Shown in pieces: positions 1-64,000 of a stretch of DNA of 64,000 bases. The position numbers and the translations under genes are program-made. How positions within the stretch are numbered: position 1 is the first letter of the stretch; each line of letters starts with the position of its first letter. The stretch covers positions 1 to 64,000 of the IMG/VR virus record IMGVR_UViG_3300028802_000009. One strand, given 5' to 3'. The stretch comes from a virus. The notes beneath the pieces were generated by a model. The model was not told where the DNA came from and made no database searches. It saw only the letters and a program-made list of their open reading frames with translations.

Positions 1-312
1 GATACCGCCCCTATACCCGAGGATCTGGAACAGATTGGTCGTATAGAGCAGTGTCTTGTTGAGCGAGATGGTCATAGGCTCAGTGACACTCGGCACCAGC
101 TCCGCGATTTGGTCGCCGTAACCAACGCCACGGATCGGATCAATCGTGCGCGACTCATCGAAGGTAAACTCCGAAATCACACCTAGCTGCTGAAGCGCGC
201 GATTGTTCACCGCATAGCCATAGATCTTGTTCTTCTGACTTACAGCGGCACGGGTATTCGGCGCCGTCCCCGGTCGATAGATGTAGTTCGCGGTAGCTGT
301 GTTACTTGCCAT
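1..312 (-). CDS. Tail tube protein (3' end runs off the window; absent from the ORF track)
   Basis: Manual translation from ATG at 312 (SD GAGG upstream): MASNTATANYIYRPGTAPNTRAAVSQKNKIYGYAVNNRALQQLGVISEFTFDESRTIDPIRGVGYGDQIAELVPSVTEPMTISLNKTLLY... The pattern resembles myovirus tube proteins, and the gene lies downstream of the sheath gene. Confidence 0.7.
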   Translation of the reverse strand, partial: MASNTATANYIYRPGTAPNTRAAVSQKNKIYGYAVNNRALQQLGVISEFTFDESRTIDPIRGVGYGDQIAELVPSVTEPMTISLNKTLLYTTNLFQILGYRGGI

Positions 313-383
313 GGTTTTACCTCATGTTGCGCGTCGACCATTGCGAGAATGGAGCGAGCACCCTTTTTGGGGTTACAAAGAGC

Positions 384-458
384 AGGCCGGCACAACCGTA
401 CCCGCGGTGTGCACTTCACCGCAGGGCAATGCGATCACGCGATCCATTGCCATGGCCT
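384..458 (-). ncRNA. Candidate structured 5' leader (multi-stem junction) of the tail tube gene
   Basis: Outer stem AGGCC/GGCCT (454-458 with 384-388) encloses three hairpins (425-451, 401-425, 389-402) in a ~190-nt intergenic gap. Confidence 0.35.
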
Positions 459-503
459 CACTGAGTGCAAAGCCATAAACACAACTTCGATCGAAGCGCG
501 AGC

Positions 504-1157
504 CTAGCCCCACTCGGGGGAGTCAGCCTTCTGCTTCTGCCGCTTTCCAGGCTGGGACGCTGACGATCGCTTTGGGGTGAACAGCCCCTGAATCGCATCG
601 GCCTGACTAGATAGCTCCGACAAGTCTTCCCCGACCCACCCATGGGCTAGGTCGACGTTTGCTGTGATGTCAGCCACGCGAGAGGCAATCTTGAGAAGGT
701 CTGCCTTGGCCCGCACTGAGTCGAATCGTTTGCCAGCGGCGACCAGCCTATCGATGGTTGCATCGGTCTCAGCTACCTTGGTTACGATGTCCTCCGCCAT
801 CTCGACGTTAGAAATCAGGTTGTCGTAAGAAGCAGTCCGCATCTCGGCCTCCAATGTATGACTATCCCACTCGATAAATGGGTTAGTCGATGAGTACCGT
901 GCCCGCCGGAACGGAAGCAGATCCCACATCCGGTCTAGGTCGACCGAAACCACGGCCTTACCGTTAGCCAGAAACTCGTCTAGCGCGATACGAGCCGAGC
1001 GAGCAGATTTAGTGGACCCCACGATGAGACGTAGAACGGATACAGGCCCGAGCATGTACCTCTGGCCGTCAGGAACCTGGACATAGTCCACCACGCCATC
1101 AGTCCCGACGGTGACCATGCCCATGCGAGCACCCCCGGCGACTCGTTTATTCGCCAC
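504..1157 (-). CDS. Hypothetical protein, probable internal head protein (start GTG 1157 or ATG 1124; nested start at 842)
   Basis: Open frame with helical C-terminal half. Internal GGAGG-6nt-ATG at 842 begins MRTAS. Confidence 0.7.
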   Translation of the reverse strand: MANKRVAGGARMGMVTVGTDGVVDYVQVPDGQRYMLGPVSVLRLIVGSTKSARSARIALDEFLANGKAVVSVDLDRMWDLLPFRRARYSSTNPFIEWDSHTLEAEMRTASYDNLISNVEMAEDIVTKVAETDATIDRLVAAGKRFDSVRAKADLLKIASRVADITANVDLAHGWVGEDLSELSSQADAIQGLFTPKRSSASQPGKRQKQKADSPEWG

Positions 1158-1899
1158 GGAAGTCATACATTCCTGCCGCCCGCGAACGCGAGATCGAAAA
1201 GTACTTCTTCCCGCCGGCGTTGGACACCATGTTGCCCAAAGTGACGGTTGAGATGCTCCCATCCTGGCGCTTTACCCGCGCCGAGTCGCCCTCCTGAACG
1301 TCGTGGTCTAGGATCGATACCCCCCAAGTCCCGTCTTTCAGTCTGGCCCAAGAGCCGACAGAGTTAGAGAGCCGTGGCCCACGCGAAGGGCCGTCGCCCT
1401 CACCATCTTCATCGCGAGCCGCCTCCTCTTCATCGTCGTCTTCCTCCCGCTCATGTTCTCTCTCGTCTTCCCTCTGCTCGTGGCGGTAACCCCTATCGGC
1501 ATTGTCGTTTCGCGTCTGAGCCCAGCTGTCCAATTGCTCCGCTTTGTTGTCGTACAGCTCAACCAACGACTCTACTCGGTCAGCAAGATTGTCACGCCAG
1601 TTCTGCGTGCGTTTAACGATCGACTCGCTCTTCCCATCAAGCCCGCGATTATCCTTGAGGGACACCAACCGCACCTTGATCGAGCTTTCGCCCACCCCCC
1701 TCGCGGCATTCGAGTGCACCTTGATCGAGGTCGTTATTCGGACCGCTACGATCTTGCTCAAGCGCAGGTCGTAAAAGTAGGTACCCCCGAACACGCCCTG
1801 TTTTGGATGCAGTGCGTGGAAAGCTCGCTTGATGAACTTGTCCATCTCCTCGATGGTGATGCTCGTGAACTTGGCCGCCATGGCTTGCTTAGTTTTCAT
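1147..1899 (-). CDS. Hypothetical protein with acidic linker, small beta-rich C-terminal domain and terminal MYDFR motif
   Basis: 250-aa ORF with ATGA overlap with the helicase stop; N-terminal KQA motif. Confidence 0.75.
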   Translation of the reverse strand: MKTKQAMAAKFTSITIEEMDKFIKRAFHALHPKQGVFGGTYFYDLRLSKIVAVRITTSIKVHSNAARGVGESSIKVRLVSLKDNRGLDGKSESIVKRTQNWRDNLADRVESLVELYDNKAEQLDSWAQTRNDNADRGYRHEQREDEREHEREEDDDEEEAARDEDGEGDGPSRGPRLSNSVGSWARLKDGTWGVSILDHDVQEGDSARVKRQDGSISTVTLGNMVSNAGGKKYFSISRSRAAGMYDFRGE

Positions 1900-4800
1900 G
1901 GCTCCCTCCGGTCATACGTCACGTTGTAAGTCTCATCGGCGCTCTGGTCATCGGAAAAGCCATGAGCTTGTGCAAAACCCATCGGCAGATCGACCGAAGC
2001 AGTCTTGATCTCTGGTTCAGACGACTTGGCCACAGAGTCTGGTTGAACCACGTTCTCGCCACGTACCAGTCCCGCCTCCTCAACGAACTGACTAAGCCCG
2101 CCGCGCTTCGTACCAGCACAAATGATGTTGAGGTTCTTCTGAGCCCGCGTGATAGCCACATAGGCAAGATTGCGCTCGGCCTCGATCCGTTTCTGTTCTT
2201 TCACTGGGTCGGGCGGTGGGTCGCCTGGTTTCGGCTTAATCTCGATCGGGAACTTACCCTTGGTCATCACGACGAAAACGTTTTCCCATTCCGCGCCCTT
2301 CACCTTGTGAACCGTCGACAAAGTCAGCGCTGGCGCGGGCTCATCACCGTGCTCGCTCTCCCACTGCTCTGTGTCGACGCGAAGCTTATCCCCAAGCGCC
2401 CGATATCGAGCGAGTTTTCGCGCGAACCCCGCAGCATTGGAAGGATCCGTCGCGTTGGCGGCGTCATTGGCATTCGGGATGGCCAACTGAAACAGAAACT
2501 GAACAGCCCCAAGTCCAGCGCCCTCCGCGACGGCCTTCTTGTCCTTGTCGACAAGGCCTCCCCCTTCATCTACGGAAATGGCCTCCTCTTTTTCCTCGTC
2601 CGTTCTCTCCTCCTCCGGCTCATCGTCATCCGAAAAGAGCGCGTTATTGAGTGAAATCTGCTCGCGGAGAGTTTTCGTGGATGCCACCTCGTGTCCGGCG
2701 CCACTAGGCCCCTTTTCATAATTGTAGACTGTTGAGGAGATACCATCGAGAATCGTATTCAGAAGCTCGGAGGTCGGCTGCTGAGGATTGTCTTCCATGT
2801 TCATACGTAGAACACGAATGTCACTCGCGAGCCCTTCGAGATTCTCCGTTAGCTGAGAGACCGCCTTCTTATAGAGCCACTCGCCCTTCTCCATAAGCTT
2901 AGCTTCGTAAGGGCGCTTCAAAGCTCGTGCCAAGATAGACACGTTCTTGCCCTCAAGGAGCTTGTTCGGGTTGATCAGGGACTTGTCAACACGGGTCAGT
3001 CGCGCCACGTCGCGCAAAGCCTCGTCAACACACTTCTCTGCCTCATCGAAGTTGAGAAAGGTGTTGCGCTCCGGGCACAGAATCGCCGCCACGAGCGACT
3101 TCTTCATGCTCTCGTACGAGTCACCCGCAGCTAAGTCGAGATACCCGAGAAGTGCTCGCGACTCCGGGGCCTCCAGGAACCCTTTGCCGCTCTTCTTGAC
3201 GTACCGCATCTCGCCGATAATGCACGCTGTCTCAAAGTCGTTGAGTTCCTTGTTAGTCCGCGCCAGAATCGCAAAGCTCTGCAGGGGCTCTCCGTGTTTG
3301 TGCTTGTCAACTATCTCATTGATCACGCCGATAGCCGCCGAAGCCGAGTCCGGGGGAGTATCCACGGTAATCGACGCGGTCCCGTTCTTCTTGCTCGGCG
3401 CCGCTCGACACTCCATGTCAATCTTATCTTCGTTGTGCACCTGAAGGCGGTTCGCCGCTTCGACAATCTCCGGCTCGCATCTGTAGTTGGTGCGAATTTG
3501 CCGGGTCGTCCACCCTTCCTTTTTGGCGAAGGCAACAAACAGCTCCGGCTTGGAGCCGCGGAACTGATAGATGCACTGCTTATCGTCGCCAATCATCCAC
3601 ATGGACTTTCCGTCGCCGGGCGTGATCTTCCCGGACATGATCTCATAGATCTCGTGCTGGACTAGATTCAGGTCCTGCGCTTCGTCGACCAGGATGTGCT
3701 CGAACGCGTTCTGAACGCGCTCACGCTTCTTCGGGTCACTACGCAGGATATCCAACAGAATCTTCTGCATATCCTCCATGTCGCCCAGGCGCTCGCCGCC
3801 CTTGCGATGCGTACCCATAAACTTCCGATGCGCTCCTGATTCGCAAGGTGGCGCCCATCCGGGAGTATCCCCCTTCAGCCCTAGGTACATGTCATACCAG
3901 ATATACCCGAGGGCCTCCGCCTGTGAGCGAACTTCTTGCTTCGCCAACTCCAACGTCACTCCATTCCCGCGCCACTGGTTCAAGAACGAGTTGGCCGCCT
4001 TCGGTTTGGGCGGACCGCTTTTCACCCACTCCAGAGGGAATCCATAGTGCGCCGCAATCACTTCGGGTTTGCAGTCCGCCCAGGTGTTACGAACGGCCAC
4101 GCTCATCGTGGTACCGGTAAGCTTGCCCTTATCGGTGATCAGACGGGGGCTCTGAAGCATCGCCCGTTCAGTCGGACTCCCAAGCCCCGGCGATGATTTG
4201 TTACCAACGACGAAATTCAGAAAGAGCGAATGCATGGTACTGCAATGAACGTTGTTGGTGCCCACCTTCCGGTCGATCTTGCCCTCAAGCTGAAGGGACG
4301 CCTTTCTATTGAAAGTGCACGCCACGATCTTGCCGCTGTCGCAGCCCCGATCATTGATCAGATACGCGATACGAGATACCAGCGTAGTCGACTTACCAGC
4401 ACCGGCACCGGCCGCGACAAGCACCCGACCATCAGTCAACGCGGCCGCCACCTGCTCCGGGTCGAGCGCTTTACCATTATTGATGAACGCGGCAGGAAGG
4501 TTCTTCGGAATCTCGGGGGTGCTGATAACAGCAGCAACCGTCGCGGCAACAATGCCATGAACTTCTGAGGTTGTGGCGGGCTTGTCCTCAATCCCCGCTG
4601 ACCGCAAGGCTTTGGCAGCTGTTGCGGTCGCGTTAGCTTGTACGGCCGCCAGGACATTCTCTTGCTTGGCAAGAGCCTCTTTAGCCTGTTCCGTGCCTGG
4701 AATCGCAGACTGGGTGACCTTCGCGTCCAGAATCTCGGCGCTTGCGCCGACGAGATCATCCGCGACGGCAGCAACCGGATTCAGAAACTGCTGCGACCCC

Positions 4801-5315
4801 GCTAGCTCTGACGCTTGGTCAATCCACTTGCGCGTTCGCGGGTTACGCATCGGAAGATCGGCGAGCGCTTTGAGCGCTTGGTCCGCATCATCGATGTTCA
4901 GCGCCGTCATCGCCTTTTTTACTTCTTGCCGAGCCTTGCTCTCAGTAAACAACGCATTGAGCAGAGACGGGCCGCCTCGCTTCAAAAGATTGCGAATGCG
5001 ATACGCACGCTCGGCCAAGCCGTTCTGATTGAGGCTGAATCTGAACGCTCTCGTGAGCTGATTCTTGTGCTCTTCCTTTGTGAGATTCTCCAAAAAGAAT
5101 GCCTTAAAGGCATCGCCGCTCGCTCCATCAGCCAAGCGAACTAGCTTCACGGCTTTCTGAATCAGGTCGTCACTAGCCCCAAGACCTTTGAACTCAGACA
5201 CGTAACGGATATACGTGTCGAGCGCGAGCAAAAACACGACATACTCGGCGACCTCTAACTGGCCGACCTCGTCGATCGCTGGCTCAGATTGAAGGACATT
5301 CTGTTCAAGAGGCAT
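1896..5315 (-). CDS. UvrD/PcrA-family SF1A DNA helicase with ~280-aa N-terminal extension
   Basis: SF1A motifs: AGAGAGKST (I), TFNRKA (Ia), STMHSL (Ib), LVDEAQD (II), GDDKQCIYQFRGS (III), NYRC (IV), ILARTN (IVa), STVHKVKGAEW (V), ERNLAYVAITRA (VI). Confidence 0.95.
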   Translation of the reverse strand: MPLEQNVLQSEPAIDEVGQLEVAEYVVFLLALDTYIRYVSEFKGLGASDDLIQKAVKLVRLADGASGDAFKAFFLENLTKEEHKNQLTRAFRFSLNQNGLAERAYRIRNLLKRGGPSLLNALFTESKARQEVKKAMTALNIDDADQALKALADLPMRNPRTRKWIDQASELAGSQQFLNPVAAVADDLVGASAEILDAKVTQSAIPGTEQAKEALAKQENVLAAVQANATATAAKALRSAGIEDKPATTSEVHGIVAATVAAVISTPEIPKNLPAAFINNGKALDPEQVAAALTDGRVLVAAGAGAGKSTTLVSRIAYLINDRGCDSGKIVACTFNRKASLQLEGKIDRKVGTNNVHCSTMHSLFLNFVVGNKSSPGLGSPTERAMLQSPRLITDKGKLTGTTMSVAVRNTWADCKPEVIAAHYGFPLEWVKSGPPKPKAANSFLNQWRGNGVTLELAKQEVRSQAEALGYIWYDMYLGLKGDTPGWAPPCESGAHRKFMGTHRKGGERLGDMEDMQKILLDILRSDPKKRERVQNAFEHILVDEAQDLNLVQHEIYEIMSGKITPGDGKSMWMIGDDKQCIYQFRGSKPELFVAFAKKEGWTTRQIRTNYRCEPEIVEAANRLQVHNEDKIDMECRAAPSKKNGTASITVDTPPDSASAAIGVINEIVDKHKHGEPLQSFAILARTNKELNDFETACIIGEMRYVKKSGKGFLEAPESRALLGYLDLAAGDSYESMKKSLVAAILCPERNTFLNFDEAEKCVDEALRDVARLTRVDKSLINPNKLLEGKNVSILARALKRPYEAKLMEKGEWLYKKAVSQLTENLEGLASDIRVLRMNMEDNPQQPTSELLNTILDGISSTVYNYEKGPSGAGHEVASTKTLREQISLNNALFSDDDEPEEERTDEEKEEAISVDEGGGLVDKDKKAVAEGAGLGAVQFLFQLAIPNANDAANATDPSNAAGFARKLARYRALGDKLRVDTEQWESEHGDEPAPALTLSTVHKVKGAEWENVFVVMTKGKFPIEIKPKPGDPPPDPVKEQKRIEAERNLAYVAITRAQKNLNIICAGTKRGGLSQFVEEAGLVRGENVVQPDSVAKSSEPEIKTASVDLPMGFAQAHGFSDDQSADETYNVTYDRREP

Positions 5316-5327
5316 TCTACTTTCCGT

Positions 5328-5897
5328 TCAGGAGCGTGGAGGTGGATAACAGTCGGCCCCTGGGAAACCGGACGGCGGATCTGGGCACAGGGGTTGAGCG
5401 GGTTGCTGGGTACCGACCATCGGCGCGTTGGGGAACACGCGGATCAGACGGGGTCTCCAGTCCGGGCATAGAGCACGATCGGGTGGCAACGTTCGGCCAT
5501 CGGCCAGGCAGACCCGGTATGAAAGGCACGCCCAGACATTCACGGGGACCGGGATCACATTGCTCTCCCACTCGATGACCGTCTCAAGGGTCACTCCGTA
5601 GAGAGTCGCTACGTCTTGTTGAGACATCCGCAAAGACTCGCGGATGAACACGAAGGATTCGCCTCGGATCAATCCCATCTGGATGAGCGTACTAGCTGCC
5701 CTAAGATTGGAGACCCGATGGACCTCATCGGAGAAGGACGGCCCCCACTCTCGTAGGATGCCAGGCATCGCAGCCGTGAAGATGAGACCCGTGGCACCGA
5801 CGGGCATCAAAAGATCAAACAGCCCCATCTTACCCACTTGCTCTGGGTAGTCGTTCTCAAGAACAACGATCGGGTAATTTGCTAAATCGTCAGCCAC
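5328..5897 (-). CDS. XRE-family HTH protein, MqsA-antitoxin-like architecture
   Basis: FIRESLRMSQQDVATLYGVTLETVIEWES is a canonical XRE HTH; Pro/Cys-rich tail. Confidence 0.7.
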   Translation of the reverse strand: MADDLANYPIVVLENDYPEQVGKMGLFDLLMPVGATGLIFTAAMPGILREWGPSFSDEVHRVSNLRAASTLIQMGLIRGESFVFIRESLRMSQQDVATLYGVTLETVIEWESNVIPVPVNVWACLSYRVCLADGRTLPPDRALCPDWRPRLIRVFPNAPMVGTQQPAQPLCPDPPSGFPGADCYPPPRS

Positions 5898-5974
5898 TAG
5901 GGCGCCTCAACGTGCAGCCAGCACACACAGGAGAGAAAACAAGAAAATCACCGAGGATAGGTGTAGAGGCACCC

Positions 5975-6826
5975 GTGGAGCTGAACGTAAAGATCGATAA
6001 GGCGCTCTCCGGTCTGGTAAGCGATGCGGTGAGCTTCGAGACGGGCCTCACGAAGGAGCTGCTACTGGACCCATCAATGGTCTCGTACGAGCACCACGGA
6101 GACGGCTTCAGTCCCGACGACAAGGGCGCATTGCCATGCTTCTTTGAAGACCTGTTGCTCGGACGTCCGATGCCAGCCACCTTCGCCACGCGAAGCGTGC
6201 AAGACGTGGATACGCTAGTGGCCATCGCTCTGTTCCTACACCGCGACCTAGCCATCAACGCCAACACGCCCGGCTTCGTGTACTTGGTCGACTTCGTGCA
6301 CCGCCGGGGGCTACCCGCGCTCGCACACATAGACGAGCCGCTGGCTCGATTTCTATCCGCTGTGCGTACCCACTTCCCGGACAAGGGGCTGTCACAGCGC
6401 GAGCTAAGTCAGCGGGTGCCCGCGGCGGTCGATTGGATCCGTGAATACATCCATCACGGAACCATCCCCGTATTGGGTCAAGCGCCGAACGCTGATGTCA
6501 GGCTTCTAGACCAAGGAACACGTGGGTTCGCCGTCGCAGAGACTGCCGGCTCTCTCTGGGACGGGTGGGTAAAGCTCTATCGGCTGGGCTTTTTACGCGG
6601 CGTGCTGGTGAGCAATGATGGCGAGCGAAAGCGGGTCCTTGCTGCCAGAAAAAGCCATCATGTGCAGTTCAACCTCGACGCCGCTGCGCGGCTCCTCAAC
6701 CAGATGGAGATCGCCATGGGAGAACTCCCCGAATGGCACGCATCATCGGACCGACTCTGGTTAGAATCGCCCGCAGGAACTTTGATACTCTTGAAGGATA
6801 TCCTCGCCGTTTTGACTCGCGTGTAG
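5975..6826 (+). CDS. Hypothetical protein, possibly a degenerate DHH-like metallo-phosphoesterase; only credible plus-strand gene
   Basis: Protein-like composition, not a shadow of a long minus-strand gene; YEHHG and QDVDT motifs. Likely GTG start at 5975 (ORF track starts at 5879). Confidence 0.65.
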   Translation: MELNVKIDKALSGLVSDAVSFETGLTKELLLDPSMVSYEHHGDGFSPDDKGALPCFFEDLLLGRPMPATFATRSVQDVDTLVAIALFLHRDLAINANTPGFVYLVDFVHRRGLPALAHIDEPLARFLSAVRTHFPDKGLSQRELSQRVPAAVDWIREYIHHGTIPVLGQAPNADVRLLDQGTRGFAVAETAGSLWDGWVKLYRLGFLRGVLVSNDGERKRVLAARKSHHVQFNLDAAARLLNQMEIAMGELPEWHASSDRLWLESPAGTLILLKDILAVLTRV

Positions 6827-7157
6827 CCTCAATACGGCGGAGCATCGCCACATGAGCCAGGCTCAACTCGCAGTCATGAATGGCCGACGCCTCGATTGCC
6901 CTCCGGACCTCGCGGGCCGCTAAGGGGGCAATCCCGAGAGATCGAGTCTTGTAATAGGCTTGAGCGTATGGGCCATCAATCCAAACCGAGCAGAGGGTGT
7001 GGAGCAGGTCCAGGTCATCGGCAAAAGTGAGGTCTTCATCTGGTCCTTCCAAAGCCTCCCTAACCTTTCTGGTTAGGACTTTCCGTAGAGACTTCAGAAG
7101 CCTCTTAATGACACCGTCTCGAAGAAGGTGTTGACTCATGTCGGGCTTCCCGGTCAT
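6696..7157 (-). CDS. Hypothetical helical protein
   Basis: 153-aa ORF filling the gap after the sheath gene; 3' end overlaps the plus-strand gene convergently by ~130 nt. Confidence 0.45.
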   Translation of the reverse strand: MTGKPDMSQHLLRDGVIKRLLKSLRKVLTRKVREALEGPDEDLTFADDLDLLHTLCSVWIDGPYAQAYYKTRSLGIAPLAAREVRRAIEASAIHDCELSLAHVAMLRRIEATRESKRRGYPSRVSKFLRAILTRVGPMMRAIRGVLPWRSPSG

Positions 7158-7198
7158 CAGTTACACCGACTGCCTCCGTTGGCTCCCGATTAAGTGAC

Positions 7199-7230
7199 TC
7201 GGGGCCACCCCAACCTTGGGATAGCCCCGA
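7199..7230 (-). terminator. Strong hairpin after the sheath gene (terminator or 3' stabilising stem)
   Basis: TCGGGGCTATCCCA-AGGT-TGGGGTGGCCCCGA on the minus strand, 22 nt after the sheath stop; no clear U-tract. Confidence 0.55.
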
Positions 7231-7252
7231 ACTGCGCCACAATGGCTAGGCG

Positions 7253-10200
7253 TTACGCCAAGCGCGCACGAAGATTGAAGGTCATCACGATGTAAAGCAG
7301 CGGGAAGATTGGCGAATAATACATCTCAAACCGCAGAATCGTGGGGTCATCAGGGTCGATAGACGCCGACATTCCTGTGAAGGCGCCGACGATCTCGGCC
7401 TCGACCAGCGACCGGAACAACCCGGTCATGGATGTCACCACCTCGTTGGTACGAGCCGCCAAGAACTTGGAGCCAACGAAGGAGTCCAGGATCGCGCGGC
7501 TCTGCTGATGCACAAAGTCCGCGATTTGAGTGACGGTCGGCAGACGCGTCAATATCGAGGTCATGTTGGTGGTCAACCCATGGCGGATACGGATGATTGG
7601 ATCCAAATCCTCCAGGATCGTGACACCGGCGACCGCCGTCTGATTCGCCTCGACCGGGTCCAAGACACGCGGGATCCTCGTGAAGCCCTGAATTCTCCGG
7701 TGCGTGTATGGGGTCGCTACGTCAACGGCTGGGCTCACGACAGCGCCAGAGACGGCGGCTGCGTAAAAGGTTCCGTCTACGAGGCTATCGAAAGATGCGC
7801 CGAGTTCGTCTGTCAAAGTAATGACAGCAGAGTCTGGGTAGAACGCGACGATACGACTAGAGTTCAGCGCCCTCGCGATAGACTGAACGCTGGTTGGCGA
7901 CGTGCCGGACGCAAATCCGATGAAGCCTTGGCGCTCACTTTGATTGCGCGGGTTACTCTGAATTTCGCAGTGCGCCGTGAGGTGCGTGTACACGCCCGTG
8001 CTCGTAGCCAACGGAATCACGATGCTAGGGCGGATGTTTCCAGGCAGCGGGCTAGCCAGCTCATCGATGGCGGCATTGAATGCCTGATCTGACGCCTGAT
8101 TGGTGTTCGGCATCTTGAGGACCTGCTTGATAATGATCAGCACAGCGCCGTTCAAGATCGCTAGGTAGCCAGCCAAGGTCACCCGATTCTCTGCCGAAGT
8201 ACGACCGAAGTTGGCTTCGATAGTCTTGAGCTGCTGGTAGACCTTCGCCGAGAAATCCTGCTTCATGTAGCGGTAGCTAATGAAGTAGAAGTCACCGACA
8301 GCCGGCTCAACGCCGCTCGGATTGTACGTTACAAGGCTTGCCGTATCGTTCACCCCGACGCCGACCGTGTTGGTCACCAGCAGCTCTAGGCCGCCGATCG
8401 AGTAACGCGGAATGGACGGGCTAACATGCCAGGTAGGTGTCACCTCAAGAGTGAAGGAACCAGCCGAATACGAGCCCGTCGCAGAGGGCAACACTGTGAA
8501 GCGCAGACCCGTTCTCGCGTCCGTATAGGTCTGACCCGGAATGCCAGTGCCGTTCGATCCCACCGCGATACCAGCCGAGCTGCTTACCGTGTAGATCCCC
8601 TGCGCGGCCTCTCCAACGTCTCCATCGGTCAGCGGGTTAATGCCCGTACCCGTGGTCGGATTGAATGCTGAACTACCCGAGTCAACGAAGCCGATGCTAG
8701 ATGTCGTTGCACCCGTCGTCAGCGACTCGATGGTGATGAAGTCCTGTCCGCCGATAGAATCGACATAGGCCACTGCACCACTCGCGAATCCACCGGTGCT
8801 CATCAGTGCGTTCACGACCTCCTGAGCCTCGACCAAGCTCTGGCTCGCCGAGGCGTTCTCATTGAAGCCGAGCACCGCGTTGGCGGAACCAGCCTTGATC
8901 ACGAGCGAGGAACTTGGGTCGTTAGTCGTGCTAGTGAGGCGAATTTTGCCCTCATTAGCATGAGGAAGAGCCGGAAGAACAGCGGCGGGCAACGTCGATG
9001 CCACAGCGGGAACAACTGCGTTGATCGCATTGACCACGGCAACGGCTGTCACAGCAGAGCCAGCAGGCAGCGTCACATTATAGTCGACCCCATTCAACCG
9101 GAAGTTGAACTTGTCATTCAAATCAGCGGTGATACTGAATGGCGCCGCTCGCGAGCCCAACAGCGTTGCTGGCTTGTTGATTGCCCCCGGTGAACCACTT
9201 GCCGAGTCATACGCTGTGAAGCCCAGCAGGGATTCGACCGTACCTTGGTCGATCGTGATATTCGAGATCGTATCAAACCCGGCCGGAAGCGCAGGAGGGG
9301 TCACCGTGCTCGTGATGATGAAGAATACATCTCCCGTGCCAACCTGCTTGAAAGTAACGACAGCATCAGAACCGGGGGCGTCCGCCAGAGCGATGCCATT
9401 CGTTATAGCAGTAACGATGTCGGCAGGAGTCATGGAGGTTGCTGGCGTAAGCTCGATAGGCGGCACGACGGTGCCGTTAACCTTCAGCTTGAGCACGTTT
9501 CCGGGAGCATCCGGAATCGGAATAGCACCAGCGGTCAGAGGGACGCGCGCACCGACCAGAGTCGCGGGCGACGGGGTCACCAAGTTCGTAAGCGCGGGAG
9601 CGCCGTTGACTTCGGTCTCCCAGTTCGCCGAGAACGGGCTGTAGAAGGAGTACGGCGCTGCACCCTTGTTCGTGTACGCTGCGTTCGTAGCAACCGAAGT
9701 GCCAAAGGCAACCGTTACTACCTCCGAGACTGGCGTGCCAGCACCCGTATGGAACGCATCAGGAATCAGCTCCGAACCGCGAGGCCACTGGATAATCTCA
9801 GCAGTGCCAGACTTGGAACCAAACCGGACCTCGAACAGATCCTTGTTCTGCGTGGTTGAGAATACCGTGTACTGCCCAGCTCCGACCGCGCCTGGTACGA
9901 CGTTCGTAAAGATGTACGTGTCGTCTGCCAGACGGCTGTAATAGAACGTCGCATACGCATGATAGTCAGGCGGCTGCGCCGTCTTGAGCTTGAAGCGGCG
10001 GGTAGTTCCGTCGAGTTCGAGAACCTCGACTGCCGGGCGATTCAGCGCATCGCGCAAGTTGCGCCCCGTGTAAACCTTCACGAGGTCCGGGCGATTCGTC
10101 ACCAGATCTTGACGGCTGTTGGAAACTGAGTTGAACGTGCTCAGACCAAGTGTGGTGCTGCGGCCATTACCCGTGGTCGGGACCTCCGGCAGCAAATAGT

Positions 10201-11584
10201 CCGTGGCGGAAAGCGTAGCTGGGATCGTGGTCGTATCAACGACGCGCGGGCAGTCTCCCAGGTACATCACGTCGTCGATCAGAGTTCCAACGATCTGACC
10301 ACCAGAGCCGGTCGAGCCATCGAATGGCGTCGCACCAGGAGTCGTCGCAGATGCAGTAACCTGAAAGCTCGACCCCCAGTTGATCACGCTCACATCCGTA
10401 GATGGATTGCTGACCACGAAGTCCGTGCCCTGGATGAAATCGTTGCGTCCCGGCGAGATACCGCAGCGCAGCACCGTCGTGACCAGACTGTTAGGCAGAT
10501 AGTCAAACGTGTCCTGCCAGGTGTTCGCCCAGTATTGGATCGTGACAGTCGACCCCATAGCCGGAGCGAAAGGCAGCGTCACGATACCGGCACCGCCGTT
10601 GACCGCCTCAGCGACTACCTGGAATCCGTCAACCTTTGCGACCACCTTGGAAGGGTCAGTCGTTGTCGTCCCGCCGCCCGTACCGTCCACAATGGGCCGC
10701 TGAAACACGCGGAAATCGCGGTTACGGTTTGTAGTGGCACCCGTGGTCCAACCCAGCGGACCATTTGCCGAACCATCCCCAATCGTGATGCCGAACGGAT
10801 TGGTCAGCCGAAGATGGTCGCGACCCTGGTTGTCAGTGAACACAGACGCCGAAAGGTTCGGCACCTGAGCCCCATTCACAGTGGAGGCGATGGTAGCCGC
10901 CGACAACGCGCCACCCGGCAGCACGATTGTCGCCGTTACGGCGTTGGCGGTAACAATGAACTGGTCATTGACCTCCGTGACGATGTTGAACCGATAAGCG
11001 CCCGGAGCCGGGAGGATCGTGGAATCAAATGTGCCGTAACCCGGAGACACCAACGTGGCGTTCTCCGTAGACACCTGCTCCGAGACATCATCCGTGAACG
11101 CGGTGTCCCCGCGATGAAAGTAGTAGGTGACCCGAACCTGGTCATTCGGCTGGGTCGGGATCTGAATGGTCACCAGACCCTTCTGGCCGTTGAGACTGCC
11201 AAGCGACACCGGCGATCCGTTCACAGACACAGAAGCCGCTCGAACATCGTTGGTGACACGGCCAAAACCCTGCCCGTCCACGATGGGGAAGTTACGGACT
11301 CGGAACGTCGTCAACGTCCCGTCCTGAGCACCCAAAAGCAGATTGTTCGGATTCGTCGAGTCTACAACCCAGCTCTCAGACACATCTTCATTGACGATCT
11401 GCTGGTCTACGGTTGCCGACGACCCGCGGACAAGCTCAAAGTCAGTCTGCTCCAACTCCTCCTGGCCCACCCCAATCAACGCTGGGATCCGAAGACCCGC
11501 AACCAAGTTTGACGCGTTCGTCTCTGTCAGAGTGCGGGTATAAACCCCCGGAGGCGCGTAAGAAATGAAGGGACCCAATGCCAT
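7253..11584 (-). CDS. Contractile tail sheath protein (1443 aa, long inserted domains)
   Basis: N-terminal YAPPGVYTRT and C-terminal DDPTILRFEMYYSPIFPLLYIVMTFNL are typical of sheath proteins; SD GGAG; tail-module context. Confidence 0.9.
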   Translation of the reverse strand: MALGPFISYAPPGVYTRTLTETNASNLVAGLRIPALIGVGQEELEQTDFELVRGSSATVDQQIVNEDVSESWVVDSTNPNNLLLGAQDGTLTTFRVRNFPIVDGQGFGRVTNDVRAASVSVNGSPVSLGSLNGQKGLVTIQIPTQPNDQVRVTYYFHRGDTAFTDDVSEQVSTENATLVSPGYGTFDSTILPAPGAYRFNIVTEVNDQFIVTANAVTATIVLPGGALSAATIASTVNGAQVPNLSASVFTDNQGRDHLRLTNPFGITIGDGSANGPLGWTTGATTNRNRDFRVFQRPIVDGTGGGTTTTDPSKVVAKVDGFQVVAEAVNGGAGIVTLPFAPAMGSTVTIQYWANTWQDTFDYLPNSLVTTVLRCGISPGRNDFIQGTDFVVSNPSTDVSVINWGSSFQVTASATTPGATPFDGSTGSGGQIVGTLIDDVMYLGDCPRVVDTTTIPATLSATDYLLPEVPTTGNGRSTTLGLSTFNSVSNSRQDLVTNRPDLVKVYTGRNLRDALNRPAVEVLELDGTTRRFKLKTAQPPDYHAYATFYYSRLADDTYIFTNVVPGAVGAGQYTVFSTTQNKDLFEVRFGSKSGTAEIIQWPRGSELIPDAFHTGAGTPVSEVVTVAFGTSVATNAAYTNKGAAPYSFYSPFSANWETEVNGAPALTNLVTPSPATLVGARVPLTAGAIPIPDAPGNVLKLKVNGTVVPPIELTPATSMTPADIVTAITNGIALADAPGSDAVVTFKQVGTGDVFFIITSTVTPPALPAGFDTISNITIDQGTVESLLGFTAYDSASGSPGAINKPATLLGSRAAPFSITADLNDKFNFRLNGVDYNVTLPAGSAVTAVAVVNAINAVVPAVASTLPAAVLPALPHANEGKIRLTSTTNDPSSSLVIKAGSANAVLGFNENASASQSLVEAQEVVNALMSTGGFASGAVAYVDSIGGQDFITIESLTTGATTSSIGFVDSGSSAFNPTTGTGINPLTDGDVGEAAQGIYTVSSSAGIAVGSNGTGIPGQTYTDARTGLRFTVLPSATGSYSAGSFTLEVTPTWHVSPSIPRYSIGGLELLVTNTVGVGVNDTASLVTYNPSGVEPAVGDFYFISYRYMKQDFSAKVYQQLKTIEANFGRTSAENRVTLAGYLAILNGAVLIIIKQVLKMPNTNQASDQAFNAAIDELASPLPGNIRPSIVIPLATSTGVYTHLTAHCEIQSNPRNQSERQGFIGFASGTSPTSVQSIARALNSSRIVAFYPDSAVITLTDELGASFDSLVDGTFYAAAVSGAVVSPAVDVATPYTHRRIQGFTRIPRVLDPVEANQTAVAGVTILEDLDPIIRIRHGLTTNMTSILTRLPTVTQIADFVHQQSRAILDSFVGSKFLAARTNEVVTSMTGLFRSLVEAEIVGAFTGMSASIDPDDPTILRFEMYYSPIFPLLYIVMTFNLRARLA

Positions 11585-11756
11585 TGGCGGTTATCTCCTG
11601 GTGAAGGACGTCACATCTAGATCTGGGTGTACGACGAGACACAAAAGCAGTGGCTTTGGGTGCTGGTCTTCATAAGATCCCTAGGGATCAACTGCATCCC
11701 CACGCAACGAAGCAATCTGATAGGACTGGACCACAAAAGAACTATTACCCACGAGA

Positions 11757-12179
11757 TCAGCGCCCCCGTCCCCCCCGTATCCTCTTAAAGGCTTCACGGG
11801 CCAGCACTTTGCGCGCCGCTCTACCTTGGTCTGACATAGGTTCATAATCGACGTAGTCGCTGCCGGTCCGGCGAATCAAAGCGTGCGTCGACCCATCTGC
11901 CCGTGCCTCATTCTTCACAAGCTCGCGGGCGGCAAGGTGCGCCCACCGCTCGCCGGCATCACGGCCAACAGCTTTATCAGCCGACGGGTAATCGTCGGCG
12001 TGCACCCCGGAGTTAGCCGGCGCCCCAGAGCCCTTGGCAAAAGAGAAGCCGAATTCACTGGGTACGAGGGCAGCCGAGTTCTTGCAGCTCGGGCACGGAT
12101 ACGAGACGTGATTATCTACCCGAAGGTTCCTCTCGAATCTCAGAACGCAGGTGGGGCACTCAAAAGCGTACCGTGGCAT
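11757..12179 (-). CDS. FmdB-type zinc-ribbon protein
   Basis: MPRYAFECPTC...FE...CPSC...FSFAKG pattern. Confidence 0.75.
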   Translation of the reverse strand: MPRYAFECPTCVLRFERNLRVDNHVSYPCPSCKNSAALVPSEFGFSFAKGSGAPANSGVHADDYPSADKAVGRDAGERWAHLAARELVKNEARADGSTHALIRRTGSDYVDYEPMSDQGRAARKVLAREAFKRIRGGRGR

Positions 12180-12187
12180 TTTTTGTC

Positions 12188-13369
12188 CTATTTGATGCGC
12201 TCGAAATCATAGTTACGGCCGATGATCACTGGCATGGTCGAGAACACCAGGCTGTTGTTCACGTCACCGATAATCGCGGTACGGCCAGCGACACCCGGCA
12301 CGTCGCGCTGTGGGTCCGTAGTGACAACACTGATCGTCAAAGGCAGCGGCTCGTGGACTTCCCATGGGGTTTGCAGCTGGAGACTCAGAGAGGCCGTGTA
12401 GAAAAACTCGTCCCCGGTCTCATCCGCCACTTCCTCAGCTTCGCCGCCAATCGAGACATCCACTACTTCGATCCCCTCTGCGGACAGCTTCGGTCTTTTT
12501 TGGTAGAGCAAATACATCATCGTGAGGTCCGCCAGCTCTTCCATCTGGTGAGGGTCGCGGGCAATCACGTCCATCTCAAACGTAAGGTCGAAGCGCCCAC
12601 CATACGCATTGGCCGTCGGTGTCCTATCATCGTAGACCACCACAGCGACCTTATCGCCGGGCTTCCCCCTCTTACCAAAAGCAAGCACCACCCCCGGCAA
12701 CGTCCTAAAGTCGGAGGTGTTCCATTGATACGTAACCGGCCCGATGGACGCGACGGGATAGCGATAATCCGCGGTGACCACAGCGCCATGAGAAAACCGC
12801 TCAAGGAAGGTCACCTCTCCCGTGGCGTAATCCACCGCATAGTGCTTGCCCTCGACCAGTCGATAGTTGCGGTTCTGCCACATGCGTAGCGTCCCCTGGA
12901 CAGGCAACTGTTGCAGCTGTCCGAACGTCTCGATGCCCGACAAGAATCTGATGACCGGCTCATCATTGACGGTGAGCAACGGGTCGATCATGAACTTGCC
13001 AATCGACTGCGCGTCCGCCGGAGCCTCAAGGATCTCCACATAGTAGATCCCCGGAGGCAGAGGCATTCGGCCCCCGTGCAGGTCAAGATGGGCCGCATCT
13101 TCAACCACCCACTCAAGTGGGAAGGTCGGCGCACCCACGTAGCCAAGCATCACGTAACTGTTCAAGGTGCCGATGAACTGGTCAGCTGAGAGCGAGACCT
13201 TGTTGGCAGAAGCCCCTTTGACCACTATCCCGAACTGCGGACGCTCGGCGAACGAGTACTTATTCTCAATATTGGAAACGATCTTGTTATAGACGGGGTG
13301 CTGTGCAAACGAGTCTTTTAGCTCAAGAATGAGCCGGCGCTTCATTGCGTTGAGCAGATTATAATACAC
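12188..13369 (-). CDS. Putative tail completion/terminator protein
   Basis: Lies upstream of the sheath; tail-terminator-like C-terminal pattern (FEMDVIARDP..EELADL); inserted YAVDYATGEVTF...VTADY beta domain seen in baseplate/tail proteins. Confidence 0.55.
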   Translation of the reverse strand: MYYNLLNAMKRRLILELKDSFAQHPVYNKIVSNIENKYSFAERPQFGIVVKGASANKVSLSADQFIGTLNSYVMLGYVGAPTFPLEWVVEDAAHLDLHGGRMPLPPGIYYVEILEAPADAQSIGKFMIDPLLTVNDEPVIRFLSGIETFGQLQQLPVQGTLRMWQNRNYRLVEGKHYAVDYATGEVTFLERFSHGAVVTADYRYPVASIGPVTYQWNTSDFRTLPGVVLAFGKRGKPGDKVAVVVYDDRTPTANAYGGRFDLTFEMDVIARDPHQMEELADLTMMYLLYQKRPKLSAEGIEVVDVSIGGEAEEVADETGDEFFYTASLSLQLQTPWEVHEPLPLTISVVTTDPQRDVPGVAGRTAIIGDVNNSLVFSTMPVIIGRNYDFERIK

Positions 13370-13390
13370 GGCGACCCTTTATTTCCCGAA

Positions 13391-14404
13391 CTAGACCTGA
13401 CTGTGCTCCTCGGTTGCCAGCACAAGGAGCCCTTCAGCGACGGCGGTCATTGGGTCTTTGGCAGCCCTGACTTCGCTGATCTGAATCGGAAAGCCCCGCT
13501 TCTTGATTGCCTCGAATTCCTCCATGAACACTTCCATGAAGCCTCCGGCGCGAGTCGTGCCCCCGCTGAATACGAAGGGGATAGGCTCCGGCAGGTTGAT
13601 CCCTGCCTGGTTCTTTCGGAACTGAAGAGCGATGTTCTCTAGCACGTACTTGATCAGAGACCGAATATAGAGGGCGAGTGCCTCTTCTTCACGAGATTTG
13701 GGCTCGGCGAGATCAACGCCCTTTTCCTTGATGGCGCACATGCGAGCCGACGTATTGCCCACCGCCTTTGCAGCGTGCGAATCAACCCAGTCACCTCCGC
13801 GTGCGACAGAGAAATCCATGCCCTTGATCGTCTGATAAGCCAGCGCAATGTTGCCCATACCAGAGCCAAAGCTCACGGACAGACCAGAGAAGTTCTCCGC
13901 GGCACATTGCGAGTAGATGATCGCCATGGCCTCGTTCATGGGATGGGGCGTGTATCCAAGCTCACCCAAGATCTTCCGAAAGACCTCTTGGTGATAGATA
14001 ATATCCTGAGCGGTATCATCCACGGGCGACGCCGGAACACTGTAGTAGCAATGCTCCGCCTTCACGACGGGATCGCCAATGACATTTGAAATCAGCAAGC
14101 TGAGAATCTGCTGGGCATCCAACTCCCCAGCCGCAATCACGCCCTTGCTCAATGGCCGGCGCACCTCTCGGTTGAACAGATTAGCCATGGTCAGCGCGGA
14201 GTCTCCGAGTACCACCAGAGTTCCTTGGCGCTCTACGTAGTCGACCTTGGATAGGCGGAGCGTCTTCTTGGCCTCCAGATCCAGGTCAAGAAATGCGTCC
14301 CGAATTCGCCTCAGCTCCAAGCTATCCCCGTCCGCCAACTGGCGAGCTGAGACAATATTCATGGTGCCTAGGTCGAGCCCACACGCGGGCTTGTATTTTG
14401 ACAT
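13391..14404 (-). CDS. Actin-like ATPase (MreB/MamK/ParM superfamily)
   Basis: Phosphate-1 GLDLGTMN, RRPL..GVI, connect-1 NEAMA, phosphate-2 SFGSGMGN, GGDWVD, adenosine SGGTT, C-terminal DPMTAVAEG. SD GGAG favours ATG 14404. Confidence 0.88.
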   Translation of the reverse strand: MSKYKPACGLDLGTMNIVSARQLADGDSLELRRIRDAFLDLDLEAKKTLRLSKVDYVERQGTLVVLGDSALTMANLFNREVRRPLSKGVIAAGELDAQQILSLLISNVIGDPVVKAEHCYYSVPASPVDDTAQDIIYHQEVFRKILGELGYTPHPMNEAMAIIYSQCAAENFSGLSVSFGSGMGNIALAYQTIKGMDFSVARGGDWVDSHAAKAVGNTSARMCAIKEKGVDLAEPKSREEEALALYIRSLIKYVLENIALQFRKNQAGINLPEPIPFVFSGGTTRAGGFMEVFMEEFEAIKKRGFPIQISEVRAAKDPMTAVAEGLLVLATEEHSQV

Positions 14405-14442
14405 CTCTATCTCCATCCTAAAGCCCTGTGCTTGGGCGGGGT

Positions 14443-15078
14443 CTAACGACTATCGTAACTGTAGGCTTCCCGGCCCCCGTTACGCTGCTGCAGCAGGTAA
14501 ACGAATTCTTCGTGCTTATCTGCTACACCTTGAAGCAAGTTGTCAGTGCCTGAACTCAGGCAGTTCTTTTCCTCTAGCCGGGTCCTTGCCGTCTCCAAGC
14601 AGTCGAGCACGCATCGCTCAACCTCAAGACTTTGTCGCACCATCTCGTCCGGGGATGGTGGCACAGGTGACCGGCACCAATGGCGAACCAAAACCGGGAT
14701 CATATCGGCCTGCAGCTTCGGACAAACGAGCCCGTCACCCCCCGCTCCGACAGCTCTCTCGGCAACCTGGTCAATGAATCCGACCGACTCGTTGTAGAAC
14801 CGCTCGAACAACAAGTGGTCTCCGTATTGAGCCGTGCCACAGGTCTGCCAGTGGTGACTCTGATGTACCAGTGCAGCGGCGCGCAGAATCCCGACCAAAA
14901 CACCAAGCTCCTCAACACCGGCCCCCGCAGGCATCGTCTTCGCAAGAAGAGACACAAGGACGCCGCCTTCCATGGAGGCCGTTTTAGCCCTGGATTCTGG
15001 AAGATAGGGCGCGCCATTCTCAGATGGCTCGAAAGCCAGCGGGTCAACCCAGAGAGCGTGAATAGAATCTTGTGCCAT
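14443..15078 (-). CDS. Dps/ferritin-like four-helix protein
   Basis: HQSHHWQ..G..YGDHLLFERFY......DQVAER matches the Dps ferroxidase signature; C-terminal DKHEEFVYLL helix; ends YSYDSR. Confidence 0.8.
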   Translation of the reverse strand: MAQDSIHALWVDPLAFEPSENGAPYLPESRAKTASMEGGVLVSLLAKTMPAGAGVEELGVLVGILRAAALVHQSHHWQTCGTAQYGDHLLFERFYNESVGFIDQVAERAVGAGGDGLVCPKLQADMIPVLVRHWCRSPVPPSPDEMVRQSLEVERCVLDCLETARTRLEEKNCLSSGTDNLLQGVADKHEEFVYLLQQRNGGREAYSYDSR

Positions 15079-15083
15079 CACCT

Positions 15084-15782
15084 TCACCAAGACCTACCCG
15101 GAACGTCGATAACGATGAAATGGAACTCGGCGCTCTGAAACCTGACTTCGCTCTGCCGGACCAACTCCGGGTCCATGGCTCCCACAAGGTCAGCCCGCGA
15201 CAGGCGCAGCAGCCTAGATTGATGAGCCTCAATCAGCATGGCGTCGAATTTGGACCGCTCCATACGCGGAAACCCGCGATCCTTCACGCTAGAGATGAAA
15301 ACGTGCTCCTCGTAGTACTTCTTGCTTTGAGGTGACTTCGCGACGGCCAGCGCTTTAGCCGCGAACGCATGCAGGTCCTTCGGGTCGTCAGCATCATCCA
15401 TCTTGGAGTCGGACTTGGTCTCATCCGCCTTCTCTTCCTTCAAGATCTTGCCGATCTGAGACGGCATTATCTTCTTAGGCTTCGTGGTGAATCCAGGTCC
15501 GCCGTAGGGCGAGCGAACAGTAGTCGTGATCTTGCGGTCTAGCCAAAACATGTTCCCCTCGGGATCCGTGTATTGCCAGAGCACCGCTTGACCAGCCGCC
15601 AAGTGCGTCGCCCCACCGCTTATCCGGTCGACGTAGTCAACCAAGGCCATTACGTGGCCTTTCTTTGGTATCGCCCTAGTCTCACCACGCGCAGCGGTGC
15701 GGCGCTCCGAAGGAGGCTTGCCAGAGACCATAGCTGTCAAAGCTATAGCCCCCACCGATACATTAGCTTGACGTGGGTGCAT
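15084..15782 (-). CDS. Hypothetical two-domain protein; C-terminal domain possibly winged-helix-like
   Basis: ORF with SD GAGG; C-terminal VFISSV...LLRLSRADLVGAMDP...SE....FHFI domain. Confidence 0.7.
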   Translation of the reverse strand: MHPRQANVSVGAIALTAMVSGKPPSERRTAARGETRAIPKKGHVMALVDYVDRISGGATHLAAGQAVLWQYTDPEGNMFWLDRKITTTVRSPYGGPGFTTKPKKIMPSQIGKILKEEKADETKSDSKMDDADDPKDLHAFAAKALAVAKSPQSKKYYEEHVFISSVKDRGFPRMERSKFDAMLIEAHQSRLLRLSRADLVGAMDPELVRQSEVRFQSAEFHFIVIDVPGRSW

Positions 15783-15821
15783 CGAAGATTCCTCTGTTCA
15801 GGTGTTCGCAAGAAAGGTTTA

Positions 15822-16469
15822 TCAAGGGCTGCGCTCTTTCTTACGAATCTGCCGCAGAAGATCAGCGGCCTCCGTGACGGCGTCCGAAGTGGACTCTTCG
15901 CCCTGAATGCTGATGCGAGCGTCGAGGTCTTTATCCCGGATCTGTCCCGGTAGAAACGTCGGCGCCGTACCGTCTACCGTTTCAACGACAACGGGCGCGG
16001 ATGCCGCCGCAACAGCTGAAGGCGCCGCCGACGCGACAGCCGCGGGGGGCGCTACCGCCACGCCTGACTGAATCGCCTTGAGAATCTGATCAAGCTTGTC
16101 TGAATGCGCATGAGCGCTGCCCTCAAGCTGATGCTTCAAGGCTTCATTCTCGTTCTGGAGGCGCACCGCAAGGGCCTCCAACTGAGCCGCATACTTCTCC
16201 AGACGAACCTTTTCAGGGTCGGGCGCTGACGCTGCGCTCGGGTAAGGAGCCGATGGGACCTGACACAGGAAACCTTGCGAAATAGCTCGCCAGAGATCTT
16301 TAGACATCAAGGCTTGCTCCTCGGGTATGATCACCAACGTCCGGAAGGCAACGTCTCTGCCGATGTCCTCGATCACATGGTTGCCAGCAACCATTCCAAT
16401 CACACGCACATCGCCCATCATCTTTTTCATCCATCGCTTCCCCACCAATTTGCATAGTAGGCGGCGCAT
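15822..16469 (-). CDS. Coiled-coil protein with Ala/Pro linker
   Basis: Heptad-like LEKYAAQLEALAVRLQNENEALKHQLE; start uncertain. Confidence 0.7.
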   Translation of the reverse strand: MRRLLCKLVGKRWMKKMMGDVRVIGMVAGNHVIEDIGRDVAFRTLVIIPEEQALMSKDLWRAISQGFLCQVPSAPYPSAASAPDPEKVRLEKYAAQLEALAVRLQNENEALKHQLEGSAHAHSDKLDQILKAIQSGVAVAPPAAVASAAPSAVAAASAPVVVETVDGTAPTFLPGQIRDKDLDARISIQGEESTSDAVTEAADLLRQIRKKERSP

Positions 16470-16470
16470 G

Positions 16471-17013
16471 TCAGCTAGACTTCCTCATGGATTTGCGCAC
16501 TTGCTTCGCCACCTCGACCCTAAATTTCTTACGCAGAAACTCGCGAGTCTCTTCCTTGGCGCGCTCTATAAAGTCGGATGGTGGTCTTCCTGGATGCAAC
16601 CAGCCTTTTTTCCGCCCAACATTTGGCCCTGTCATCGGCCCTTGCGTCCAAGTCAACGACCGCGCATGAGCGCTCCGGAAAATCAGCTTTCCTGTCTCCG
16701 TGATGATCGGGATTGGGCGCCGAGCCTTCTTGAGCCACCTCATTTGCCCACGCTTTTGGCCTAGCACGAGGGCGTGAAACCCAGGATGGTCGGTTGTCAC
16801 CACAAGAGACGCCGGCCGGGCCTCGATCTGAATGGATTTGACAAGGGACTTCTTGGCTCTGACCGAGTACGTGGTCTGCGTGAGCTTACGCTTGAGACGG
16901 ACCATCAGTTCCCGGCGTGCTTTACGCAAGACACTGCTCATATCGCCGATGGTGATCCCGTGCGGGAACAACGGCTTTACCATCATGCGGGCGGCTATGA
17001 CCTTCTTGCCCAT
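16471..17013 (-). CDS. Basic neck/tail-completion protein (HK97 gp10-like / virion morphogenesis family)
   Basis: Highly basic; WLHPGRPPSDFIERA motif; TAATG overlap with the upstream gene gives start 17013. Confidence 0.55.
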   Translation of the reverse strand: MGKKVIAARMMVKPLFPHGITIGDMSSVLRKARRELMVRLKRKLTQTTYSVRAKKSLVKSIQIEARPASLVVTTDHPGFHALVLGQKRGQMRWLKKARRPIPIITETGKLIFRSAHARSLTWTQGPMTGPNVGRKKGWLHPGRPPSDFIERAKEETREFLRKKFRVEVAKQVRKSMRKSS

Positions 17014-18374
17014 TAGTACTCGATGTTCTCCCAAACCTTAGTGCGGCCTCTAAGCTCCCGCTCATTCGGAATGTTTGGCTTCTCCGTGATGCTCGTATCG
17101 GCCTCGCGCTCGGGTCCGGACGGTGCGAATTGCACGGCCGCGAACTTCACTGGGTTGCCGACCGGAACCTGGTAACGGATGTCCTTCTCATCGAGGTGGC
17201 CGATGTTGAAATGCTGCTGAAGCACCATGCCGCGATTCGAGGGGAACCGAACGGCGCCTATCGCGTATCGCTCACCGTTGAGCTTCACCACGAAATCGCG
17301 CTGCGACAAGATAGGAGCCGGCCCTGTCCACACCTCATACGCGTGTTCGACAGTGCGCCCAGTCTCCTTTTGAGAGATACGGCGCTCTGCATCATCAGGT
17401 GCAATCAAGGCATCGTAGGGTCCCTCGTACCCACCTAGAAACCCGGTGCCGTAGCACTTGGGACAGTCGTTGATAGGCTGCTTGTGATACCCGTCCGGGA
17501 CGCACGAGCAAGGAACGCCGACGTGCTTGCGTAGAAATATCTTCACCCGCTCGCCGCCTTGCTCCAGGATGAAGCGATTGCGACGCACGGATTCGCGCCA
17601 GATGTAGTCGAGTTTTTCGATCTCCATCGAGTTCGTGGCGGTCGCAAACTCAATAGGTGTCTCGATCAAGTCTTCGCATTGCACCTGACTGAGGTCGCAG
17701 CCCACGCGAACACCGACACTAGTGACGCGATAGAAGACACGCTGCCCGAGATCCGTTCGTACCAGCTCGCGATTACGCCGATACGTGCAGGTTACCGTGC
17801 TGTTGGGTCCTGGCACCAAGGCCGGGTCGTAGTTCTGCCGCGCCACGTCCGCATGGACGTACGGGTTGATCTCTACTTCGCCCGAAAACCCGTGCACCGC
17901 CAATGGAGTGACAGTGACTCCGTCGATTTTGACCCAGACATCATCCGGCAGATCTGCTGTGACAGCTTGCGAGCCCTCGCGCACGATCGGGCTATGCAAT
18001 GTCTTGAAGACCCAACGCGGTGCGTCCGGACCGGCAGCCGACTCTCCTTCGCCTTTGAGAACGAACCTGTCCGTGACATCTTCATCTACGATCAGCTCGT
18101 TATCGGTCTGGTCGCGCCAAAAGTTGCTACAGATGAGCAACTCTGAGATGCGCTCAAAAGGTCCGTACTCAGAGTCGAACGAGCGATAGAGGTTGACCCC
18201 GAGCAGCTGGTAGAGGCTGTTCAAGGCAAGTGTCGCTGGGGAGTCCCACCGGAGATCAAAGATTCCGGGCCGGTACCCACTGGTCATAAAAAGATTGAGC
18301 GGGGGCAGCGGCCAAGGAGTCTTTGTGTACTCTAGCTCTGTGGTGTTCCAATCGCGATTTGATGCGTAAGGCAC
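17013..18374 (-). CDS. Neck/head-closure-like protein with FN3-like N-terminus and CxC..CxxCxGxG zinc finger
   Basis: PLNL...LRW...GVNLYRS (FN3-like); CSC...CPKCYGTGFLGGY; neck-module context. Confidence 0.55.
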   Translation of the reverse strand: MPYASNRDWNTTELEYTKTPWPLPPLNLFMTSGYRPGIFDLRWDSPATLALNSLYQLLGVNLYRSFDSEYGPFERISELLICSNFWRDQTDNELIVDEDVTDRFVLKGEGESAAGPDAPRWVFKTLHSPIVREGSQAVTADLPDDVWVKIDGVTVTPLAVHGFSGEVEINPYVHADVARQNYDPALVPGPNSTVTCTYRRNRELVRTDLGQRVFYRVTSVGVRVGCDLSQVQCEDLIETPIEFATATNSMEIEKLDYIWRESVRRNRFILEQGGERVKIFLRKHVGVPCSCVPDGYHKQPINDCPKCYGTGFLGGYEGPYDALIAPDDAERRISQKETGRTVEHAYEVWTGPAPILSQRDFVVKLNGERYAIGAVRFPSNRGMVLQQHFNIGHLDEKDIRYQVPVGNPVKFAAVQFAPSGPEREADTSITEKPNIPNERELRGRTKVWENIEY

Positions 18375-18413
18375 GGGCTACCCCCTTCTAGAGAGAAGCC
18401 ACAAGGAAAAAGA

Positions 18414-18716
18414 CTAGGACGCCGCTGGCTCCTCCAGAGCGGTTTCCGCCTTGCGATCCAAGAGCTTCAGCTCACCCGTCTTATCATTGATACTGACCGG
18501 GGTCCCCGGCTGGAGACCCCGTTCAATCAACACCTGCTCGAATAAGCGTTGCCGCTGCTGGTCCACCTGATGAGCCGCGGCGAGGACACGCACCCGCTCC
18601 TGCTCAAGTTCGAGTAACCGAAACCCAAGCTCGTAGCGGGCGCTGTCAAGGTCCGAGAATTTGGCGAGAACATCCGGTTGTACCGGGTCGCTGAGAGTCA
18701 GAGACGCGTTGGGCAT
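18414..18716 (-). CDS. Small coiled-coil protein (possible assembly chaperone)
   Basis: 100-aa ORF from ATG 18716; LLELEQERVRVL...QQRQRLFEQ. Confidence 0.6.
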   Translation of the reverse strand: MPNASLTLSDPVQPDVLAKFSDLDSARYELGFRLLELEQERVRVLAAAHQVDQQRQRLFEQVLIERGLQPGTPVSINDKTGELKLLDRKAETALEEPAAS

Positions 18717-18723
18717 GCCCCCG

Positions 18724-19602
18724 TTACACCAAAAGCTTCCAGACCGCGTCGCGCCACCAGCTGGCAACGCGCTTTAGCCACTGACGCGGAGTTGCGAGCG
18801 GCGCCTCTGGCTGCGGCTCCTCTGGCGGCGGCGCTGGCGGTCTCGCCTCCTCCACAAGGGCACGCATTTTGATGGGGTCTCCGGTCGCCCGATGATATCG
18901 GCTCGCCAGGTGTCCGTTCATACCGGGACGCTCCTGCCCCTCCCACATCTTGTTGGACGCATTAAACCCGATGCTCGGGTGCCACAGATGCAAGACTTCG
19001 GCATTCAAGGTCTTGTGCTTGCCGTACAACGTGTCGACAGCTCGCACGAAGGCCACGTCCTCACCACCCCAACCTTCGAATCTACGGTCCATGCCGCCAA
19101 CGCTCTCAAAAGCCTCTCGGGGCATAATTTGCACCATCGCCCCGAAATGGTGACCATACGTGGCAGTGGTCATTGACTCCACGTCATCTGGTGACGGCGG
19201 TGACGGCAACCTAACCGGCCACTTCGGGTCTGAGTTCAAGATCAGCTCCGTACTCGCCTCTACGAGACGGTACAAACGACGGTACGGAATGAACCAGCGG
19301 TTTTGACCTCGACGAGCCGACTCCTCGATGGCTCGCGCAGCCCGAAGAATCGTATCGCCCCGAAGATAGGCATCAGAATCCAACAACACAAAGATGCGGC
19401 CATGTGCCTTCTTGGCAGCATCATTGAGCGCCTCAGTCTTAGAGAACGCCGCGGCCGTAGACGTGCCGATCACGACCTCCGCGTCGGGCAACTCATATTG
19501 CCAATAGGTTCGCAACCAACTCCACAGGCGAGTCCGGTGTGGCGACGACGCGCTGGCCCGAAACGGAACCAACAATGAGATTTGCGGTCTAGGATAGCTC
19601 AT
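18724..19602 (-). CDS. GT-A fold glycosyltransferase (family 2 / galactosyltransferase-like)
   Basis: ISLLVPFR, FSKTEALN, LLDSD (DxD), GGMDRRFEGWGGED, HLWH motifs. Confidence 0.9.
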   Translation of the reverse strand: MSYPRPQISLLVPFRASASSPHRTRLWSWLRTYWQYELPDAEVVIGTSTAAAFSKTEALNDAAKKAHGRIFVLLDSDAYLRGDTILRAARAIEESARRGQNRWFIPYRRLYRLVEASTELILNSDPKWPVRLPSPPSPDDVESMTTATYGHHFGAMVQIMPREAFESVGGMDRRFEGWGGEDVAFVRAVDTLYGKHKTLNAEVLHLWHPSIGFNASNKMWEGQERPGMNGHLASRYHRATGDPIKMRALVEEARPPAPPPEEPQPEAPLATPRQWLKRVASWWRDAVWKLLV

Positions 19603-20351
19603 TTGGACAACCCCGCCAGTTTGCGCCCGTACTCTTCGAACACGTCGAAAAGTTCGTGCTGACGATCTTGGACCTTGTAGCGATGCGCCTCCTGAGTCAC
19701 CCCAACCTGAAAGGGGACGCCAACGGCGGCACAGTGATCGCGGAACTTGAAGTCACCGCCCTCCTTGGCAAACCTCTCCGTCATCTCGATTCTTCGCGGG
19801 ATACCAAAGGCATCCGCCACGATGATCCCGTGAAGCGAGGAAGAAACGATCTTCCGGCACTCCCCGATCTTACGGATCACCTCAAGTGGGTCCTCCGTTG
19901 GACGAATGATCACGGGATTGTAACGCGCGAACTCAGGACGTAGCTCCAACGTCGTATCCGACCAATGCGGAACTAGCCCGAGCGCGTGCTTCTTTTCCTG
20001 CCGTGGGACAAGCTCGTCGGCAAGAAGCCCAGCGTCACCAAGAACAAACTCCTTCTTCACACCCTTGACGCACTGAGCGGTAAGCGGCCCACGCAACGCC
20101 AATACCTGCGCTCGCGACAGATCAATGCTGCTGCCCTCCTTCAATTTGCCAGAGCCAATGATCGTTCCGGACCAGCCCGGAGGAAGATGCTCAAGGACAG
20201 AACCGACGCAGACAAAACTAGCTTCGCTCACTGGAGCCCAAGCCACCTCTAGATCGGCAAAGTGTGACAGCAACAACGGTGTCAAAAGATCGCCGAAATT
20301 AGGTCTTCCCCGCCACCAATAGCCAAGAGGAGCTACGCGAGAAGAAAGCAT
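19599..20351 (-). CDS. Polysaccharide pyruvyltransferase (ExoV-like)
   Basis: NFGDLL, VGSVL, LRGPLT, GDAGLL, LVPHW, SSSLHGIIVADAFGIP, FKFRD motifs; ATGA-coupled to the glycosyltransferase. Confidence 0.88.
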   Translation of the reverse strand: MLSSRVAPLGYWWRGRPNFGDLLTPLLLSHFADLEVAWAPVSEASFVCVGSVLEHLPPGWSGTIIGSGKLKEGSSIDLSRAQVLALRGPLTAQCVKGVKKEFVLGDAGLLADELVPRQEKKHALGLVPHWSDTTLELRPEFARYNPVIIRPTEDPLEVIRKIGECRKIVSSSLHGIIVADAFGIPRRIEMTERFAKEGGDFKFRDHCAAVGVPFQVGVTQEAHRYKVQDRQHELFDVFEEYGRKLAGLSK

Positions 20352-20399
20352 ATAGCATATTCTCCGTTGAAGGCCTACCAGTGTAATTTCATAAGGAGT

Positions 20400-21599
20400 C
20401 TATAACAATCCGTCGTCCGAAAACGCTTGGTAAACTGCGGTCAAGATCAGCTTGCGGCTGCGGGCGTTGAGGTCTTTCTCGATGTTCGACCACGTGAACG
20501 ACAAGCGCAACGACGAATCAACCAACTTGGTACCGCTCATGTGCTCGCTGAGCTTGTGTGCCATTCGCACTGTCTCATCGACGATTTGCTGCATGAACGC
20601 GCGTACCTCGTGAGGGTCGTTTACGTAGTCTTTCTCATTCTTGACCTTGTAGTCCTTGTCATACTCATACTGGAGTGGCTTGCGGAACGCGGTCTCAGCG
20701 GCATGGGTCGTCTCGTGAATCAAGACAGTGTACAGACCAAAGGGAAGACAAGTCTCGGAAGTGCACTCGCTGAGTGGCGTGAAACGATCCGTGACAAACG
20801 AAGCCAGGTCCGTGTTGGACCCGTTGGTGGCGAGATATTCGTTCGGAGACATGGCCCCATTCAACTGAAGCGTCACCTGGACGAAAGCCTCTCCATTTTC
20901 AAAGTGCCGTGTCCCAGCCGTCCCCATTAGCACCGGATATGCCTTACGGGTTGCACGGGCCGAGATCACCAGCACATCGATTCTGAGCTGCTCTGTGCCA
21001 TCCACTGAATCGACGTAGAATCTCGCTTCCGCCACGGCTGTATCACGAGCACCGATCGGCTGGTCCGGATGCGGGTGACGTTCCAACCACCGCTTTACCT
21101 GAGGAACAAGCTCGTTTTGGACGACCCGTCTGATCAACGCCTTGTCTATGCGTATCGGTCGCGTCGCCATTCTGCGGTCATAGCTGTACCCCATCTTGAC
21201 CTCCTTCAGCTGGATACCAGGGCGCAAGATGATCTCCCGCTCATGTCCGAACGCCTTGCCGCCAAGAGGCATCTCATCCTGGCCGTAATGCACCAAGGCG
21301 TCCTTGGCCCCGATCTCGTACGCCTTGAACAACGCCGGGTCCAGGTTGGGCTTCCGCGGCGAGACCGATGCGCCCCCCATGTCGCCGCGTGGCTTGTACC
21401 GATACACGGTCGCACTAGCGCCGTGCTCGGCGCGAAACGCCCGCTCCACGTCTGCGTCGTAGGCTGCCTTGGCTTTAGGCGACAAGCCCTCGTACGCCTC
21501 TAGCAGAGCGTTCTTGCTGGACCTGGACGGATGGTGGACCCAGTCCATGGCCGCTGGGTACATGGCATCGATCGCTTCGCCTAGCCACACGCCCAGCAT
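20400..21599 (-). CDS. Fusion of ADP-ribosyltransferase-like domain and HExxH zincin-like domain
   Basis: N-terminal VYR..SVS..EREI (R-S-E pattern); C-terminal LIHETTHAAE...YVNDPHEVRAF; internal AAGGAGGT SD before ATG 21194. Confidence 0.6.
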   Translation of the reverse strand: MLGVWLGEAIDAMYPAAMDWVHHPSRSSKNALLEAYEGLSPKAKAAYDADVERAFRAEHGASATVYRYKPRGDMGGASVSPRKPNLDPALFKAYEIGAKDALVHYGQDEMPLGGKAFGHEREIILRPGIQLKEVKMGYSYDRRMATRPIRIDKALIRRVVQNELVPQVKRWLERHPHPDQPIGARDTAVAEARFYVDSVDGTEQLRIDVLVISARATRKAYPVLMGTAGTRHFENGEAFVQVTLQLNGAMSPNEYLATNGSNTDLASFVTDRFTPLSECTSETCLPFGLYTVLIHETTHAAETAFRKPLQYEYDKDYKVKNEKDYVNDPHEVRAFMQQIVDETVRMAHKLSEHMSGTKLVDSSLRLSFTWSNIEKDLNARSRKLILTAVYQAFSDDGLL

Positions 21600-21602
21600 A
21601 GG

Positions 21603-22520
21603 TTAGAACCCGATGAACTTCTGCGGGCTCAACACTCCGCGGCCCACGTAAGGACCGAACGCGCTTCGCAGTCCCATGCCAAACCGGGGCTGCTGCAGAC
21701 CCTTGATGATGTTGACCGTCGCCTTAGTGTTCTCTAACTGCTTATCAAACTGGTCTGACAGCGACGAGAACGCGCCCTCATACTTGCTCGACTTCTCCAG
21801 ATCGAGAGAAACCCCGCCAATTGAGTAGTTAAATTCGTCAACTATCCAATTCAATCTTAGCGCTTGGATGGCAAACATCATTGCTCCAGTTAGGAGTAAG
21901 GTGCGCCACTCAGGGCGGAACATCACCATCTGATCGACCGTCTGAAACGGAGTGCGTGGGGGAGCCGATGAAATCAAGTCAAGCGAACGTGCCAAGTACT
22001 CCTGCAACTCCACATCTTCCCAGATGTAACCAAAGACCCTACTGAACTGTTGTACCGTTTCTTCGTGTGAAGGTGGCCGAAAATGGTAGTTGCGATCTGG
22101 ATTATTATCCCTAAGCAGGATTCTCAGCCGCCCCATGAGATCGTACTCGATCGCCGTCGCATTGATCGCTCCCCCGGTGATCATGCTCGCGCTGCTCGTC
22201 GACAAGCCGGCCTTGTCGGTGACCGAGAACTCCTGCACCACCTGTTGCTGCGCACCGCCGATGATCTCGCGGAACGTCCAACGGACCCGGTATTCGCCGA
22301 GATTGGCGTCAAGCGGGACGATAATGCTCGCAAAATACTCCCCGACCGAGGGGTTAGCCGGGATACGCATGGGAATGCCGACTAGCACCTCTTGACCCGT
22401 CGTGAAGTCATACAGGGCGTACGAGATCTCCGCGGCATTCACCGGAGTGTTAGCGGCATTCACCAGATAGATGTTTAGGTCATTCCGGCCAAGCTGCTGC
22501 CCTCTGTAGAAGTTAGTCAT
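21603..22520 (-). CDS. Putative head-tail connector/neck protein with N-terminal Ig-like domain
   Basis: N-terminal GEYFA...GEYRVRWTF beta domain; helical adaptor-like C-terminus (LRILLRD...YSIGGVSLDL.KS..Y). Confidence 0.55.
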   Translation of the reverse strand: MTNFYRGQQLGRNDLNIYLVNAANTPVNAAEISYALYDFTTGQEVLVGIPMRIPANPSVGEYFASIIVPLDANLGEYRVRWTFREIIGGAQQQVVQEFSVTDKAGLSTSSASMITGGAINATAIEYDLMGRLRILLRDNNPDRNYHFRPPSHEETVQQFSRVFGYIWEDVELQEYLARSLDLISSAPPRTPFQTVDQMVMFRPEWRTLLLTGAMMFAIQALRLNWIVDEFNYSIGGVSLDLEKSSKYEGAFSSLSDQFDKQLENTKATVNIIKGLQQPRFGMGLRSAFGPYVGRGVLSPQKFIGF

Positions 22521-22540
22521 GCGTCACAGCCCCTAGTGGT

Positions 22541-22837
22541 TCAGTCCTTCGATGCGGGCTTTGGCGGCGGCTCAGACTTCTTCTTCTCCTGCTTCTTGTT
22601 GTGCTTGGCTCTAGACTCCAAGTCGGCCAACGACTTGTCCGCGTCTGTCGTGTCCTGCGGGCGAGCGACAGCGTGGGACCTTGCGTCGGCGTTGGGGTGC
22701 TCCTGCAGATACTTGTTGAGTGCTTCAGTGCTTGGAAACTTCTTAGCAAAGCGATACGCGATCGTCTCGGCTATCGACGCTTCCTTCAGAGCGCGCTCAA
22801 ACTCCTCAACAGCTGATCTCTTCGTGATGTGTCTCAT
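22541..22837 (-). CDS. Small basic protein, probable internal head protein
   Basis: 98-aa ORF; KEAS and IAYRF motifs; FPSTEALNKYLQEHPNAD mini-domain. Confidence 0.65.
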   Translation of the reverse strand: MRHITKRSAVEEFERALKEASIAETIAYRFAKKFPSTEALNKYLQEHPNADARSHAVARPQDTTDADKSLADLESRAKHNKKQEKKKSEPPPKPASKD

Positions 22838-22840
22838 GCC

Positions 22841-23653
22841 TTAATCCCATCCGTACTTGCAATTTCGAGGTAGCGTGTCGCCGGGCACCGGACACAGCAC
22901 CGAGTCGAACACGTAGAAGTAGCAGTCCTTCTCTATGGGAGCGGCACCAAAGGATATTTGATAGCTCCATCGAATCACCCATAGCCCCGGCTGGCCGCAC
23001 TCCCCTGCAGTGCCGGTTGGGTAATAACACCCGAGGCTGCTGTTGCCGGGCTTGCGTCCGGACGGCCCGACCTGCTTCGGAGCACAGCCATTCTGAATCT
23101 GGTAAAGGGTATAGCTGACGCAGACCGGCCCCACGGGATTACCGCTCTTGTCAGTCACGCACATCGTGAGCCCTCCAGGACCAAACTGCTGTCCCCAACG
23201 CAGCGTATTTGGGACCCGAGGGGTCTGGCAGATAGCGTACGGGACATGAATAACCTCCATGAACCCTGAGACGACCGACTGCCCATAGATGGGCTCCGGC
23301 TCCCAAACGAAGGCCCCGCTCGAACCAGCGGCATAGCCTTGGAACACCATGACATTCGAGAACACAGCGCTCACGTCCCCTGACCCAGTGACGGTCCCCG
23401 CGATATCCAGGATCGACTGTTCGACAACGGCCGACGAGCCGCTGGTAAGCCCGGACAGATTGAAGACCCTCACCGCGGAACCAGCAAAGCTTCCGACCCC
23501 GTGAAACGCCTGAAGTAACCACGGGTCAATCTGCGCCCTTCCGCTTGAAGAGGCAGCGCCGACCGTCTCGCCGGACAACGCCAGTGTCAACGGTAGCAAG
23601 CCTCGCACATCGGAGGTTCCATCCGCTGTCCCGCCTAGTAGAATCTCAGCCAT
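22841..23653 (-). CDS. Structural protein with Gly/Ser beta-repeat N-terminus and Cys-rich Ig-like C-terminus
   Basis: Repeating L.G...G.S pattern; C-terminal domain resembles the N-terminus of 21603..22520. Confidence 0.6.
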   Translation of the reverse strand: MAEILLGGTADGTSDVRGLLPLTLALSGETVGAASSSGRAQIDPWLLQAFHGVGSFAGSAVRVFNLSGLTSGSSAVVEQSILDIAGTVTGSGDVSAVFSNVMVFQGYAAGSSGAFVWEPEPIYGQSVVSGFMEVIHVPYAICQTPRVPNTLRWGQQFGPGGLTMCVTDKSGNPVGPVCVSYTLYQIQNGCAPKQVGPSGRKPGNSSLGCYYPTGTAGECGQPGLWVIRWSYQISFGAAPIEKDCYFYVFDSVLCPVPGDTLPRNCKYGWD

Positions 23654-23731
23654 GGTTGATCACCCCTTAAACAAAATCATCCCGGAAACGTCCGCCTCCG
23701 AGATGATTCAAGCTGTCAGCCACGCTCTGAC

Positions 23732-24001
23732 TTACTTCGGCTCAGGTGGGTCATCACCAGATTCGGGAAGCACCCCAATGGACGTAAGAGCCAACGCGTA
23801 AACCACATAGTACAACAGGTCATTTATCGGGTCAGTCTGAAAATACAGCCACACGGCGTGTGGTATGACGACAATCGCAGCTGGGAGCAGTATCGCAACG
23901 AGCTTCGGAACGCGACTCCACAGCGGCCGAGCCACATGGAGAAACCGACTCAGCAGCAGCAAGATCGACACCACTATCGCAACGACTTCAACAGTTGCCA
24001 T
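23732..24001 (-). CDS. Small membrane protein with 3 hydrophobic segments (holin-like candidate)
   Basis: VVAIVVSILLLL, LVAILLPAAIVVI, LLYYVVYALAL; charged C-terminal tail; SD AGGAG. Confidence 0.5.
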   Translation of the reverse strand: MATVEVVAIVVSILLLLSRFLHVARPLWSRVPKLVAILLPAAIVVIPHAVWLYFQTDPINDLLYYVVYALALTSIGVLPESGDDPPEPK

Positions 24002-24031
24002 CTCTATCTCTCCTTCATCTAATTAAGTCTG

Positions 24032-24415
24032 TTACGCCTCGATGCAGATCAACTGTCCCGCAGGCATCCGGACTTGATCTTGCGCATCCACCGTTCGCGG
24101 AGCACTCAAATTGCCTATGTACAGGATGTGACCGCCTGCACTAGCATCCATGAACGTGAAAGCAGCTATGGAACCCCAGAAAGTTTGAGCGACGGGGAAC
24201 AACACATCGTCGACACTCACAACTTTGCCGTCCACTGGTACCGTGAACTGAACCAGTTGCCGAAAATAGTCGCCGGCAGAGACCTCGGTGCCGGCATCAC
24301 CAACGCCAGGGGCTACTGTGTAAAGCGCCACATAGATAGCCGGAGGAGGCGTGAACGGGATGCCACGCAGGGCAGCGTTCAAGAAATTATTATCAAGATA
24401 GATCGACTTAGGCAT
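24032..24415 (-). CDS. Small tail-fibre-associated structural protein, paralogue of 25553..25954
   Basis: YVALYT.AP...GTEV...Y.R..V.F....F..A...WG.I....L..G.L...R.V...D pattern. Confidence 0.65.
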   Translation of the reverse strand: MPKSIYLDNNFLNAALRGIPFTPPPAIYVALYTVAPGVGDAGTEVSAGDYFRQLVQFTVPVDGKVVSVDDVLFPVAQTFWGSIAAFTFMDASAGGHILYIGNLSAPRTVDAQDQVRMPAGQLICIEA

Positions 24416-24417
24416 AG

Positions 24418-24831
24418 CTAGCAGCAACTCCCACTACCAGGAGGCTTGATAAAAGAAGCTGAGAGGCCAGACTCCATCGCCGGTGCTGATTGCACTACGT
24501 CGAAATCTTGAGCGGAGATCTGCTGACCAGCGGGATAAGTGAGAAGGTTCCGCCAGTAGCCGAGCGCATCGGGTCGAAACCGCACGCTGTAGAAGCCCGG
24601 ATGTCCGGGGATCTCGTTGAAGTAAATGCGGCCCGCCGAGACCTGTGCGTCAGTGACGGCGTTCCCAGATACCAAAGGCCAAGGCTGGATGGTGTTGTTG
24701 AAAAAGACCTGAGAGACCAAGACTCCCGGAACTAGCCCCGTCGCGCGCGTAAAGCCGTCGGGCGCAAAGAAGTCAACCTGGTCCAACACGACCTGGTTAG
24801 CCTGAACGATTCTACCGCGCGTGGTTGCCAT
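24418..24831 (-). CDS. Ig-like virion structural protein
   Basis: FNEIPGHPGFYSVRFRPDALGYWR beta-sandwich pattern. Confidence 0.6.
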   Translation of the reverse strand: MATTRGRIVQANQVVLDQVDFFAPDGFTRATGLVPGVLVSQVFFNNTIQPWPLVSGNAVTDAQVSAGRIYFNEIPGHPGFYSVRFRPDALGYWRNLLTYPAGQQISAQDFDVVQSAPAMESGLSASFIKPPGSGSCC

Positions 24832-24992
24832 CAGGCTCCTTGCTTGGGCGGCTCCGGCTTAGTATCCGGTCTACGTGGCCGCTCACTAGCGGAGGTGCCC
24901 CGCATCACAGCCGAGACGCTGAACTGTCGAATAACCGCGGTCCGTGTCTCAGCAGACCCGGTGATATGGGCCTCGACATTGATGATTGCCAT
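24831..24992 (-). CDS. 53-aa protein below the ORF-track cutoff
   Basis: MAIINVEAHITGSAETRTAVIRQFSVSAVMRGTSASERPRRPDTKPEPPKQGA; SD GAGG; abuts the upstream stop and has TGATG overlap downstream. Confidence 0.65.
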   Translation of the reverse strand: MAIINVEAHITGSAETRTAVIRQFSVSAVMRGTSASERPRRPDTKPEPPKQGA

Positions 24993-25454
24993 TTAGCGTT
25001 CCTCTCTGCGTCTGTTTCGATTTGCTGCTGGAGTGATGGAATAGGTCGGTGGCGGCGGGGCTTGAGGCACGACCCGAACAGTAGGGATAGTCGGCGGCTT
25101 AGCCGTCTGTGGAACTTGAGGACCACGGCTGAGATTGGTGACCGTCGTCATCGTGGGGTCGACTACGACTACCGAGTTGCCGACAAGTGTCGCAACAAGG
25201 CTCCGCACAGAAACCGCAGCTGCTGCGAATAACGCGTCTCCTGGCATCGGCGACGTTCCCTGCAATAGGAAGCCGCCGTTCGGAACGACTGTTGTGCCAC
25301 CCAACATAGCGGCCGTTGTCGAAACAACGACACTAGGCTGCGTCAAGTCAGCCTCACCAGGCATCGGAGCTGTTCCCTGCAATAGGAAGCCGCCAACTAC
25401 TGCCCATGTGGTCTCAGCCGTAAGAGTAGCTATGCCTTCATGTATTTCAGCCAT
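24993..25454 (-). CDS. Structural protein with duplicated GGFLLQGTxPMPG motif
   Basis: Exact 23-bp repeat at 25255-25277 and 25372-25394 (117-bp spacing). Confidence 0.6.
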   Translation of the reverse strand: MAEIHEGIATLTAETTWAVVGGFLLQGTAPMPGEADLTQPSVVVSTTAAMLGGTTVVPNGGFLLQGTSPMPGDALFAAAAVSVRSLVATLVGNSVVVVDPTMTTVTNLSRGPQVPQTAKPPTIPTVRVVPQAPPPPTYSITPAANRNRRREER

Positions 25455-25552
25455 CGTTACCCCCGAAAGAGTCGAGATTTGGCGCCCAGCATGCCGATAG
25501 CGAAAATCGCCTGGCCACAGGAGGCTTTAGACGATGAGAAGACCCCCGAGGT

Positions 25553-25954
25553 TTAGCTCTCCGCTACAGAGATCGCTCCGACAGCGAAGTTCAGCGAATC
25601 GCCAATCGCGACAGTCTTCGGGGCTGTAAGAGCGCCGTAATAGAGTTGGTTGCCCGTGCCACTGACGGCGCTGCAAACAGCAATGGATGTAATGTCACCC
25701 CATGCCGCGGCCGCCGCGGGGAAAGTCACAGCTGCATCATTTGATGCGGTAGCTCCGTTTGCATTCGGAACTGGAGCCCCGAACGTAACCGGCAGCCTGT
25801 CATAGTCTGCGGCATCCACCTCCAAGCCTTCGCCAGTAGCGGTCGGCGCGGTCTTGAAGAGCGCAACAAACAATGCCGCAGGCCCTGTGTAAGCAACGGC
25901 GTCCAGAACAGCATTGAGTACCAAGACAGCAAGAGTTTGTTTTTTAGCAGCCAT
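25553..25954 (-). CDS. Small tail-fibre-associated structural protein, paralogue of 24032..24415
   Basis: LFVALFKTAP...GLEV...YDR..V.F...FPAA...WGDI...LYYGAL...K.V..GD...F pattern. Confidence 0.7.
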   Translation of the reverse strand: MAAKKQTLAVLVLNAVLDAVAYTGPAALFVALFKTAPTATGEGLEVDAADYDRLPVTFGAPVPNANGATASNDAAVTFPAAAAAWGDITSIAVCSAVSGTGNQLYYGALTAPKTVAIGDSLNFAVGAISVAES

Positions 25955-26085
25955 GTTTACCCCGATAGGTTTAGAGGACCATCGAATCTGGACCTGTCCC
26001 CGACTCTTTGCGGCGACAAGACCATTACGATCAGACGATCACATCTAAGGATTATCGAGGCCGACTGCCGACTCGCCGCCACACG

Positions 26086-26388
26086 CTACTGCATGTGAAC
26101 GACGGACTTGAGCGAACGGATTGAATACGCGTATGGCTGCGCGGCAACCTTCCCCGTATTGTTTATCCACGCCTGCTTCAGCTCGTCCATGTTGCCCAAT
26201 GACGTGTCGAACACGAAGTAGGTTCGGTTGCCCTCCCTGTCGGTCCGAATCATCTCGACCCCGGCCGTCTGCAGGTACGCCGCGTAGTAGAGATCTGGAG
26301 TGCGAAACTCGCCGGGTCTTGAATTCTTCACTTCTGAGTCTCCATCTGAGCGCCCGAGGCGCTGGTTAGTGTAAGACAGCACATTCAA
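26086..26388 (-). CDS. DUF5659-like small protein
   Basis: EFRTPDLYYAAYLQTAG....DREGNRTYFVF pattern; true start uncertain. Confidence 0.6.
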   Translation of the reverse strand: MNVLSYTNQRLGRSDGDSEVKNSRPGEFRTPDLYYAAYLQTAGVEMIRTDREGNRTYFVFDTSLGNMDELKQAWINNTGKVAAQPYAYSIRSLKSVVHMQ

Positions 26389-26404
26389 TCCTAATGTTCA
26401 TGTG

Positions 26405-26426
26405 GCCGGGTCCCGAAGGACCCGGC
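26405..26426 (-). terminator. 9-bp hairpin with cUUCGg tetraloop
   Basis: GCCGGGTCC-TTCG-GGACCCGGC on the minus strand, 40 nt after the 26467 stop; no downstream U-tract. Confidence 0.55.
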
Positions 26427-26466
26427 AAAGCGTAAGCAAAAGCAAGCCAAATCTAGTGGCGAGTCA

Positions 26467-27582
26467 TCACGTCACGACAACCTGGACCGGCTTACCAATG
26501 TTCGGCCCGGTGGTCGCCACGTTTACAAGGCTCGTGTACTGAACTTGAACCTTAGAGCCGGCGACGCCGAGACCATTGAGCAATGGAGCCGGGATGACAA
26601 TTGACGTGGGGGAGATCACACCCAGCGTGGCGCCCGCTATGGGCGTCTGAATCTTCTTCTGGTGAATCTGCACCGACCGCGAACCGTCTGCTGAATAGAC
26701 GCGCACCACAGTCGCCTGATACTCGGGATCGCCGAGATTGAACCCGAGGATAGTCAGGTCCCCAGCGGTTGCAGCTGCCGACGTGATCGATGTCAAAGGT
26801 ACATCGTACGCCGTGGTGCCATTATCTTGTACAATGGAGACCGCGGCGCCTGGAGTTAGGGCCGGAACACGACTCGGATCTGGATTATAGGCCAGGCTAC
26901 GATACCCAGAGAGCATACCCACCTGGAAGCTCTTGATGAACGCGTCAGTCTCGACAAAGCGAGGGGCAATCGAGCCAATCGCAGCGTCACGCTGCGCGGG
27001 TGTCCCCCCGGAGCCGAACTGAGTCTTGACGACACCTGCCGACAAGTTTATTGGGCCTCCGATGGGCGAAGTTGCCGAGATTATCGCCGATGCCGCTGGC
27101 ACAGTGAAAGACCCGGTAAGGCCCGCAGCGGTATTGAACGTCCCCGCGGTGCTTTCGATGTAGCTACCAGTGCCCCCCACCTTGCTCTGCAACACAAGAA
27201 ACGCACCTGTCTCGTCCATGATAACGCTGGCGGCCAACGCCGATGCCCCGATAGCCGCATTCACGGCCTTCACTAGCGCGACACCCGAAGTATACACACC
27301 GGGAGGTATGGTCACGTTGGTGGTTGGGCCGGCAGACGCCGTCTTGGCGCCCAGCACGTTGTTCGTACCGTCAACGGTTAGACCAGCCGAACGATTAACA
27401 GTGCCAATAATCCCAGCCGGGAGTTGCGTCAATGCCGCCCCAACGGTCTCTGGGGTCGGGCGACCGAAACGCCGCTCCTGCCCCCGCGGCTCCGTTGGCG
27501 GGTTGTGCCGACTGACTGGTTCGAGGTCCATGACCGCTATTGGACCCTGCATGTCTCCACGAATAACTCCAACATACGCCAT
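26467..27582 (-). CDS. Virion structural protein (sheath-insert-like domain plus IPT/TIG-like C-terminus)
   Basis: Ala/Gly/Thr-rich beta protein; VTIPPG.Y.....LVKAVNAAI motif resembles repeats inside the sheath. Confidence 0.6.
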   Translation of the reverse strand: MAYVGVIRGDMQGPIAVMDLEPVSRHNPPTEPRGQERRFGRPTPETVGAALTQLPAGIIGTVNRSAGLTVDGTNNVLGAKTASAGPTTNVTIPPGVYTSGVALVKAVNAAIGASALAASVIMDETGAFLVLQSKVGGTGSYIESTAGTFNTAAGLTGSFTVPAASAIISATSPIGGPINLSAGVVKTQFGSGGTPAQRDAAIGSIAPRFVETDAFIKSFQVGMLSGYRSLAYNPDPSRVPALTPGAAVSIVQDNGTTAYDVPLTSITSAAATAGDLTILGFNLGDPEYQATVVRVYSADGSRSVQIHQKKIQTPIAGATLGVISPTSIVIPAPLLNGLGVAGSKVQVQYTSLVNVATTGPNIGKPVQVVVT

Positions 27583-27585
27583 GAC

Positions 27586-27981
27586 CTAAACTCCTGTTGT
27601 AAGCCCGCTCGTTGCGGGTTCAGTAAACTTCCCACGCTGTTGATCAATCCTGAGCATTCTCAGCACCGCGCCGTAGTCCGCGTAGAATGCAGCCACGGAC
27701 TTGATAAATTTGAGGTGGTCCGCTTGCCAAGCAAACGCGGCTTGTCGGACCCAGAGACGCATGCGGCGCAGATACTTGATGTACTTAGGCGCATATTCGA
27801 GCAGCTGCAGCTCGTGTTGCGCAAGCTCAAGGTTGAGGTACCGTGCCTCGATGTCCTTGAGCAGGATCTGAACCTGGCGTAGAAAGAGCAACTTGCGTGG
27901 CTGCCAGACTTGATGGATCGACTGGAAGTCCTGGCTCGGCTCCTGCTCCAAGATCCATGAGAGATTTGGATAGAACGGCAT
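27586..27981 (-). CDS. Hypothetical helical protein
   Basis: 131-aa ORF filling the gap; its 3' end supplies the AGGAG SD of the next gene. Confidence 0.55.
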   Translation of the reverse strand: MPFYPNLSWILEQEPSQDFQSIHQVWQPRKLLFLRQVQILLKDIEARYLNLELAQHELQLLEYAPKYIKYLRRMRLWVRQAAFAWQADHLKFIKSVAAFYADYGAVLRMLRIDQQRGKFTEPATSGLTTGV

Positions 27982-28051
27982 CTCGATTCAGAGCTTTCGA
28001 CAGGACAATCCACTGTTGTATAGCTTCCCACGCAACGCTTGCCTCTAAGAC

Positions 28052-28912
28052 TCAAGTGAGAGCGACAACTACGGTTGCTCCACCATTGGTCGTCACCTTC
28101 GCGGATGAGACGCTAGCGGCGACACCTGGAATGAGAGCCGCTGGAATGAGGATTGAGGTGCCACCGATTGTACCGCCGCCCGCTAGGATCTGAGCGCTCG
28201 TCAAAGTAATCGCGCCAGTATTAGTGATGGCCACAGTAAGCGGGGCCTGGAGGTTGGTGCCCGTCAGAGTGAGCGCGCCGGCACCAGGCTTGACGGCAGT
28301 CGTCAACGTAGGCGGTGCCGCCACGGTAAGAACGTTGCTGGATTTCGCGTTCGCAATGACCTTCACAGATGAAGTACCAGCGGCGATGATCGGCGCCAGA
28401 GACGCGGGGATGGTTATAGTGGTTGCCGTAACACTACCGCCAACCGCGATCTGTGCCTGCGTCAGGGTCACCGCACCAGTGCCCGTGATCACTACCGTCG
28501 TGCTATCCGGAGCGACCGATAGGAGAGTGAGACCCGTCAGAGTAAGAATCCCACCAGCGGCAAGACTTGCACCTGTCAACGTCGGAGTCTGAACGTTCGC
28601 GGCAAGCACGGAGGTCACCGTGACTAATCCGGCTGCCTTCAACCTACTGATCTTGCCTTTACCGGCAGACAACACGACTCGCGGAGTCTGATTCAGATCG
28701 ATGTAGCCCGGAACAGTAGGATTGCCGGTGCTGGCTTGCGTCCGCGGTACGTAGCAAGGCTGCTTGGGCTTGTTTGCGTAGCCGTCGCGAGGGTACGCAT
28801 CCGGGTTGCCGAGCGAACCAAGGCGGTGAACCTCTTTGTTGGGCAAGCCATCATCGATGTCATCGATCAGGATGGCACCAGCCACGGTTTGATTGTGCTG
28901 AATTCGGTACAT
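28052..28912 (-). CDS. Structural protein with two tandem IPT/TIG-like domains
   Basis: Duplicated PTLT...LTLTG..L...V.IT.TGA.TLT.AQI..GG....I.IPA.L motif; SD AGGAG. Confidence 0.65.
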   Translation of the reverse strand: MYRIQHNQTVAGAILIDDIDDGLPNKEVHRLGSLGNPDAYPRDGYANKPKQPCYVPRTQASTGNPTVPGYIDLNQTPRVVLSAGKGKISRLKAAGLVTVTSVLAANVQTPTLTGASLAAGGILTLTGLTLLSVAPDSTTVVITGTGAVTLTQAQIAVGGSVTATTITIPASLAPIIAAGTSSVKVIANAKSSNVLTVAAPPTLTTAVKPGAGALTLTGTNLQAPLTVAITNTGAITLTSAQILAGGGTIGGTSILIPAALIPGVAASVSSAKVTTNGGATVVVALT

Positions 28913-28991
28913 TAGGGTGCTCTCTCCTAGGCGAGTACGAGAAAATGTCTCGTGAGAGATAGGAGATAAAAGGAAGTGCGGTCTTGGTCCG

Positions 28992-29876
28992 CTACTTATC
29001 TGTGCAAGTCAGGGGTGCCCCGCGACCAAGAGCACACGCATCCTCGTATCCAAGCTCGATCAGCTCGCGCATGGCCTTCGGCTCGAACGTCAGGCCGTCC
29101 CCCGCAATCCTGCCCAAATCGATCTTGGGCTTAAGGACGCGCAGAGTGACCTTCCGGTAATCTGTATCGGCGTTTCTTAGCTCGCAGATCTTCAGGTCGT
29201 CACGCATGACCTCGTTGATCAATAGATTGACGGCCCGGAGCGCGAGGTCCGGAATCGCCGCCTTCCCTGCGCATTTGAAGGGGGATGGGAGCCGTGGATC
29301 AGTGCACAAGATCATGTCGATCTCGGTCGCCCCAGCCCGGACGGCCTCCCCCAACGGGGTCACGGACCGGAGTGCCCCGTCCGCCCAAAGCCCCCCATCA
29401 ACCTTGACCGGCAGAAACATCCCAGGGAACGCCGAAGACGCGAGCACCCAAGACAAGATGTCCGGCTCGGTCTCGTCCACTGTTCGGCTCTCACCCGACT
29501 CCCAAGAAACGGCCAGAACGCGAAGCTTCCGCCCCGAGTCACGGATCTTCGCGGCATCCAACGTGCCACGAACCCATTTGTGCAGGGGCTCCGAGTTATA
29601 GACCGATGGTTTCCATAGAGCCGACCCCATGCCAAAAGGCCACCAGGACTTGCGGACCTTGGCAGTAGTCACATCCAGCCAAAAGCGATTGAGGTGTACC
29701 CATGCTTCCATGGGAGCGCCCTTTGGCGACTGACACAGCACCGCGGCGTTGAGGGCGCCAACGGAGACGCCAGAGATTAGGTCGTAGTCGACCCCGTCCT
29801 CCGCCATCCACTTCTTGAGAACGCCTGTCTCGTACGACCCCTTGGACCCGCCCCCGCTAAGAACCAAAGCTCTCAT
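28992..29876 (-). CDS. Patatin-like phospholipase
   Basis: GGGSKG oxyanion loop, GVSVG nucleophile elbow, ASSAFP, DGA catalytic Asp. Confidence 0.92.
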   Translation of the reverse strand: MRALVLSGGGSKGSYETGVLKKWMAEDGVDYDLISGVSVGALNAAVLCQSPKGAPMEAWVHLNRFWLDVTTAKVRKSWWPFGMGSALWKPSVYNSEPLHKWVRGTLDAAKIRDSGRKLRVLAVSWESGESRTVDETEPDILSWVLASSAFPGMFLPVKVDGGLWADGALRSVTPLGEAVRAGATEIDMILCTDPRLPSPFKCAGKAAIPDLALRAVNLLINEVMRDDLKICELRNADTDYRKVTLRVLKPKIDLGRIAGDGLTFEPKAMRELIELGYEDACALGRGAPLTCTDK

Positions 29877-29913
29877 GCCATCATGGAACTATAAATGGCT
29901 TCCGTGGCCGCGC

Positions 29914-31005
29914 TCAGCCGGCGATCCACTTATTCGTGATATCGCCCTGGAAGAACCTGACAAAGTCAAACGCGTAGTGCATGGGCGCCGAGGTCGTCCC
30001 CGGCATGGTGAAAGTGGAGTTTCCACTTTCCATTCGCACGCCGATCGCGGTGAACAAGGTCGGGTTCAGTGCATACGTGTTCATCTTACCGCCGTCCCAA
30101 AACGCGCCTGACAGCACCGGGGACTCCACGAAGATCGAATTATGCCTAACGTTAGTCACGACACCACTAACACTTGCAAAGATGTAGTTCCCGACGATGT
30201 CGTACTTCGTACCTGTGCTGCCGGCCTCAGAGAGATTGCCGAAAGTGGATTCAGACCCTGCTATAACACGGCCTGTAAAGGCGGTGTTATTACCCGCGGC
30301 ACCATTGTTATAGTTCGTAGCGTATAACCTGTTAGCTTCATCCCAAACCGTGCCACCGGTAGTCGTATATGCGACCTCAGATGAGATTGAGCCGTCGACC
30401 ACACCAGCATTTCCATATCCGTATCTGGCCCCGCGGCACCATGTAATTGTGCCATTGGGCCATGTGGCGCTCATTGCTGGCGTTGCCTTCCACATCAGGT
30501 ATTGTTTGTTGATCACGCCAGGAACCTGCAAGAACAACACGGACCCATAGATCGTAGATCGGTAGTGCCCAGCCGGGATCGGGTTTGATTGAAGGGCCGG
30601 GGTCGTGGTGAAGGCGTAGTATGGAATAACGTCGCCGTCGCGAATCATGGCGACACTCGGCGCTATTGAATCGACGAACTTCCAGCCGCGCACTACAAGG
30701 TCGGGCGACCCACTGTCAAACTCGTCATCGAAGGCGCTTGGCGATAGTGGAGGCGTGAGGAATGGATTGTTGCCGGAAGCTGATCCGGTACTACTACTGC
30801 TCCATACCGCAGTGCTCGGCCCTTGTGCCGTGAGCACCTGCCCTGCAATCGGCGCAGTGCTACTGATGGCAACGGGAGAGCCGCTGGTAGCGATCCGATT
30901 GGCAATCTGCGGATCTGCTAGCGTTCCGCTCAAGCCGGCGATACTGATCTCATCAGTCCCACCATCTTCGTGAGTGACCGCGTGCTTTCCGAGATAATAA
31001 GGCAT
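29914..31005 (-). CDS. Fibre/receptor-binding-like protein
   Basis: N-terminal HAVTHEDGGTDEI fibre motif, P.AGQVL.A......W linker, then DDEF-initiated beta-sandwich head with visibly lower GC. Confidence 0.6.
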   Translation of the reverse strand: MPYYLGKHAVTHEDGGTDEISIAGLSGTLADPQIANRIATSGSPVAISSTAPIAGQVLTAQGPSTAVWSSSSTGSASGNNPFLTPPLSPSAFDDEFDSGSPDLVVRGWKFVDSIAPSVAMIRDGDVIPYYAFTTTPALQSNPIPAGHYRSTIYGSVLFLQVPGVINKQYLMWKATPAMSATWPNGTITWCRGARYGYGNAGVVDGSISSEVAYTTTGGTVWDEANRLYATNYNNGAAGNNTAFTGRVIAGSESTFGNLSEAGSTGTKYDIVGNYIFASVSGVVTNVRHNSIFVESPVLSGAFWDGGKMNTYALNPTLFTAIGVRMESGNSTFTMPGTTSAPMHYAFDFVRFFQGDITNKWIAG

Positions 31006-33905
31006 CAGGTCACCTCCGTACAGCGGGCGAAGCCGGTCGCCGAGCCCCAGAGCCCTGTGATGACCCCCGTGTAACTAAACGGGACCTCATAGTAAGAGCC
31101 CGATGCCATCTGGACCGTATAACTTGTCGCGGACGCGCCAGTTCCAAACTTTAGATAGAGAGTCGCGGTCGAATCATTCTGGACCATGGCCCCCTTCCGA
31201 TTAGTGTTGCTCGCAATCAGCGTGACGCTTGAGGCCGAACCAGCAACGTTAGTGAGAGTGGCCGTGGGGTTTCCCGGAGCCGCCAGCAGAGCGCTATTCG
31301 GTGAGAGCGCAACAACGAGCGCCGGGTCAGCCGCGACTGGCGCGGTGCTCGCCGCTTTGACAGCAGCATTGCTCGTGCCGTCAGTGATCCTCGTGCGCTG
31401 AGTGCCACCGGTGAGAGTCGCGTCAAGGGCCAGCCCGTTGGTGGTCCCGATGTTGGCTGTTACCGCGCCATCCACGGTGATGGAGCCGCCGCCGTCGGCA
31501 ATGGGGATCGACGACTGGTCACTCGCCAACACAACCGGGGTCGACGCCGCCATGGCCTTTTGGCCCAACGTGTTGATCCGAGCCGTGAAGGTTGCCTCAG
31601 CTAAGCGATTTCCAAGTGTTGCCTCCGTAGCTGCTCCGGTGGGCAGGGGCAACGAAGCAGCGCTTATCGCGACGGTATTGTTCGGCGAGACCGCAACAAC
31701 AAGCGCGGGGTCTGCAGCCACGGCAGCTGTGCTCGCTGCCTTAACAGCGGCCGTGTTGGCGCCGTTGGTGATCTTGGTCTGCTGTAGCCCACTGGTCTGA
31801 TTCGCGTTGATCGCGGCAAGATTTATGTCGTCTGTGGCGACGGCGACTCGTAGGGTACCAGCGGTGGAGGCCCCTCTGTCAGTGGCAGTATTCGTTCCAT
31901 TGATCTTGGACAGGTCCACCTTGGCGGTCGAAACAACGGTGCTAATCTCACTGCTGACATCACTGCCATGAACCTGACCGCCGATGGCCCACAGCGAATC
32001 GACCACCACTCCAGCGAGCGCGGCGTTCGCGCTAGTCATCTCAAGGCCCACCGCATAGTACGTGACTGACGCTAAATTCCAGCCAGCACCAACGCTCGCG
32101 TTGGAACTACCAAGCGCAGCACGAAAGGTCTGCCACACGCCTCCGACGCTAGTGGCCTCCGCAACGGACAGACTCCACGAGTTGTAGTTACTCGCGTCGG
32201 TGCCTAGACGAATCACCACGTTGCCCACGTTCACGAGACTAGGGATGAACATGAGCAGCTGGACAAACGTGATGCCCGTCGCGAGCTGACTGAGGTCTAT
32301 AGCGGGAATCGTCTTCTGGATCAGCGCAAACGCGCTATTGGCGGCACTGTTGACGATGTCAAACGATACGGCACTCAGGCCTCGCACGTGGTTTGTCGAC
32401 AGGGCGATGTTCGTTACGTCAGTATTGACCGCTGTGATACCGGTCGCAGACTCAAAGGCATCTATGACTACGAGGCCACCGGGCGAAACCCTGAGCCGAC
32501 CCTTGTCGTCGATATTGAGGGTCGCGTAGTCGCCTGGAGTGTCGGCGCTAACTCCAACGGTGTCTGGCTGGTACACGCCAAGAACCGCCACGCCAGTGTC
32601 ACCTGAAGCCGCCGCCGTGTCCTCTGCTTTACCAAGATTGGTGGCTCCGACACCCGAGACCAAGGACGTGATCGCCACGGAACCGTCAACGGTCAACGAG
32701 CCGCCATTGTCAGTAACCGGGATCGAGCTTTGATCACTTGAGATAGCGACCGGGAGGGACCCAGTCATTGTCTTCTGACCGATCGTGGGCGTAGTGCTCC
32801 CGAACCAAGATCCCAGGTTCGTATTGAGCCGACCGTTGACTAGCGCAGGCGGTAGTTGATCGGAGTCGACTGTGAGCGAACTACCGTTATCGGTGACTGG
32901 AAGCGGGCTTTGATCACTCGCAAGGACAACAGGGGTGGAGGCCGTTGAAGTCTTCGGGCCTAGGGTGTTGATCCTCGCGGTAAAGGTTGCATCCGCTAAA
33001 CGCGTAGCGAGCGTCGCCTCAGTGGCCGCCCCCGCTGGCAGCGGTAACGAAGCAGCCGTGATCGGAATGGCTGTCTGGTCGCTAGAGACGACAACCGGCA
33101 GAGATGCTGCCATCGCCTTCTGGCCGACCGTAGGAGCCGTGGAACCTAGCCAAGCGCCGTTATTTACGTCCAAACGGCTGCCAACAAGCGAGGCGGGGAG
33201 CTGCGGCGTATCGACCGTGATGGAGCCACCGCCGTCAGCGATAGAAACCGCCGTCTGATCGCTCGCCAACACCACCGGCGTGGAGGCGGCCATCGCCTTC
33301 TGGCCTTGCGTATTGATCCGCGCAGTGAAGGTAGCCTCAGCTAGCCGAGTCGCTAATGTGGCTTCCGTGGCAGCGCCAGCGGGCAGCGGAAGGGACACCG
33401 CCGATATCGGTTGCGTGGTGGTCCCCGTTGGGTCGACTCGTAACGGGTCGCTGGCCGTGCCCGCCTCGACCGAACCACCCGACGCAGCCTTACGTAGCCC
33501 TACCCCAAGAACGTATTGGGTAGCGCCGCCTGTGTCCGCATCGAAAACCCTGGCCGCCTGAAGATTCGCGCCATCAGAGCCGCCGATCTGCGTAGACGAC
33601 GCGGGGGCCGGCGAGCTGTTGGGGCCAATGGAAGGATTGGCAACAGACACCGACCCGGTGACCGGAAGTGCAACGCCGCCAGCCACACCTTGGATGCTGA
33701 CTACCCCGCCAGCCGGGGCGCCCGCTGTTCCGGCACCAACCACTATGGGACGGCCGTTAGCGTCAACCAGCAAGAGACGAGCAGCAGTGCCATCAGAACC
33801 AGCCGCTAAGAGGGCCTTGGTCCCTGCCGGGATTGCAACTCCACCCGCCACGGCCATCGCAACGCCGTTAGAATCGAATAGGATAACTGCGGGTGATTTA
33901 GCCAT
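31005..33905 (-). CDS. Long repeat-rich fibre protein (966 aa) with inserted globular domain
   Basis: Three LPLP.GAATEATL..RLA.ATFTARINT repeats, five S.PV...SDQ repeats, two AAVKAASTA.VAADPALVVA.SPN repeats. Confidence 0.7.
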   Translation of the reverse strand: MAKSPAVILFDSNGVAMAVAGGVAIPAGTKALLAAGSDGTAARLLLVDANGRPIVVGAGTAGAPAGGVVSIQGVAGGVALPVTGSVSVANPSIGPNSSPAPASSTQIGGSDGANLQAARVFDADTGGATQYVLGVGLRKAASGGSVEAGTASDPLRVDPTGTTTQPISAVSLPLPAGAATEATLATRLAEATFTARINTQGQKAMAASTPVVLASDQTAVSIADGGGSITVDTPQLPASLVGSRLDVNNGAWLGSTAPTVGQKAMAASLPVVVSSDQTAIPITAASLPLPAGAATEATLATRLADATFTARINTLGPKTSTASTPVVLASDQSPLPVTDNGSSLTVDSDQLPPALVNGRLNTNLGSWFGSTTPTIGQKTMTGSLPVAISSDQSSIPVTDNGGSLTVDGSVAITSLVSGVGATNLGKAEDTAAASGDTGVAVLGVYQPDTVGVSADTPGDYATLNIDDKGRLRVSPGGLVVIDAFESATGITAVNTDVTNIALSTNHVRGLSAVSFDIVNSAANSAFALIQKTIPAIDLSQLATGITFVQLLMFIPSLVNVGNVVIRLGTDASNYNSWSLSVAEATSVGGVWQTFRAALGSSNASVGAGWNLASVTYYAVGLEMTSANAALAGVVVDSLWAIGGQVHGSDVSSEISTVVSTAKVDLSKINGTNTATDRGASTAGTLRVAVATDDINLAAINANQTSGLQQTKITNGANTAAVKAASTAAVAADPALVVAVSPNNTVAISAASLPLPTGAATEATLGNRLAEATFTARINTLGQKAMAASTPVVLASDQSSIPIADGGGSITVDGAVTANIGTTNGLALDATLTGGTQRTRITDGTSNAAVKAASTAPVAADPALVVALSPNSALLAAPGNPTATLTNVAGSASSVTLIASNTNRKGAMVQNDSTATLYLKFGTGASATSYTVQMASGSYYEVPFSYTGVITGLWGSATGFARCTEVT

Positions 33906-33941
33906 CTAGGGTACCTCCTACCGCTTTAAACAAAAGCAGGC

Positions 33942-35069
33942 TCATATGATGGACCTCACCCGGCTAAGCTCGAAAACGCCAGAATAAGTCATCGTGTCTG
34001 TCACCGTCGCCAATACCGTAATTCCATCAGTGGCGTAGACCTTCCACTGATCAGTCGCGACGGTACTGTTCGAGTTATAGGTGACCGTCTCTTCGACGAT
34101 CTTCGAAACTTTGGCCGCACTCGTCCACCAAATGACTGAGGTCGGGAATGGAGAGGCAGGCGGCAACGTCTCTTGGTAGGCGCCCGAAGAAAACCCCTCG
34201 TACGGCCCCCCTTCTTCCGCCAAGTGAACAAGCTGGCGCAAGGTTTTGTGTGTCTCGGTCGTGATCAACGTTGCGCCGCCCGGAAAGTAATCCGTGATCG
34301 TCCGGACCCGACTCAGCTCAAATACTCCAGAGTACGTGATCACATCCGTGATCTGCGCCATCAGAGTCACGCCGTCTACGTCATAAACCTTCCAGTTGTC
34401 GGTCGCGACCGTGCTGTTAGAGTTGTACGTGATCGTCTCTTCTAAGATCTTCGCCGTCTTGCCAGAGCTGGTCCACCAAATCACGGAAGTGGGGAACGGC
34501 GTCGCGGAGGGCAATGTCTCTTGAAAAACGCCCGTCGGGAATCCCTCGAATGGCCCACCCTCATCGGCGAGATGGATGAGCTGCCGCAATGCCCTGTGCT
34601 CGGCCAGGCTCATGCCGGTCCCGGTACCAGTCCCTGCCACGGCGTCCAGCTCTTCAATCGCCCCTTGAACGCTGCGAGAAGTGACATTGGTCAGCCCTGT
34701 CGGATCAAGGCCAATTAGCTCCGCACCAGCTCGATAGTGGAAAGCGATCGAGCCCCCGGTCGAGGTGCCGATGCCGCCCAAAACCGAGAACGATGTGTCA
34801 CTCAGGACCGCGCCAATCGAGAATCTGCCGTCTCCCAGCCCGCCGCTGGTTCCTGTGATCACCACGAAGTCCCCGGCCTCAACCGGATGATCTCGACCAG
34901 ACAATATCCCTTCGCCATCAGCGGGAAGATTAACAACCACCACGTTCGTACCCGAAGTGGTCGAAACAACCGTGCTGGTCAGGTAAACGAACGTGCCATC
35001 GCTTCCAAGTTCCTGTTGATCAAGAAACTCGCTGTCGACTACGTCCGTCTTGCTGATCTGATTGGCCAC
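33942..35069 (-). CDS. Structural protein with tandem duplicated ~115-aa C-terminal domain
   Basis: H..LRQL.HLA.EGGP.EGF..G..QETLP...PFPTSVIWWTS...YSGVFELSRVR occurs twice. Confidence 0.7.
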   Translation of the reverse strand: MANQISKTDVVDSEFLDQQELGSDGTFVYLTSTVVSTTSGTNVVVVNLPADGEGILSGRDHPVEAGDFVVITGTSGGLGDGRFSIGAVLSDTSFSVLGGIGTSTGGSIAFHYRAGAELIGLDPTGLTNVTSRSVQGAIEELDAVAGTGTGTGMSLAEHRALRQLIHLADEGGPFEGFPTGVFQETLPSATPFPTSVIWWTSSGKTAKILEETITYNSNSTVATDNWKVYDVDGVTLMAQITDVITYSGVFELSRVRTITDYFPGGATLITTETHKTLRQLVHLAEEGGPYEGFSSGAYQETLPPASPFPTSVIWWTSAAKVSKIVEETVTYNSNSTVATDQWKVYATDGITVLATVTDTMTYSGVFELSRVRSII

Positions 35070-35446
35070 TACTTCTTCTTGGCTCTCGCTCGTTTGATCG
35101 GAATAGGACGCTCCGGTTCGCGTGCCGCGGCATCTTGCTCGACCTTTCGCTCGGCCTCCTCCTGCGCGCGTTTCTGTCCAGCCTCAACGAAGCCGTTGAC
35201 GATGCTAAACAGAATAGATGCCATCGTAGCGAAGGCACCGGCTTGAGCGTCCGCGGCAGCGGCTTGACGCCGAAGGGTCTCCGCCTGACTCAGAAGTGTC
35301 AAACGACGCCGATCAGCCTCCTGCCACGTCTGCAAGATTGTCTGTTCGTACATCCCTGCCGACTCCGGGCTCATGTACCCTAGGGCCTGAAGATCGTTGA
35401 CCCGCTTCCGAAGCTTCAACAAGTCCATCTGCAAAGTGTTGTCCAT
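35069..35446 (-). CDS. Coiled-coil hypothetical protein
   Basis: 125-aa helical ORF, tightly coupled to its neighbours. Confidence 0.7.
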   Translation of the reverse strand: MDNTLQMDLLKLRKRVNDLQALGYMSPESAGMYEQTILQTWQEADRRRLTLLSQAETLRRQAAAADAQAGAFATMASILFSIVNGFVEAGQKRAQEEAERKVEQDAAAREPERPIPIKRARAKKK

Positions 35447-35449
35447 ATC

Positions 35450-35680
35450 TCATCTCTTCTTTTGCCGTGCCATCGCATTGGCAACCATCAAACATGGCTC
35501 ACAGTAAGTGCCGCTCACGCCGTGGTCGCTCGCGCTCGAAACCTGAAAGAACTGCATCGGCAGCAGAGGCGTACCTGCCCCCTCTCTCGACCAACTCTCC
35601 GGTGCCATATGCCCAGACGAGCACCACCTACCCTGAGTAGCGGCAACCTGTTTGACCTGAAGATTAGCCTTCGGTTGCAT
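35450..35680 (-). CDS. Small putative Zn-binding protein
   Basis: CSSGH...CEPC; TGATG overlap. Confidence 0.6.
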   Translation of the reverse strand: MQPKANLQVKQVAATQGRWCSSGHMAPESWSREGAGTPLLPMQFFQVSSASDHGVSGTYCEPCLMVANAMARQKKR

Positions 35681-36039
35681 CAGCCGTAGACGTAGTAGTT
35701 GATGTGATCGCCAGCCTTCTGCTTGGCGTAGAACGTTATCGAGGTCACGCTAGTCTCTGCGTAATCATCGCCATTGATGACAGTTCCGGGGTCTCGGAGG
35801 ATGCCTCGCGTATAGACACTGAGCCCCTTGCCACTGTTGGTGCCGTCTTGCACATAGGTCGCGGCTCCCGGCAGCGTGTGCGCCGTGTTCGGAAGGAGAT
35901 CGGCACCCAGACGTTCGATGTAACGCACGACGTTCGCGTTAGCTATCGAGTCAGACAGCGCCTGCAACGATTCGGTGATCGTCTCTCCGTCAGTCAAAAG
36001 CGGCCCGTTGTAGTCACGGTTGCCGATCTCCTCGTTCAA
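35680..36039 (-). CDS. Structural protein domain; possibly the frameshifted C-terminus of 36036..37142
   Basis: TTG start without SD; frame continues upstream as SVVQALNTLNEEIGNRDY. Confidence 0.6.
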   Translation of the reverse strand: MNEEIGNRDYNGPLLTDGETITESLQALSDSIANANVVRYIERLGADLLPNTAHTLPGAATYVQDGTNSGKGLSVYTRGILRDPGTVINGDDYAETSVTSITFYAKQKAGDHINYYVYG

Positions 36040-37142
36040 CGTGTTGAGCGCCTGAACGACGGAAAGTAGTTAGTCGCATTGGTAAGGCTATCGAGGAACG
36101 TGTCCCCGTCGTCCATGCCAATGACTTGCTGGATGTCAGTCACGTCCTGACGAAGAGTGCCAGACTCTTCTACGCCCAATGTCTGTAGCGTACGGAGAAT
36201 ATACTCGTTTGCTTCATCCAACTGCTGAAAGTAGCCATAGACAAAATCGACCGCTGTCGGCAGCCCTGCTTCCCACGTGTAAGGGAGTGACTGGGTCGAG
36301 AGGTTGCCGCCGGCCGGGACAGAGTAGAACTTTACTGTTACCGAGTCCGGAGACGTAGAACCCGCGGACTGCGTCAGACCATAAATCTTCCTGCCCGCGT
36401 TAGCACCACCCAAGACTCGGAACTCAGTGCCGTCCGCTGGATTCGTGATGCGAACGTAACAGCCTACGTAGTCATTGATGTAGGGAGCCACGTCAAAACA
36501 AGGAACACCTGTCTTGTTGACAGAACCAGCGTGTTTTAGGTTGCCCGTGCTGGTGATAACGACCTGAGTGTTAGTAGCCGCGACAGCAGCCCCCACAAAC
36601 TGCCGATTGAAGATGAAGCCTTTCGCATCCGTGGTCTTACCAGCAATATTCGAAAGGTTGGCTGGCACCAACGTGCCAATCGCCGACGGTCTCTCGTATG
36701 TCGGGATCGGATCGCTGTACAGAACACCCTTGATGGCCGCACGATCCGTCCGCTCGAAGTCGAGGTCGTCATTCAAGCAATAGGCGCGCCGCTCAGTCCA
36801 AGTTAGGCCGGTGGCCGGAGAAGCACCGGCAGCGTTGGAAATCACTACACTTGACGCGGAGATATACGCGACGATCAAGAACGTGCCGTTGTTACCCGGA
36901 GCAACAGCTCCGGAAACGGTCAAGAAATTGCCAACTGAGTTGGCAGTCATTCCCGCCAAACCAGCCACGGTCGACTGACCCGCGTTGAACGCGGTGATGG
37001 TGCCAGCCAACCCCGTCTGGCCAGTAATGGGACCGCCAAGCCCTGCAGGTTCGTCTAGCAGTAGCCTTGTAGCGTCCTGAGAGGACGAGCCCTGAATGTC
37101 TAGGATCTGGTCCAGTGCGTTGAAACGTGAAAATTGTGCCAC
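36036..37142 (-). CDS. Virion structural protein (fibre/baseplate-associated)
   Basis: SD AGGAG; VGNFLTVSGA..GNNGTF.I beta domain; ends in atypical SFRRSTR. Confidence 0.7.
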   Translation of the reverse strand: MAQFSRFNALDQILDIQGSSSQDATRLLLDEPAGLGGPITGQTGLAGTITAFNAGQSTVAGLAGMTANSVGNFLTVSGAVAPGNNGTFLIVAYISASSVVISNAAGASPATGLTWTERRAYCLNDDLDFERTDRAAIKGVLYSDPIPTYERPSAIGTLVPANLSNIAGKTTDAKGFIFNRQFVGAAVAATNTQVVITSTGNLKHAGSVNKTGVPCFDVAPYINDYVGCYVRITNPADGTEFRVLGGANAGRKIYGLTQSAGSTSPDSVTVKFYSVPAGGNLSTQSLPYTWEAGLPTAVDFVYGYFQQLDEANEYILRTLQTLGVEESGTLRQDVTDIQQVIGMDDGDTFLDSLTNATNYFPSFRRSTR

Positions 37143-37153
37143 AGTTTACTCTC

Positions 37154-37693
37154 CTAAGAAGGCGCCCTCTGGTAGCTGGCCAATAAACTGGACCTACCTA
37201 CTGGAGCAAAAGTCAAAAGGTTTATCGTGTCGAAACCCGTCCCTACCCCGCCGCTTTCTCCAACCGTGTAGTCCCCTAGCGCGGGGTTAGGGACAGCGGT
37301 CTGAGTAAGGCGACGACCATTGTGCCAAAGCTCGATGGTTCTCCCCGTCCCACTCAAGTCATGTATGAAGTGTTCCGGAGTGGTCCTAAAGAGTCGATTC
37401 ACGCCATCGATTGGACCCACCAAGGAAACCCCGACCCGAACACGGGCCGCTTCGCCAGGGGATGAAGACAGCTCCTTGAGGGACAAGATCCCGTCGCTGA
37501 ACAGATCGTCGTACCAGTGCTCCGGCGCCGACTCGCCAAAGATGATCTGGCGAAGCCGACTCAGGATGAAGACCTGTAGCTGCTCCTGTGTCTCGGAGGC
37601 GACCAACGCCCCCGAGATAGGCGCGGACCCTTGCTGGTCGTCTACATCATCAGTGCGCCGAATGCTGTTGTAGCGTTTGAGGGTGTTTCCCAT
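37154..37693 (-). CDS. Structural protein, paralogue of 37693..38019
   Basis: Shared RVG..LVGP.D.VN..F.T...NG.RL...DY...ESGG.GTGFDTI domain. Confidence 0.7.
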   Translation of the reverse strand: MGNTLKRYNSIRRTDDVDDQQGSAPISGALVASETQEQLQVFILSRLRQIIFGESAPEHWYDDLFSDGILSLKELSSSPGEAARVRVGVSLVGPIDGVNRLFRTTPEHFIHDLSGTGRTIELWHNGRRLTQTAVPNPALGDYTVGESGGVGTGFDTINLLTFAPVGRSSLLASYQRAPS

Positions 37694-38019
37694 CAGGCCG
37701 TCCGCAATATATAGTCGGCCAAGAGATGATCATCAGGCCGCGGCGGAGGCACCAGAAGCATGATGGTGTCAAACCCAGTGCCAGGGCCTCCAGACTCCAT
37801 CACAAGATAGTCGTCCAGCAGCGCCAACCGGCTACCGTTGAAGAACACAGAGATGTCTAGGAACGGCAAGTTATGGGAGAACTTCTCAAGCCCTGGAGTG
37901 GCGAACATCACGTTCACCGCGTCCCGAGGTCCGACCAGATTCTGGCCGACCCGGTATCGGTCAACAGCTATGAATAGCTGCTGCGCAACCTGTAGCGATA
38001 GAGGGTTGAGAAGATACAC
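37693..38019 (-). CDS. Structural protein, paralogue of 37154..37693
   Basis: Same ESGG.GTGFDTI domain; TGATG coupling. Confidence 0.7.
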   Translation of the reverse strand: MYLLNPLSLQVAQQLFIAVDRYRVGQNLVGPRDAVNVMFATPGLEKFSHNLPFLDISVFFNGSRLALLDDYLVMESGGPGTGFDTIMLLVPPPRPDDHLLADYILRTA

Positions 38020-38070
38020 ACGATAAGTCCTATCTTGAGTGAGCTACAGTGACCATGAGAGAGGACGCGT

Positions 38071-41000
38071 TCATGTCCCAAGCGGCTGCAGCTCTAGGAT
38101 CACGCAACCAGGGGAACCATCGCCGCCTTTGCCTCCACTGCCGCCTTTGCCCCCTCCAGCACCGCCTGACCCACCACCACCGCCGCCACCTCCGGCACCA
38201 CCACCGCCGCCTCGACCCATGGAGCCGTTTGCACCAGCACCGCCTGCGCTTCCATCTGAGCCAGCATTGACCGGGAGCGCGCCTCCCGCACCCCCCTGGC
38301 CAGGATCCCCACCTGTTCCGGAACCAGGCCCGGTCTTCGGCACTGGTCCTGCCAATCGTGTCTCCCATCCAAAGTACGAAGGGGCACCGCCACTACCAGC
38401 ACCACCACCGCCACCAGCACCAGCACCTCCGCCAGGACCAACTCCACCAGCACCAACTGCCGGCGTACCTATATTGCTAATTGTGCCTAAACCCTGAAGG
38501 TTTAGCGTATTGATGTTAATCTTAGCTGAACCTCCGCCGCTGGTACCGTTTGCGCCGCCCCCACCGCCGGGAGTGGCGCTGAGTGTTGGGTATGTCGTAG
38601 TATAAGGCCAATGAATTGGCGAGAATGTGGCAGCTGATGTCGAACCTGTACCGCCCGCTGCAGCACCGAATGCGGCCGTACCAACTGAGAGTGGACCTCC
38701 ATTTGCCGGGGAGGCCGTCGCGATAATAATCCCGTCTGCATCAGCGACTGAAGATAGTCCCCCGGCGAGACCGCCGACACCTACTGGACCAACAGCCCCG
38801 GCAAGAGGGCCTGTGCCACCAATACCTCCCGTTCCGCCCGCGCCAACAGTAATCGTCAAGACGAGACCTTCTCCCAAGCCCGCCACAGGAACATTAACCA
38901 ACGAACATGAGCCGCCTGAGCCCCCTCGTCCTCCGCCTCCCCCTCCTCCGGTATTAGTTCCTGTAGCCCCACCACCGCCAGCGGTTCCACCACCTCCGCC
39001 ACCGGCGCCAGCGGAAATCCATATGGTCGTTACCTCATAGCCAGGCGGCACCGTGAAGGGGAATGTGCCAGCCTCAAGATAACTGAACCTAATCGCCCGA
39101 TTGCTGCTGACACCACTGGGGGTCAAGCGAGGATCATCGCCCGCGCAAAATGTTCCTGAACTTGTACCGAATGGTGGTAAACCGTGGCTGTGATCCGCTA
39201 GCGCACGACCCGGTCCGCTACCCGAACTGTTAGACGCGCCTGGCACCAATGCGATCGGCGCTCCAGTTCCTAGTCTAAGGTCATTCCCCTGGCAGAACGT
39301 ATTTGCAGTTGTTCCGTATGCCGGCATGGCATGTCTATGATTCGCGCTAGCGAGTTCAATAGCGTTTCCCACGTCACCTACTGCGCCGGGAACAAGCGTG
39401 GTCGGAAACCCCGTCAGCGCCTTATGCACGTGATCGTATGGTGCATAGTACGGACCCACCCCCGGAATTCCCTCTGAATAAGCTCCAACTGCCTGGGGCG
39501 ACGGCCGCGCGCCCTCCAGAGAGCTTAGAAGCGCGTTTTCCTCACGCGGGCCGGGTACCCGCTCCCAGAGCCAGTGAGGACCGTTGGGAGGAGTCTGCGA
39601 AAACCCAGTAGTCCGCCATGCCGACCCCGCAAATGCATCGCCACCCGCCACCACCACAGTAGTGCCGACCGGCACTTTATCAGCAGTGTCTGCATCGGGC
39701 GCACGCACCCAGATGCCATCATTGCCGGTACCAGCAGACTGTACTAGATAGATTCCGTTGCCATTAGTCCCATCAGTTGTTGTGCCAGAAAGCACTAACA
39801 CCCGATTGCCATTAACAAGCAGCACAGTATCAACACCAAGCGGCGCAGCATTCACATCAATAGCCGTCGAAACCAGGGGGCCGCCAGTTGTCGCGTGTAC
39901 TGATAACTTGCCTTGCGCCATCAGCTTCGCATCACTAACCGTTAGGACACCGCCGCGCACCGAGACCCATCCCGTGTTCGTAGCCACGCCGGACTCTTTA
40001 ACCCAAAGGGTCGAGCCAGCCCCGCCGTCCACGTTCGAATAAAGATCACCAGGGGACCCAAAGCGCTCCCGGCCCAGCTCCGCAGGCGAGCCTTTGCTAG
40101 ATGTCCAGCGGCGCGATACCGTCTCATCGCCGATGGTCCGTGGCGACGTTCCAGCGAGATTGAGCTGAACACCGTTGGTCAAAATCATACTGCTGGGCAG
40201 CAGAGATGCGTTTGCATTGAGAAACAGCGGACCTTCAAGCTGCATCTCTTGCGAAACTACTGTCGTGGTGAGGTCTATTTGACTCTGCGTCAAGGGGTCT
40301 AAGGCGCCGCCGCTAATTCGTATGATTGTTCCGCCTATCGACTGCCAGCGTACGGGCACAAACGGTGCAGTGCCTGTATCGCTGTCAATTACCCTCACGT
40401 CTTGGAGCGTCGAGTTAACAGCGAGGCCAGCTCCGCCGACCAGAGAAACGCCGCCCCCATGACAGTTTGTGATCACGATCGATTGGCTGAAATCCATCAA
40501 CTGCGATGAAACGCCGATCGTCCCCAGAATGTTACAATCAGTAACAAAGAACTGCGATCCGCCATCAATGGGCGGAAAGTCTAGCTGAAAATTCGGGTAC
40601 AGGCTTACGTTAGACACACCACCTATGGTAGACGGCTGATCCCACTCATCGGAAAGCGTCCAATCGGAATATGCCAGTATGCATTGGTCACGACTCGCAC
40701 CGCAAACAAACGTGAACGGCGGCTGTGCTATCAATTCTTCATTGAAGAGCGTCGAAGCGACCCACACACCATAGCATTTCTCGTATGTCGCATCAGTGAT
40801 GCTCGCAAACGCCGCAGTCAGCGTCTGGAACGGCTTTCCAATCGTACCGTCCCCAGTGATGTCGTCGCCATCAACCGACACATAGCGCCACGCTGAGATC
40901 TGTGGCAAAGCGCCGCCCCCTCCGCCCGCTACCGTGGTCCAACTAGCCGCCGTAGGTCCGCTCGCGACAAGCGCCTGCCCTGCTGTCGGCGGGACCGCGC

Positions 41001-41823
41001 TAGACACCGTAACAACGCCCGAAGTGGTGCGTAGCCCAGACGCCGTTCTGTCATTGGAAAGTCTTGGATCTGAGCCCTCCGCGAACGTCCCCGCTACGTT
41101 TCCAAACGGGGGTAGACCGTGGCGGTGATCCGCGTGCGCTACCTCAGTCGACGTACCAATCACACTCGGCTGACCGGGGATCGATGGCGTTGGAACGATC
41201 GTGGTCCCATCCTGATTCGATGGCTCAAGAGAGGCCCCCAAAGCCAATCTCGCGGACATCGAGAAAGCGCCTCCTGTCACATAGATGGTAGCCAGCGACC
41301 CCAAGAAGCTGAGGGAATGAATCTCCGTCGCGCTTCCTGGAACCTTGAAGGTTTGCCCACCTTCTTCCGTTCCGATCTCGATGTCACCGTCGCACTGAAA
41401 GGTGAAATCGCGCATCAACGGCAAGTCGAGCTGCTGCGTCCCTGTGGGCGCGCCCGCTATGAAGATAAGCCCCGTGGTGGAAATAAAGCTAGCAGGCAAA
41501 ACAAGAGTCATTGCCCCCGGCGTGCCCTCAACACCGCCGGTCACTGTCACAAACTGCATCCAAAAGGCTATACCGTCGGGGATGCCGTACGAAGCCGGGT
41601 CAAATACGATGCGTATCTGGTCTTCCAGTGCCTGTACGCTAAGCCTAGAGCGATCAACATTCGGGTCAAGAAATCCGACGTTTGTCGCCGTAAGAAGGGG
41701 CTGCGGGGGCAAGTCAAAATTCTCAGCCCACTTCAAGCGATACCCGTCAACCCCCGGAACCCTAGCAGTGATAATGTTGACCACATGAGGGAGTCGGGGG
41801 AAAACACTAAACAATCGATTCAT
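38071..41823 (-). CDS. Mosaic tail fibre/spike (1250 aa) with beta-helix-like segment and glycine-rich C-terminus
   Basis: A.(D/N)H.H..P.(F/Y)G...GTF..G.D.RL repeats; YVSVDGDD..GDG...PFQT beta-helix start; NRVLV...NGIYLV...WVRA.DAD fibre motif; Gly-rich tail. Confidence 0.75.
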   Translation of the reverse strand: MNRLFSVFPRLPHVVNIITARVPGVDGYRLKWAENFDLPPQPLLTATNVGFLDPNVDRSRLSVQALEDQIRIVFDPASYGIPDGIAFWMQFVTVTGGVEGTPGAMTLVLPASFISTTGLIFIAGAPTGTQQLDLPLMRDFTFQCDGDIEIGTEEGGQTFKVPGSATEIHSLSFLGSLATIYVTGGAFSMSARLALGASLEPSNQDGTTIVPTPSIPGQPSVIGTSTEVAHADHRHGLPPFGNVAGTFAEGSDPRLSNDRTASGLRTTSGVVTVSSAVPPTAGQALVASGPTAASWTTVAGGGGGALPQISAWRYVSVDGDDITGDGTIGKPFQTLTAAFASITDATYEKCYGVWVASTLFNEELIAQPPFTFVCGASRDQCILAYSDWTLSDEWDQPSTIGGVSNVSLYPNFQLDFPPIDGGSQFFVTDCNILGTIGVSSQLMDFSQSIVITNCHGGGVSLVGGAGLAVNSTLQDVRVIDSDTGTAPFVPVRWQSIGGTIIRISGGALDPLTQSQIDLTTTVVSQEMQLEGPLFLNANASLLPSSMILTNGVQLNLAGTSPRTIGDETVSRRWTSSKGSPAELGRERFGSPGDLYSNVDGGAGSTLWVKESGVATNTGWVSVRGGVLTVSDAKLMAQGKLSVHATTGGPLVSTAIDVNAAPLGVDTVLLVNGNRVLVLSGTTTDGTNGNGIYLVQSAGTGNDGIWVRAPDADTADKVPVGTTVVVAGGDAFAGSAWRTTGFSQTPPNGPHWLWERVPGPREENALLSSLEGARPSPQAVGAYSEGIPGVGPYYAPYDHVHKALTGFPTTLVPGAVGDVGNAIELASANHRHAMPAYGTTANTFCQGNDLRLGTGAPIALVPGASNSSGSGPGRALADHSHGLPPFGTSSGTFCAGDDPRLTPSGVSSNRAIRFSYLEAGTFPFTVPPGYEVTTIWISAGAGGGGGGTAGGGGATGTNTGGGGGGGRGGSGGSCSLVNVPVAGLGEGLVLTITVGAGGTGGIGGTGPLAGAVGPVGVGGLAGGLSSVADADGIIIATASPANGGPLSVGTAAFGAAAGGTGSTSAATFSPIHWPYTTTYPTLSATPGGGGGANGTSGGGSAKININTLNLQGLGTISNIGTPAVGAGGVGPGGGAGAGGGGGAGSGGAPSYFGWETRLAGPVPKTGPGSGTGGDPGQGGAGGALPVNAGSDGSAGGAGANGSMGRGGGGGAGGGGGGGGSGGAGGGKGGSGGKGGDGSPGCVILELQPLGT

Positions 41824-42275
41824 GATGCAGCCTCTCGCTTAATGTGGGGCTCAAAAGTCTGGGCGCTCTCAGCAGCCGCGCGAGCCGCATCTTGATGCCC
41901 ATGCTCTCTTTCCACCCGTGCATAGGTAGACTGGTACGCCGCGTCCTTGGCCTCCGACCAGGAACTCGCGACCTGTCCGTTGTGGTTCGGTACCAAGCGC
42001 TTAGGCTTCACATGATCTCGCTCGCGGCGACCTATCACCTGCCGGCGAGCCGCTCGGTACTTGTTCTCTTTGGTGGCCTTGGAGATCCACCCACCGGCCT
42101 CACCGTCCTTCAGTACGAAGCTGACGGCCGATGGGTCGAACACCAAGTCAGGCTTGCCGCCACACGCACACGCCAGGGCGACAGACCCTGATTTCACCTC
42201 CTCATACTGCTCGAAGGACAGCTTGCGGGTTTCGTGTTTCTGGCACGTCTTGCACTGCGTATCGTACACCGGCAT
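41820..42275 (-). CDS. FmdB-type zinc-ribbon protein
   Basis: MPVYDTQCKTC...CACGG...FVLK.G..GW; ATG at 42275 just after the SWIM gene stop. Confidence 0.75.
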   Translation of the reverse strand: MPVYDTQCKTCQKHETRKLSFEQYEEVKSGSVALACACGGKPDLVFDPSAVSFVLKDGEAGGWISKATKENKYRAARRQVIGRRERDHVKPKRLVPNHNGQVASSWSEAKDAAYQSTYARVEREHGHQDAARAAAESAQTFEPHIKREAAS

Positions 42276-42277
42276 AT

Positions 42278-43189
42278 CTAAATCTTTCTCTTCTTCGCGA
42301 CAGACCAAGTCTTCACATGAGCTAGTACGGCCGCCACATGCTTACACACCCTATTGACCATCCCAGGGTCCCGAATCACCGGCACAGAGGCGGTCCCTCT
42401 GGGCTTGCCGTCCAAGTATTCTTCCCGCTGTGAATGGTGCTCCGGGCCTTGCCAACGCCACGCCGGGCACGAACAAGTCAGGTCCAGGTCCATCTTGGAC
42501 AGCTTCGTTACACGCTGGTCTCGGAAGCCTTTGACCTTCACAACCCGGTCGACGTTTCCGCAGTTCACAGCCAAAAGCCATCGCAGGTTTTTCGTGTCAG
42601 CCCGCTTGAGCTTCACGGCACAACGCCTCGATCGCCCCGTTACCCTCGGATTCAGCCCACTCACGATTGCATCCAAACGCAGAGCGATCTTGGTCCGCCT
42701 GCTAGCTTCAATACGCCGCACAGGAGCGTGCTCTGCATCCCATCTGGCCAGCACAAACTCCGCCGAAGCGTTGACCGTATTCGGGATGTCGTCTCGGTAC
42801 GGATACTTGGTCTTCGGGCCTTCCCACTCGCCCTTGCCCCAGCCTCCTATGCCATCGTGCTTGTTCGCGTTCTCATCTTTGAACTCAATGCGCTCGCGAT
42901 TCACCAACATGTCATCCGCATTGTCAGTGCGGTAGAGGCTCTCATCCTTGCCCTTGTCAAAGTCTCGAACGTCCTTCTCATCCTTGTCATGGACGGACGT
43001 TCCAGGGATCTTATTGTCGAGCGGCAGGCCCTTGCTCACGGGGTCATCATCGCCGGGAAGCTTAGCCTTATTCGACGGACCGCCGCCCGGCAGACCAGAT
43101 TCACCAACGCGCTCGGCCCCCTTAGGCAAGGCTGGATTGCCCTCACCATAGGCGGGTCTAGTCATCAATGGTTGCTTCAAATCTGGCAC
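42278..43189 (-). CDS. SWIM zinc-finger protein with acidic N-terminal region
   Basis: CSCPAWRWQG...VCKH SWIM signature. Confidence 0.75.
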   Translation of the reverse strand: MPDLKQPLMTRPAYGEGNPALPKGAERVGESGLPGGGPSNKAKLPGDDDPVSKGLPLDNKIPGTSVHDKDEKDVRDFDKGKDESLYRTDNADDMLVNRERIEFKDENANKHDGIGGWGKGEWEGPKTKYPYRDDIPNTVNASAEFVLARWDAEHAPVRRIEASRRTKIALRLDAIVSGLNPRVTGRSRRCAVKLKRADTKNLRWLLAVNCGNVDRVVKVKGFRDQRVTKLSKMDLDLTCSCPAWRWQGPEHHSQREEYLDGKPRGTASVPVIRDPGMVNRVCKHVAAVLAHVKTWSVAKKRKI

Positions 43190-43193
43190 TCAC

Positions 43194-44858
43194 TTAGACC
43201 TTCCAGGGATCTTGACCCCTGCTGGCAGTGCTTGTCCTAGCTTCCTTGAACTTGTCCTCGTACTTATCGGTGTTGGCTTTCCATTCCTTGGCAGCGTCCT
43301 CGGACATGTTGTCCGTCGGATCGGCGGGCTTACCTTCCTCGAAACGAGACTCCTTCTCATCCGAAGCGGACTTGAACTTGTCTTCGTACTTATCGGTGTT
43401 CGACTTCCATTCCTTGGCGTCTTCTTCGGACATGTTGTCAGTAGGGTCGGCTGGCTTGCCTTCCTCGAACTTTGACTCCTTTTCATCCGACGCGGAGCGC
43501 AGTAAGCCTTTAGCTTCACGGTTGATCAGCCTCTCAGCCTCTCTTGAGAGAACATCGGCGTTCGCTTCCAACCCATCTACGGATACCGACTTGCGACCCA
43601 TTATTACCTGAATCGCGCCAAGCCCCTCTTCATCAATCGAGACGAGACAGCTGATGTTGTCCCCCGGATCACTCTCCCGCTCAGCAACCTCCAACACTAC
43701 CCCGCCGCCGAAATCACGACGGATCTCCGTGAGCAAACTCGGATACAAGCGGTTGAACCTGGCTTCGACCCTTTGCAGGACATCCCTATCGCCCGCAGCA
43801 GACTTCTTGAACTTGTCCTCGTACTTATCGGTGTTGGATTTCCACTTCTTGGCGTCCTCTTCGGACATCCCCTCAGTAGGATCGGCGGGCTTGCCTTCCT
43901 CGAACCGAGACTCCTTCTCATCCGATGCAAGCACCAGCGATTCGAGCACATCGGGCTTCAGATAGCGCCGCGCAAGACGCACGCCCTTGCTCATGCGAAT
44001 GGCTAGACCAGCCACATCGTTCGCCCCAACGCTGTCACACATGAGCCCGATCTCCGAGACAATGCTCGCCAGCTGATCGAAGGCTTGCCGCATCTGGTTG
44101 CCAGCCGCGCCTCGGAGGTAAGCGATACGAGCGGCCCCGCGGATATACTCAAACCCTAGAGCCATGTTGTATGGCCCGTCGACCCCAAGCTCGCCAACGT
44201 CAGCCTTCTTTGGACGCTCCGACGCTTTGACCTCAATGGCATCGCCCAGCACTCGCCGGAGAATAGCCGCCACCATCAAACGACTAGGACGGCCCTCATC
44301 CTTGCTGAGACCAGCAACCAGTCGGCGCAACGTCACAGCCACCTCCTGGTTGGACGACGCGGTACGTACCGAGTCTCCTTCAAGGGATGCGATCAAGCGA
44401 GTCAGAGACTCCGTATCGATGTGCCCCGTTTTTTCGATCTCAGCGGCGACGTGCGTCAACTGTGTGGCAGCTTCTTCAACTCTCATGGGTGACTCCGGTT
44501 GTGATGACTTTCTCTTTACTCGACGTACACGGACGTCTTTCAAGGCGTCCTCCAGCTGTTCGACCTTCTCAGGCCTGAGGTCGTCTTTGATCTCCTCGTA
44601 ATCCCATCGCGCTACAGCCATCGCCGCCGCATCCAAGGACTTGCTCACGCGCATCAAAGTGTCCGGGATCGCATGCAGCAGATGACCCGCAACCTCAAAA
44701 AACTGGTCACGATGGTCAGACTTCTCGATGAGCGTTGAAGCCTCCTCGATGTAATCTTTGAGCTGATTGCAGCGAAGCCGAGCATCGCCAATCTCCTCTA
44801 GTAGGAACACGGAGATTCCCGAGGCTGTTTTGACTTGCTTCAAGCACCGATCTTCCAA
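43194..44858 (-). CDS. Putative internal head polyprotein with three 42-aa charged repeats
   Basis: TTG start with GAGGAG SD; many (K/R)xA sites; repeat SDEKES.FEEGKPADPT..MSE..AK.WK.NTDKYEDKFK. Confidence 0.75.
   Translation of the reverse strand: MEDRCLKQVKTASGISVFLLEEIGDARLRCNQLKDYIEEASTLIEKSDHRDQFFEVAGHLLHAIPDTLMRVSKSLDAAAMAVARWDYEEIKDDLRPEKVEQLEDALKDVRVRRVKRKSSQPESPMRVEEAATQLTHVAAEIEKTGHIDTESLTRLIASLEGDSVRTASSNQEVAVTLRRLVAGLSKDEGRPSRLMVAAILRRVLGDAIEVKASERPKKADVGELGVDGPYNMALGFEYIRGAARIAYLRGAAGNQMRQAFDQLASIVSEIGLMCDSVGANDVAGLAIRMSKGVRLARRYLKPDVLESLVLASDEKESRFEEGKPADPTEGMSEEDAKKWKSNTDKYEDKFKKSAAGDRDVLQRVEARFNRLYPSLLTEIRRDFGGGVVLEVAERESDPGDNISCLVSIDEEGLGAIQVIMGRKSVSVDGLEANADVLSREAERLINREAKGLLRSASDEKESKFEEGKPADPTDNMSEEDAKEWKSNTDKYEDKFKSASDEKESRFEEGKPADPTDNMSEDAAKEWKANTDKYEDKFKEARTSTASRGQDPWKV
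43245..43928. repeat. Three ~123-bp coding direct repeats (43245-43367, 43371-43493, 43806-43928)
   Basis: Near-identical DNA, e.g. cttgaacttgtc.tcgtacttatcggtgtt; tandem period 126 bp. Confidence 0.9.
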
Positions 44859-44928
44859 TGGAAAACGCTCCTCAGGTCGCGGTTAGGTCACGAAGAGCGT
44901 TCCCACAAAGAAAACATCACACTAGCTC

Positions 44929-46005
44929 TCAGCCAAAAGCTTGAGGGAACAACTCAAGAATCCGCGACTTGATGACTTCTTCTTCCGCCGCAAACACGGC
45001 GCGCAGGATGTCTAGTCGATCCTCGAAATCCGCCTGCAGCCGCGCCAGCTTCTTCTTGGTGGGAGCCGCGAAGTCATACGACTCCGGGAAGTCAGGGCAC
45101 ATGGCCTTAGCGATCTTCAGCCGTACGGCGACACTCATGGGAGGCGCAGAAGCCTTCGCTGCGGGTCTCTTGGGCGCCTTCGCCGTCGGGATATTCGTAT
45201 TTGAAAACGTGATGCCATCCTCCACCGTTTTGGTGGTTGGCTCGCCAATGCTCGCGACCACGGAAGCGTCACCACCATCCCAGGTCTCAATCCCCCCGCC
45301 CGTGGACCCCGTAACGGTCATACCTTCGGACGTTGTCTTGGACCCGGAGGCCGTCTTCACTTTTCCGACGGTCCTACCGGAGCCCGAGCTTGTCGTGGTC
45401 GCCGGCACATAGCTAGCTCTAGCCGCCTCCTTCTTGAGCAGATACGCATCCCGCTCGTCGTCGCTCATGCGCTCCAACAGCTCATCGACCGTGATCCCTT
45501 GACCCGGAGTGATGCTCACGTGGTCCAGTGCGTTCAAGACCTCCCGTGCCTGAGTTACGTTCGTGGTGGAGACCGCAGGGGTCTTGAGCTTACGCACCGG
45601 CACCCCATCAGATCCGGCCTCAGACGCCGTGCGGCGATTGCCCGCCTTGGTAGCAGAGGCGTGCTGTGCGTAATTCATCACGATCCGCTCGTCCTGCTCG
45701 ACCGTCGAGATCATCGTGCGCGGCTGGTCGCGCTCCGTGGCGGAACGCACTTGGATCTTGGCGGACGCGGGACGGCCATACTCTGGGTCCGCTGAATCAT
45801 AACTATCGGTCAGCACGATCCACGCCGCCGAGATGGCGCCGCGGAGCTGCGGAAATGAGTAGTCTGCACCGGCGTATTTCACCGTAGAGCCGTCGAACTC
45901 CAGCTCGGTGCCCTTCTCAATCCGCACATTGAAGTTGCCCAGCGCGAAGCTACGAGTGGCAGTGAAGGCTTGAAAGTCACCGGTCTTAAATCTGATTTGG
46001 TCCAT
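44929..46005 (-). CDS. Hypothetical head-module protein directly downstream of the capsid gene
   Basis: SD GGAG favours ATG 46005 (MDQIRF); RRTAS and VKTAS sites. Confidence 0.75.
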   Translation of the reverse strand: MDQIRFKTGDFQAFTATRSFALGNFNVRIEKGTELEFDGSTVKYAGADYSFPQLRGAISAAWIVLTDSYDSADPEYGRPASAKIQVRSATERDQPRTMISTVEQDERIVMNYAQHASATKAGNRRTASEAGSDGVPVRKLKTPAVSTTNVTQAREVLNALDHVSITPGQGITVDELLERMSDDERDAYLLKKEAARASYVPATTTSSGSGRTVGKVKTASGSKTTSEGMTVTGSTGGGIETWDGGDASVVASIGEPTTKTVEDGITFSNTNIPTAKAPKRPAAKASAPPMSVAVRLKIAKAMCPDFPESYDFAAPTKKKLARLQADFEDRLDILRAVFAAEEEVIKSRILELFPQAFG

Positions 46006-46145
46006 TATGATCTCCATCGAAGGGCGCAACGATGCCCACCAACAGGAAAACCATAGATAGAACATCTATGTGAAAGCTTCCGATCTGGCCGCTACACGTG
46101 ACAGGCGGTCTCACTGAGGCACAGAATGCAGCGTTCACCGAAATT

Positions 46146-46184
46146 AAAGAAAAGAGGCCGATCCATCTCTGGACCAGCCTCTTT
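46146..46184 (-). terminator. Rho-independent terminator after the major capsid gene
   Basis: AAAGAGGCTGGTCCA-GAGA-TGGATCGGCCTCTTT followed by TCTTT on the minus strand. Confidence 0.85.
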
Positions 46185-46205
46185 GCTTAGGTCAGCTGAT
46201 TAGCT

Positions 46206-47087
46206 TCAGACGCGAGTGATAACCACACGGGTCAAACCACGCGGGTTGAATGCACCGATACCGAGATTCTCGAAGCACGAGAAACCGATCGTGCGCGCCT
46301 TCGGGTCATCCGCCGAAAGAACGGTGATCTCGGTACGAACCGGGATACGACCAAACTGCTCAGGCTCGCAGCAAACATATGTGAAGCCGGCAGGTACGAG
46401 ACGCGACGTGATGATCTGAGCGCCCCAGATAACTGCCTGGAGACCAGTCTTCAGCAACGTGGCCTGGCTCTCAATGTCCAGGATGTCGCGACCGAACTTA
46501 CGAATGTCAGCGTAGTCGACCGCGTTCATGTAGATGCGAGCGACGCGCAAGTCGTGACGCTCGATCTCGGCAAACGCGTCAGCAAGAACTGACGGGCTGA
46601 TGGGGGCGACGACAGGAACGTCCGCGTTCGTCTGACCAGGGAGTGTGTCGAAACCAGAGACAGCGATGCTATCCATGATTGCAAACGTCCGCTCGTCTTC
46701 CGCGGCCTGAATCTGTGCCTTCGCAAGATCCTGAGCGCGCTCGATCAGATCGAATCGACGCTCCTTGATCTGCGTGAGTGGGATCTCCGGGTTCGAGGCA
46801 ATCTCGAACAGCGGGAAGATCACGCGACGTGGCTTCTGGATCGCAAGGATGTTCTCGCCCTCTTCGCCGACAACGAACGCCGTAACATCCGGGTCCTTGT
46901 CGTAGATCGGGAGAGCACCATCCGGAAGCTGCTCGACCAAGAAGGTCTTACGACCTACGGCCGAATAGTCGCGGCGCAGACGCAAAGGCTGCACCATCGA
47001 AGCAGCGAGCTTCTGGCGGCCAGCAGCGGTCTTGATGTACTCACTAATGACCTGCTGCTTGAGCTGGTTAGATACTTGGTGTGCCAT
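46206..47087 (-). CDS. Major capsid protein (HK97 fold, 293 aa)
   Basis: Follows protease, scaffold and decoration genes and is followed by a terminator; IQAAED...F, IYMN...YADIRK, IWGAQIITSR.VP, IGF..FE.LG....NP pattern. Confidence 0.88.
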   Translation of the reverse strand: MAHQVSNQLKQQVISEYIKTAAGRQKLAASMVQPLRLRRDYSAVGRKTFLVEQLPDGALPIYDKDPDVTAFVVGEEGENILAIQKPRRVIFPLFEIASNPEIPLTQIKERRFDLIERAQDLAKAQIQAAEDERTFAIMDSIAVSGFDTLPGQTNADVPVVAPISPSVLADAFAEIERHDLRVARIYMNAVDYADIRKFGRDILDIESQATLLKTGLQAVIWGAQIITSRLVPAGFTYVCCEPEQFGRIPVRTEITVLSADDPKARTIGFSCFENLGIGAFNPRGLTRVVITRV

Positions 47088-47125
47088 GGTTTTTCCTGGG
47101 CTCCTATTCTTCTTTGCCTAACGAC

Positions 47126-47752
47126 TCAGACCCGGAGGTCCAGGACTAGGAGTGAGGAGTTGGCGTCCGGAGCGACCTTGACGACGCCAATGACCGTGGC
47201 CACACCAGCAACGGTGCTATCCAACGCATTGGTCAGGAGGTTCGTCAGAAGACCGTTGACAGAAGCATATAGCTTGTCACCAACGGCATACGTGAGTGCC
47301 GGGAAAGCCCCGAGCTGATCCTTCGTCTCATAGACCGAGACGCCTACGCACGAGCCACTGCCGGTCACGTAAGGCGCACGCCCTGAAGCAACACCTGGAG
47401 TGTTCTCGAAAGCGTTGCCAAGTGCATCGTTCAGAAAAATGCCGAGAGGCAAAATTCCAGCAGCCGCGCCAGTGTTAACAAGAGAGGCACCGATCGGACC
47501 ACCAATATAGTTATTTCCGACGTCGCGGCGCGTGAACGCTACCGATCCGCCGAGAACGCCAACCTTAGTGATGCTGGTGAGAGTTGTCGATTTGGCGCCA
47601 ACCGCGAGACCCCCGGGAGGATTAGCCTGGGTGAAACCGTCCGGAGATAGCAGACCAACGCTGTTGCGGGTCACTACGTGGAACAGTTGAACACGACCAG
47701 ACGTCTCACGGAAATCACCCGAGCTTTGGCCGCCGATTGCGAAAGTAGTCAT
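47126..47752 (-). CDS. Capsid decoration/cement protein
   Basis: Immediately upstream of MCP with SD AAGGAG; PLGIF...YET...YAVGDKLYASVNGLLT...IGVV..AP beta-tulip-like pattern. Confidence 0.72.
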   Translation of the reverse strand: MTTFAIGGQSSGDFRETSGRVQLFHVVTRNSVGLLSPDGFTQANPPGGLAVGAKSTTLTSITKVGVLGGSVAFTRRDVGNNYIGGPIGASLVNTGAAAGILPLGIFLNDALGNAFENTPGVASGRAPYVTGSGSCVGVSVYETKDQLGAFPALTYAVGDKLYASVNGLLTNLLTNALDSTVAGVATVIGVVKVAPDANSSLLVLDLRV

Positions 47753-47837
47753 TATTGACTTTCTCCTTAGGGCGTGAAAACAGGGTGCTTTACATTCGAT
47801 CTAAATCTGAGAGGGAAACTGGTTCCCCCTAAACACT

Positions 47838-49136
47838 TCACTTCAGGCCGAAGGCGTCACGGACATCCGGAGCCGACTGCCAGAGACTCGACAACTTGTC
47901 GACTACTGCATCGCTTGCGGTCTTAGAGGTAGAACCGCCGAGTTTCGCGACGCCTGCGCGGGGGCGGGTACCAACAGTGCGAGTGCTGGCAGTACGACGC
48001 GAGCCCTGCTTCTGCTGAACCTGCGCTTGACCCTGATCGTCTTCCTCGACCTGCTCATCTTGCGCGAACAAGGTGCGAAGGATCTCATCCTCACCGGCAA
48101 GGACAACGTTTTCCGTGTCCAACGGCGCGGGGTCCATCTCGATGTCGCCCTCAGCCAACGGACCACACGAGTCGTCGGCAAGCAGCTGCTCAAGGTCGTC
48201 ATCACCGCCCAGCACCGGCTCTTGACTCGGGAACTGCTGACCAAGCGCCTGTTGCTGACCCGGCACTTGCTGACCAAGCGCCTGTTGCTCGCCCGGCAGC
48301 TGTTGCCCCTGCGCTTGTTGAATCAGCTGCTGCAGCTGAGCCATCATCTGTTGCATCTGCGCTACCTGTTGCTGTCCATTGGCAGACTTGGTAGGCCAGT
48401 TGTCGTTGGACTTGGCATTCTGATCGCCGCCGTCATCCTTGGACTGCTGCTCAGAGTTCTTCTTCTTAGCCAACATCCTACGAGAGGCCTGCTTCTGCTG
48501 GCCGTCATCGTCATCGTCATCGTCGGCATCATCGTCGTCGCCGCCCTTGGACTTGGCCTTCATCTTTTCGATGTTCTCTTTGAACTGCGGAGGGATCTCG
48601 CCGGCCTGCTTGTCCTGACCCTCGTCAGAATCATCATCCTCAGCGAAGCCGTCATCGTCGTCGGCCTCCTCCTCGACATCCTCTTCGCCCTGCTCAGCAG
48701 CCAAACGCCGATGCGTATTGATCAGCTCCTGGTCAGGCACATACATGAGAGCGAAAGCCTGGTCCTCGATCGCATCGATCCCAGCCACCTTTCCGCCACG
48801 CAGCATGAGCTTGGCAACAGCGACGCACAGCTCGGCCTTCTTCAGGCGAACCCGATCAGACGCAGTCTTCTCGGCATGATTGAAGGTATCTTTACGTAGT
48901 TCCGGCATACCGATCTCATCACGGGCCGTCTGTCCGTCAGAGTACTCCTCTTCCCAAGTATTGGGCGAGTGCACGTCTTCAGCGAAGTCAGACGGGTCAC
49001 CAATCACGTACTCATCCATCGCAGGTTGTGGATGGTCTTGATTCATCGAATAGACATCGCCCGCGACTTCAGCTGCCTGCTTCTTGGCAGCCTGCCTCGC
49101 GATCTCTTGAAGATTCCAGGTTGAACGCTCACGCAT
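47838..49136 (-). CDS. Putative scaffolding/prohead core protein
   Basis: Very acidic, low-complexity, Gln-rich; lies between protease and capsid genes; many (K/R)xA sites; 33-bp tandem repeat at ~48235-48305. Confidence 0.65.
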   Translation of the reverse strand: MRERSTWNLQEIARQAAKKQAAEVAGDVYSMNQDHPQPAMDEYVIGDPSDFAEDVHSPNTWEEEYSDGQTARDEIGMPELRKDTFNHAEKTASDRVRLKKAELCVAVAKLMLRGGKVAGIDAIEDQAFALMYVPDQELINTHRRLAAEQGEEDVEEEADDDDGFAEDDDSDEGQDKQAGEIPPQFKENIEKMKAKSKGGDDDDADDDDDDDGQQKQASRRMLAKKKNSEQQSKDDGGDQNAKSNDNWPTKSANGQQQVAQMQQMMAQLQQLIQQAQGQQLPGEQQALGQQVPGQQQALGQQFPSQEPVLGGDDDLEQLLADDSCGPLAEGDIEMDPAPLDTENVVLAGEDEILRTLFAQDEQVEEDDQGQAQVQQKQGSRRTASTRTVGTRPRAGVAKLGGSTSKTASDAVVDKLSSLWQSAPDVRDAFGLK

Positions 49137-49187
49137 GGCAGGGGTTTTCCTTTTCCTCGTAGGCTTGCAGTTGTATAGAAAGAAAGT

Positions 49188-50738
49188 TCACGACCGACCT
49201 AAGGCGTAGAGTCGACCCTTTTCAAGAAGTTTACTCGCCTCAGAGCCGGTCACTACCCGGCCAATTACTTGACGGCACGCCGCCAAGTAGGTCTCATCAT
49301 CTTCATATGGAGCAGTACCGCCCACACTAAGCACTGTCCTATAAACTCTTGTTTCACCGGCCATAGACGATTTCTTCGTCAAGACATCTAGAACGCGAGA
49401 GACCGCAAGGATCTCACGGCCCGTTAAACCGGCTTGCCTCACCCGGCGCCATCCTCCGTTCTTCTGGAGGATGAGCCCTTGCAAGACTCGCTTGGCTTGT
49501 GCCTTTCCAACAAACGAAACCACGATCTTAGCGATGCGTCGCCACTGAGGGTGTTCGAGTGCCGAACGGATCAAGCTCTCATTCTGCTTGTTGTTGTCGA
49601 CGATCTCGCGAACTTCGTTCGCTTCGCCCTTACTAATCTCTTGCCGAACATGCTCGATGGCCTTGTCCCGAAGAGCCGTCGACAGATCCTTGACCGCCTT
49701 ACTGATGGGGTCTTCCTCTGCGCCTCCCGGTGGAGCCGGCGCGGGTGCGCCCTCCGCGGGAGCTGCCGCAGGATCTTCCGCGGGCGCTTGAGTCTGTTCT
49801 GCGGGTGCCTGCTCTGCTGGCGCTTGCTCTGCTGGCGCCTGGCCCTGACCTTGGGCACGCAAAACGCGAGCGGCTTTAGAAACCCCTCCGGGTATCGGCG
49901 ATGGAGCGGATTTCGAGAAAGCCATGTGAATCTTGTTCTCAGCGTGCGCGACTTCTTCAGCCGACAAAACGCTACGCAGAACGGCGCCCTTGAAGGCGGG
50001 ATTGGCTACCCACGATGCCTCGATGAAGCGCACCGAGGTCGGATCCGTGTGGTGCCCGCAAAGCTCTGCGACCTTCCGCCCAGTCTTCGATTCATCCAAG
50101 AACTGCTGGCCCTTGAAATACCGGATGCACGCGCATAGCTGGGTTTCGTCTTTGGCGACGTTGCCGCACTTCGTGCAGGTCGTTGAGCTGGTCGAGCACC
50201 CCATGCTCAGAGTCCCGAGCTGGCCGGACTTGATCGACCGAATCAGGGCCGCGTGCTTTAGGTCGTTGGCAATCAGGATGTCGACGTAAACCGAGTCCCC
50301 AATGTCACGAGCCGCCGCGTCAATGATGCGCCCCTGAGATAGCTCGGGGATCTGCACGTGCTCGATGTACGACTGCGCTCCGACAAACGACTTGAATGAC
50401 GACATCAGGAGCTTGCGCTCGAATGCGTCGTTGTTGTTGTTGATGTAGCGCTGCGTTTCGGGCGTGACGTAGTAGTCCTGATATGGCCGGTCGATCTCAA
50501 ACCCATCGACAAAGTGGCGCCCGACCGGAGCGCTAGCGTTGTCAACGTCGACAGACGCGACAATCGTCGCGTGGCTAAGCATGTACCTAGCTGGGTCGTA
50601 CTCCTGTAAGATGACCCGTGCAGTTCTCTTCTGAAAATCTAGCTCGGGCAAGATCGCCGTACGACGCAATGCATCCCACTCGGCGAACTTGATTCCCGGC
50701 TTCTGAAGAGTAGCTTTAGCGAACTTGAGAAATGCCAA
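49188..50738 (-). CDS. Prohead (capsid maturation) serine protease with inserted zinc ribbon
   Basis: YIEHVQ (His), GRIIDA (Asp), TLSMGC (Ser), CTKCG...C, FIEASWVANPAF (E.S.V..PA typical of herpes-assemblin/HK97-type proteases); QAPAE linker repeats. Confidence 0.8.
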   Translation of the reverse strand: MAFLKFAKATLQKPGIKFAEWDALRRTAILPELDFQKRTARVILQEYDPARYMLSHATIVASVDVDNASAPVGRHFVDGFEIDRPYQDYYVTPETQRYINNNNDAFERKLLMSSFKSFVGAQSYIEHVQIPELSQGRIIDAAARDIGDSVYVDILIANDLKHAALIRSIKSGQLGTLSMGCSTSSTTCTKCGNVAKDETQLCACIRYFKGQQFLDESKTGRKVAELCGHHTDPTSVRFIEASWVANPAFKGAVLRSVLSAEEVAHAENKIHMAFSKSAPSPIPGGVSKAARVLRAQGQGQAPAEQAPAEQAPAEQTQAPAEDPAAAPAEGAPAPAPPGGAEEDPISKAVKDLSTALRDKAIEHVRQEISKGEANEVREIVDNNKQNESLIRSALEHPQWRRIAKIVVSFVGKAQAKRVLQGLILQKNGGWRRVRQAGLTGREILAVSRVLDVLTKKSSMAGETRVYRTVLSVGGTAPYEDDETYLAACRQVIGRVVTGSEASKLLEKGRLYALGRS

Positions 50739-50744
50739 GGCTGT

Positions 50745-51470
50745 TCACCATCCAATCGGCTCGCCCAGCGGACCCAAGATCGCATCCGACTTAAGCAAAA
50801 ACAGGTCTTTGGGGCATGCGAACAACCGGACACGGGCACCCTTGTCCATCTTATAGGTTGTGCGACGCATTGAGGTCGCACACTTCGGACAGCGCGGCTT
50901 GCCAAGCTCCAACTCACCGGCAGTCACACGATACTGGCGATTTTGCGCAACCCAGTATGCCGCGGTCTTCGCAATATGCTGCTGTATCCGCAGATCACGG
51001 AGCCTCTCGCCCACCCGATAGAACTTCTGCACTTCGGCCCGCAGCCCGTTATCATCCACGCCTTGAGCTGCGTATCGATGCCAGGCGTCGTCATACGCAG
51101 CTACCTCGGAAGCGCCAGTCGCCCAGCTCTTTGCCAAGCTTGTGTAGAATCCCCGTGGGAGCTTTGACCCCGCCCATGGGCTAGAGGAAGCCCACTTCTT
51201 ACGGGCTTTCTCAATGTCGTAACTGCTGTAAGACTGGTCGAACTCGGGTGGCAGCCACTGCACAAGGTTGGGATTGACCCGCACGACCTCATCCGGGCTC
51301 ATGCGCTCGTTGCCATAGGGCCATTGGACATCCAGGCAACCCAAACCACGATGCACGGCCGTTACGCGCCCGGTGAAAGGCGATAGAGACCAAGCGTCCG
51401 CCCCAGGAGCGTACCGTTGCACGGGATCGCCCTGCTTGAAGTCTTTGACGAGTTTCCAGATGTCGATCAT
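50745..51470 (-). CDS. Hypothetical head-module protein with C-terminal zinc ribbon
   Basis: SD GAGG; CPKC...CPKD; AKTAA site. Confidence 0.75.
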   Translation of the reverse strand: MIDIWKLVKDFKQGDPVQRYAPGADAWSLSPFTGRVTAVHRGLGCLDVQWPYGNERMSPDEVVRVNPNLVQWLPPEFDQSYSSYDIEKARKKWASSSPWAGSKLPRGFYTSLAKSWATGASEVAAYDDAWHRYAAQGVDDNGLRAEVQKFYRVGERLRDLRIQQHIAKTAAYWVAQNRQYRVTAGELELGKPRCPKCATSMRRTTYKMDKGARVRLFACPKDLFLLKSDAILGPLGEPIGW

Positions 51471-51528
51471 GTTTGCGGTCCTCGTGCGGTCTCACACTCG
51501 CTCGGGCCAGCTTCAGGCCCCACACGGG

Positions 51529-54500
51529 TCACTTAGCCAGCGGGCGACCACTCGTGGACTTGCCGCTGCGAACGCCAGACGAATCGTCGGACTTGTACGC
51601 CTTCATATACGGCTCGTCGGCTTCCATCTGAATAGGCTGCTGAGGATTCTTGAACGTGTCCATGTACTTCTCATCGGAGTCGCGCTGCAACACCTGCGCT
51701 AGCTTAGAGCGGCCGATCTCGCTCGCCTGACGGTTCAGCAACGATTCCTCACCGTAGGTTGCGGCTTCTAGGTCGTCCGCGATCTTATCGATCGCGTTCA
51801 CCAGATTCTTAGCCGCCGTAAAGTCCATCCCCCACTTGCCATGGTTAGACTGGACAACGGAGGCCATGCGGTCCAGGCGGGCCAAAAGCCCATCAGCCTG
51901 GGCGGTCTCAAGTTGAAGTTTGTTGTTCGGCATCGTGTTCCTCGCAGTTCTTGATCTAACCGTAAGTAGCGTCTCGTTCTCAGACACACCTGCAAGGCGT
52001 GCCAAGAGCTTGTTGTAAACAGTCGGATGTATCGCGTGATCGTAATTCTCATCGCGCAGAGCGAGATCCAGAGCCGCACGCAACTGGGTATCCCGGACAA
52101 CGCCCTCGACCTTGGTCGACAGCGCTGGCGTGGAGAGCCATTCGCGAGCCGCCTTTAGAAGCCGTGTATAGACCGGCTCACCGAGGTCTCTAGCCTGTGG
52201 CTGCTGCCACTTTCGATAAGGCTCGAAACCCTCATGGCCCTTGGGATAGGGGGCGACGCCCCAATAGACAGCAGAACGATCCATCGCACAAGTAGCGGAA
52301 TAAAAAGAAAAGGCGTGCCCAGTGGTCCGATCCGCGACTCTTTGGGCGGCACGGCGCGAAGCGAAGTCATCCCAGATTTCCTGCGCGAACCCTGCCTGTT
52401 CTTCCGGGTCCTCAACGTCCCCCTTGTAGCGGGGCGGCTTGCGCGGAGGCTTCGGGGCGGCAATCTTCTGCTTTCTCAGACGTTCGCTACCCGTGGGAGG
52501 TGGCTCAGCGTCAACATCACCCGACTCCTTGAGCTTCTTGGAGTATGCCTTGTAGTCTGACTCGAACTCCTTGCTCGCCTTATGAAGCTGCTCCCGATAG
52601 TCCTGGGCGGACTTCTTGTACTTCACCATCTCTTGTTCGTAGTGCCGATTGTCCTGCTGATCTAAGATGCCCTGGACCGCATGCTGCTTGTCGGGTCGCA
52701 GATTCGCCAGATGCTTCATGACGCGATCCCGAAACGTCGTGTATGTGTCCTGCGAAGTCGCCTCGTCCGGGTATCGTTTTGACCGTTCGCGAAGAAACTC
52801 GGTCGCCTTACCGAGGCCCTTGGCAATCGCCTCCGGTGACTGTCGCTCGGAGATGGGGGCAAACCCCTTCGGGTCCAAGAATCGCTTGCGGGCCTCGCGG
52901 TAATCATTCGCCTGACAATAGCTAACAGCCAGCTTTTGGAGGTCCGGGTCCTTAGTGGACTTCAAAAGCTTCTGCGCTTGTTTATCTGAGAGGTCGGATG
53001 GGTCCGACTTGAGCTGCAACCCGCCGTAGAACAGACGCTCTGCCTCAGCAGTCGCCCGCTTACTGCGGTCCTCTGGGCTCTCTCCAGAACCTGAGAGCGC
53101 AAAGTTGGACATGGCGTCAGCCAGCTCCTTTGGCGCCCCCTTCCTAGCGAAGGCTTTAGCGACCGCACTCTCCGCGGCCAAACTCATAGCAACGGTCTTC
53201 ACCTGATGCTTACGGTAAGCTTTCGCACCCTCAATCGGATCGGTGATGCTCTTGAACTCAACATCATTACCGTCCGCGTCCTTCACCATCTTGGGTGCCG
53301 GGACATTGTTGGGGTCGGTCGTGTAGAAGGAGGACGCCTCGTCAACAAGCGACGAGATATCCTCGGGGACGCGAATAGCGGTCACCTTCTCATAGTCTGC
53401 GACCATTTCCTGTATCTCGTCCGGGTGGTACCGGGGCTTGTTGGCGAACAGTATCTTGGCAGCCAGCTCACGCGGGAACGTCTTCATGACGAGCCGATCA
53501 GCTGCCTGGCGTTCTGCCTCTGTGACAGGTCTATCTGGCTGAAACGGGGCGAACTTGGGCGCGTTGGGGTCCTCTGGCGCCGTAGGCTTCGCTTTTGCCG
53601 GCCCCTTCTTCGCTTTGGCAACACCGGCCGAGCTGCGGGGTTTGAGCGATTTCGCGAGGGACTTAAGCCGTTTGGCCGTATCGCGAGATGTGTTAGGTTT
53701 GGCAGCCGTGTCTTGGAGTAACTGAATGGCCTGGTCGACAAGTTCTGGCTTTATCGGGTCACCTCCCTGTAAATAGAACACAAGCTTGCCGACTGCGTTG
53801 GAGGCTGAAGCTGGGTTAAACCCCGCGTCCTCCCAGACTTTGGTGATCTCAGCTTCCAGAGCTTCATCATCCGACTGAGCGGGCTTGGCGGCAGGTGCTC
53901 CTTGTGCCGGAGCAGGCTGTTGGGCGGGAGGTGGCTGTTGACCAGGGCCTGGCTGTTGAGGTGGCTGTTGACCAGGGGCAGCTTGTGGTGGTGCCCCTTG
54001 AGCGGGAGCCTGCGTAGGAGCAGCTTGCGGGACCTCACCGGGTGTGGCTTCTTCGCCGGGAGCAACGGGCTTTTTCTTGCCCTTTTGTTTCTGCTCCTTG
54101 ATGCTTTCGCGCGCGCGAGCCTCCACCTCCTCATCAGTCGGCGGCCCTTTTTTCTGGAGTTCAGCAAGAGCGGCTTTCGTTTCCGCCAGCTCCTTCATGA
54201 TTTGCTCGCGCTCGGCGGTCGCCTTGAGAGCCTCCTTGATGGCAGCGCGCTCCTTTTGGGCGCCCTCTGACTTTGGGTCCTCCTTCAGCTCCTCTTTGAC
54301 CTCCTTCAAGCGGTTCTTGAGCTGGACGCGTTCAGCGGCCGAGTCGCTCGTGTCTGGAGCTTCATCCGGACCTTTCTTGGGCTTTGGAGCTTGCCCTTGG
54401 ACGCTCATGACGCGCGCCAAGTCCGAAACCGTCTTGATGCCTTCTGGCAGCGCTCTTCCCTGCATAAAGGGTTTAGCGCTGTAGCCAGGATTGTTCTTGG

Positions 54501-55134
54501 CGAACTGAGAGTTATCCGAGTCGGGTCTCCGGAATGACTTCAGGAATGCCTCGAACTTGGGATCCTCTTTCGCCAGCTGTCTCAGGGCATCGCGTGCCGC
54601 CATGTCCTTTTCGACATTCGGCTGCGCCGCGGGCTCCTTGGCTTGAGGTTCTTTCTCTTCGCCGGTTGGCTTTGGTACAAGTTTGAGGTTTGGCTTACCG
54701 ACAGGCTTTGGCTTATCAGCTGGCTTTGGCTCGGCAGTCGGCTTTGGCTTGCCCTTGAAAGTCTCTTCTTCGGAGTCATCCGCGAGTTCGTATTTGCCAG
54801 GCAGCTCTTTAAGCTTCTCCGGGCTGATCTTACCCACCCATCCTGTGGCTTTGGATCGGACCTTGACCTTCTTCCCCTGTGGGTCAGTCGCCTTGGCGCC
54901 CGGAGCGTTGGCCGCCCAGCGACGCAGGATTCTCGCCGCGGTCGATCCACCGATATCTTTGAAGTTTTTGGACTGGTCCTTGTCCCTATTGTCTAGGTCA
55001 GGGTCGTCATCCGGCTCCACCCGCTCCCTGCGTAGGTCATGCCGTGCCGGCTTAACCTTGGGGCTCGGGCGAACAAGCCGCTCGACTTCTTCATCCTCCC
55101 GCTCTCCGCGGCTCTTCGTAGCTTCGCGATCCAT
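51529..55134 (-). CDS. Large charged/low-complexity head protein (1201 aa) with nested in-frame starts
   Basis: Lys/Glu/Pro/Gln-rich; lies between portal and protease; candidate internal starts at 52284 and 51933. Confidence 0.75.
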   Translation of the reverse strand: MDREATKSRGEREDEEVERLVRPSPKVKPARHDLRRERVEPDDDPDLDNRDKDQSKNFKDIGGSTAARILRRWAANAPGAKATDPQGKKVKVRSKATGWVGKISPEKLKELPGKYELADDSEEETFKGKPKPTAEPKPADKPKPVGKPNLKLVPKPTGEEKEPQAKEPAAQPNVEKDMAARDALRQLAKEDPKFEAFLKSFRRPDSDNSQFAKNNPGYSAKPFMQGRALPEGIKTVSDLARVMSVQGQAPKPKKGPDEAPDTSDSAAERVQLKNRLKEVKEELKEDPKSEGAQKERAAIKEALKATAEREQIMKELAETKAALAELQKKGPPTDEEVEARARESIKEQKQKGKKKPVAPGEEATPGEVPQAAPTQAPAQGAPPQAAPGQQPPQQPGPGQQPPPAQQPAPAQGAPAAKPAQSDDEALEAEITKVWEDAGFNPASASNAVGKLVFYLQGGDPIKPELVDQAIQLLQDTAAKPNTSRDTAKRLKSLAKSLKPRSSAGVAKAKKGPAKAKPTAPEDPNAPKFAPFQPDRPVTEAERQAADRLVMKTFPRELAAKILFANKPRYHPDEIQEMVADYEKVTAIRVPEDISSLVDEASSFYTTDPNNVPAPKMVKDADGNDVEFKSITDPIEGAKAYRKHQVKTVAMSLAAESAVAKAFARKGAPKELADAMSNFALSGSGESPEDRSKRATAEAERLFYGGLQLKSDPSDLSDKQAQKLLKSTKDPDLQKLAVSYCQANDYREARKRFLDPKGFAPISERQSPEAIAKGLGKATEFLRERSKRYPDEATSQDTYTTFRDRVMKHLANLRPDKQHAVQGILDQQDNRHYEQEMVKYKKSAQDYREQLHKASKEFESDYKAYSKKLKESGDVDAEPPPTGSERLRKQKIAAPKPPRKPPRYKGDVEDPEEQAGFAQEIWDDFASRRAAQRVADRTTGHAFSFYSATCAMDRSAVYWGVAPYPKGHEGFEPYRKWQQPQARDLGEPVYTRLLKAAREWLSTPALSTKVEGVVRDTQLRAALDLALRDENYDHAIHPTVYNKLLARLAGVSENETLLTVRSRTARNTMPNNKLQLETAQADGLLARLDRMASVVQSNHGKWGMDFTAAKNLVNAIDKIADDLEAATYGEESLLNRQASEIGRSKLAQVLQRDSDEKYMDTFKNPQQPIQMEADEPYMKAYKSDDSSGVRSGKSTSGRPLAK

Positions 55135-55160
55135 TCGATAGGATCGAATTCATCGAAAGA

Positions 55161-56936
55161 TCAACCGAACCGGTCGTCAGGGGGCGCCTCTTGCTCCACC
55201 TTCTTGAGACCAAGGGTCTTAATGAGGCGATCGGTTACGTCAGTCTTGGTCACGAGTTCGTTGGACGCCGCACCGTAGATACCGCGCATCAACTCGTTAA
55301 AGAGGGCATCGTTGACGGTGAACAGGTCCCGCTCCAACTTGACCCTAGTGTCATCTGGGTCGATATTGAACATCTCCAGGATGAGGGAGATATCGATCGA
55401 GCCCTTGTTGTAAAGGTTGAAAAGCGCATCGTACGTATCTTGAGAGTCGCGCAATGGAAGCCGCGTAAATGAGAGCCGAGGAAACAACACGACCTCTCCG
55501 CCCCATTGATTTTTCTCGACAAACCCCTTGCGACGCGCCACGGGTTTGAAGATGTGTTTCTCGACGTACTCCTGAAGCATCTCGCGCAGGAACATGTAAC
55601 GCGTGTTGATCACCTCCAGCTTGAGGCGGTCGCCCGAGTACAGTTGCTCACCGGAAAGCAGGCTCTCCGTAACCCCGAGCCCAGCAAAGAGCTGCTTGTC
55701 TGTGATCTCGTACTCGCTCGAAAGATCGAGCAAGCGATCCTTGGACCCCATCTCTTCCCAGTGGACCTCGTAGTTCGCGACGATCGAGTAGTCCGGGTCA
55801 ACCAGTGACAGGTCGACCTGTTCCCGTAGGTCCATCACGTCCAACTCAGAAATCTTATCGCCCCAAACGATTCGCTTAGGGGTCATGGCGCGAGACGCAA
55901 TCTGCGTCTGAGCTTGGCGCAACTTTTCCCGATACATCAACGTGCGCAACACTCGGTCGAGGATGCTCTGACCAAGGTCCTCACCCGCACCACGGCGACC
56001 GGCGAGATAGTACACGAACGATCCTTCATCCGCGTCTGTCCCGAGTGGAATGAGCTTGCCCTGCTCCAGGTGGTTGCGAACTTCTTCCGGGATCTCGCGA
56101 ACCATCTCCTCCGCAAAATCATCGCCGGCCTTCGCCTGCTCGATGAGCGCCCGATCACGATCCGCAGGGATCAACTCGACCTTCATTTTGTCGGTGAACG
56201 AATAAGTGGTGACCTTCACTTGGTCAATCGGCAAGACGATGATCCGGTCCCAGCCTTTATAGTGCTGCTGATAATATGCCAGCTCTTGGTCGTCCCGATC
56301 GGCGCGCTCGACCCGAGTAACGTCGGGCTCCTCCACCGCTTCACCGTCCTCGGTGACCTTGGATTTGGTCCCAACCGACTGCACGTCAAACCCGACATCA
56401 TCAGGGACATCCACCGCCGAATCTTCGGCGAACGAGAACACCGACCCGTCCAGCCAGTAGTGATGCACCATCGTCACCAAGCGCTGAAACAGCTTGATGC
56501 GATCGCACATCTCCGTGAAGAACCAGAGGATATAGTTGCCGTAATCGTGCGCGTCCTTGAATCCTTCCGGACAGGTCGTCGGCTTCGGAGTGGCGAGCCG
56601 GACCTTGGACAATGGCAGCTCAGTATGCAGGTCGATCGACTGTCCCACGATGGGGTCAGTATTGTAGAAATGCCGGTACAGCTCGCGCTTTTCGCGCAAC
56701 GACTGCGGCAACTCCAGGAAGTCTGTCGACAGCTGCGGAGAAAAGAACTGGCCAGCTGTGGCCAGCGTCGTGTTCATCGAACCGCCGTCATTGGCCTTCT
56801 TTAGCCGACGCGCCTCTCGCTCCTTGTCCGTCAGCCCGTTGACCGGGTTCTTAGCCACGTACGGTCGGCTCTGGACCTTCGTGGTCTGGGGTAGCGACAC
56901 CCCACGTCTAACGTTGGTAAAATCTTTTGCCATCAC
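55161..56936 (-). CDS. Portal protein
   Basis: Downstream of TerL; YRHFY..DPIV..SIDLH.E.P, G.SIL.R..R.L....KLR.AQ, LF.GLGV...LLSG, ...LQEYVEKHIFKPVA portal-like helical pattern. Confidence 0.85.
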   Translation of the reverse strand: MMAKDFTNVRRGVSLPQTTKVQSRPYVAKNPVNGLTDKEREARRLKKANDGGSMNTTLATAGQFFSPQLSTDFLELPQSLREKRELYRHFYNTDPIVGQSIDLHTELPLSKVRLATPKPTTCPEGFKDAHDYGNYILWFFTEMCDRIKLFQRLVTMVHHYWLDGSVFSFAEDSAVDVPDDVGFDVQSVGTKSKVTEDGEAVEEPDVTRVERADRDDQELAYYQQHYKGWDRIIVLPIDQVKVTTYSFTDKMKVELIPADRDRALIEQAKAGDDFAEEMVREIPEEVRNHLEQGKLIPLGTDADEGSFVYYLAGRRGAGEDLGQSILDRVLRTLMYREKLRQAQTQIASRAMTPKRIVWGDKISELDVMDLREQVDLSLVDPDYSIVANYEVHWEEMGSKDRLLDLSSEYEITDKQLFAGLGVTESLLSGEQLYSGDRLKLEVINTRYMFLREMLQEYVEKHIFKPVARRKGFVEKNQWGGEVVLFPRLSFTRLPLRDSQDTYDALFNLYNKGSIDISLILEMFNIDPDDTRVKLERDLFTVNDALFNELMRGIYGAASNELVTKTDVTDRLIKTLGLKKVEQEAPPDDRFG

Positions 56937-57355
56937 TCAGTACCACTTGCGTCCCCGTCCACCACGGCTTGGATGACGCCATCCGTAAGGTCTGAGTCCT
57001 CTCGATACATATTGAGCAGAGACTCCACCGGAGTGGAAGCCACGGGGGCCTGCCTGATAGGTGGTTTGACAATAGATTCTGCAGGCGCTTCGGGAGTTAG
57101 CCCCTTGAGAACTCGACCGCCAGCCGAAGCTCTCTTGAGCCCTTGCCCCGCCATCCCCGAAAAACGGGTCCACGTCGAGGCGAAGCGCATGTAGATAGCG
57201 GTGTTGTCGTCAGCGGGTGCCCGCCGCACCCGTTGGTAAAGACTCTGCGCGAGCCCCTGGATACGTGAAAAACGAGAATCTAGTTCTTGACGAAGTGAGG
57301 CGATTTCCGCCACAATCGCAGCCGGCTCCATTCGATCTGGCGGGGTGAGATTCAT
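56933..57355 (-). CDS. Hypothetical helical protein
   Basis: 140-aa ORF with 4-nt overlaps at both ends. Confidence 0.7.
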   Translation of the reverse strand: MNLTPPDRMEPAAIVAEIASLRQELDSRFSRIQGLAQSLYQRVRRAPADDNTAIYMRFASTWTRFSGMAGQGLKRASAGGRVLKGLTPEAPAESIVKPPIRQAPVASTPVESLLNMYREDSDLTDGVIQAVVDGDASGTE

Positions 57356-57921
57356 AGACCGGCTTGGATCCCCAAGAAGAATTGATTGACTGGCATCGGG
57401 GTCTGATTCACGAAGCCGGCGACAGAAGCGGGCGTGAACGATAGAGCTGGAGCCACCGATGACTCATCCTCTCTAGTCCACAATCCGCGCCTCGAAAAAT
57501 AGAGCGGGTCCCGAACAGCATACACCAGAGGGACGAGCGGCCCGCCCCCAACTCTCGATGCATATGTGTATCTCTCGTAACTGGAGGTTGTCAGAATGTT
57601 GTTACCCCCCATCATCACGGCAGATCCCGGATGAACCAACTGAGCCCTCGTGCTGCCCACAAACTTGTCCGCCGACTCATCACTCCCCCACAGCATGAAG
57701 CCGCCGTATAGCCCGTTCGAGTAACTGACGACGGGCTCCGGTAGCGAAGAGTCGACCCACATCACGCCTTGTCCCCCGGCCCACCCGCCCTGCACCATCG
57801 CTGCGTCAACCGTGACGACGTGAGCGTCCCCCTTCGCAAACAGGATGCAATCACGCGATCGAACCATGTCTAGCCCGTGAAAATCGATCTCGAAGGCGCC
57901 TACTGGAGGTGGGAAAGGCAT
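57352..57921 (-). CDS. Decoration-like paralogue 3
   Basis: TAATG overlap start at 57921; GWAGGQGV.W, GGFMLWGSDE, YERYT, YAVRDPLYFSRRGLWT. Confidence 0.75.
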   Translation of the reverse strand: MPFPPPVGAFEIDFHGLDMVRSRDCILFAKGDAHVVTVDAAMVQGGWAGGQGVMWVDSSLPEPVVSYSNGLYGGFMLWGSDESADKFVGSTRAQLVHPGSAVMMGGNNILTTSSYERYTYASRVGGGPLVPLVYAVRDPLYFSRRGLWTREDESSVAPALSFTPASVAGFVNQTPMPVNQFFLGIQAGL

Positions 57922-58436
57922 TAGATGGCCGTCTGAACCATGAGTTGAAAGTTGTTCTGGTTCACGGGGGCCTGGATAACCGATCCGATGAAATAGGGAT
58001 TCGGCGCTCTGGGATCCGCGGCTATTGTCCACTCGTCTTCAGGGGTGAACAGTCCCCGCAGGCTAAATTGTAGCCTTGCGCCGACCGAGAACGTGTTCGG
58101 CACAAGCGGAGGCGTCAACCTCGACTGCAACGTGTATCGCTCATATGCGACCGTCGAAATTACCCACGTCCCGAAACACGCCACCCCAAATCGATAAGTC
58201 GGCTGGTTACGGGTCATCGATATGTACTGGTCGGCTGGTTCGTCCGAGCCCCAAAGGAGAAACCCGCCGTAAGTGCCATCAGAGTACGTAACCACGAAGT
58301 TGTCAGAGGTGGAGGCGGCCCAAGTCACGCCTTGGCCCCCCGGCCAGCCATTTCGGGCCATGGCCGCATCTACCATGACCGGGAAGGTCAGATCCTGAGT
58401 GAGGACAATGACATTTCTAGTTCGCGGGATTTCCAT
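57921..58436 (-). CDS. Decoration-like paralogue 2
   Basis: TGATG overlap start at 58436; GWPGGQGV.W, GGFLLWGSDE, YERYT, FSVGARLQFSLRGLFT. Confidence 0.75.
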   Translation of the reverse strand: MEIPRTRNVIVLTQDLTFPVMVDAAMARNGWPGGQGVTWAASTSDNFVVTYSDGTYGGFLLWGSDEPADQYISMTRNQPTYRFGVACFGTWVISTVAYERYTLQSRLTPPLVPNTFSVGARLQFSLRGLFTPEDEWTIAADPRAPNPYFIGSVIQAPVNQNNFQLMVQTAI

Positions 58437-58954
58437 CAGATGCTCACCTGTATCCCGAGATGTCCGTTGCGCTCCGGGATTGGCCGTTGCGTGACAAACC
58501 CAACGTAAAATTGGTTGGGCGCCCGAAGGTCCCCGGACAGCGTCCACTCATCCTCGTTCGTCCAGAGCCCAGACAGGCTAAAGACCAAGCGGTCGCTCGG
58601 GTTATACGTGATCGGCTCAAGCGGCCCTCCGCCCGTTCTGGAAGCGTAGGTGTAGCGCTCGTAGTTCGCGGTCGAGATCAGCCATCCGCCTGCCCCAAGA
58701 ACCACGAACCTGTAGACGGGCTGATTGCGAGTCATGGCCGTGAAATCATCGGATGCTTCATCAGATCCCCACAGCGCGAAGCCCCCGTAATACCCGTCAG
58801 ACTTCGTCGCCATGAGTCGATCTTGCGTCGTGTTGGCCCACTGAAAACCCTGGCCTCCACGCCACCCCTGGCGTGCATCGGTCTCGGTTACGTCTACCGT
58901 GATGGTGACGCCCTTGAAGAACACGATCACGTCCCGAGTCCGAAAGACTTCCAT
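58436..58954 (-). CDS. Decoration-like paralogue 1
   Basis: TGATG overlap; GWRGGQGF.W, GGFALWGSDE, YERYT, YNPSDRLVFSLSGLWT. Confidence 0.75.
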   Translation of the reverse strand: MEVFRTRDVIVFFKGVTITVDVTETDARQGWRGGQGFQWANTTQDRLMATKSDGYYGGFALWGSDEASDDFTAMTRNQPVYRFVVLGAGGWLISTANYERYTYASRTGGGPLEPITYNPSDRLVFSLSGLWTNEDEWTLSGDLRAPNQFYVGFVTQRPIPERNGHLGIQVSI

Positions 58955-59205
58955 CAAACTACCCTTTTGAGTTCGATTTTACGCATCGGCAGCTGGCCCC
59001 ACGCCATGACAACCATACGAAGCCTCGCAAGCTGGGTGTGGTCACCGTCCAACAAGGCAGCCCAAGAGCCGCCGATTTGCCGAAAGACGACCCGAATCGA
59101 GGCGAAGTCTTCCCAGCTCGGCATCAACTTCTCCGAGACCCCGTGCTGGATTAGTTGCAGGATAACCTTGTTCGCCAGAACGCTGGGTTTCTGCTCTTGA
59201 TCCAT
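58954..59205 (-). CDS. Small hypothetical helical protein
   Basis: 83-aa ORF between TerL and the paralogue triplet. Confidence 0.65.
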   Translation of the reverse strand: MDQEQKPSVLANKVILQLIQHGVSEKLMPSWEDFASIRVVFRQIGGSWAALLDGDHTQLARLRMVVMAWGQLPMRKIELKRVV

Positions 59206-59232
59206 CGTAGTAGGAGCTACCCAAAAAGATTC

Positions 59233-61308
59233 TCACCGAACGCCACGTGGAGCGCGTGGTCGGACCATGCGATATCTCGCCGCTGGATTTCGATCCGAGT
59301 GCATCCCGTGGGTACGGGCGCGCATCATTTGGTAGCGCTGCGCGGTCATCGCCCCCGTATCGCTCAGACGCATGCCGGGCAACGACCCGTAGACATACTT
59401 CTGATTGCGCATGCGGTCCGCAGTCAGCCAGACGGCACGGGTGAAAGCGTCGCTCATATCATCGTGGTAGTCGACACCTGGAGGGGCAGCGACCTCGACG
59501 ATGTTCTTGCTTTTGGTCTTAGCCTCAAGAGTTAGCAGCTCCTGAATGAAGGCAGAGTGCTTCTTCCCCGAGATCTCGCCCATGATGAACTTCGGGTAGT
59601 CGTACAGCAAGAGCCGCCTGTCGAACATGAGCATCTTGGCGTTCTGGTAGATGCGCGACCGCAGGTCGGGAGTGAAGAACTCGCATTTGAACTGCGTCAG
59701 CCCCTTCTTGAGCAACGCCTGCTCAAGCGGTATTCCGTTCCAACGGTCAAAGATGCCATCGGTGACGTAGAAGCGCTTGGTCAGCTTGTAGATCCACTCG
59801 CTGATCTCGTCGAACTCGAGCCTAGGAGCCTCCGCCAAGGTTCTGCAATAGTCGGTGGAATAGTCGCTACCAAGGTGCGGATTCGACTTCTTCCAATCCA
59901 CGCCGGCTTGCCAAACCTCGTGGTAGACCAAGACGACCTTGCCGCCAATTTCAGAGGTGATGAAGATGGCCGTGCCGTCCCGCATGAGCCCGATATCGAT
60001 GCCCATCTGGTGCGGATAGCGCGGTATTCCGACGTTCTGAGGCCGGTGTTCTTCCTCCACGCACGCCATGAGATCTTCTTCACGCTCAATCCAGCCGCGA
60101 ACTCGGCTGCTGAACTGGGCTCCGTGCTCGGTGAGAAACACCGCGGGGTCTTCGTGGTACTTCTGCTTGTAGTAGTCCGGCGAAACCGTCGGGTTGATTT
60201 CCCAGGTCGGCGCCTGAATGGCCAGCATGTTCTCCGAGCCGGGGCCAGCAGACATCGCAAGGTGATAAAGGTCGTAGAACTTGCCGCTCTTGTTCAGCGG
60301 GGATGAGATAGCGATAACCCGCGACTCCACCGGGTAGGATGACCCGTCGGGCTTGAGCATCGTGAGCCCGGTCTTCGGGTCCTTCGGAGAGTACGTCGCG
60401 GTCGACGGCGTCACAGAATCATAGATATCCTTGGCGCTCGACTGGCCAGAATCCTGATAGTGCGCCATCTCGTCCATGATCACCACGGCGTTGGAATGAC
60501 CGCGGAGACCCTTTGCGATACATGACTTGAAGGTTACGCGCAGTGTAGCCTTGCCATTAAAACTGACGAACTTGCCGTTCTGGTGTCGGGACGTTGGGCC
60601 GTAGCGCTCGATGTCATACGGCGTTCTAAACTTGATCTGCGACTGCGTGTTGTTGGCGATGTACGGCTTGAAGTAATCGCACTTCGCAAGGTGCGTCGTC
60701 ACCTCATTGAACAAGATACCCGCTTGGTCCTTATCGGTCGCAACCGAGATAATCTGAATCAGGTTGCCGTTCGGAAACCCGTAGTAGGATTGCGGGTTAC
60801 CGAAGTTCAGCAGCCGATAGATCTCGTAGCTGGCGAAAATCGAGCTTAGCGTGGTCTTTCCACCACGGCGGCCGATACTCAGCACTAGCTGGCGCCGCTC
60901 GCGATCTTGCTCGCCGATGTTGCAGCGCCCCTCGTTGTGCAAGAACGTCAGGTACTCGCGCTCCGTGAAGCGATACATGACCTTCGTGCCGAGCATGTCT
61001 TTGATCTCAATGCTCTTCTCCGTTGCGTCCAACGGCATGAAATAGTAGAGCTTGACCAAGAAGCGCTGCACCGGGTAGAGCCGCATCCCGAGGCCCCAGC
61101 TGGACTCGATGTAGTCCAGGATGTTGAAAATCTTAGGGCGGAACGGCTTGACCTCGTCAAGCACGAACTCTGTCTCTACCCCCGAGTCTTCATGCTCGGC
61201 TTGCGCGGCCGCAGCCGACTTCTGCTCGGACTCTAGCTTAGCCTGGGACGCGGCCTCTCGAATGAATCGAGCGACACCCTCCCCGGTTCGTTTCTTTTGT
61301 GCAGGCAC
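59233..61308 (-). CDS. terL: Terminase large subunit
   Basis: LYPVQ adenine motif, Walker A GRRGGKT, Walker B VIMDE, coupling ISSP, nuclease GIDIG and HDDMSDA. Confidence 0.93.
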   Translation of the reverse strand: MPAQKKRTGEGVARFIREAASQAKLESEQKSAAAAQAEHEDSGVETEFVLDEVKPFRPKIFNILDYIESSWGLGMRLYPVQRFLVKLYYFMPLDATEKSIEIKDMLGTKVMYRFTEREYLTFLHNEGRCNIGEQDRERRQLVLSIGRRGGKTTLSSIFASYEIYRLLNFGNPQSYYGFPNGNLIQIISVATDKDQAGILFNEVTTHLAKCDYFKPYIANNTQSQIKFRTPYDIERYGPTSRHQNGKFVSFNGKATLRVTFKSCIAKGLRGHSNAVVIMDEMAHYQDSGQSSAKDIYDSVTPSTATYSPKDPKTGLTMLKPDGSSYPVESRVIAISSPLNKSGKFYDLYHLAMSAGPGSENMLAIQAPTWEINPTVSPDYYKQKYHEDPAVFLTEHGAQFSSRVRGWIEREEDLMACVEEEHRPQNVGIPRYPHQMGIDIGLMRDGTAIFITSEIGGKVVLVYHEVWQAGVDWKKSNPHLGSDYSTDYCRTLAEAPRLEFDEISEWIYKLTKRFYVTDGIFDRWNGIPLEQALLKKGLTQFKCEFFTPDLRSRIYQNAKMLMFDRRLLLYDYPKFIMGEISGKKHSAFIQELLTLEAKTKSKNIVEVAAPPGVDYHDDMSDAFTRAVWLTADRMRNQKYVYGSLPGMRLSDTGAMTAQRYQMMRARTHGMHSDRNPAARYRMVRPRAPRGVR

Positions 61309-61332
61309 ATATCACCAGGAATGCGGCTAGAC

Positions 61333-61965
61333 CTATCTAACGAGGTCCGCCGCTCTCTCTTCCCAGCCATCCATTGCCGTAGTCAAACGGTTGAAAAACA
61401 GGTCGAGTTGCTCGGGGCCAAGAGTAGCGACGGCCGCATCCTTGACGATCTCAGTCCAGAGCTGGAAAACTCGTTGCAGCTTCTCGCCATGCAAGTCGAG
61501 CTGGTCAAACCCGATCTTGTGCATCTCAAGCTCAATGTCCGCGATCTTCTTCAGAGCGTCGATACGCCGACCCGAGATCGCGCTGGAGTCTCGGCCCATG
61601 CGCTCGTTGATGATGCGCTGGTAGGCAAGGCTGGCCGTCTCCCTGGCGACTTCTTTCTTCAGGGCTGACAGCAACGAAAGAGGGTCCTTGCCGGACGAGT
61701 TTTGAACTACCGGATCCCCGGATACAAACTGCTCGCGCTCTTCCGACAGCGCCTCGTAGTATTCGAGGTCCTCCTGTGATGGACGATTACGCACCATAGG
61801 GCGGGGCCTGTTTCCAAGTGCCTTTCCCCCGGCCATTGCTTGGTTCTTCGGCGGGACAAACAGTACTTGTATGGTTGGTTGAACGGTCTGTGTTTTTACT
61901 TCCGGGCCGGTGATCTCCGCCAAGAGTTCATCGGCATCGTTGTCATCTAATATATCGCTGCTCAT
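61333..61965 (-). CDS. Helical protein upstream of TerL (terminase small subunit candidate)
   Basis: Position, size (210 aa) and helical-hairpin character only. Confidence 0.4.
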   Translation of the reverse strand: MSSDILDDNDADELLAEITGPEVKTQTVQPTIQVLFVPPKNQAMAGGKALGNRPRPMVRNRPSQEDLEYYEALSEEREQFVSGDPVVQNSSGKDPLSLLSALKKEVARETASLAYQRIINERMGRDSSAISGRRIDALKKIADIELEMHKIGFDQLDLHGEKLQRVFQLWTEIVKDAAVATLGPEQLDLFFNRLTTAMDGWEERAADLVR

Positions 61966-61968
61966 ATC

Positions 61969-62382
61969 TCATTTCCCAACGGGCTTAGTGCCGCCTCCCC
62001 CATCGGTCTCCACCAAATACTGGCTGAGGTTCTTCACCGTGGCGTACCCCTTGTCTTTGGGGATCTGCTTCCGAATCGCCGTCTCCATGTCCTGATAGTC
62101 GTCACTGACACCCGGCCAGCCCTTGTTGACTAGGTCGAGGACATTCATGTTGTTTGGCTTCGGCTGAAACACGTCCTGTGGGCGTAGGTCACGACGATCC
62201 GGATCAATGGTATCAGTACGGCGAAGGTCAGTTGTGACGTAGTCCTTGAGCGTCGTCTTGGACATGCCTTTGGCCTTGTTGATTGGGCCAACCAGGTCTT
62301 TGACGTTCTTGCGCGCACCGGGGCCTTGGTCCGCTTTCTTGAAGCGGGCCGCAACACGCATGGCTACGCGACTGAATGTCAA
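61969..62382 (-). CDS. Basic hypothetical protein with N-terminal RVAARF-KKA leader
   Basis: TTGA overlap start with GGAGG SD; MTFSRVAMRVAARFKKA. Confidence 0.7.
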   Translation of the reverse strand: MTFSRVAMRVAARFKKADQGPGARKNVKDLVGPINKAKGMSKTTLKDYVTTDLRRTDTIDPDRRDLRPQDVFQPKPNNMNVLDLVNKGWPGVSDDYQDMETAIRKQIPKDKGYATVKNLSQYLVETDGGGGTKPVGK

Positions 62383-64000
62383 AGCTTGACCTCCCCCTGG
62401 CCGAACATAATCGTCACGTCTCGCGGCGCCTCGGTCGCTTTGACATCGACCACGATCTCATTCTGCATCTGGAATTCATCCACCATCGAGGCTCCGTTAT
62501 TCACGAGGTCCGCGTAAGCGATCGACGTAGAGCTACCGGATGCCAGTACGGCTCGCTGCTGCGCCACCTTGTCTGTGTAAGGCGGCTCAGTGACCAGCGG
62601 CTTGTTGATCTTGGAGCAATACCCCGTCTTCACCTGATGCACGCAGCTCATGCATTTCGAGCCGTACTTGAGGTACGGAACGCCGCGCGAGCCATAGAGA
62701 CGACTTGCCTCATCACAGCCCTTGCCATAATCGTCATACACGGAAGGGTCGAGGTAGTAGACCCCCTGCAGCCCTTGCTCAGCGACCACTCTCCGCAGCT
62801 CTTGTTTCGACGCCACAAGATCGCGTGGGTCGAACTGAGTCTTGAGCGCGGCGATAAGGTCCCGCCCATACAGGCCCTCGTTCATGTATCGAGACGCCTG
62901 CTTGATGACCTCTTTGCGCGCCACGCCACTTGTGGCGTACTCGGGCGTGTCGCCGTAGAAGCCTGTCATGGCTCCAAGCCGCTCCGGAGCCCCTGCCACC
63001 GACCGTGCAGAAGTACGAACAGCGTGATGAATCGCCTTCAAAGCCTGACTTGGGCTATCGCCCCAGCTCGCCGCCGTCTTAGTATTCAGCCCCGGCAAGC
63101 GACCCGCGGTGCGATGCTCAAGCAGCACGGCGTCCACAGTCTCCTGTGTGAGGATGTCCGCAGCTTGCTTCACCAGCGGTTTGCCGTAGAGCAAGCATCG
63201 CGTCTTGTTGTAGATGCAGGAGCCGCACTTCGATCCGGCCACGATGGCTCGAACCGTTGGGTTGTGCTTCGCCAAGAAGTCGGCGCCCTCGTGGCAATCT
63301 TGGAAGCTGGCCTGCTTCGTGTAGATCACGCCATAAAGCCCAGTCTCTTTTAGGATCGGCGCCCAGTGACTGTGGGTACGACGCAGCACGCTCTCATCAA
63401 AAGCTAGCCGAAGAGAGCTAGCCGTCTCGGCGTGGGACAAGCCCTTAACCATCTGACGGTGCAAGAAATCCTGGACGGGCTTGGCCTCAACGGCGAGCTG
63501 GTCCTGAGCCAGCTTGCCCTTCAAAAGCGACGACGCCTCAATCAGCTGCTCACGCGCCTGCACAGGGGTGGGTAACGCCGGCTTGTGCTGGTTGAGGCCC
63601 TGTCCTGCGTAGGCTTCAGATCGCCCGCTCCCCGGCGCCAAGTAAGCCGCCCTGATGCGCTCCTTGGCGGAAGGCGCGTCCGATGCCTGGATGATGCGAC
63701 CGCGGGCCGCCTGAGACCGCTCCACGGAACCTGCGAGCTTGTCCGTGTACGGTACCTCGCTGACCAATGGGCGACCGAACTGGCTGCAATGGCCCGGCGC
63801 ATTCGGCTGCGCCGTCCGGCAGTGTGGGCACCCGCCGCACCCAGTCTTGGAGAGGACGTAGCGCGAAGTCGGGGCGTGCTTGTTGATCAAGGCCGTGGCC
63901 TTCGCCGGGTCGAGCCCAGAAAAATCGTCAGCCACCACGTAGTAACGGCCGACAAGCCCGCGCTCCTTGAGCACAGACGCCAATACCTCGCGGTGCTCCC
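62379..64000 (-). CDS. Protein with three Cys-rich repeat modules (5' end beyond the window)
   Basis: Frame open to the window edge (EHREVLASVLKER); GL.G.(Y/I)Y ... CxxC...C....(K/R)PLV occurs three times. Confidence 0.8.
   Translation of the reverse strand, partial: EHREVLASVLKERGLVGRYYVVADDFSGLDPAKATALINKHAPTSRYVLSKTGCGGCPHCRTAQPNAPGHCSQFGRPLVSEVPYTDKLAGSVERSQAARGRIIQASDAPSAKERIRAAYLAPGSGRSEAYAGQGLNQHKPALPTPVQAREQLIEASSLLKGKLAQDQLAVEAKPVQDFLHRQMVKGLSHAETASSLRLAFDESVLRRTHSHWAPILKETGLYGVIYTKQASFQDCHEGADFLAKHNPTVRAIVAGSKCGSCIYNKTRCLLYGKPLVKQAADILTQETVDAVLLEHRTAGRLPGLNTKTAASWGDSPSQALKAIHHAVRTSARSVAGAPERLGAMTGFYGDTPEYATSGVARKEVIKQASRYMNEGLYGRDLIAALKTQFDPRDLVASKQELRRVVAEQGLQGVYYLDPSVYDDYGKGCDEASRLYGSRGVPYLKYGSKCMSCVHQVKTGYCSKINKPLVTEPPYTDKVAQQRAVLASGSSTSIAYADLVNNGASMVDEFQMQNEIVVDVKATEAPRDVTIMFGQGEVKL

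What the first reader, a model, noticed from the sequence alone, without database searches (positions are those of the whole stretch)
1156..21194. Candidate cleavable capsid-cargo tag (Y-x-Y-D-x-R) shared by four unrelated proteins
Seen: four non-homologous proteins in this virion module carry a similar short aromatic-Asp-Arg motif at a terminus. The Dps-like protein ends REA-YSYDSR (14446-14463). The UvrD helicase ends KTA-S...YNVTYDRREP (~1899-1930). The 250-aa protein ends RAA-GMYDFRGE (1156-1170). The ART/zincin fusion has MGYSYDR-RMA (21171-21194) at its domain junction, starting at an internal ATG with a perfect AAGGAGGT SD. In each case a (K/R)-x-A site separates the tag from a folded domain (adjacent in three, ~30 aa away in the helicase). 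Established: T4 internal proteins carry a 10-aa capsid targeting sequence removed by protease gp21. Inference: this is a portable, position-independent (N- or C-terminal), protease-removable address label that loads enzymes into the head for injection. That would be an undescribed protein-delivery code. Weaker look-alikes: YSSYD in 50745..51470 and NYDFER at the end of 12188..13369.
Basis: partly seen in the sequence, partly recalled or inferred. Interest (0 to 1): 0.9.

Follow-up and report, generated by a model that had tools for sequence, protein, structure and literature searches.

The report
Swappable terminal tags on huge-phage proteins
A group of uncultured huge phages attaches a short tyrosine-aspartate-arginine peptide to either end of unrelated enzymes, next to the probable cutting site of the head protease, so it is most likely a "load me into the capsid" label, although no experiment has tested this.

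Summary
In this window alone they are not significant after correction: Y-D-x-R is the top C-terminal pattern, 3 seen against 0.10 expected, among 2141 patterns. Relatives settle it. The tag ([ST]-Y-[DE]-x-R or Y-S-Y-[AG]-R) survives at the C-terminus in 18 of 22 Dps-like, 11 of 13 helicase and 9 of 12 "250-aa" orthologue tails whose flanks have diverged; the baseline is 38 of 2645 ORFs. It also starts zincin peptidases, and it sits at the junction before an ART-PolyVal or a zincin domain.

Orthologues swap it for two other tags, R-V-A-x-R-[FY] and x-W-K-[AVI]. Tags usually adjoin [KR]-x-A-S. [KR]-T-A-S occurs 13 times against 1.2 expected in this contig and is invariant in the scaffold. The head protease has the herpes assemblin / T4 gp21 fold.

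Best reading (about 0.55): a cleavable capsid-loading tag, like the T4 capsid-targeting sequence but usable at either end and with herpes-like cutting logic. Packaging and cleavage are unmeasured. This scan found similar N-terminal tags in other phages. The two "weaker look-alikes" are rejected.

The parts
14446..14463 (-). Type-1 tag Y-S-Y-D-S-R at the C-terminus of the Dps-like protein (gene 14443-15090), preceded by R-E-A
   Evidence: Ferritin PF00210, 28.7 bits against a cut-off of 24.5.
14974..14985 (-). K-T-A-S after the conserved 35-residue N-terminal segment of the Dps-like protein. Candidate protease site.
   Evidence: [KR]-x-A is conserved at this column in the orthologue alignment.
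1899..1919 (-). Type-1 tag T-Y-D-R-R-E-P at the C-terminus of the UvrD-like helicase (gene 1896-5315)
1995..2006 (-). K-T-A-S, 35 residues before the helicase C-terminus. Candidate protease site, followed by an acidic spacer.
   Evidence: K/R-T-A recurs 20-40 residues from the end in orthologues.
1150..1182 (-). R-A-A then G-M-Y-D-F-R-G-E: type-1 tag at the C-terminus of the 250-aa protein (gene 1147-1899)
21165..21194 (-). M-G-Y-S-Y-D-R-R-M-A at the junction of the N-domain and the zincin (HExxH) domain of the 399-aa ORF 20400-21599. The internal ATG lies at 21192-21194.
   Evidence: In relatives the same peptide starts a stand-alone zincin, or precedes ART-PolyVal.
21199..21206 (-). AAGGAGGT, 4 nt upstream of the internal ATG
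49188..50738 (-). Prohead protease: assemblin/gp21-fold domain at residues ~45-262, a low-complexity linker, a helical C-domain, and a conserved C-terminal peptide G-R-L-Y-A-L-G-R-S
   Evidence: phrog_18299, E 4e-10. Model pLDDT 75.1. VIA-align Z 9.4 / 9.1 / 8.7. Tails.
47838..49136 (-). Scaffold-like acidic, Q-rich protein with [KR]-T-A-S at residues 90, 381 and 405, and a conserved C-terminal tail ..L-S-S-L-W-Q-S-A-P-D-V..
46206..47087 (-). Major capsid protein (HK97 type). Its N-terminus carries I-K-T-A-A and K-L-A-A-S.
   Evidence: phrog_2522, E 3e-49..
43197..43211 (-). Type-2 tag D-P-W-K-V at the C-terminus of the 554-aa head-module protein 43194-44858, after ..S-T-A-S
62341..62358 (-). 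Type-3 tag R-V-A-A-R-F at residues 9-14 of the 137-aa protein 61969-62382

Best explanation
The motif is a real, selected short linear tag with core [ST]-Y-[DE]-x-R, often Y-S-Y-D-x-R, and a clade variant Y-S-Y-[AG]-R. A subclade of phage-G-like huge phages places it at the C-terminus, the N-terminus or a domain junction of unrelated proteins. It is one of at least three interchangeable tags. The other two are R-V-A-x-R-[FY], mostly N-terminal, and x-W-K-[AVI] at the C-terminus.

Proposed mechanism:
1. The tag docks late-made cargo to the inside of the assembling prohead, on the scaffold or the capsid protein. Cargo includes a Dps-like ferritin, a UvrD-like helicase, several zincin peptidases and an ART-PolyVal enzyme.
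2. The assemblin-fold prohead protease cuts at an adjacent [KR]-x-A|S site, freeing the cargo. This is how herpesvirus scaffold is released from the capsid protein at its M-site, and how phage T4 trims its capsid-targeting sequence.
3. The cargo travels with the DNA into the next host.

Shown here: conservation of the motif, its portability, tag swapping, enrichment and conservation of the site motif, and the protease fold. Inferred: that [KR]-x-A|S is the cut site, that the tag binds a prohead component, and that the cargo is packaged and injected.
For: (1) Conservation against diverged flanks. The tag lies within the last 12 residues in 18 of 22 distinct Dps tails, 11 of 13 helicase tails and 9 of 12 tails of the 250-aa family. 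The baseline is 38 of 2645 ORFs.

(2) A larger sample. Of the 120 best Dps homologues, 79 could be anchored. Of these, 50 carry the tag at the C-terminus, 7 at the junction of longer fusions, 6 carry W-K tails, and 13 are 'other', mostly near-variants, two of them with R-V-A-S-R-[YW].

(3) Co-variation. In one record the Y-S-Y-A-R variant ends both the Dps and the 250-aa orthologue.

(4) Portability. There are 27 carriers in 17 BLAST-unrelated families. Three unrelated proteins of record G002 start M-T-Y-D-F-R.

(5) Tag swapping within the zincin families and among Dps tails.

(6) The site motif. [KR]-T-A-S occurs 13 times against 1.2 expected in this contig, 7 of them in three head-module proteins (scaffold-like, 554-aa and 378-aa). 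In G002 it occurs 15 times against 4.1 expected (P=2.6e-5), 11 of them in the 127-163 kb structural block. E-K-T-A and R-T-A-S are invariant in 5 scaffold orthologues. In fusions the tag is flanked by two such sites.

(7) Protease fold. VZV protease Z 9.4 (rmsd 2.8, 110 aligned), T4 gp21 Z 9.1 (rmsd 3.1, 125 of 164 aligned), PrV protease Z 8.7. Herpes assemblins cut A|S or A|T and so remove the capsid-binding C-terminal tail of the scaffold (PMC4498786, passages).

(8) Cargo types. ART-PolyVal PF18760, E 1.7e-11. SprT-like PF10263. HExxH zincins. Zincin and ART domains of phage polyvalent proteins are predicted to be packaged and injected (PMC5512222, passages).

(9) Position. One carrier gene sits between the 378-aa head-module gene and the capsid gene in G002.
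Against: - No virion proteome, no cleavage data and no cultured member of the tagged subclade.
- The cultured relatives lack the tag: phage G homologues and Tunturi_5.
- Enrichment inside this window fails multiple-test correction. The six pooled genomes share ancestry, so the P values are generous.
- Only 27 of 50 tagged Dps tails have [KR]-x-A upstream within the tail.
- [KR]-T-A-S enrichment is weak in G003 (12 against 5.8), G004 (8 against 6.3), G007 and G010.
- Some carriers lie far from the structural genes (G002 at 0.3, 5, 196 and 223 kb).
- The helicase, the Dps and the helicase-adjacent 250-aa protein would also fit a DNA-centred hub.
- ORFs were called by a crude longest-ORF rule, so N-terminal positions depend on the choice of start codon.
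Confidence: 0.55

Rival explanations
1. The tags dock their carriers to a non-capsid hub in the infected cell. Candidates are a replication or repair factor, the conserved actin-like (Volactin-family) protein encoded next to the Dps gene, or a phage compartment. This would work in the way clamp- or SSB-binding tails do. The nearby [KR]-x-A motifs would then be unrelated to the tags.
For: Three of the four window carriers are DNA-related or helicase-linked. The Dps gene is adjacent to a Volactin-family gene in all 26 loci. Several carriers lie outside the structural block. Only 27 of 50 Dps tags have an upstream [KR]-x-A.
Against: Zincin, SprT-like and ART-PolyVal carriers do not fit a replisome hub. 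No polymerase, primase or clamp-loader ORF showed the tag; the clamp-loader-like N-terminal hits are a different conserved motif. In fusions the tag is flanked by two [KR]-x-A sites, and the same site type is invariant in the scaffold.
Confidence: 0.17
2. The tag is an exosite or recognition signal for proteolytic processing, by the assemblin-fold protease or another protease. It activates or separates enzyme domains without serving to load them into capsids, or it acts as a timed degron.
For: Tags lie next to cleavage-like sites and at domain junctions of fusions. The cargo are potentially self-toxic enzymes.
Against: Assemblin-type proteases act inside procapsids in the known systems (PMC4498786 and PMC10052503, passages). 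Three different tags swapped at either end fit docking better than a protease subsite. The protease itself carries a conserved C-terminal peptide.
Confidence: 0.15
3. There is no shared function. The similarity between families is coincidence, and each family conserves its own tail for its own reasons.
For: The within-window statistics fail correction. The motif is short and degenerate.
Against: The same clade-specific variant appears in two families of one genome. The same three tags are interchanged in the Dps and zincin families. Seventeen unrelated families carry the tag at their termini. Reversed-order controls show no terminal enrichment.
Confidence: 0.05

Closest known systems
Capsid-targeting sequence (CTS) of phage T4 internal proteins IPI-III and Alt, removed by prohead protease gp21
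   Same: A short terminal peptide shared by unrelated proteins, joined to the head protease's cut site. An ADP-ribosyltransferase is among the cargo. The protease has the gp21/assemblin fold (Z 9.1 to gp21). The T4 facts come from passages of PMC10052503 and PMC5512222 and from the search listing.
   Different: By recall, the T4 CTS is N-terminal only and ends in L/I-x-E. Here the tag works at the C-terminus, the N-terminus or a junction. Its sequence is different, the putative site is [KR]-x-A|S, and three tags are interchangeable.
Herpesvirus scaffold (pUL26.5/pUL26) C-terminal capsid-binding tail, cut at the M-site by assemblin
   Same: An assemblin-fold protease (Z 9.4 to VZV, 8.7 to PrV). 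The site has Ala at P1 and Ser/Thr at P1', a few tens of residues from the C-terminus; PrV has VQA-S, removing 37 residues (PMC4498786). The phage scaffold has K-T-A-S 28 residues from its end.
   Different: In herpesviruses only the scaffold and the protease carry the tail. Here the same layout is found on enzymes (helicase, Dps-like, peptidases). Binding to the capsid protein is not shown.
Encapsulin cargo-loading peptides on ferritin-like and other cargo
   Same: A short terminal peptide on a ferritin-superfamily protein that would bind inside an HK97-fold shell.
   Different: This is a DNA-packaging phage with a portal and a terminase. The peptide sequence is unrelated, and the tags here look cleavable.
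Polyvalent proteins of phages (Iyer et al. 2017, PMC5512222) and the phage P1 Dar system
   Same: The same domain repertoire (zincin peptidase, ART-PolyVal, large helicases) encoded beside virion genes and predicted to be delivered with the DNA.
   Different: The domains are mostly separate small proteins, each with its own tag, and not one giant polypeptide. The P1 paper PMC9024508 was seen only in the listing.
N-terminal CTS-like leaders noted earlier in this scan in other giant phages (for example e1-5686946 and e1-5751395)
   Same: A shared short leader on many unrelated late proteins, ending in the presumed head-protease motif (AI notes, unchecked).
   Different: Those are N-terminal only, and mostly in T4-like phages with E-ending sites. 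This one has a different clade, a different code and C-terminal use.

Membership tests
T4-type capsid-targeting sequence system | One short peptide shared by otherwise unrelated proteins | tested here: met
   27 carriers in 17 BLAST-unrelated families. Conserved in orthologues.
T4-type capsid-targeting sequence system | The peptide is at the extreme N-terminus | tested here: not met
   C-terminal in the Dps, helicase and 250-aa families, N-terminal in the zincins, and internal at junctions.
T4-type capsid-targeting sequence system | The peptide ends at, or adjoins, the prohead protease cleavage motif | tested here: inconclusive
   [KR]-x-A adjoins most tags but only 27 of 50 Dps tails. That this is the cut site is inferred from enrichment and scaffold invariance.
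T4-type capsid-targeting sequence system | The peptide is sufficient to direct a protein into the prohead | not testable with these tools
   Needs reporter fusions or virion proteomics.
Assemblin / gp21-fold prohead protease | Catalytic domain with the herpesvirus-protease fold | tested here: met
   Model pLDDT 75.1. VZV protease Z 9.4, T4 gp21 Z 9.1, PrV Z 8.7, and herpes proteases fill most of the top 30 rows. Foldseek alone is weak: best E 0.047, to gp21.
Assemblin / gp21-fold prohead protease | Cleavage after Ala (herpes type) | not testable with these tools
   Only the motif statistics are available.
Encapsulin cargo-loading system | An HK97-fold shell without portal, terminase or tail | tested here: not met
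   Portal, large terminase and tail-type genes are present.
Dps/ferritin superfamily (14443-15090) | Match to the ferritin-like domain above the curated cut-off | tested here: met
   PF00210, 28.7 bits against 24.5. The NCBIfam Dps models score far below their cut-offs, so it is ferritin-like and not an equivalog of Dps.
UvrD/Rep SF1 helicase (1896-5315) | UvrD N- and C-terminal helicase domains | tested here: met
   PF00580, E 4e-39. PF13361, E 1.2e-27.
ADP-ribosyltransferase (N-domain of 20400-21599) | Match to an ART family or fold | tested here: inconclusive
   No Pfam, PHROG or NCBIfam hit. Atlas lead of 0.80 to a PF03496 cluster, below the 0.9 bar. The relative L001 carries ART-PolyVal in its other domain.
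Zincin metallopeptidase (C-domain of 20400-21599) | HExxH motif in a conserved domain | tested here: inconclusive
   H-E-x-T-H is nearly invariant in 10 aligned homologues, but there is no family match.

The most novel reading that the evidence does not exclude
Phage-G-like huge phages use a small 'address code' of at least three interchangeable peptides, usable at either end of a protein. Each is separated from its cargo by a herpes-type Ala|Ser protease site, so that cargo enzymes imitate the scaffold's own cleavable capsid-binding tail. This would load a ferritin-like DNA protector, a repair helicase and anti-host peptidases and ARTs into the head. It would be a mechanistic bridge between the T4 capsid-targeting sequence, herpesvirus scaffold release and encapsulin cargo loading.
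Probability: 0.3. Interest if true: 0.85.

Novelty: new variant of a known kind. Interest (0 to 1): 0.66.

Why it matters
If correct, the proteins a huge phage injects could be read from sequence alone, by their tags. Here that list includes a Dps-like protein and a UvrD-type helicase, which are not classical virion proteins.

It would also show that capsid loading can use C-terminal, N-terminal or internal tags with herpes-like cutting logic. It would offer short portable peptides for packaging foreign proteins into large capsids. The clade is common in environmental data: 2061 capsid-protein homologues at E<=1e-20.

Tried and rejected
- Complex prediction of capsid protein + scaffold residues 1-165 + helicase tail 1100-1139: 'no answer', score 0.00. 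It is no evidence either way.
- First protease model from 5 sequences: pLDDT 39.5, unusable. A 53-sequence alignment fixed it.
- PDB sequence search with the protease profile: nothing meaningful. NCBIfam and Pfam gave nothing for the protease.
- The search for related loci with the helicase alone found nothing. Orthologues came through record handles.
- A position-weight-matrix step was not run (see steps_to_tell); regular expressions were used instead.
- Blind 3-residue pattern scan per genome: Y-D-x-R tops only this contig and fails correction. Other genomes are topped by other patterns.
- Pfam, PHROGs, NCBIfam and Atlas gave no firm identity for the 250-aa protein or for the N-domain of the 399-aa protein.
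- The look-alikes at 50745-51470 and 12188-13369 are rejected.
- The phage G particle proteome lists a ferritin-like protein and helicase ps201 (which I equate with gp299 from the paper's numbering offset), but also 55% of its nucleic-acid proteins. The phage G homologues have no tag, so this gives no support. The paper's supplementary tables were not opened.
- The Tunturi_5 scan found no convincing type-1 or type-3 terminal tags. The Tunturi paper PMC11924767 was seen in a listing only.
- The Dps-like copy in LR745208.1 has no tail.
Full report
**What the window is.** The window is the first 64 kb of a 73,141-bp virus contig. Nearly all genes lie on the minus strand.

It encodes a large terminase, a portal, a head-maturation protease and an HK97-type capsid protein by PHROGs. 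By Pfam it also encodes a Volactin-family actin-like protein, a ferritin-like protein and a UvrD-type helicase. The capsid protein is 85% identical to that of the 485-kb uncultured phage LR745208.1. It is 47% identical to Tunturiibacter phage Tunturi_5 and 40% to Bacillus phage G. It has 2061 homologues at E<=1e-20. So this is a fragment of a phage-G-like huge phage.

**The observation.** All four motif instances exist at the stated coordinates. The internal ATG of the 399-aa ORF lies 4 nt after AAGGAGGT.

Within the contig, [YF]-D-x-R occurs 11 times in 67 minus-strand ORFs, three of them within two residues of a C-terminus. A blind enumeration of three-residue patterns in the last nine residues ranks Y-D-x-R first for this contig (3 seen, 0.10 expected, P=1.7e-4). 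But 2141 patterns were seen, so the window alone does not exclude chance.

**Orthologues decide it.** A scan of IMG/VR with the Dps-like protein gave 26 loci at 36-81% identity. After the conserved last helix comes a variable linker and then Y-S-Y-D-S-R, S-Y-D-R-R, G-Y-D-F-R or Y-N-Y-D-R-R. One clade has Y-S-Y-A-R or Y-S-Y-G-R. Helicase and 250-aa orthologues were reached through record handles. At 35-48% identity their tails cannot be aligned, yet they end ..T-Y-D-R-R-N-V..G-Y-D-W-R-A-P..S-Y-D-L-R-G-A..Y-W-D-S-R-Y and the like.

With one regular expression ([YW][DE].R or Y[AGR]R in the last 12 residues), the counts over distinct tails are as follows:

| Family | Tails with the tag | Misses |
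|---|---|---|
| Dps-like | 18 of 22 | two fusions where the tag is internal; one near-variant; one W-K tail |
| Helicase | 11 of 13 | two |
| 250-aa family | 9 of 12 | three |

The baseline is 38 of 2645 ORFs in six genomes, carriers included.

- **Larger Dps sample.** Of the 120 best Dps homologues, 41 lacked my anchor pattern and were dropped. Of the other 79, 50 carry the tag at the C-terminus and 7 at the junction of longer fusions. Three are longer forms with near-variants, 6 have W-K tails and 13 are 'other'. The 'other' group is mostly Y-S-Y-D-R-[AGST] variants, with two R-V-A-S-R-[YW] tails.
- **Helicase representatives.** Of the 75 best helicase representatives, 15 carry the tag, 9 have W-K tails and 51 have neither by this expression. 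Many of the 51 are near-variants or other aromatic-acidic tails, and some are fragments. Among the next 75 there are 0 tags and 4 W-K tails.
- **Co-variation.** In one record the rare Y-S-Y-A-R variant ends both the Dps and the 250-aa orthologue.

**Portability.** I fetched five large related contigs (G002, G003, G004, G007, G010) and called ORFs with a crude longest-ORF rule.

- The tag also starts proteins. Examples are M-G-Y-S-Y-D-R-R on a stand-alone zincin homologous to the C-domain of the window's 399-aa ORF, M-T-Y-S-Y-D-R-R on another HExxH protein, and M-P-M-T-Y-D-Y-R on a SprT-like peptidase (PF10263, 27.4 bits against a cut-off of 25.6).
- Three unrelated proteins of G002 start M-T-Y-D-F-R.
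- In locus L001 the same N-domain and the same junction peptide precede an ART-PolyVal domain (PF18760, E 1.7e-11) in place of the zincin.
- Twenty-seven carriers fall into 17 BLAST-unrelated families.
- Pooled, [STYG]-Y-[DE]-x-R occurs 56 times: 11 in the first 20 residues (4.5 expected) and 9 within 8 residues of the end (2.0 expected). The reversed-order control gives 2 and 2 of 34. These genomes are related, so the P values are generous.

**More than one tag.** Orthologous or paralogous zincins carry either the Y-D-x-R tag or R-V-A-x-R-[FY], at the N- or the C-terminus.

The R-V-A-x-R-[FY] motif occurs 51 times in the six genomes, 21 of them in the first 20 residues against 4.1 expected (P=1e-10). 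In the window it starts the 137-aa protein 61969-62382.

A third tail, x-W-K-[AVI], ends the window's 554-aa head-module protein. It also replaces the Y-D-x-R tag on some Dps orthologues. It resembles the conserved end of the scaffold..L-W-Q-S-A-P-D-V. Dps tails thus carry any of the three tags, which argues for equivalent function.

**The neighbouring site.** [KR]-T-A-S occurs 13 times in this contig against 1.2 expected:

- three in the scaffold-like protein;
- two each in the 554-aa and 378-aa proteins beside the capsid gene;
- one after the conserved 35-residue N-terminal segment of the Dps;
- one 35 residues before the helicase C-terminus;
- four in other proteins (ORFs 504-1262, 26467-27582, 38071-41823 and 64376-66289).

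In G002 it occurs 15 times against 4.1 expected (P=2.6e-5), 11 of them in the 127-163 kb structural block. Enrichment is weaker in G003 (12 against 5.8), G004 (8 against 6.3), G007 (10 against 4.6) and G010 (14 against 7.8).

In five scaffold orthologues, E-K-T-A and R-T-A-S are invariant islands in otherwise low-complexity sequence.

Across orthologues a [KR]-x-A lies 10-35 residues before C-terminal tags in the helicase and 250-aa families. It lies directly after N-terminal tags (R-R-M-A, R-R-V-A, V-R-T-A-S). In fusions it lies on both sides of the tag. It is not universal: 27 of 50 tagged Dps tails have it.

**The protease.** A model from 53 homologues (pLDDT 75.1) aligns over residues ~45-262 with the following:

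| Structure | Z | rmsd | Residues aligned |
|---|---|---|---|
| VZV protease | 9.4 | 2.8 | 110 |
| T4 gp21 | 9.1 | 3.1 | 125 of 164 |
| Pseudorabies protease | 8.7 | 3.1 | 121 |

Herpes proteases fill most of the top 30 rows. Foldseek alone is weak, with best E 0.047 to gp21.

Herpes assemblins cut after Ala. In PrV the sites are YLQA-T and VQA-S, and the M-site cut removes the C-terminal 37 residues through which the scaffold holds the capsid protein (PMC4498786, passages). The phage scaffold, with K-T-A-S 28 residues from its end, has the same layout.

The protease's own C-terminus, K-G-[RK]-[LI]-[YF]-[ADS]-L-G.., is conserved in about 115 homologues. In SPN3US the prohead protease has a C-terminal propeptide, and T4 propeptides target proteins into the core (PMC10052503, passages).

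**Interpretation.** The most economical reading is a cleavable capsid-loading tag. Cargo is made late and docked in the prohead by a short terminal peptide. It is freed by the assemblin-fold protease and delivered with the DNA. The cargo list (zincins, SprT-like peptidase, ART-PolyVal, a large helicase) matches the domain set that Iyer et al. predict to be packaged and injected (PMC5512222, passages).

None of this is measured. The complex prediction gave no answer. The cultured relatives lack the tags. Tunturi_5 does have K-T-A-S in the proteins annotated as 'DNA ejection protein' and 'DarB-like antirestriction protein'.

The rivals remain open: a non-capsid docking hub, a processing or degron signal, and coincidence. 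Coincidence is the least likely, given the co-variation and the tag swapping.

**Novelty.** The principle is known from the T4 capsid-targeting sequence and the herpes scaffold tail, and this scan has noted analogous N-terminal leaders in other giant phages (AI notes, unchecked). New here are the sequence code, use at the C-terminus and at junctions, the interchange of three tags, the herpes-like A|S logic applied to enzymes, and the Dps-like and helicase cargo.

My searches of the paper library found no description of such a tag in phage-G-like phages. Those searches used a few phrases only.

Noticed in passing
window 13391-14416 (-): A Volactin-family actin-like protein (PF25216, E 7e-73) lies between structural-looking genes and the Dps gene. 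It is 62-96% identical and syntenic in all 26 related loci. Why a huge phage keeps an actin homologue here is open.
   Followed up: partly
window 61969-62382 (-) and many ORFs of G002-G010: The N-terminal leader R-[VIL]-[AV]-x-R-[FY] occurs 51 times in six genomes, 21 of them in the first 20 residues against 4.1 expected. It is probably the main N-terminal tag of this clade.
   Followed up: partly
window 43194-44858 (-): A 554-aa head-module protein with three ~45-residue acidic repeats and a C-terminal D-P-W-K-V tail. Orthologues end ..W-K-A or ..W-K-V after [KR]-T-A-S. The tail resembles the scaffold's C-terminal peptide.
   Followed up: partly
record G007, ORF 159633-163910 (loci L111 and neighbours); proteins P0127, P0159, P0161, P0167: The prohead protease gene of some relatives is interrupted by large insertions (1425 aa against 516). 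Homologues carry intein/Hint Pfam domains (PF05203, PF14890, PF07591). Helicase orthologues of 1400-2400 aa suggest the same.
   Followed up: no
window 14983-15090 (-), Dps residues ~8-35: The N-terminal segment ..H-A-[IL]-W-V-D-P-..-G-P-P-Y-L-P-E is among the best-conserved stretches of the Dps-like protein, and a [KR]-x-A site follows it. It may be a second docking or propeptide element.
   Followed up: partly
window 7253-11584 (-): A 1443-aa protein conserved at 54-84% in all 26 loci, with no family match above threshold. Its ends look like those of a tail sheath (my recollection, untested). In Tunturi_5 a 3.6-kb gene is annotated as tail sheath.
   Followed up: no
window 28992-29876 (-): A patatin-like phospholipase (PF01734, E 4e-32) lies among tail- and virion-type genes.
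   Followed up: no
loci L003 and L004; proteins P0254-P0259 and others: Some Dps orthologues are fused to an extra ~100-residue C-terminal domain. The tag then sits at the junction, flanked by two R-T-A-type sites.
   Followed up: partly
record G004, ORF 232207-232545: A 112-aa protein homologous to the 250-aa family (BLAST, E<1e-3 over at least 40 residues; by eye to its C-terminal half) carries the tag at its N-terminus. The short 250-family orthologue of G004 has lost the tag. This is a split with the tag moved to the other end.
   Followed up: no
Tunturi_5 (PP885688.1) 302827-304518, 273832-276330, 305039-308281: K-T-A-S occurs three times in one 563-aa ORF, and once each in the annotated 'DNA ejection protein' and 'DarB-like antirestriction protein' of this cultured relative.
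   Followed up: no

Follow-up and report, generated by a model that had tools for sequence, protein, structure and literature searches.

Four open reading frames (ORFs A to D) in the 64,000-nucleotide stretch of DNA from an uncultured huge phage analyzed here, termed the window, are in-frame chains of gene-like modules that, as sequence comparison suggests with somewhat better than even probability, contain conserved internal starts yielding co-terminal isoforms. The preliminary description of this DNA had named five internal in-frame ATGs (842, 21194, 44486, 51933 and 52284), each with an upstream signal; all were found in place and all are on the minus strand. The ATGs are situated at module borders, and the methionine together with a Shine-Dalgarno (SD) sequence or a promoter-like motif has been kept across divergent relatives. 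As judged from the alignments, each flagged ATG is the conserved start of the module that follows, with the SD retained at 842, 44486 and 51933. The suggestion that related phages might encode the segments as separate genes was borne out for three of the four ORFs (D, B and C). The coding parts of the long and short forms lie in a single open frame without an intervening stop codon, both in the window and in the fused ORFs of relatives. Initiation at the first codon of the ORF would generate a long fusion protein, and initiation at the internal site would generate a short protein, the C-terminus being common to both. For 52284 and 842, a transcript beginning at the promoter-like motif may serve the internal site. 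The short module would then be the more abundant product, with the long form bearing the extra modules attached to it.

The window belongs to a family of phages of 400–530 kb. The family was sampled by fetching 80 loci from 581 capsid-gene relatives, and counts across these relatives are not independent owing to shared phylogeny. A megablast of 16 kb of the window against GenBank phages gave no match, and no close relative of ORF D was confirmed in a pattern scan. An SD duplex of −6 kcal or stronger precedes 32 of the 317 internal in-frame ATGs in the window (10.1%) versus 11.2% of 484 out-of-frame ATGs; the value for ORF starts was 37.9% of 66. As SD-bearing ATGs are no commoner in frame than out of frame, the single sequence provides no support for nested starts. 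The five flagged ATGs rank 1, 7, 31, 34 and 311 in SD strength among the 317. The background in relatives, measured on 3376 in-frame internal ATGs, is 10.7% at a cut-off of −5.9 kcal and 16.7% at −5.3 kcal. On these comparisons, what is above chance for the flagged sites is their conservation across relatives, not their number within the window. Fully conserved internal methionines also occur in control genes (portal, capsid, protease and a 241-aa gene), where they have no SD.

The largest of the chains, ORF D, and its neighborhood comprise the following features.

55161 to 56936: portal gene (PHROG 16240); ORF D begins 26 nt past its stop.
51529 to 55134, minus strand: ORF D, a 1201-aa chain of modules that follows the portal gene directly.
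51529 to 51933, minus strand: 134-aa module beginning at ATG 51933 (M1068).
51939 to 51943, minus strand: GAGGA, SD-like site 5 nt before ATG 51933.
52282 to 52284, minus strand: ATG 52284 (M951), conserved methionine (MDRSA) without an SD.
52300 to 52312, minus strand: CTTTTCTTTTTAT, promoter-like motif 15 nt before ATG 52284.
55151 to 55160, minus strand: TCTTTCGATG, motif variant just past the portal stop and 16 nt before ATG 55134 of ORF D, which has no SD.
49188 to 50738: prohead protease gene (PHROG 18299), a separate gene.

ORF D consists of a conserved N-terminal segment of ~65 aa and a variable middle, followed by modules at residues ~530–900, 951–1067 and 1068–1201. Neither the ORF nor its parts belongs to a Pfam or PHROG family, and no Pfam match, MuF included, was obtained at E values up to 0.05. 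The terminal 134-aa module is a gene of its own in 22 of 45 related loci and is fused in the other 23; in seven of the separate-gene loci the two frames are parted by one stop codon alone. M1068 corresponds exactly to the start codon of the separate-gene forms. Each of the 16 distinct fused junctions that were examined retains an SD of −5.9 kcal or stronger, despite differing residues at these positions (ARNT, ARRK, VREK, EGN and others). This scoring omitted four of the 23 fused loci (L041, L056, L067 and L057), and a separate reading established that the methionine at the module start is present in L041, L056 and L067. Arginine codons within the SD of fused junctions were AGG in nine of nine cases versus 15.7% of overall usage.

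A search with the 134-aa module among 1.84 billion representative proteins produced 210 matches, of which the best 150 were classified as 74 fused, 40 stand-alone, 19 intermediate and 17 partial. All 93 extended proteins among these best 150 of 210 matches have a methionine between −8 and +5 of the module start versus 19.6% of control windows. The module is single copy in five of five complete genomes, one of which has a weak second match; the idea that it is a general tag common to several proteins was rejected on this single-copy status. An AlphaFold model of the module (mean pLDDT 69) comprises a helical hairpin at residues 10–60 and a low-confidence tail, and a Foldseek comparison with viral models gave no match with E ≤0.001. 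On a 39-row protease tree, only three changes suffice to account for which loci have the ORF D junction fused and which have it separate; in addition, every one of the 14 relatives read has ORF A fused. Both go against the earlier proposal that genes in this phage fuse freely.

The second internal start in ORF D, M951, lacks an SD and is distinguished by the motif upstream. The M951 codon is ATG in 31 and GTG in two of 35 relatives, and the methionine is aligned in 27 of 27 sequences in a full-length alignment; conservation of the remaining internal methionines of ORF D is mostly <50%. The promoter-like stretches pointed out previously in ORFs D and A proved to be one nucleotide-level element, with the consensus T-Y-C-Y-N-Y-T-T-A-T-S and a compact form TCYYTTAT. 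Upstream of M951, the YTT(A/G)T portion is kept in 33 of 33 relatives, and is written with TCT, ACT and TAT codons, which account for 16–27% of usage. The motif is the top third-position conservation peak of the 1201-aa ORF, at 1.78 bits (976 columns; mean 0.38, 99th percentile 1.04). The distance from motif to ATG at M951 is 15 or 18 nt in all but two strict-motif contexts, and in relatives a motif variant also precedes the SD-less start of ORF D itself, by 16–19 nt. The resemblance drawn earlier between MDRSA at the internal start and MDREA at the start of the ORF is not conserved as sequence; the motif-to-ATG layout is alike at both starts.

Elsewhere, the motif precedes ordinary gene starts by 15–77 nt, as in the following example.

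28965 to 28974, minus strand: TCCTTTTATC, intergenic motif copy 62 nt before the ATG of the gene at 28052–28912, which has its own SD.

Strict copies are rare, with four on the coding strand of the window, and there is a strand bias of 73 versus 23 in 708 kb. No −35-like element was seen upstream of the motif in 65 contexts. A frameshift site at the T-rich motif was rejected, as the sequence in most relatives, TCT TCT TAT or one close to it, is non-slippery. Given where it lies and its strand bias, the motif is probably either a late promoter of the phage or a different signal associated with starts.

The same motif occurs in ORF A, together with an SD.

504 to 1124, minus strand: ORF A, real extent ~206 aa, comprising an N-domain, a variable linker and a C-part from M141.
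840 to 882, minus strand: CCCATTTAT (882–874), GGAGG (852–848) and ATG 842 (MRTAS), the signals of M141.

The annotated frame is a 252-aa ORF (504–1262), but its first 46 codons score as non-coding (−0.30 versus a gene mean of +0.21 per codon) and lie over part of the upstream gene, and alignments with relatives start no earlier than residue 45–49; the real ORF A thus extends approximately from 504 to 1124. Among the 14 relatives read, the methionine is kept, an SD of −5.3 kcal or stronger is present in 13, and the motif reads TTAT in 12 and CTAT in two, in a reading frame that differs from that in ORF D. As ORF A is never split in relatives, M141 could be structural. Recoding or readthrough of a stop codon was rejected: the stops counted within matches are a mixture of TAA, TAG and TGA located at the C-terminal gene ends of the relatives and not at the junction. 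The methionine columns of ORF A and of ORF C were picked by eye and located with typed anchors, and an anchor was missing from two of 16 rows for ORF A and two of 34 for ORF C.

ORF C also is composed of a conserved N-module and a part with its own start signals.

43194 to 44858, minus strand: ORF C, 554 aa, with a conserved N-module (aa 1–124) followed by the part from M125.
44484 to 44496, minus strand: GGAG (44496–44493) and ATG 44486 (M125, MRVEE); methionine and SD kept in relatives.

The M125 codon is ATG in 31 of 32 anchored relatives, and an SD of −5.3 kcal or stronger precedes it in 27 of 31 versus the background of 16.7% at this threshold. One distant phage of 402 kb (G002) encodes the N-module on its own, as a 135-aa gene. 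At its C-terminal end, ORF C carries three copies of a repeat of ~42 aa.

ORF B differs in that its upstream part is specific to the window.

20400 to 21599, minus strand: ORF B, 399 aa, a 135-aa N-module continuing in frame into a 264-aa HExxH module.
21192 to 21206, minus strand: AAGGAGGT (21206–21199) and ATG 21194 (M136), the ancestral start of the HExxH gene.
21207 to 21578, minus strand: insert of ~370 nt, missing from the closest relative in the alignment.

ATG 21194 has the best SD among all 317 internal in-frame ATGs. The HExxH part is a separate gene in relatives or is joined to other partners, and the HExxH genes of relatives begin at the M136 position or a few codons away. At this start the closest relative has AGGAGG and GTG, with a TAG three codons upstream. 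The insert scores as coding in the HExxH frame with no stop of its own (0.31 per codon, GC3 0.81) and has no homologue in 30 related records. From this comparison, ATG 21194 is evidently the original start of a gene which gained an in-frame upstream insert. Language-model look-alikes of the N-module scored ≤0.86, with ADP-ribosyltransferase families, which are leads only, at 0.76–0.81. When ORFs A to D and nine separate modules were scanned against Pfam and PHROG, nothing reached the curated cut-offs, and ORFs A to D matched no protease family in these scans.

Several other explanations for the internal sites were weighed. It is rather unlikely that the sites have other roles, with the motif promoting only genes further downstream, the SD-like sites pausing translation at domain borders and the methionines being structural. 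Promoters within upstream coding sequence are common in phages, conserved internal methionines occur in the control genes too, and every flagged site is at a domain border. However, the control methionines lie in conserved cores without an SD, whereas those flagged are in variable linkers with an SD at start-like spacing, and the methionine position is the exact start codon of the separate-gene forms. The 15- or 18-nt spacing of motif and ATG at M951, in all but two strict-motif contexts, resembles that at the start of ORF D itself, which also argues against such roles. It is unlikely, too, that the fusions are relics in which stop loss or in-frame insertion joined neighboring genes, leaving the old SD and ATG as remnants while only the long protein is made. 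Such an origin would fit the 134-aa module being separate in nearly half of the loci, in seven of them by a single stop codon, the recent-looking, window-specific insert in ORF B, and the few state changes required on the tree. Set against this, the SD and methionine persist in deep fused clades while adjacent residues and synonymous sites have diverged, AGG is used for every arginine codon within the SD, and the methionine is kept by all extended proteins among the best 150 of 210 matches. Moreover, on this account the module, which is single copy and stands as its own gene in half of the family, must have given up its free form in the remaining half.

A polyprotein, as proposed earlier, in which each long ORF is translated in full and its modules are then released by the prohead protease, making fusion neutral and frequent, is distinctly improbable. 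The protease gene is two genes downstream of ORF D, a 1706-aa post-portal ORF in a distant relative joins an HExxH module with the N-terminal segment of ORF D, and head-packaged proteins of phages T4 and phiKZ are processed, all of which would favor cleavage. But no cleavage motif was identified at the borders, none being distinguishable from residues encoded by the SD words, fusion is infrequent at the single mappable junction, ORF A has no established link to the head, and cleavage alone leaves the conserved SD sites unexplained. That the SD-like words precede in-frame ATGs at the background rate and are meaningless would agree with the similar in-frame and out-of-frame frequencies, on which ~32 such sites are expected in the window; this explanation is scarcely credible as it is contradicted by the comparative data, all five sites being conserved in relatives.

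Internal starts of the kind favored here have counterparts in the lambda C/Nu3 and Mu I/Z pairs, in-frame nested head genes in which an internal start with its own ribosome-binding site gives products with a shared C-terminus. As in these pairs, an internal in-frame start and ribosome-binding site are found within one ORF in a head-assembly module. A ribosome-binding site of the C/Nu3 type is present at 51933, 842, 44486 and 21194, and is absent at 52284. The analogy drawn previously with the C/Nu3 pairing of protease and scaffold did not hold: the partners here are not protease and scaffold, and the protease is encoded by a separate gene whose conserved internal methionines lack an SD. Its sequence matched nothing among solved structures below an E value of 0.07. 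Unlike in lambda and Mu, the arrangement occurs at four or five sites within a single 64-kb window, the family has one junction that is fused in some members and split in others, and the products are predicted from sequence. In the herpesvirus UL26/UL26.5 pair, the short in-frame gene is transcribed from a promoter located within the long one. Similarly, ATG 52284 and ATG 842 are each preceded by a promoter-like motif within coding sequence, but the proteins are unrelated to those of the herpesvirus and the motif here is a putative promoter.

Head-packaged cargo and ejection proteins, among them MuF-type proteins, T4 Alt and the internal proteins, are encoded beside the portal gene. ORF D resembles MuF-type and Alt cargo in that it directly follows the portal gene, is very long and has a variable middle part, and its counterpart in a distant relative has enzyme-like modules as in head-packaged cargo; unlike MuF-type cargo, ORF D has no MuF or other Pfam domain. 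Any head role for these ORFs is putative. In Tunturi_5 the counterpart of ORF D is annotated as 'DNA ejection protein', although ORF D has no sequence match to this protein (gp328), and in the comparison with Tunturi_5 only the protease and the 303-aa gene match within the head module of the window. A word similar to the motif precedes gp329 of Tunturi_5. A paper related to the herpesvirus capsid-maturation module is PMC11565193. Among nested-gene isoforms known from bacteria and archaea, Cas11b is made by internal in-frame translation (10.1101/2024.10.02.616218), and Fha of Vibrio cholerae has two isoforms (PMC13389060). The Cas11b and Fha isoforms share with the present ORFs a conserved internal SD and start and a small C-terminal protein beside the full-length form, but they belong to different biological systems, and the case here is predicted from sequence comparison. 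A term search of the text of the phage G multi-omics paper turned up nothing on nested genes, in-frame genes or polyproteins, and the phage G promoters in that text are software predictions (PMC12484599).

A more elaborate and tentative proposal is that the ORFs are 'gene trains', stop-less in-frame modules each with its own late promoter or ribosome-binding site, which would give rise to a ladder of co-C-terminal virion proteins. The last module of 134 aa, in the prohead-core position, might dock variable cargo in the prohead at low copy, and in-frame insertions ahead of existing starts, of which ORF B is an instance, might bring in new cargo. Gene callers list a single protein for each open frame; if the internal starts are functional, the coding content of huge phages is underestimated, and the amounts of head proteins would be set in a way that is invisible to annotation. 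The compact motif is a candidate late promoter for a phage family without a close cultured member. Fused and separate forms of one gene pair, with start signals kept in both, constitute a natural series and thus a clean system in which to study the evolution of gene fusion, internal initiation and cargo packaging.

Every long ORF of the window is encoded on the minus strand. The window covers the initial 64 kb of an IMG/VR virus record 73 kb long (CheckV completeness, 15%) and includes a head module that extends from the terminase through ORF C. The four long ORFs that contain the internal in-frame ATGs, ORFs A to D, are placed as follows.

Head module in order, then ORFs B and A (window coordinates)
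59233-61308, minus strand: large terminase
55161-56936, minus strand: portal
51529-55134, minus strand: ORF D
between ORF D and the prohead protease, minus strand: 241-aa gene
49188-50738, minus strand: prohead protease
between the protease and the major capsid protein, minus strand: 432-aa gene, then 208-aa gene
46206-47087, minus strand: major capsid protein
between the major capsid protein and ORF C, minus strand: 378-aa gene
43194-44858, minus strand: ORF C
20400-21599, minus strand: ORF B, preceded by a gene with a weak connector-like match
504-1262 as called, minus strand: ORF A, adjoining a UvrD-type helicase

IMG/VR contains 581 relatives of the capsid protein; their contigs reach 529 kb, and several have terminal repeats. 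In GenBank the nearest records are those of an uncultured phage of 485 kb (85% identity), Tunturiibacter phage Tunturi_5 (47%) and Bacillus phage G (40%). The window also carries, on the minus strand, an actin-like gene (13391-14416) with a full-length Pfam Volactin match (E 7e-73), two paralogues of the podophage GP4 fibre protein gp80 family (24032-24427 and 25553-25954) and a patatin-like phospholipase gene (28992-29876). Three successive minus-strand ORFs at 57352-58957, whose longest forms overlap by 112 nt, look like tandem paralogues; near-identical sequence precedes a GTGGAC start in two of them.

Each internal ATG singled out in the preliminary description, with its upstream word, was confirmed in the minus strand of the window. 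Of the 317 in-frame internal ATGs, 10.1% follow a Shine-Dalgarno-like (SD) duplex of -6 kcal or better; the figures are 11.2% for the 484 out-of-frame ATGs and 37.9% for the 66 ORF starts. Among the 317, SD strength placed ATG 21194 1st, 842 7th, 44486 31st, 51933 34th and 52284 311th. The sites are thus unremarkable on window data alone.

ATG 51933 encodes M1068 of ORF D and opens a module comprising the last 134 residues. The module is a separate ORF in 22 of 45 related loci and has the window's fused arrangement in the other 23; a single stop codon parts the two frames in 7 of the separate-state loci, and M1068 aligns with the start codon of the separate 134-aa genes. At all 16 distinct fused junctions scored, a GAGG-type word stands 5-9 nt before the ATG (duplex -5.9 to -8.9 kcal), against a background of 10.7% of 3376 internal ATGs. 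The fused loci L041, L056, L067 and L057, in which the anchor was missed, are outside this count; the Met is present in the first three. The residues encoded by the SD word vary among clades, and its Arg codon is AGG in 9/9 cases, a codon with 15.7% usage overall. A profile of the module gave 210 matches among 1.84 billion representative proteins. The best 150 of these comprised 74 C-terminal modules with >200 residues upstream, 40 stand-alone, 19 intermediate and 17 partial matches. A Met lies between positions -8 and +5 relative to the module start in 93/93 extended proteins vs 19.6% of control windows.

Each of five complete genomes has one copy of the module. It had been proposed that genes fuse freely in this phage, a view that found no support at the ORF D junction: on a protease tree of 39 rows the fused or separate state requires 3 changes (shuffle mean, 13.5), and so the fused state is old and stable. 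The start signals persist in fused forms despite this. In some relatives with a separate 134-aa gene (L031, L034, L044, L046, L054, L071, L074, L077 and L083), an extra nested-looking unit was observed at the C-terminal end of the ORF D homologue, whose last 100-134 codons are headed by the motif (a T-rich promoter-like word), an SD and an in-frame ATG (e.g., L044 3730), following >870 open codons.

ATG 52284 (M951 of ORF D) has no SD. Of 35 relatives, 31 have ATG at this codon and 2 have GTG, and the Met is kept in 27/27 sequences of the full-length alignment, where most other internal Mets are kept in <50%. The preceding motif reads TTCTWCTTATYC; YTT(A/G)T is retained in 33/33 relatives. Among the junctions with strict-motif contexts, all but two have the ATG 15 or 18 nt after the motif. 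The codons that spell it, TCT, ACT and TAT, account for only 16-27% of usage. In an unguided scan of third-codon-position conservation across 976 ORF D columns, the top peak fell on the motif, at residues 941-944 (1.78 bits; mean 0.38, 99th percentile 1.04).

The form YCYNYTTAT also occurs 30-45 nt upstream of the conserved ORF A Met, in another reading frame and encoding other residues, which identifies the motif as a nucleotide element. Across 35 distinct related loci (708 kb) there are 73 copies on the coding strand and 23 on the opposite strand, many of them intergenic and 15-77 nt before ordinary gene starts. A variant lies 16-19 nt before the SD-less start of ORF D itself in the window and relatives, an intergenic copy precedes the window gene at 28052-28912 by 62 nt, and in Tunturi_5 a similar word lies between a terminator-like hairpin and the gp329 SD. 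The motif is compact, no upstream partner element having been found, and its placement suggests a promoter-like, start-associated element. ORF 17013-18374 holds another strict copy (18285-18294, minus strand) 80 nt into its frame, and this gene may truly start downstream of the GTG at 18374.

In ORF B, M136 (ATG 21194) opens an HExxH module that was found at 7 places in 5/28 family records. A 121-kb relative encodes it as a stand-alone gene of 265 aa, and in the distant 402-kb phage G002 it forms a domain within a 1706-aa post-portal ORF; in all six places read, the gene starts at or near the M136 position. Alignment to the closest relative shows ~370 additional nt in the window, between the stop of the upstream gene and the AGGAGG-plus-start. 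This insert scores as coding, in frame, and has no homologue among 30 related records. The window-specific N-module (21195-21599, minus strand) has weak language-model look-alikes (maximum 0.86), among them several ADP-ribosyltransferase toxin families (0.76-0.81), a likeness that may serve as a lead only. At L090 (G022:72879-73628) the HExxH gene lacks its usual stop and runs into an 824-aa open frame, a fusion on its other side. In the 121-kb relative (L002 2751-4732), three consecutive genes, the third being the HExxH gene, share very similar ~20-residue N-terminal peptides ending LLE/LLK-E, which could be a targeting or pro-peptide.

Conservation in ORF C is highest in its N-module (residues 1 to about 124), which G002 encodes as a separate gene of 135 aa. 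Closer relatives have a single ORF C, often enlarged by an insertion of 80-200 residues at the M125 border. The codon for the Met that opens the next module (ATG 44486) is ATG in 31 of the 32 anchored relatives, with ATA in the other; two rows without the anchor were left out, and the Met columns were picked by eye. The SD is -5.3 kcal or better in 27/31 vs a background of 16.7%. Three copies of a ~42-aa repeat close ORF C (43194-43900, minus strand); most relatives have 1-3 copies, sometimes as a separate ORF.

Codons 1-46 of the called ORF A look non-coding and have no counterpart in relatives, and therefore the gene starts at about 1124. In every relative read, the motif is followed by a variable linker, an SD and the Met corresponding to ATG 842 (M141), with an SD of -5.3 kcal or better in 13/14. 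Stops counted within the match in the closest relatives are their earlier C-termini. The expectation that the segments would be separate in relatives was borne out for ORFs D, B and C but not for ORF A, in which one ORF spans the M141 border in 14/14 relatives read.

The fully conserved Mets used as controls, from the portal, capsid, protease and 241-aa genes, are located in conserved cores and have no SD. Literature searches, together with a term search within PMC12484599, found no published description of nested in-frame starts in this phage family. The closest known arrangements, lambda C/Nu3, Mu I/Z and herpesvirus UL26/UL26.5, are defined by the pairing of a protease with a scaffold, whereas that pairing is absent from the ORFs described here. 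The 134-aa protein is the product of a conserved single-copy gene. In fused loci, internal initiation and cleavage are the only ways to obtain it in free form; re-separation by the protease, as proposed in the preliminary description, would be a case of the second. Retention of both SD and Met in fused forms points to internal initiation as the probable source of the free 134-aa protein, and the remaining sites share the signature of ATG 51933.
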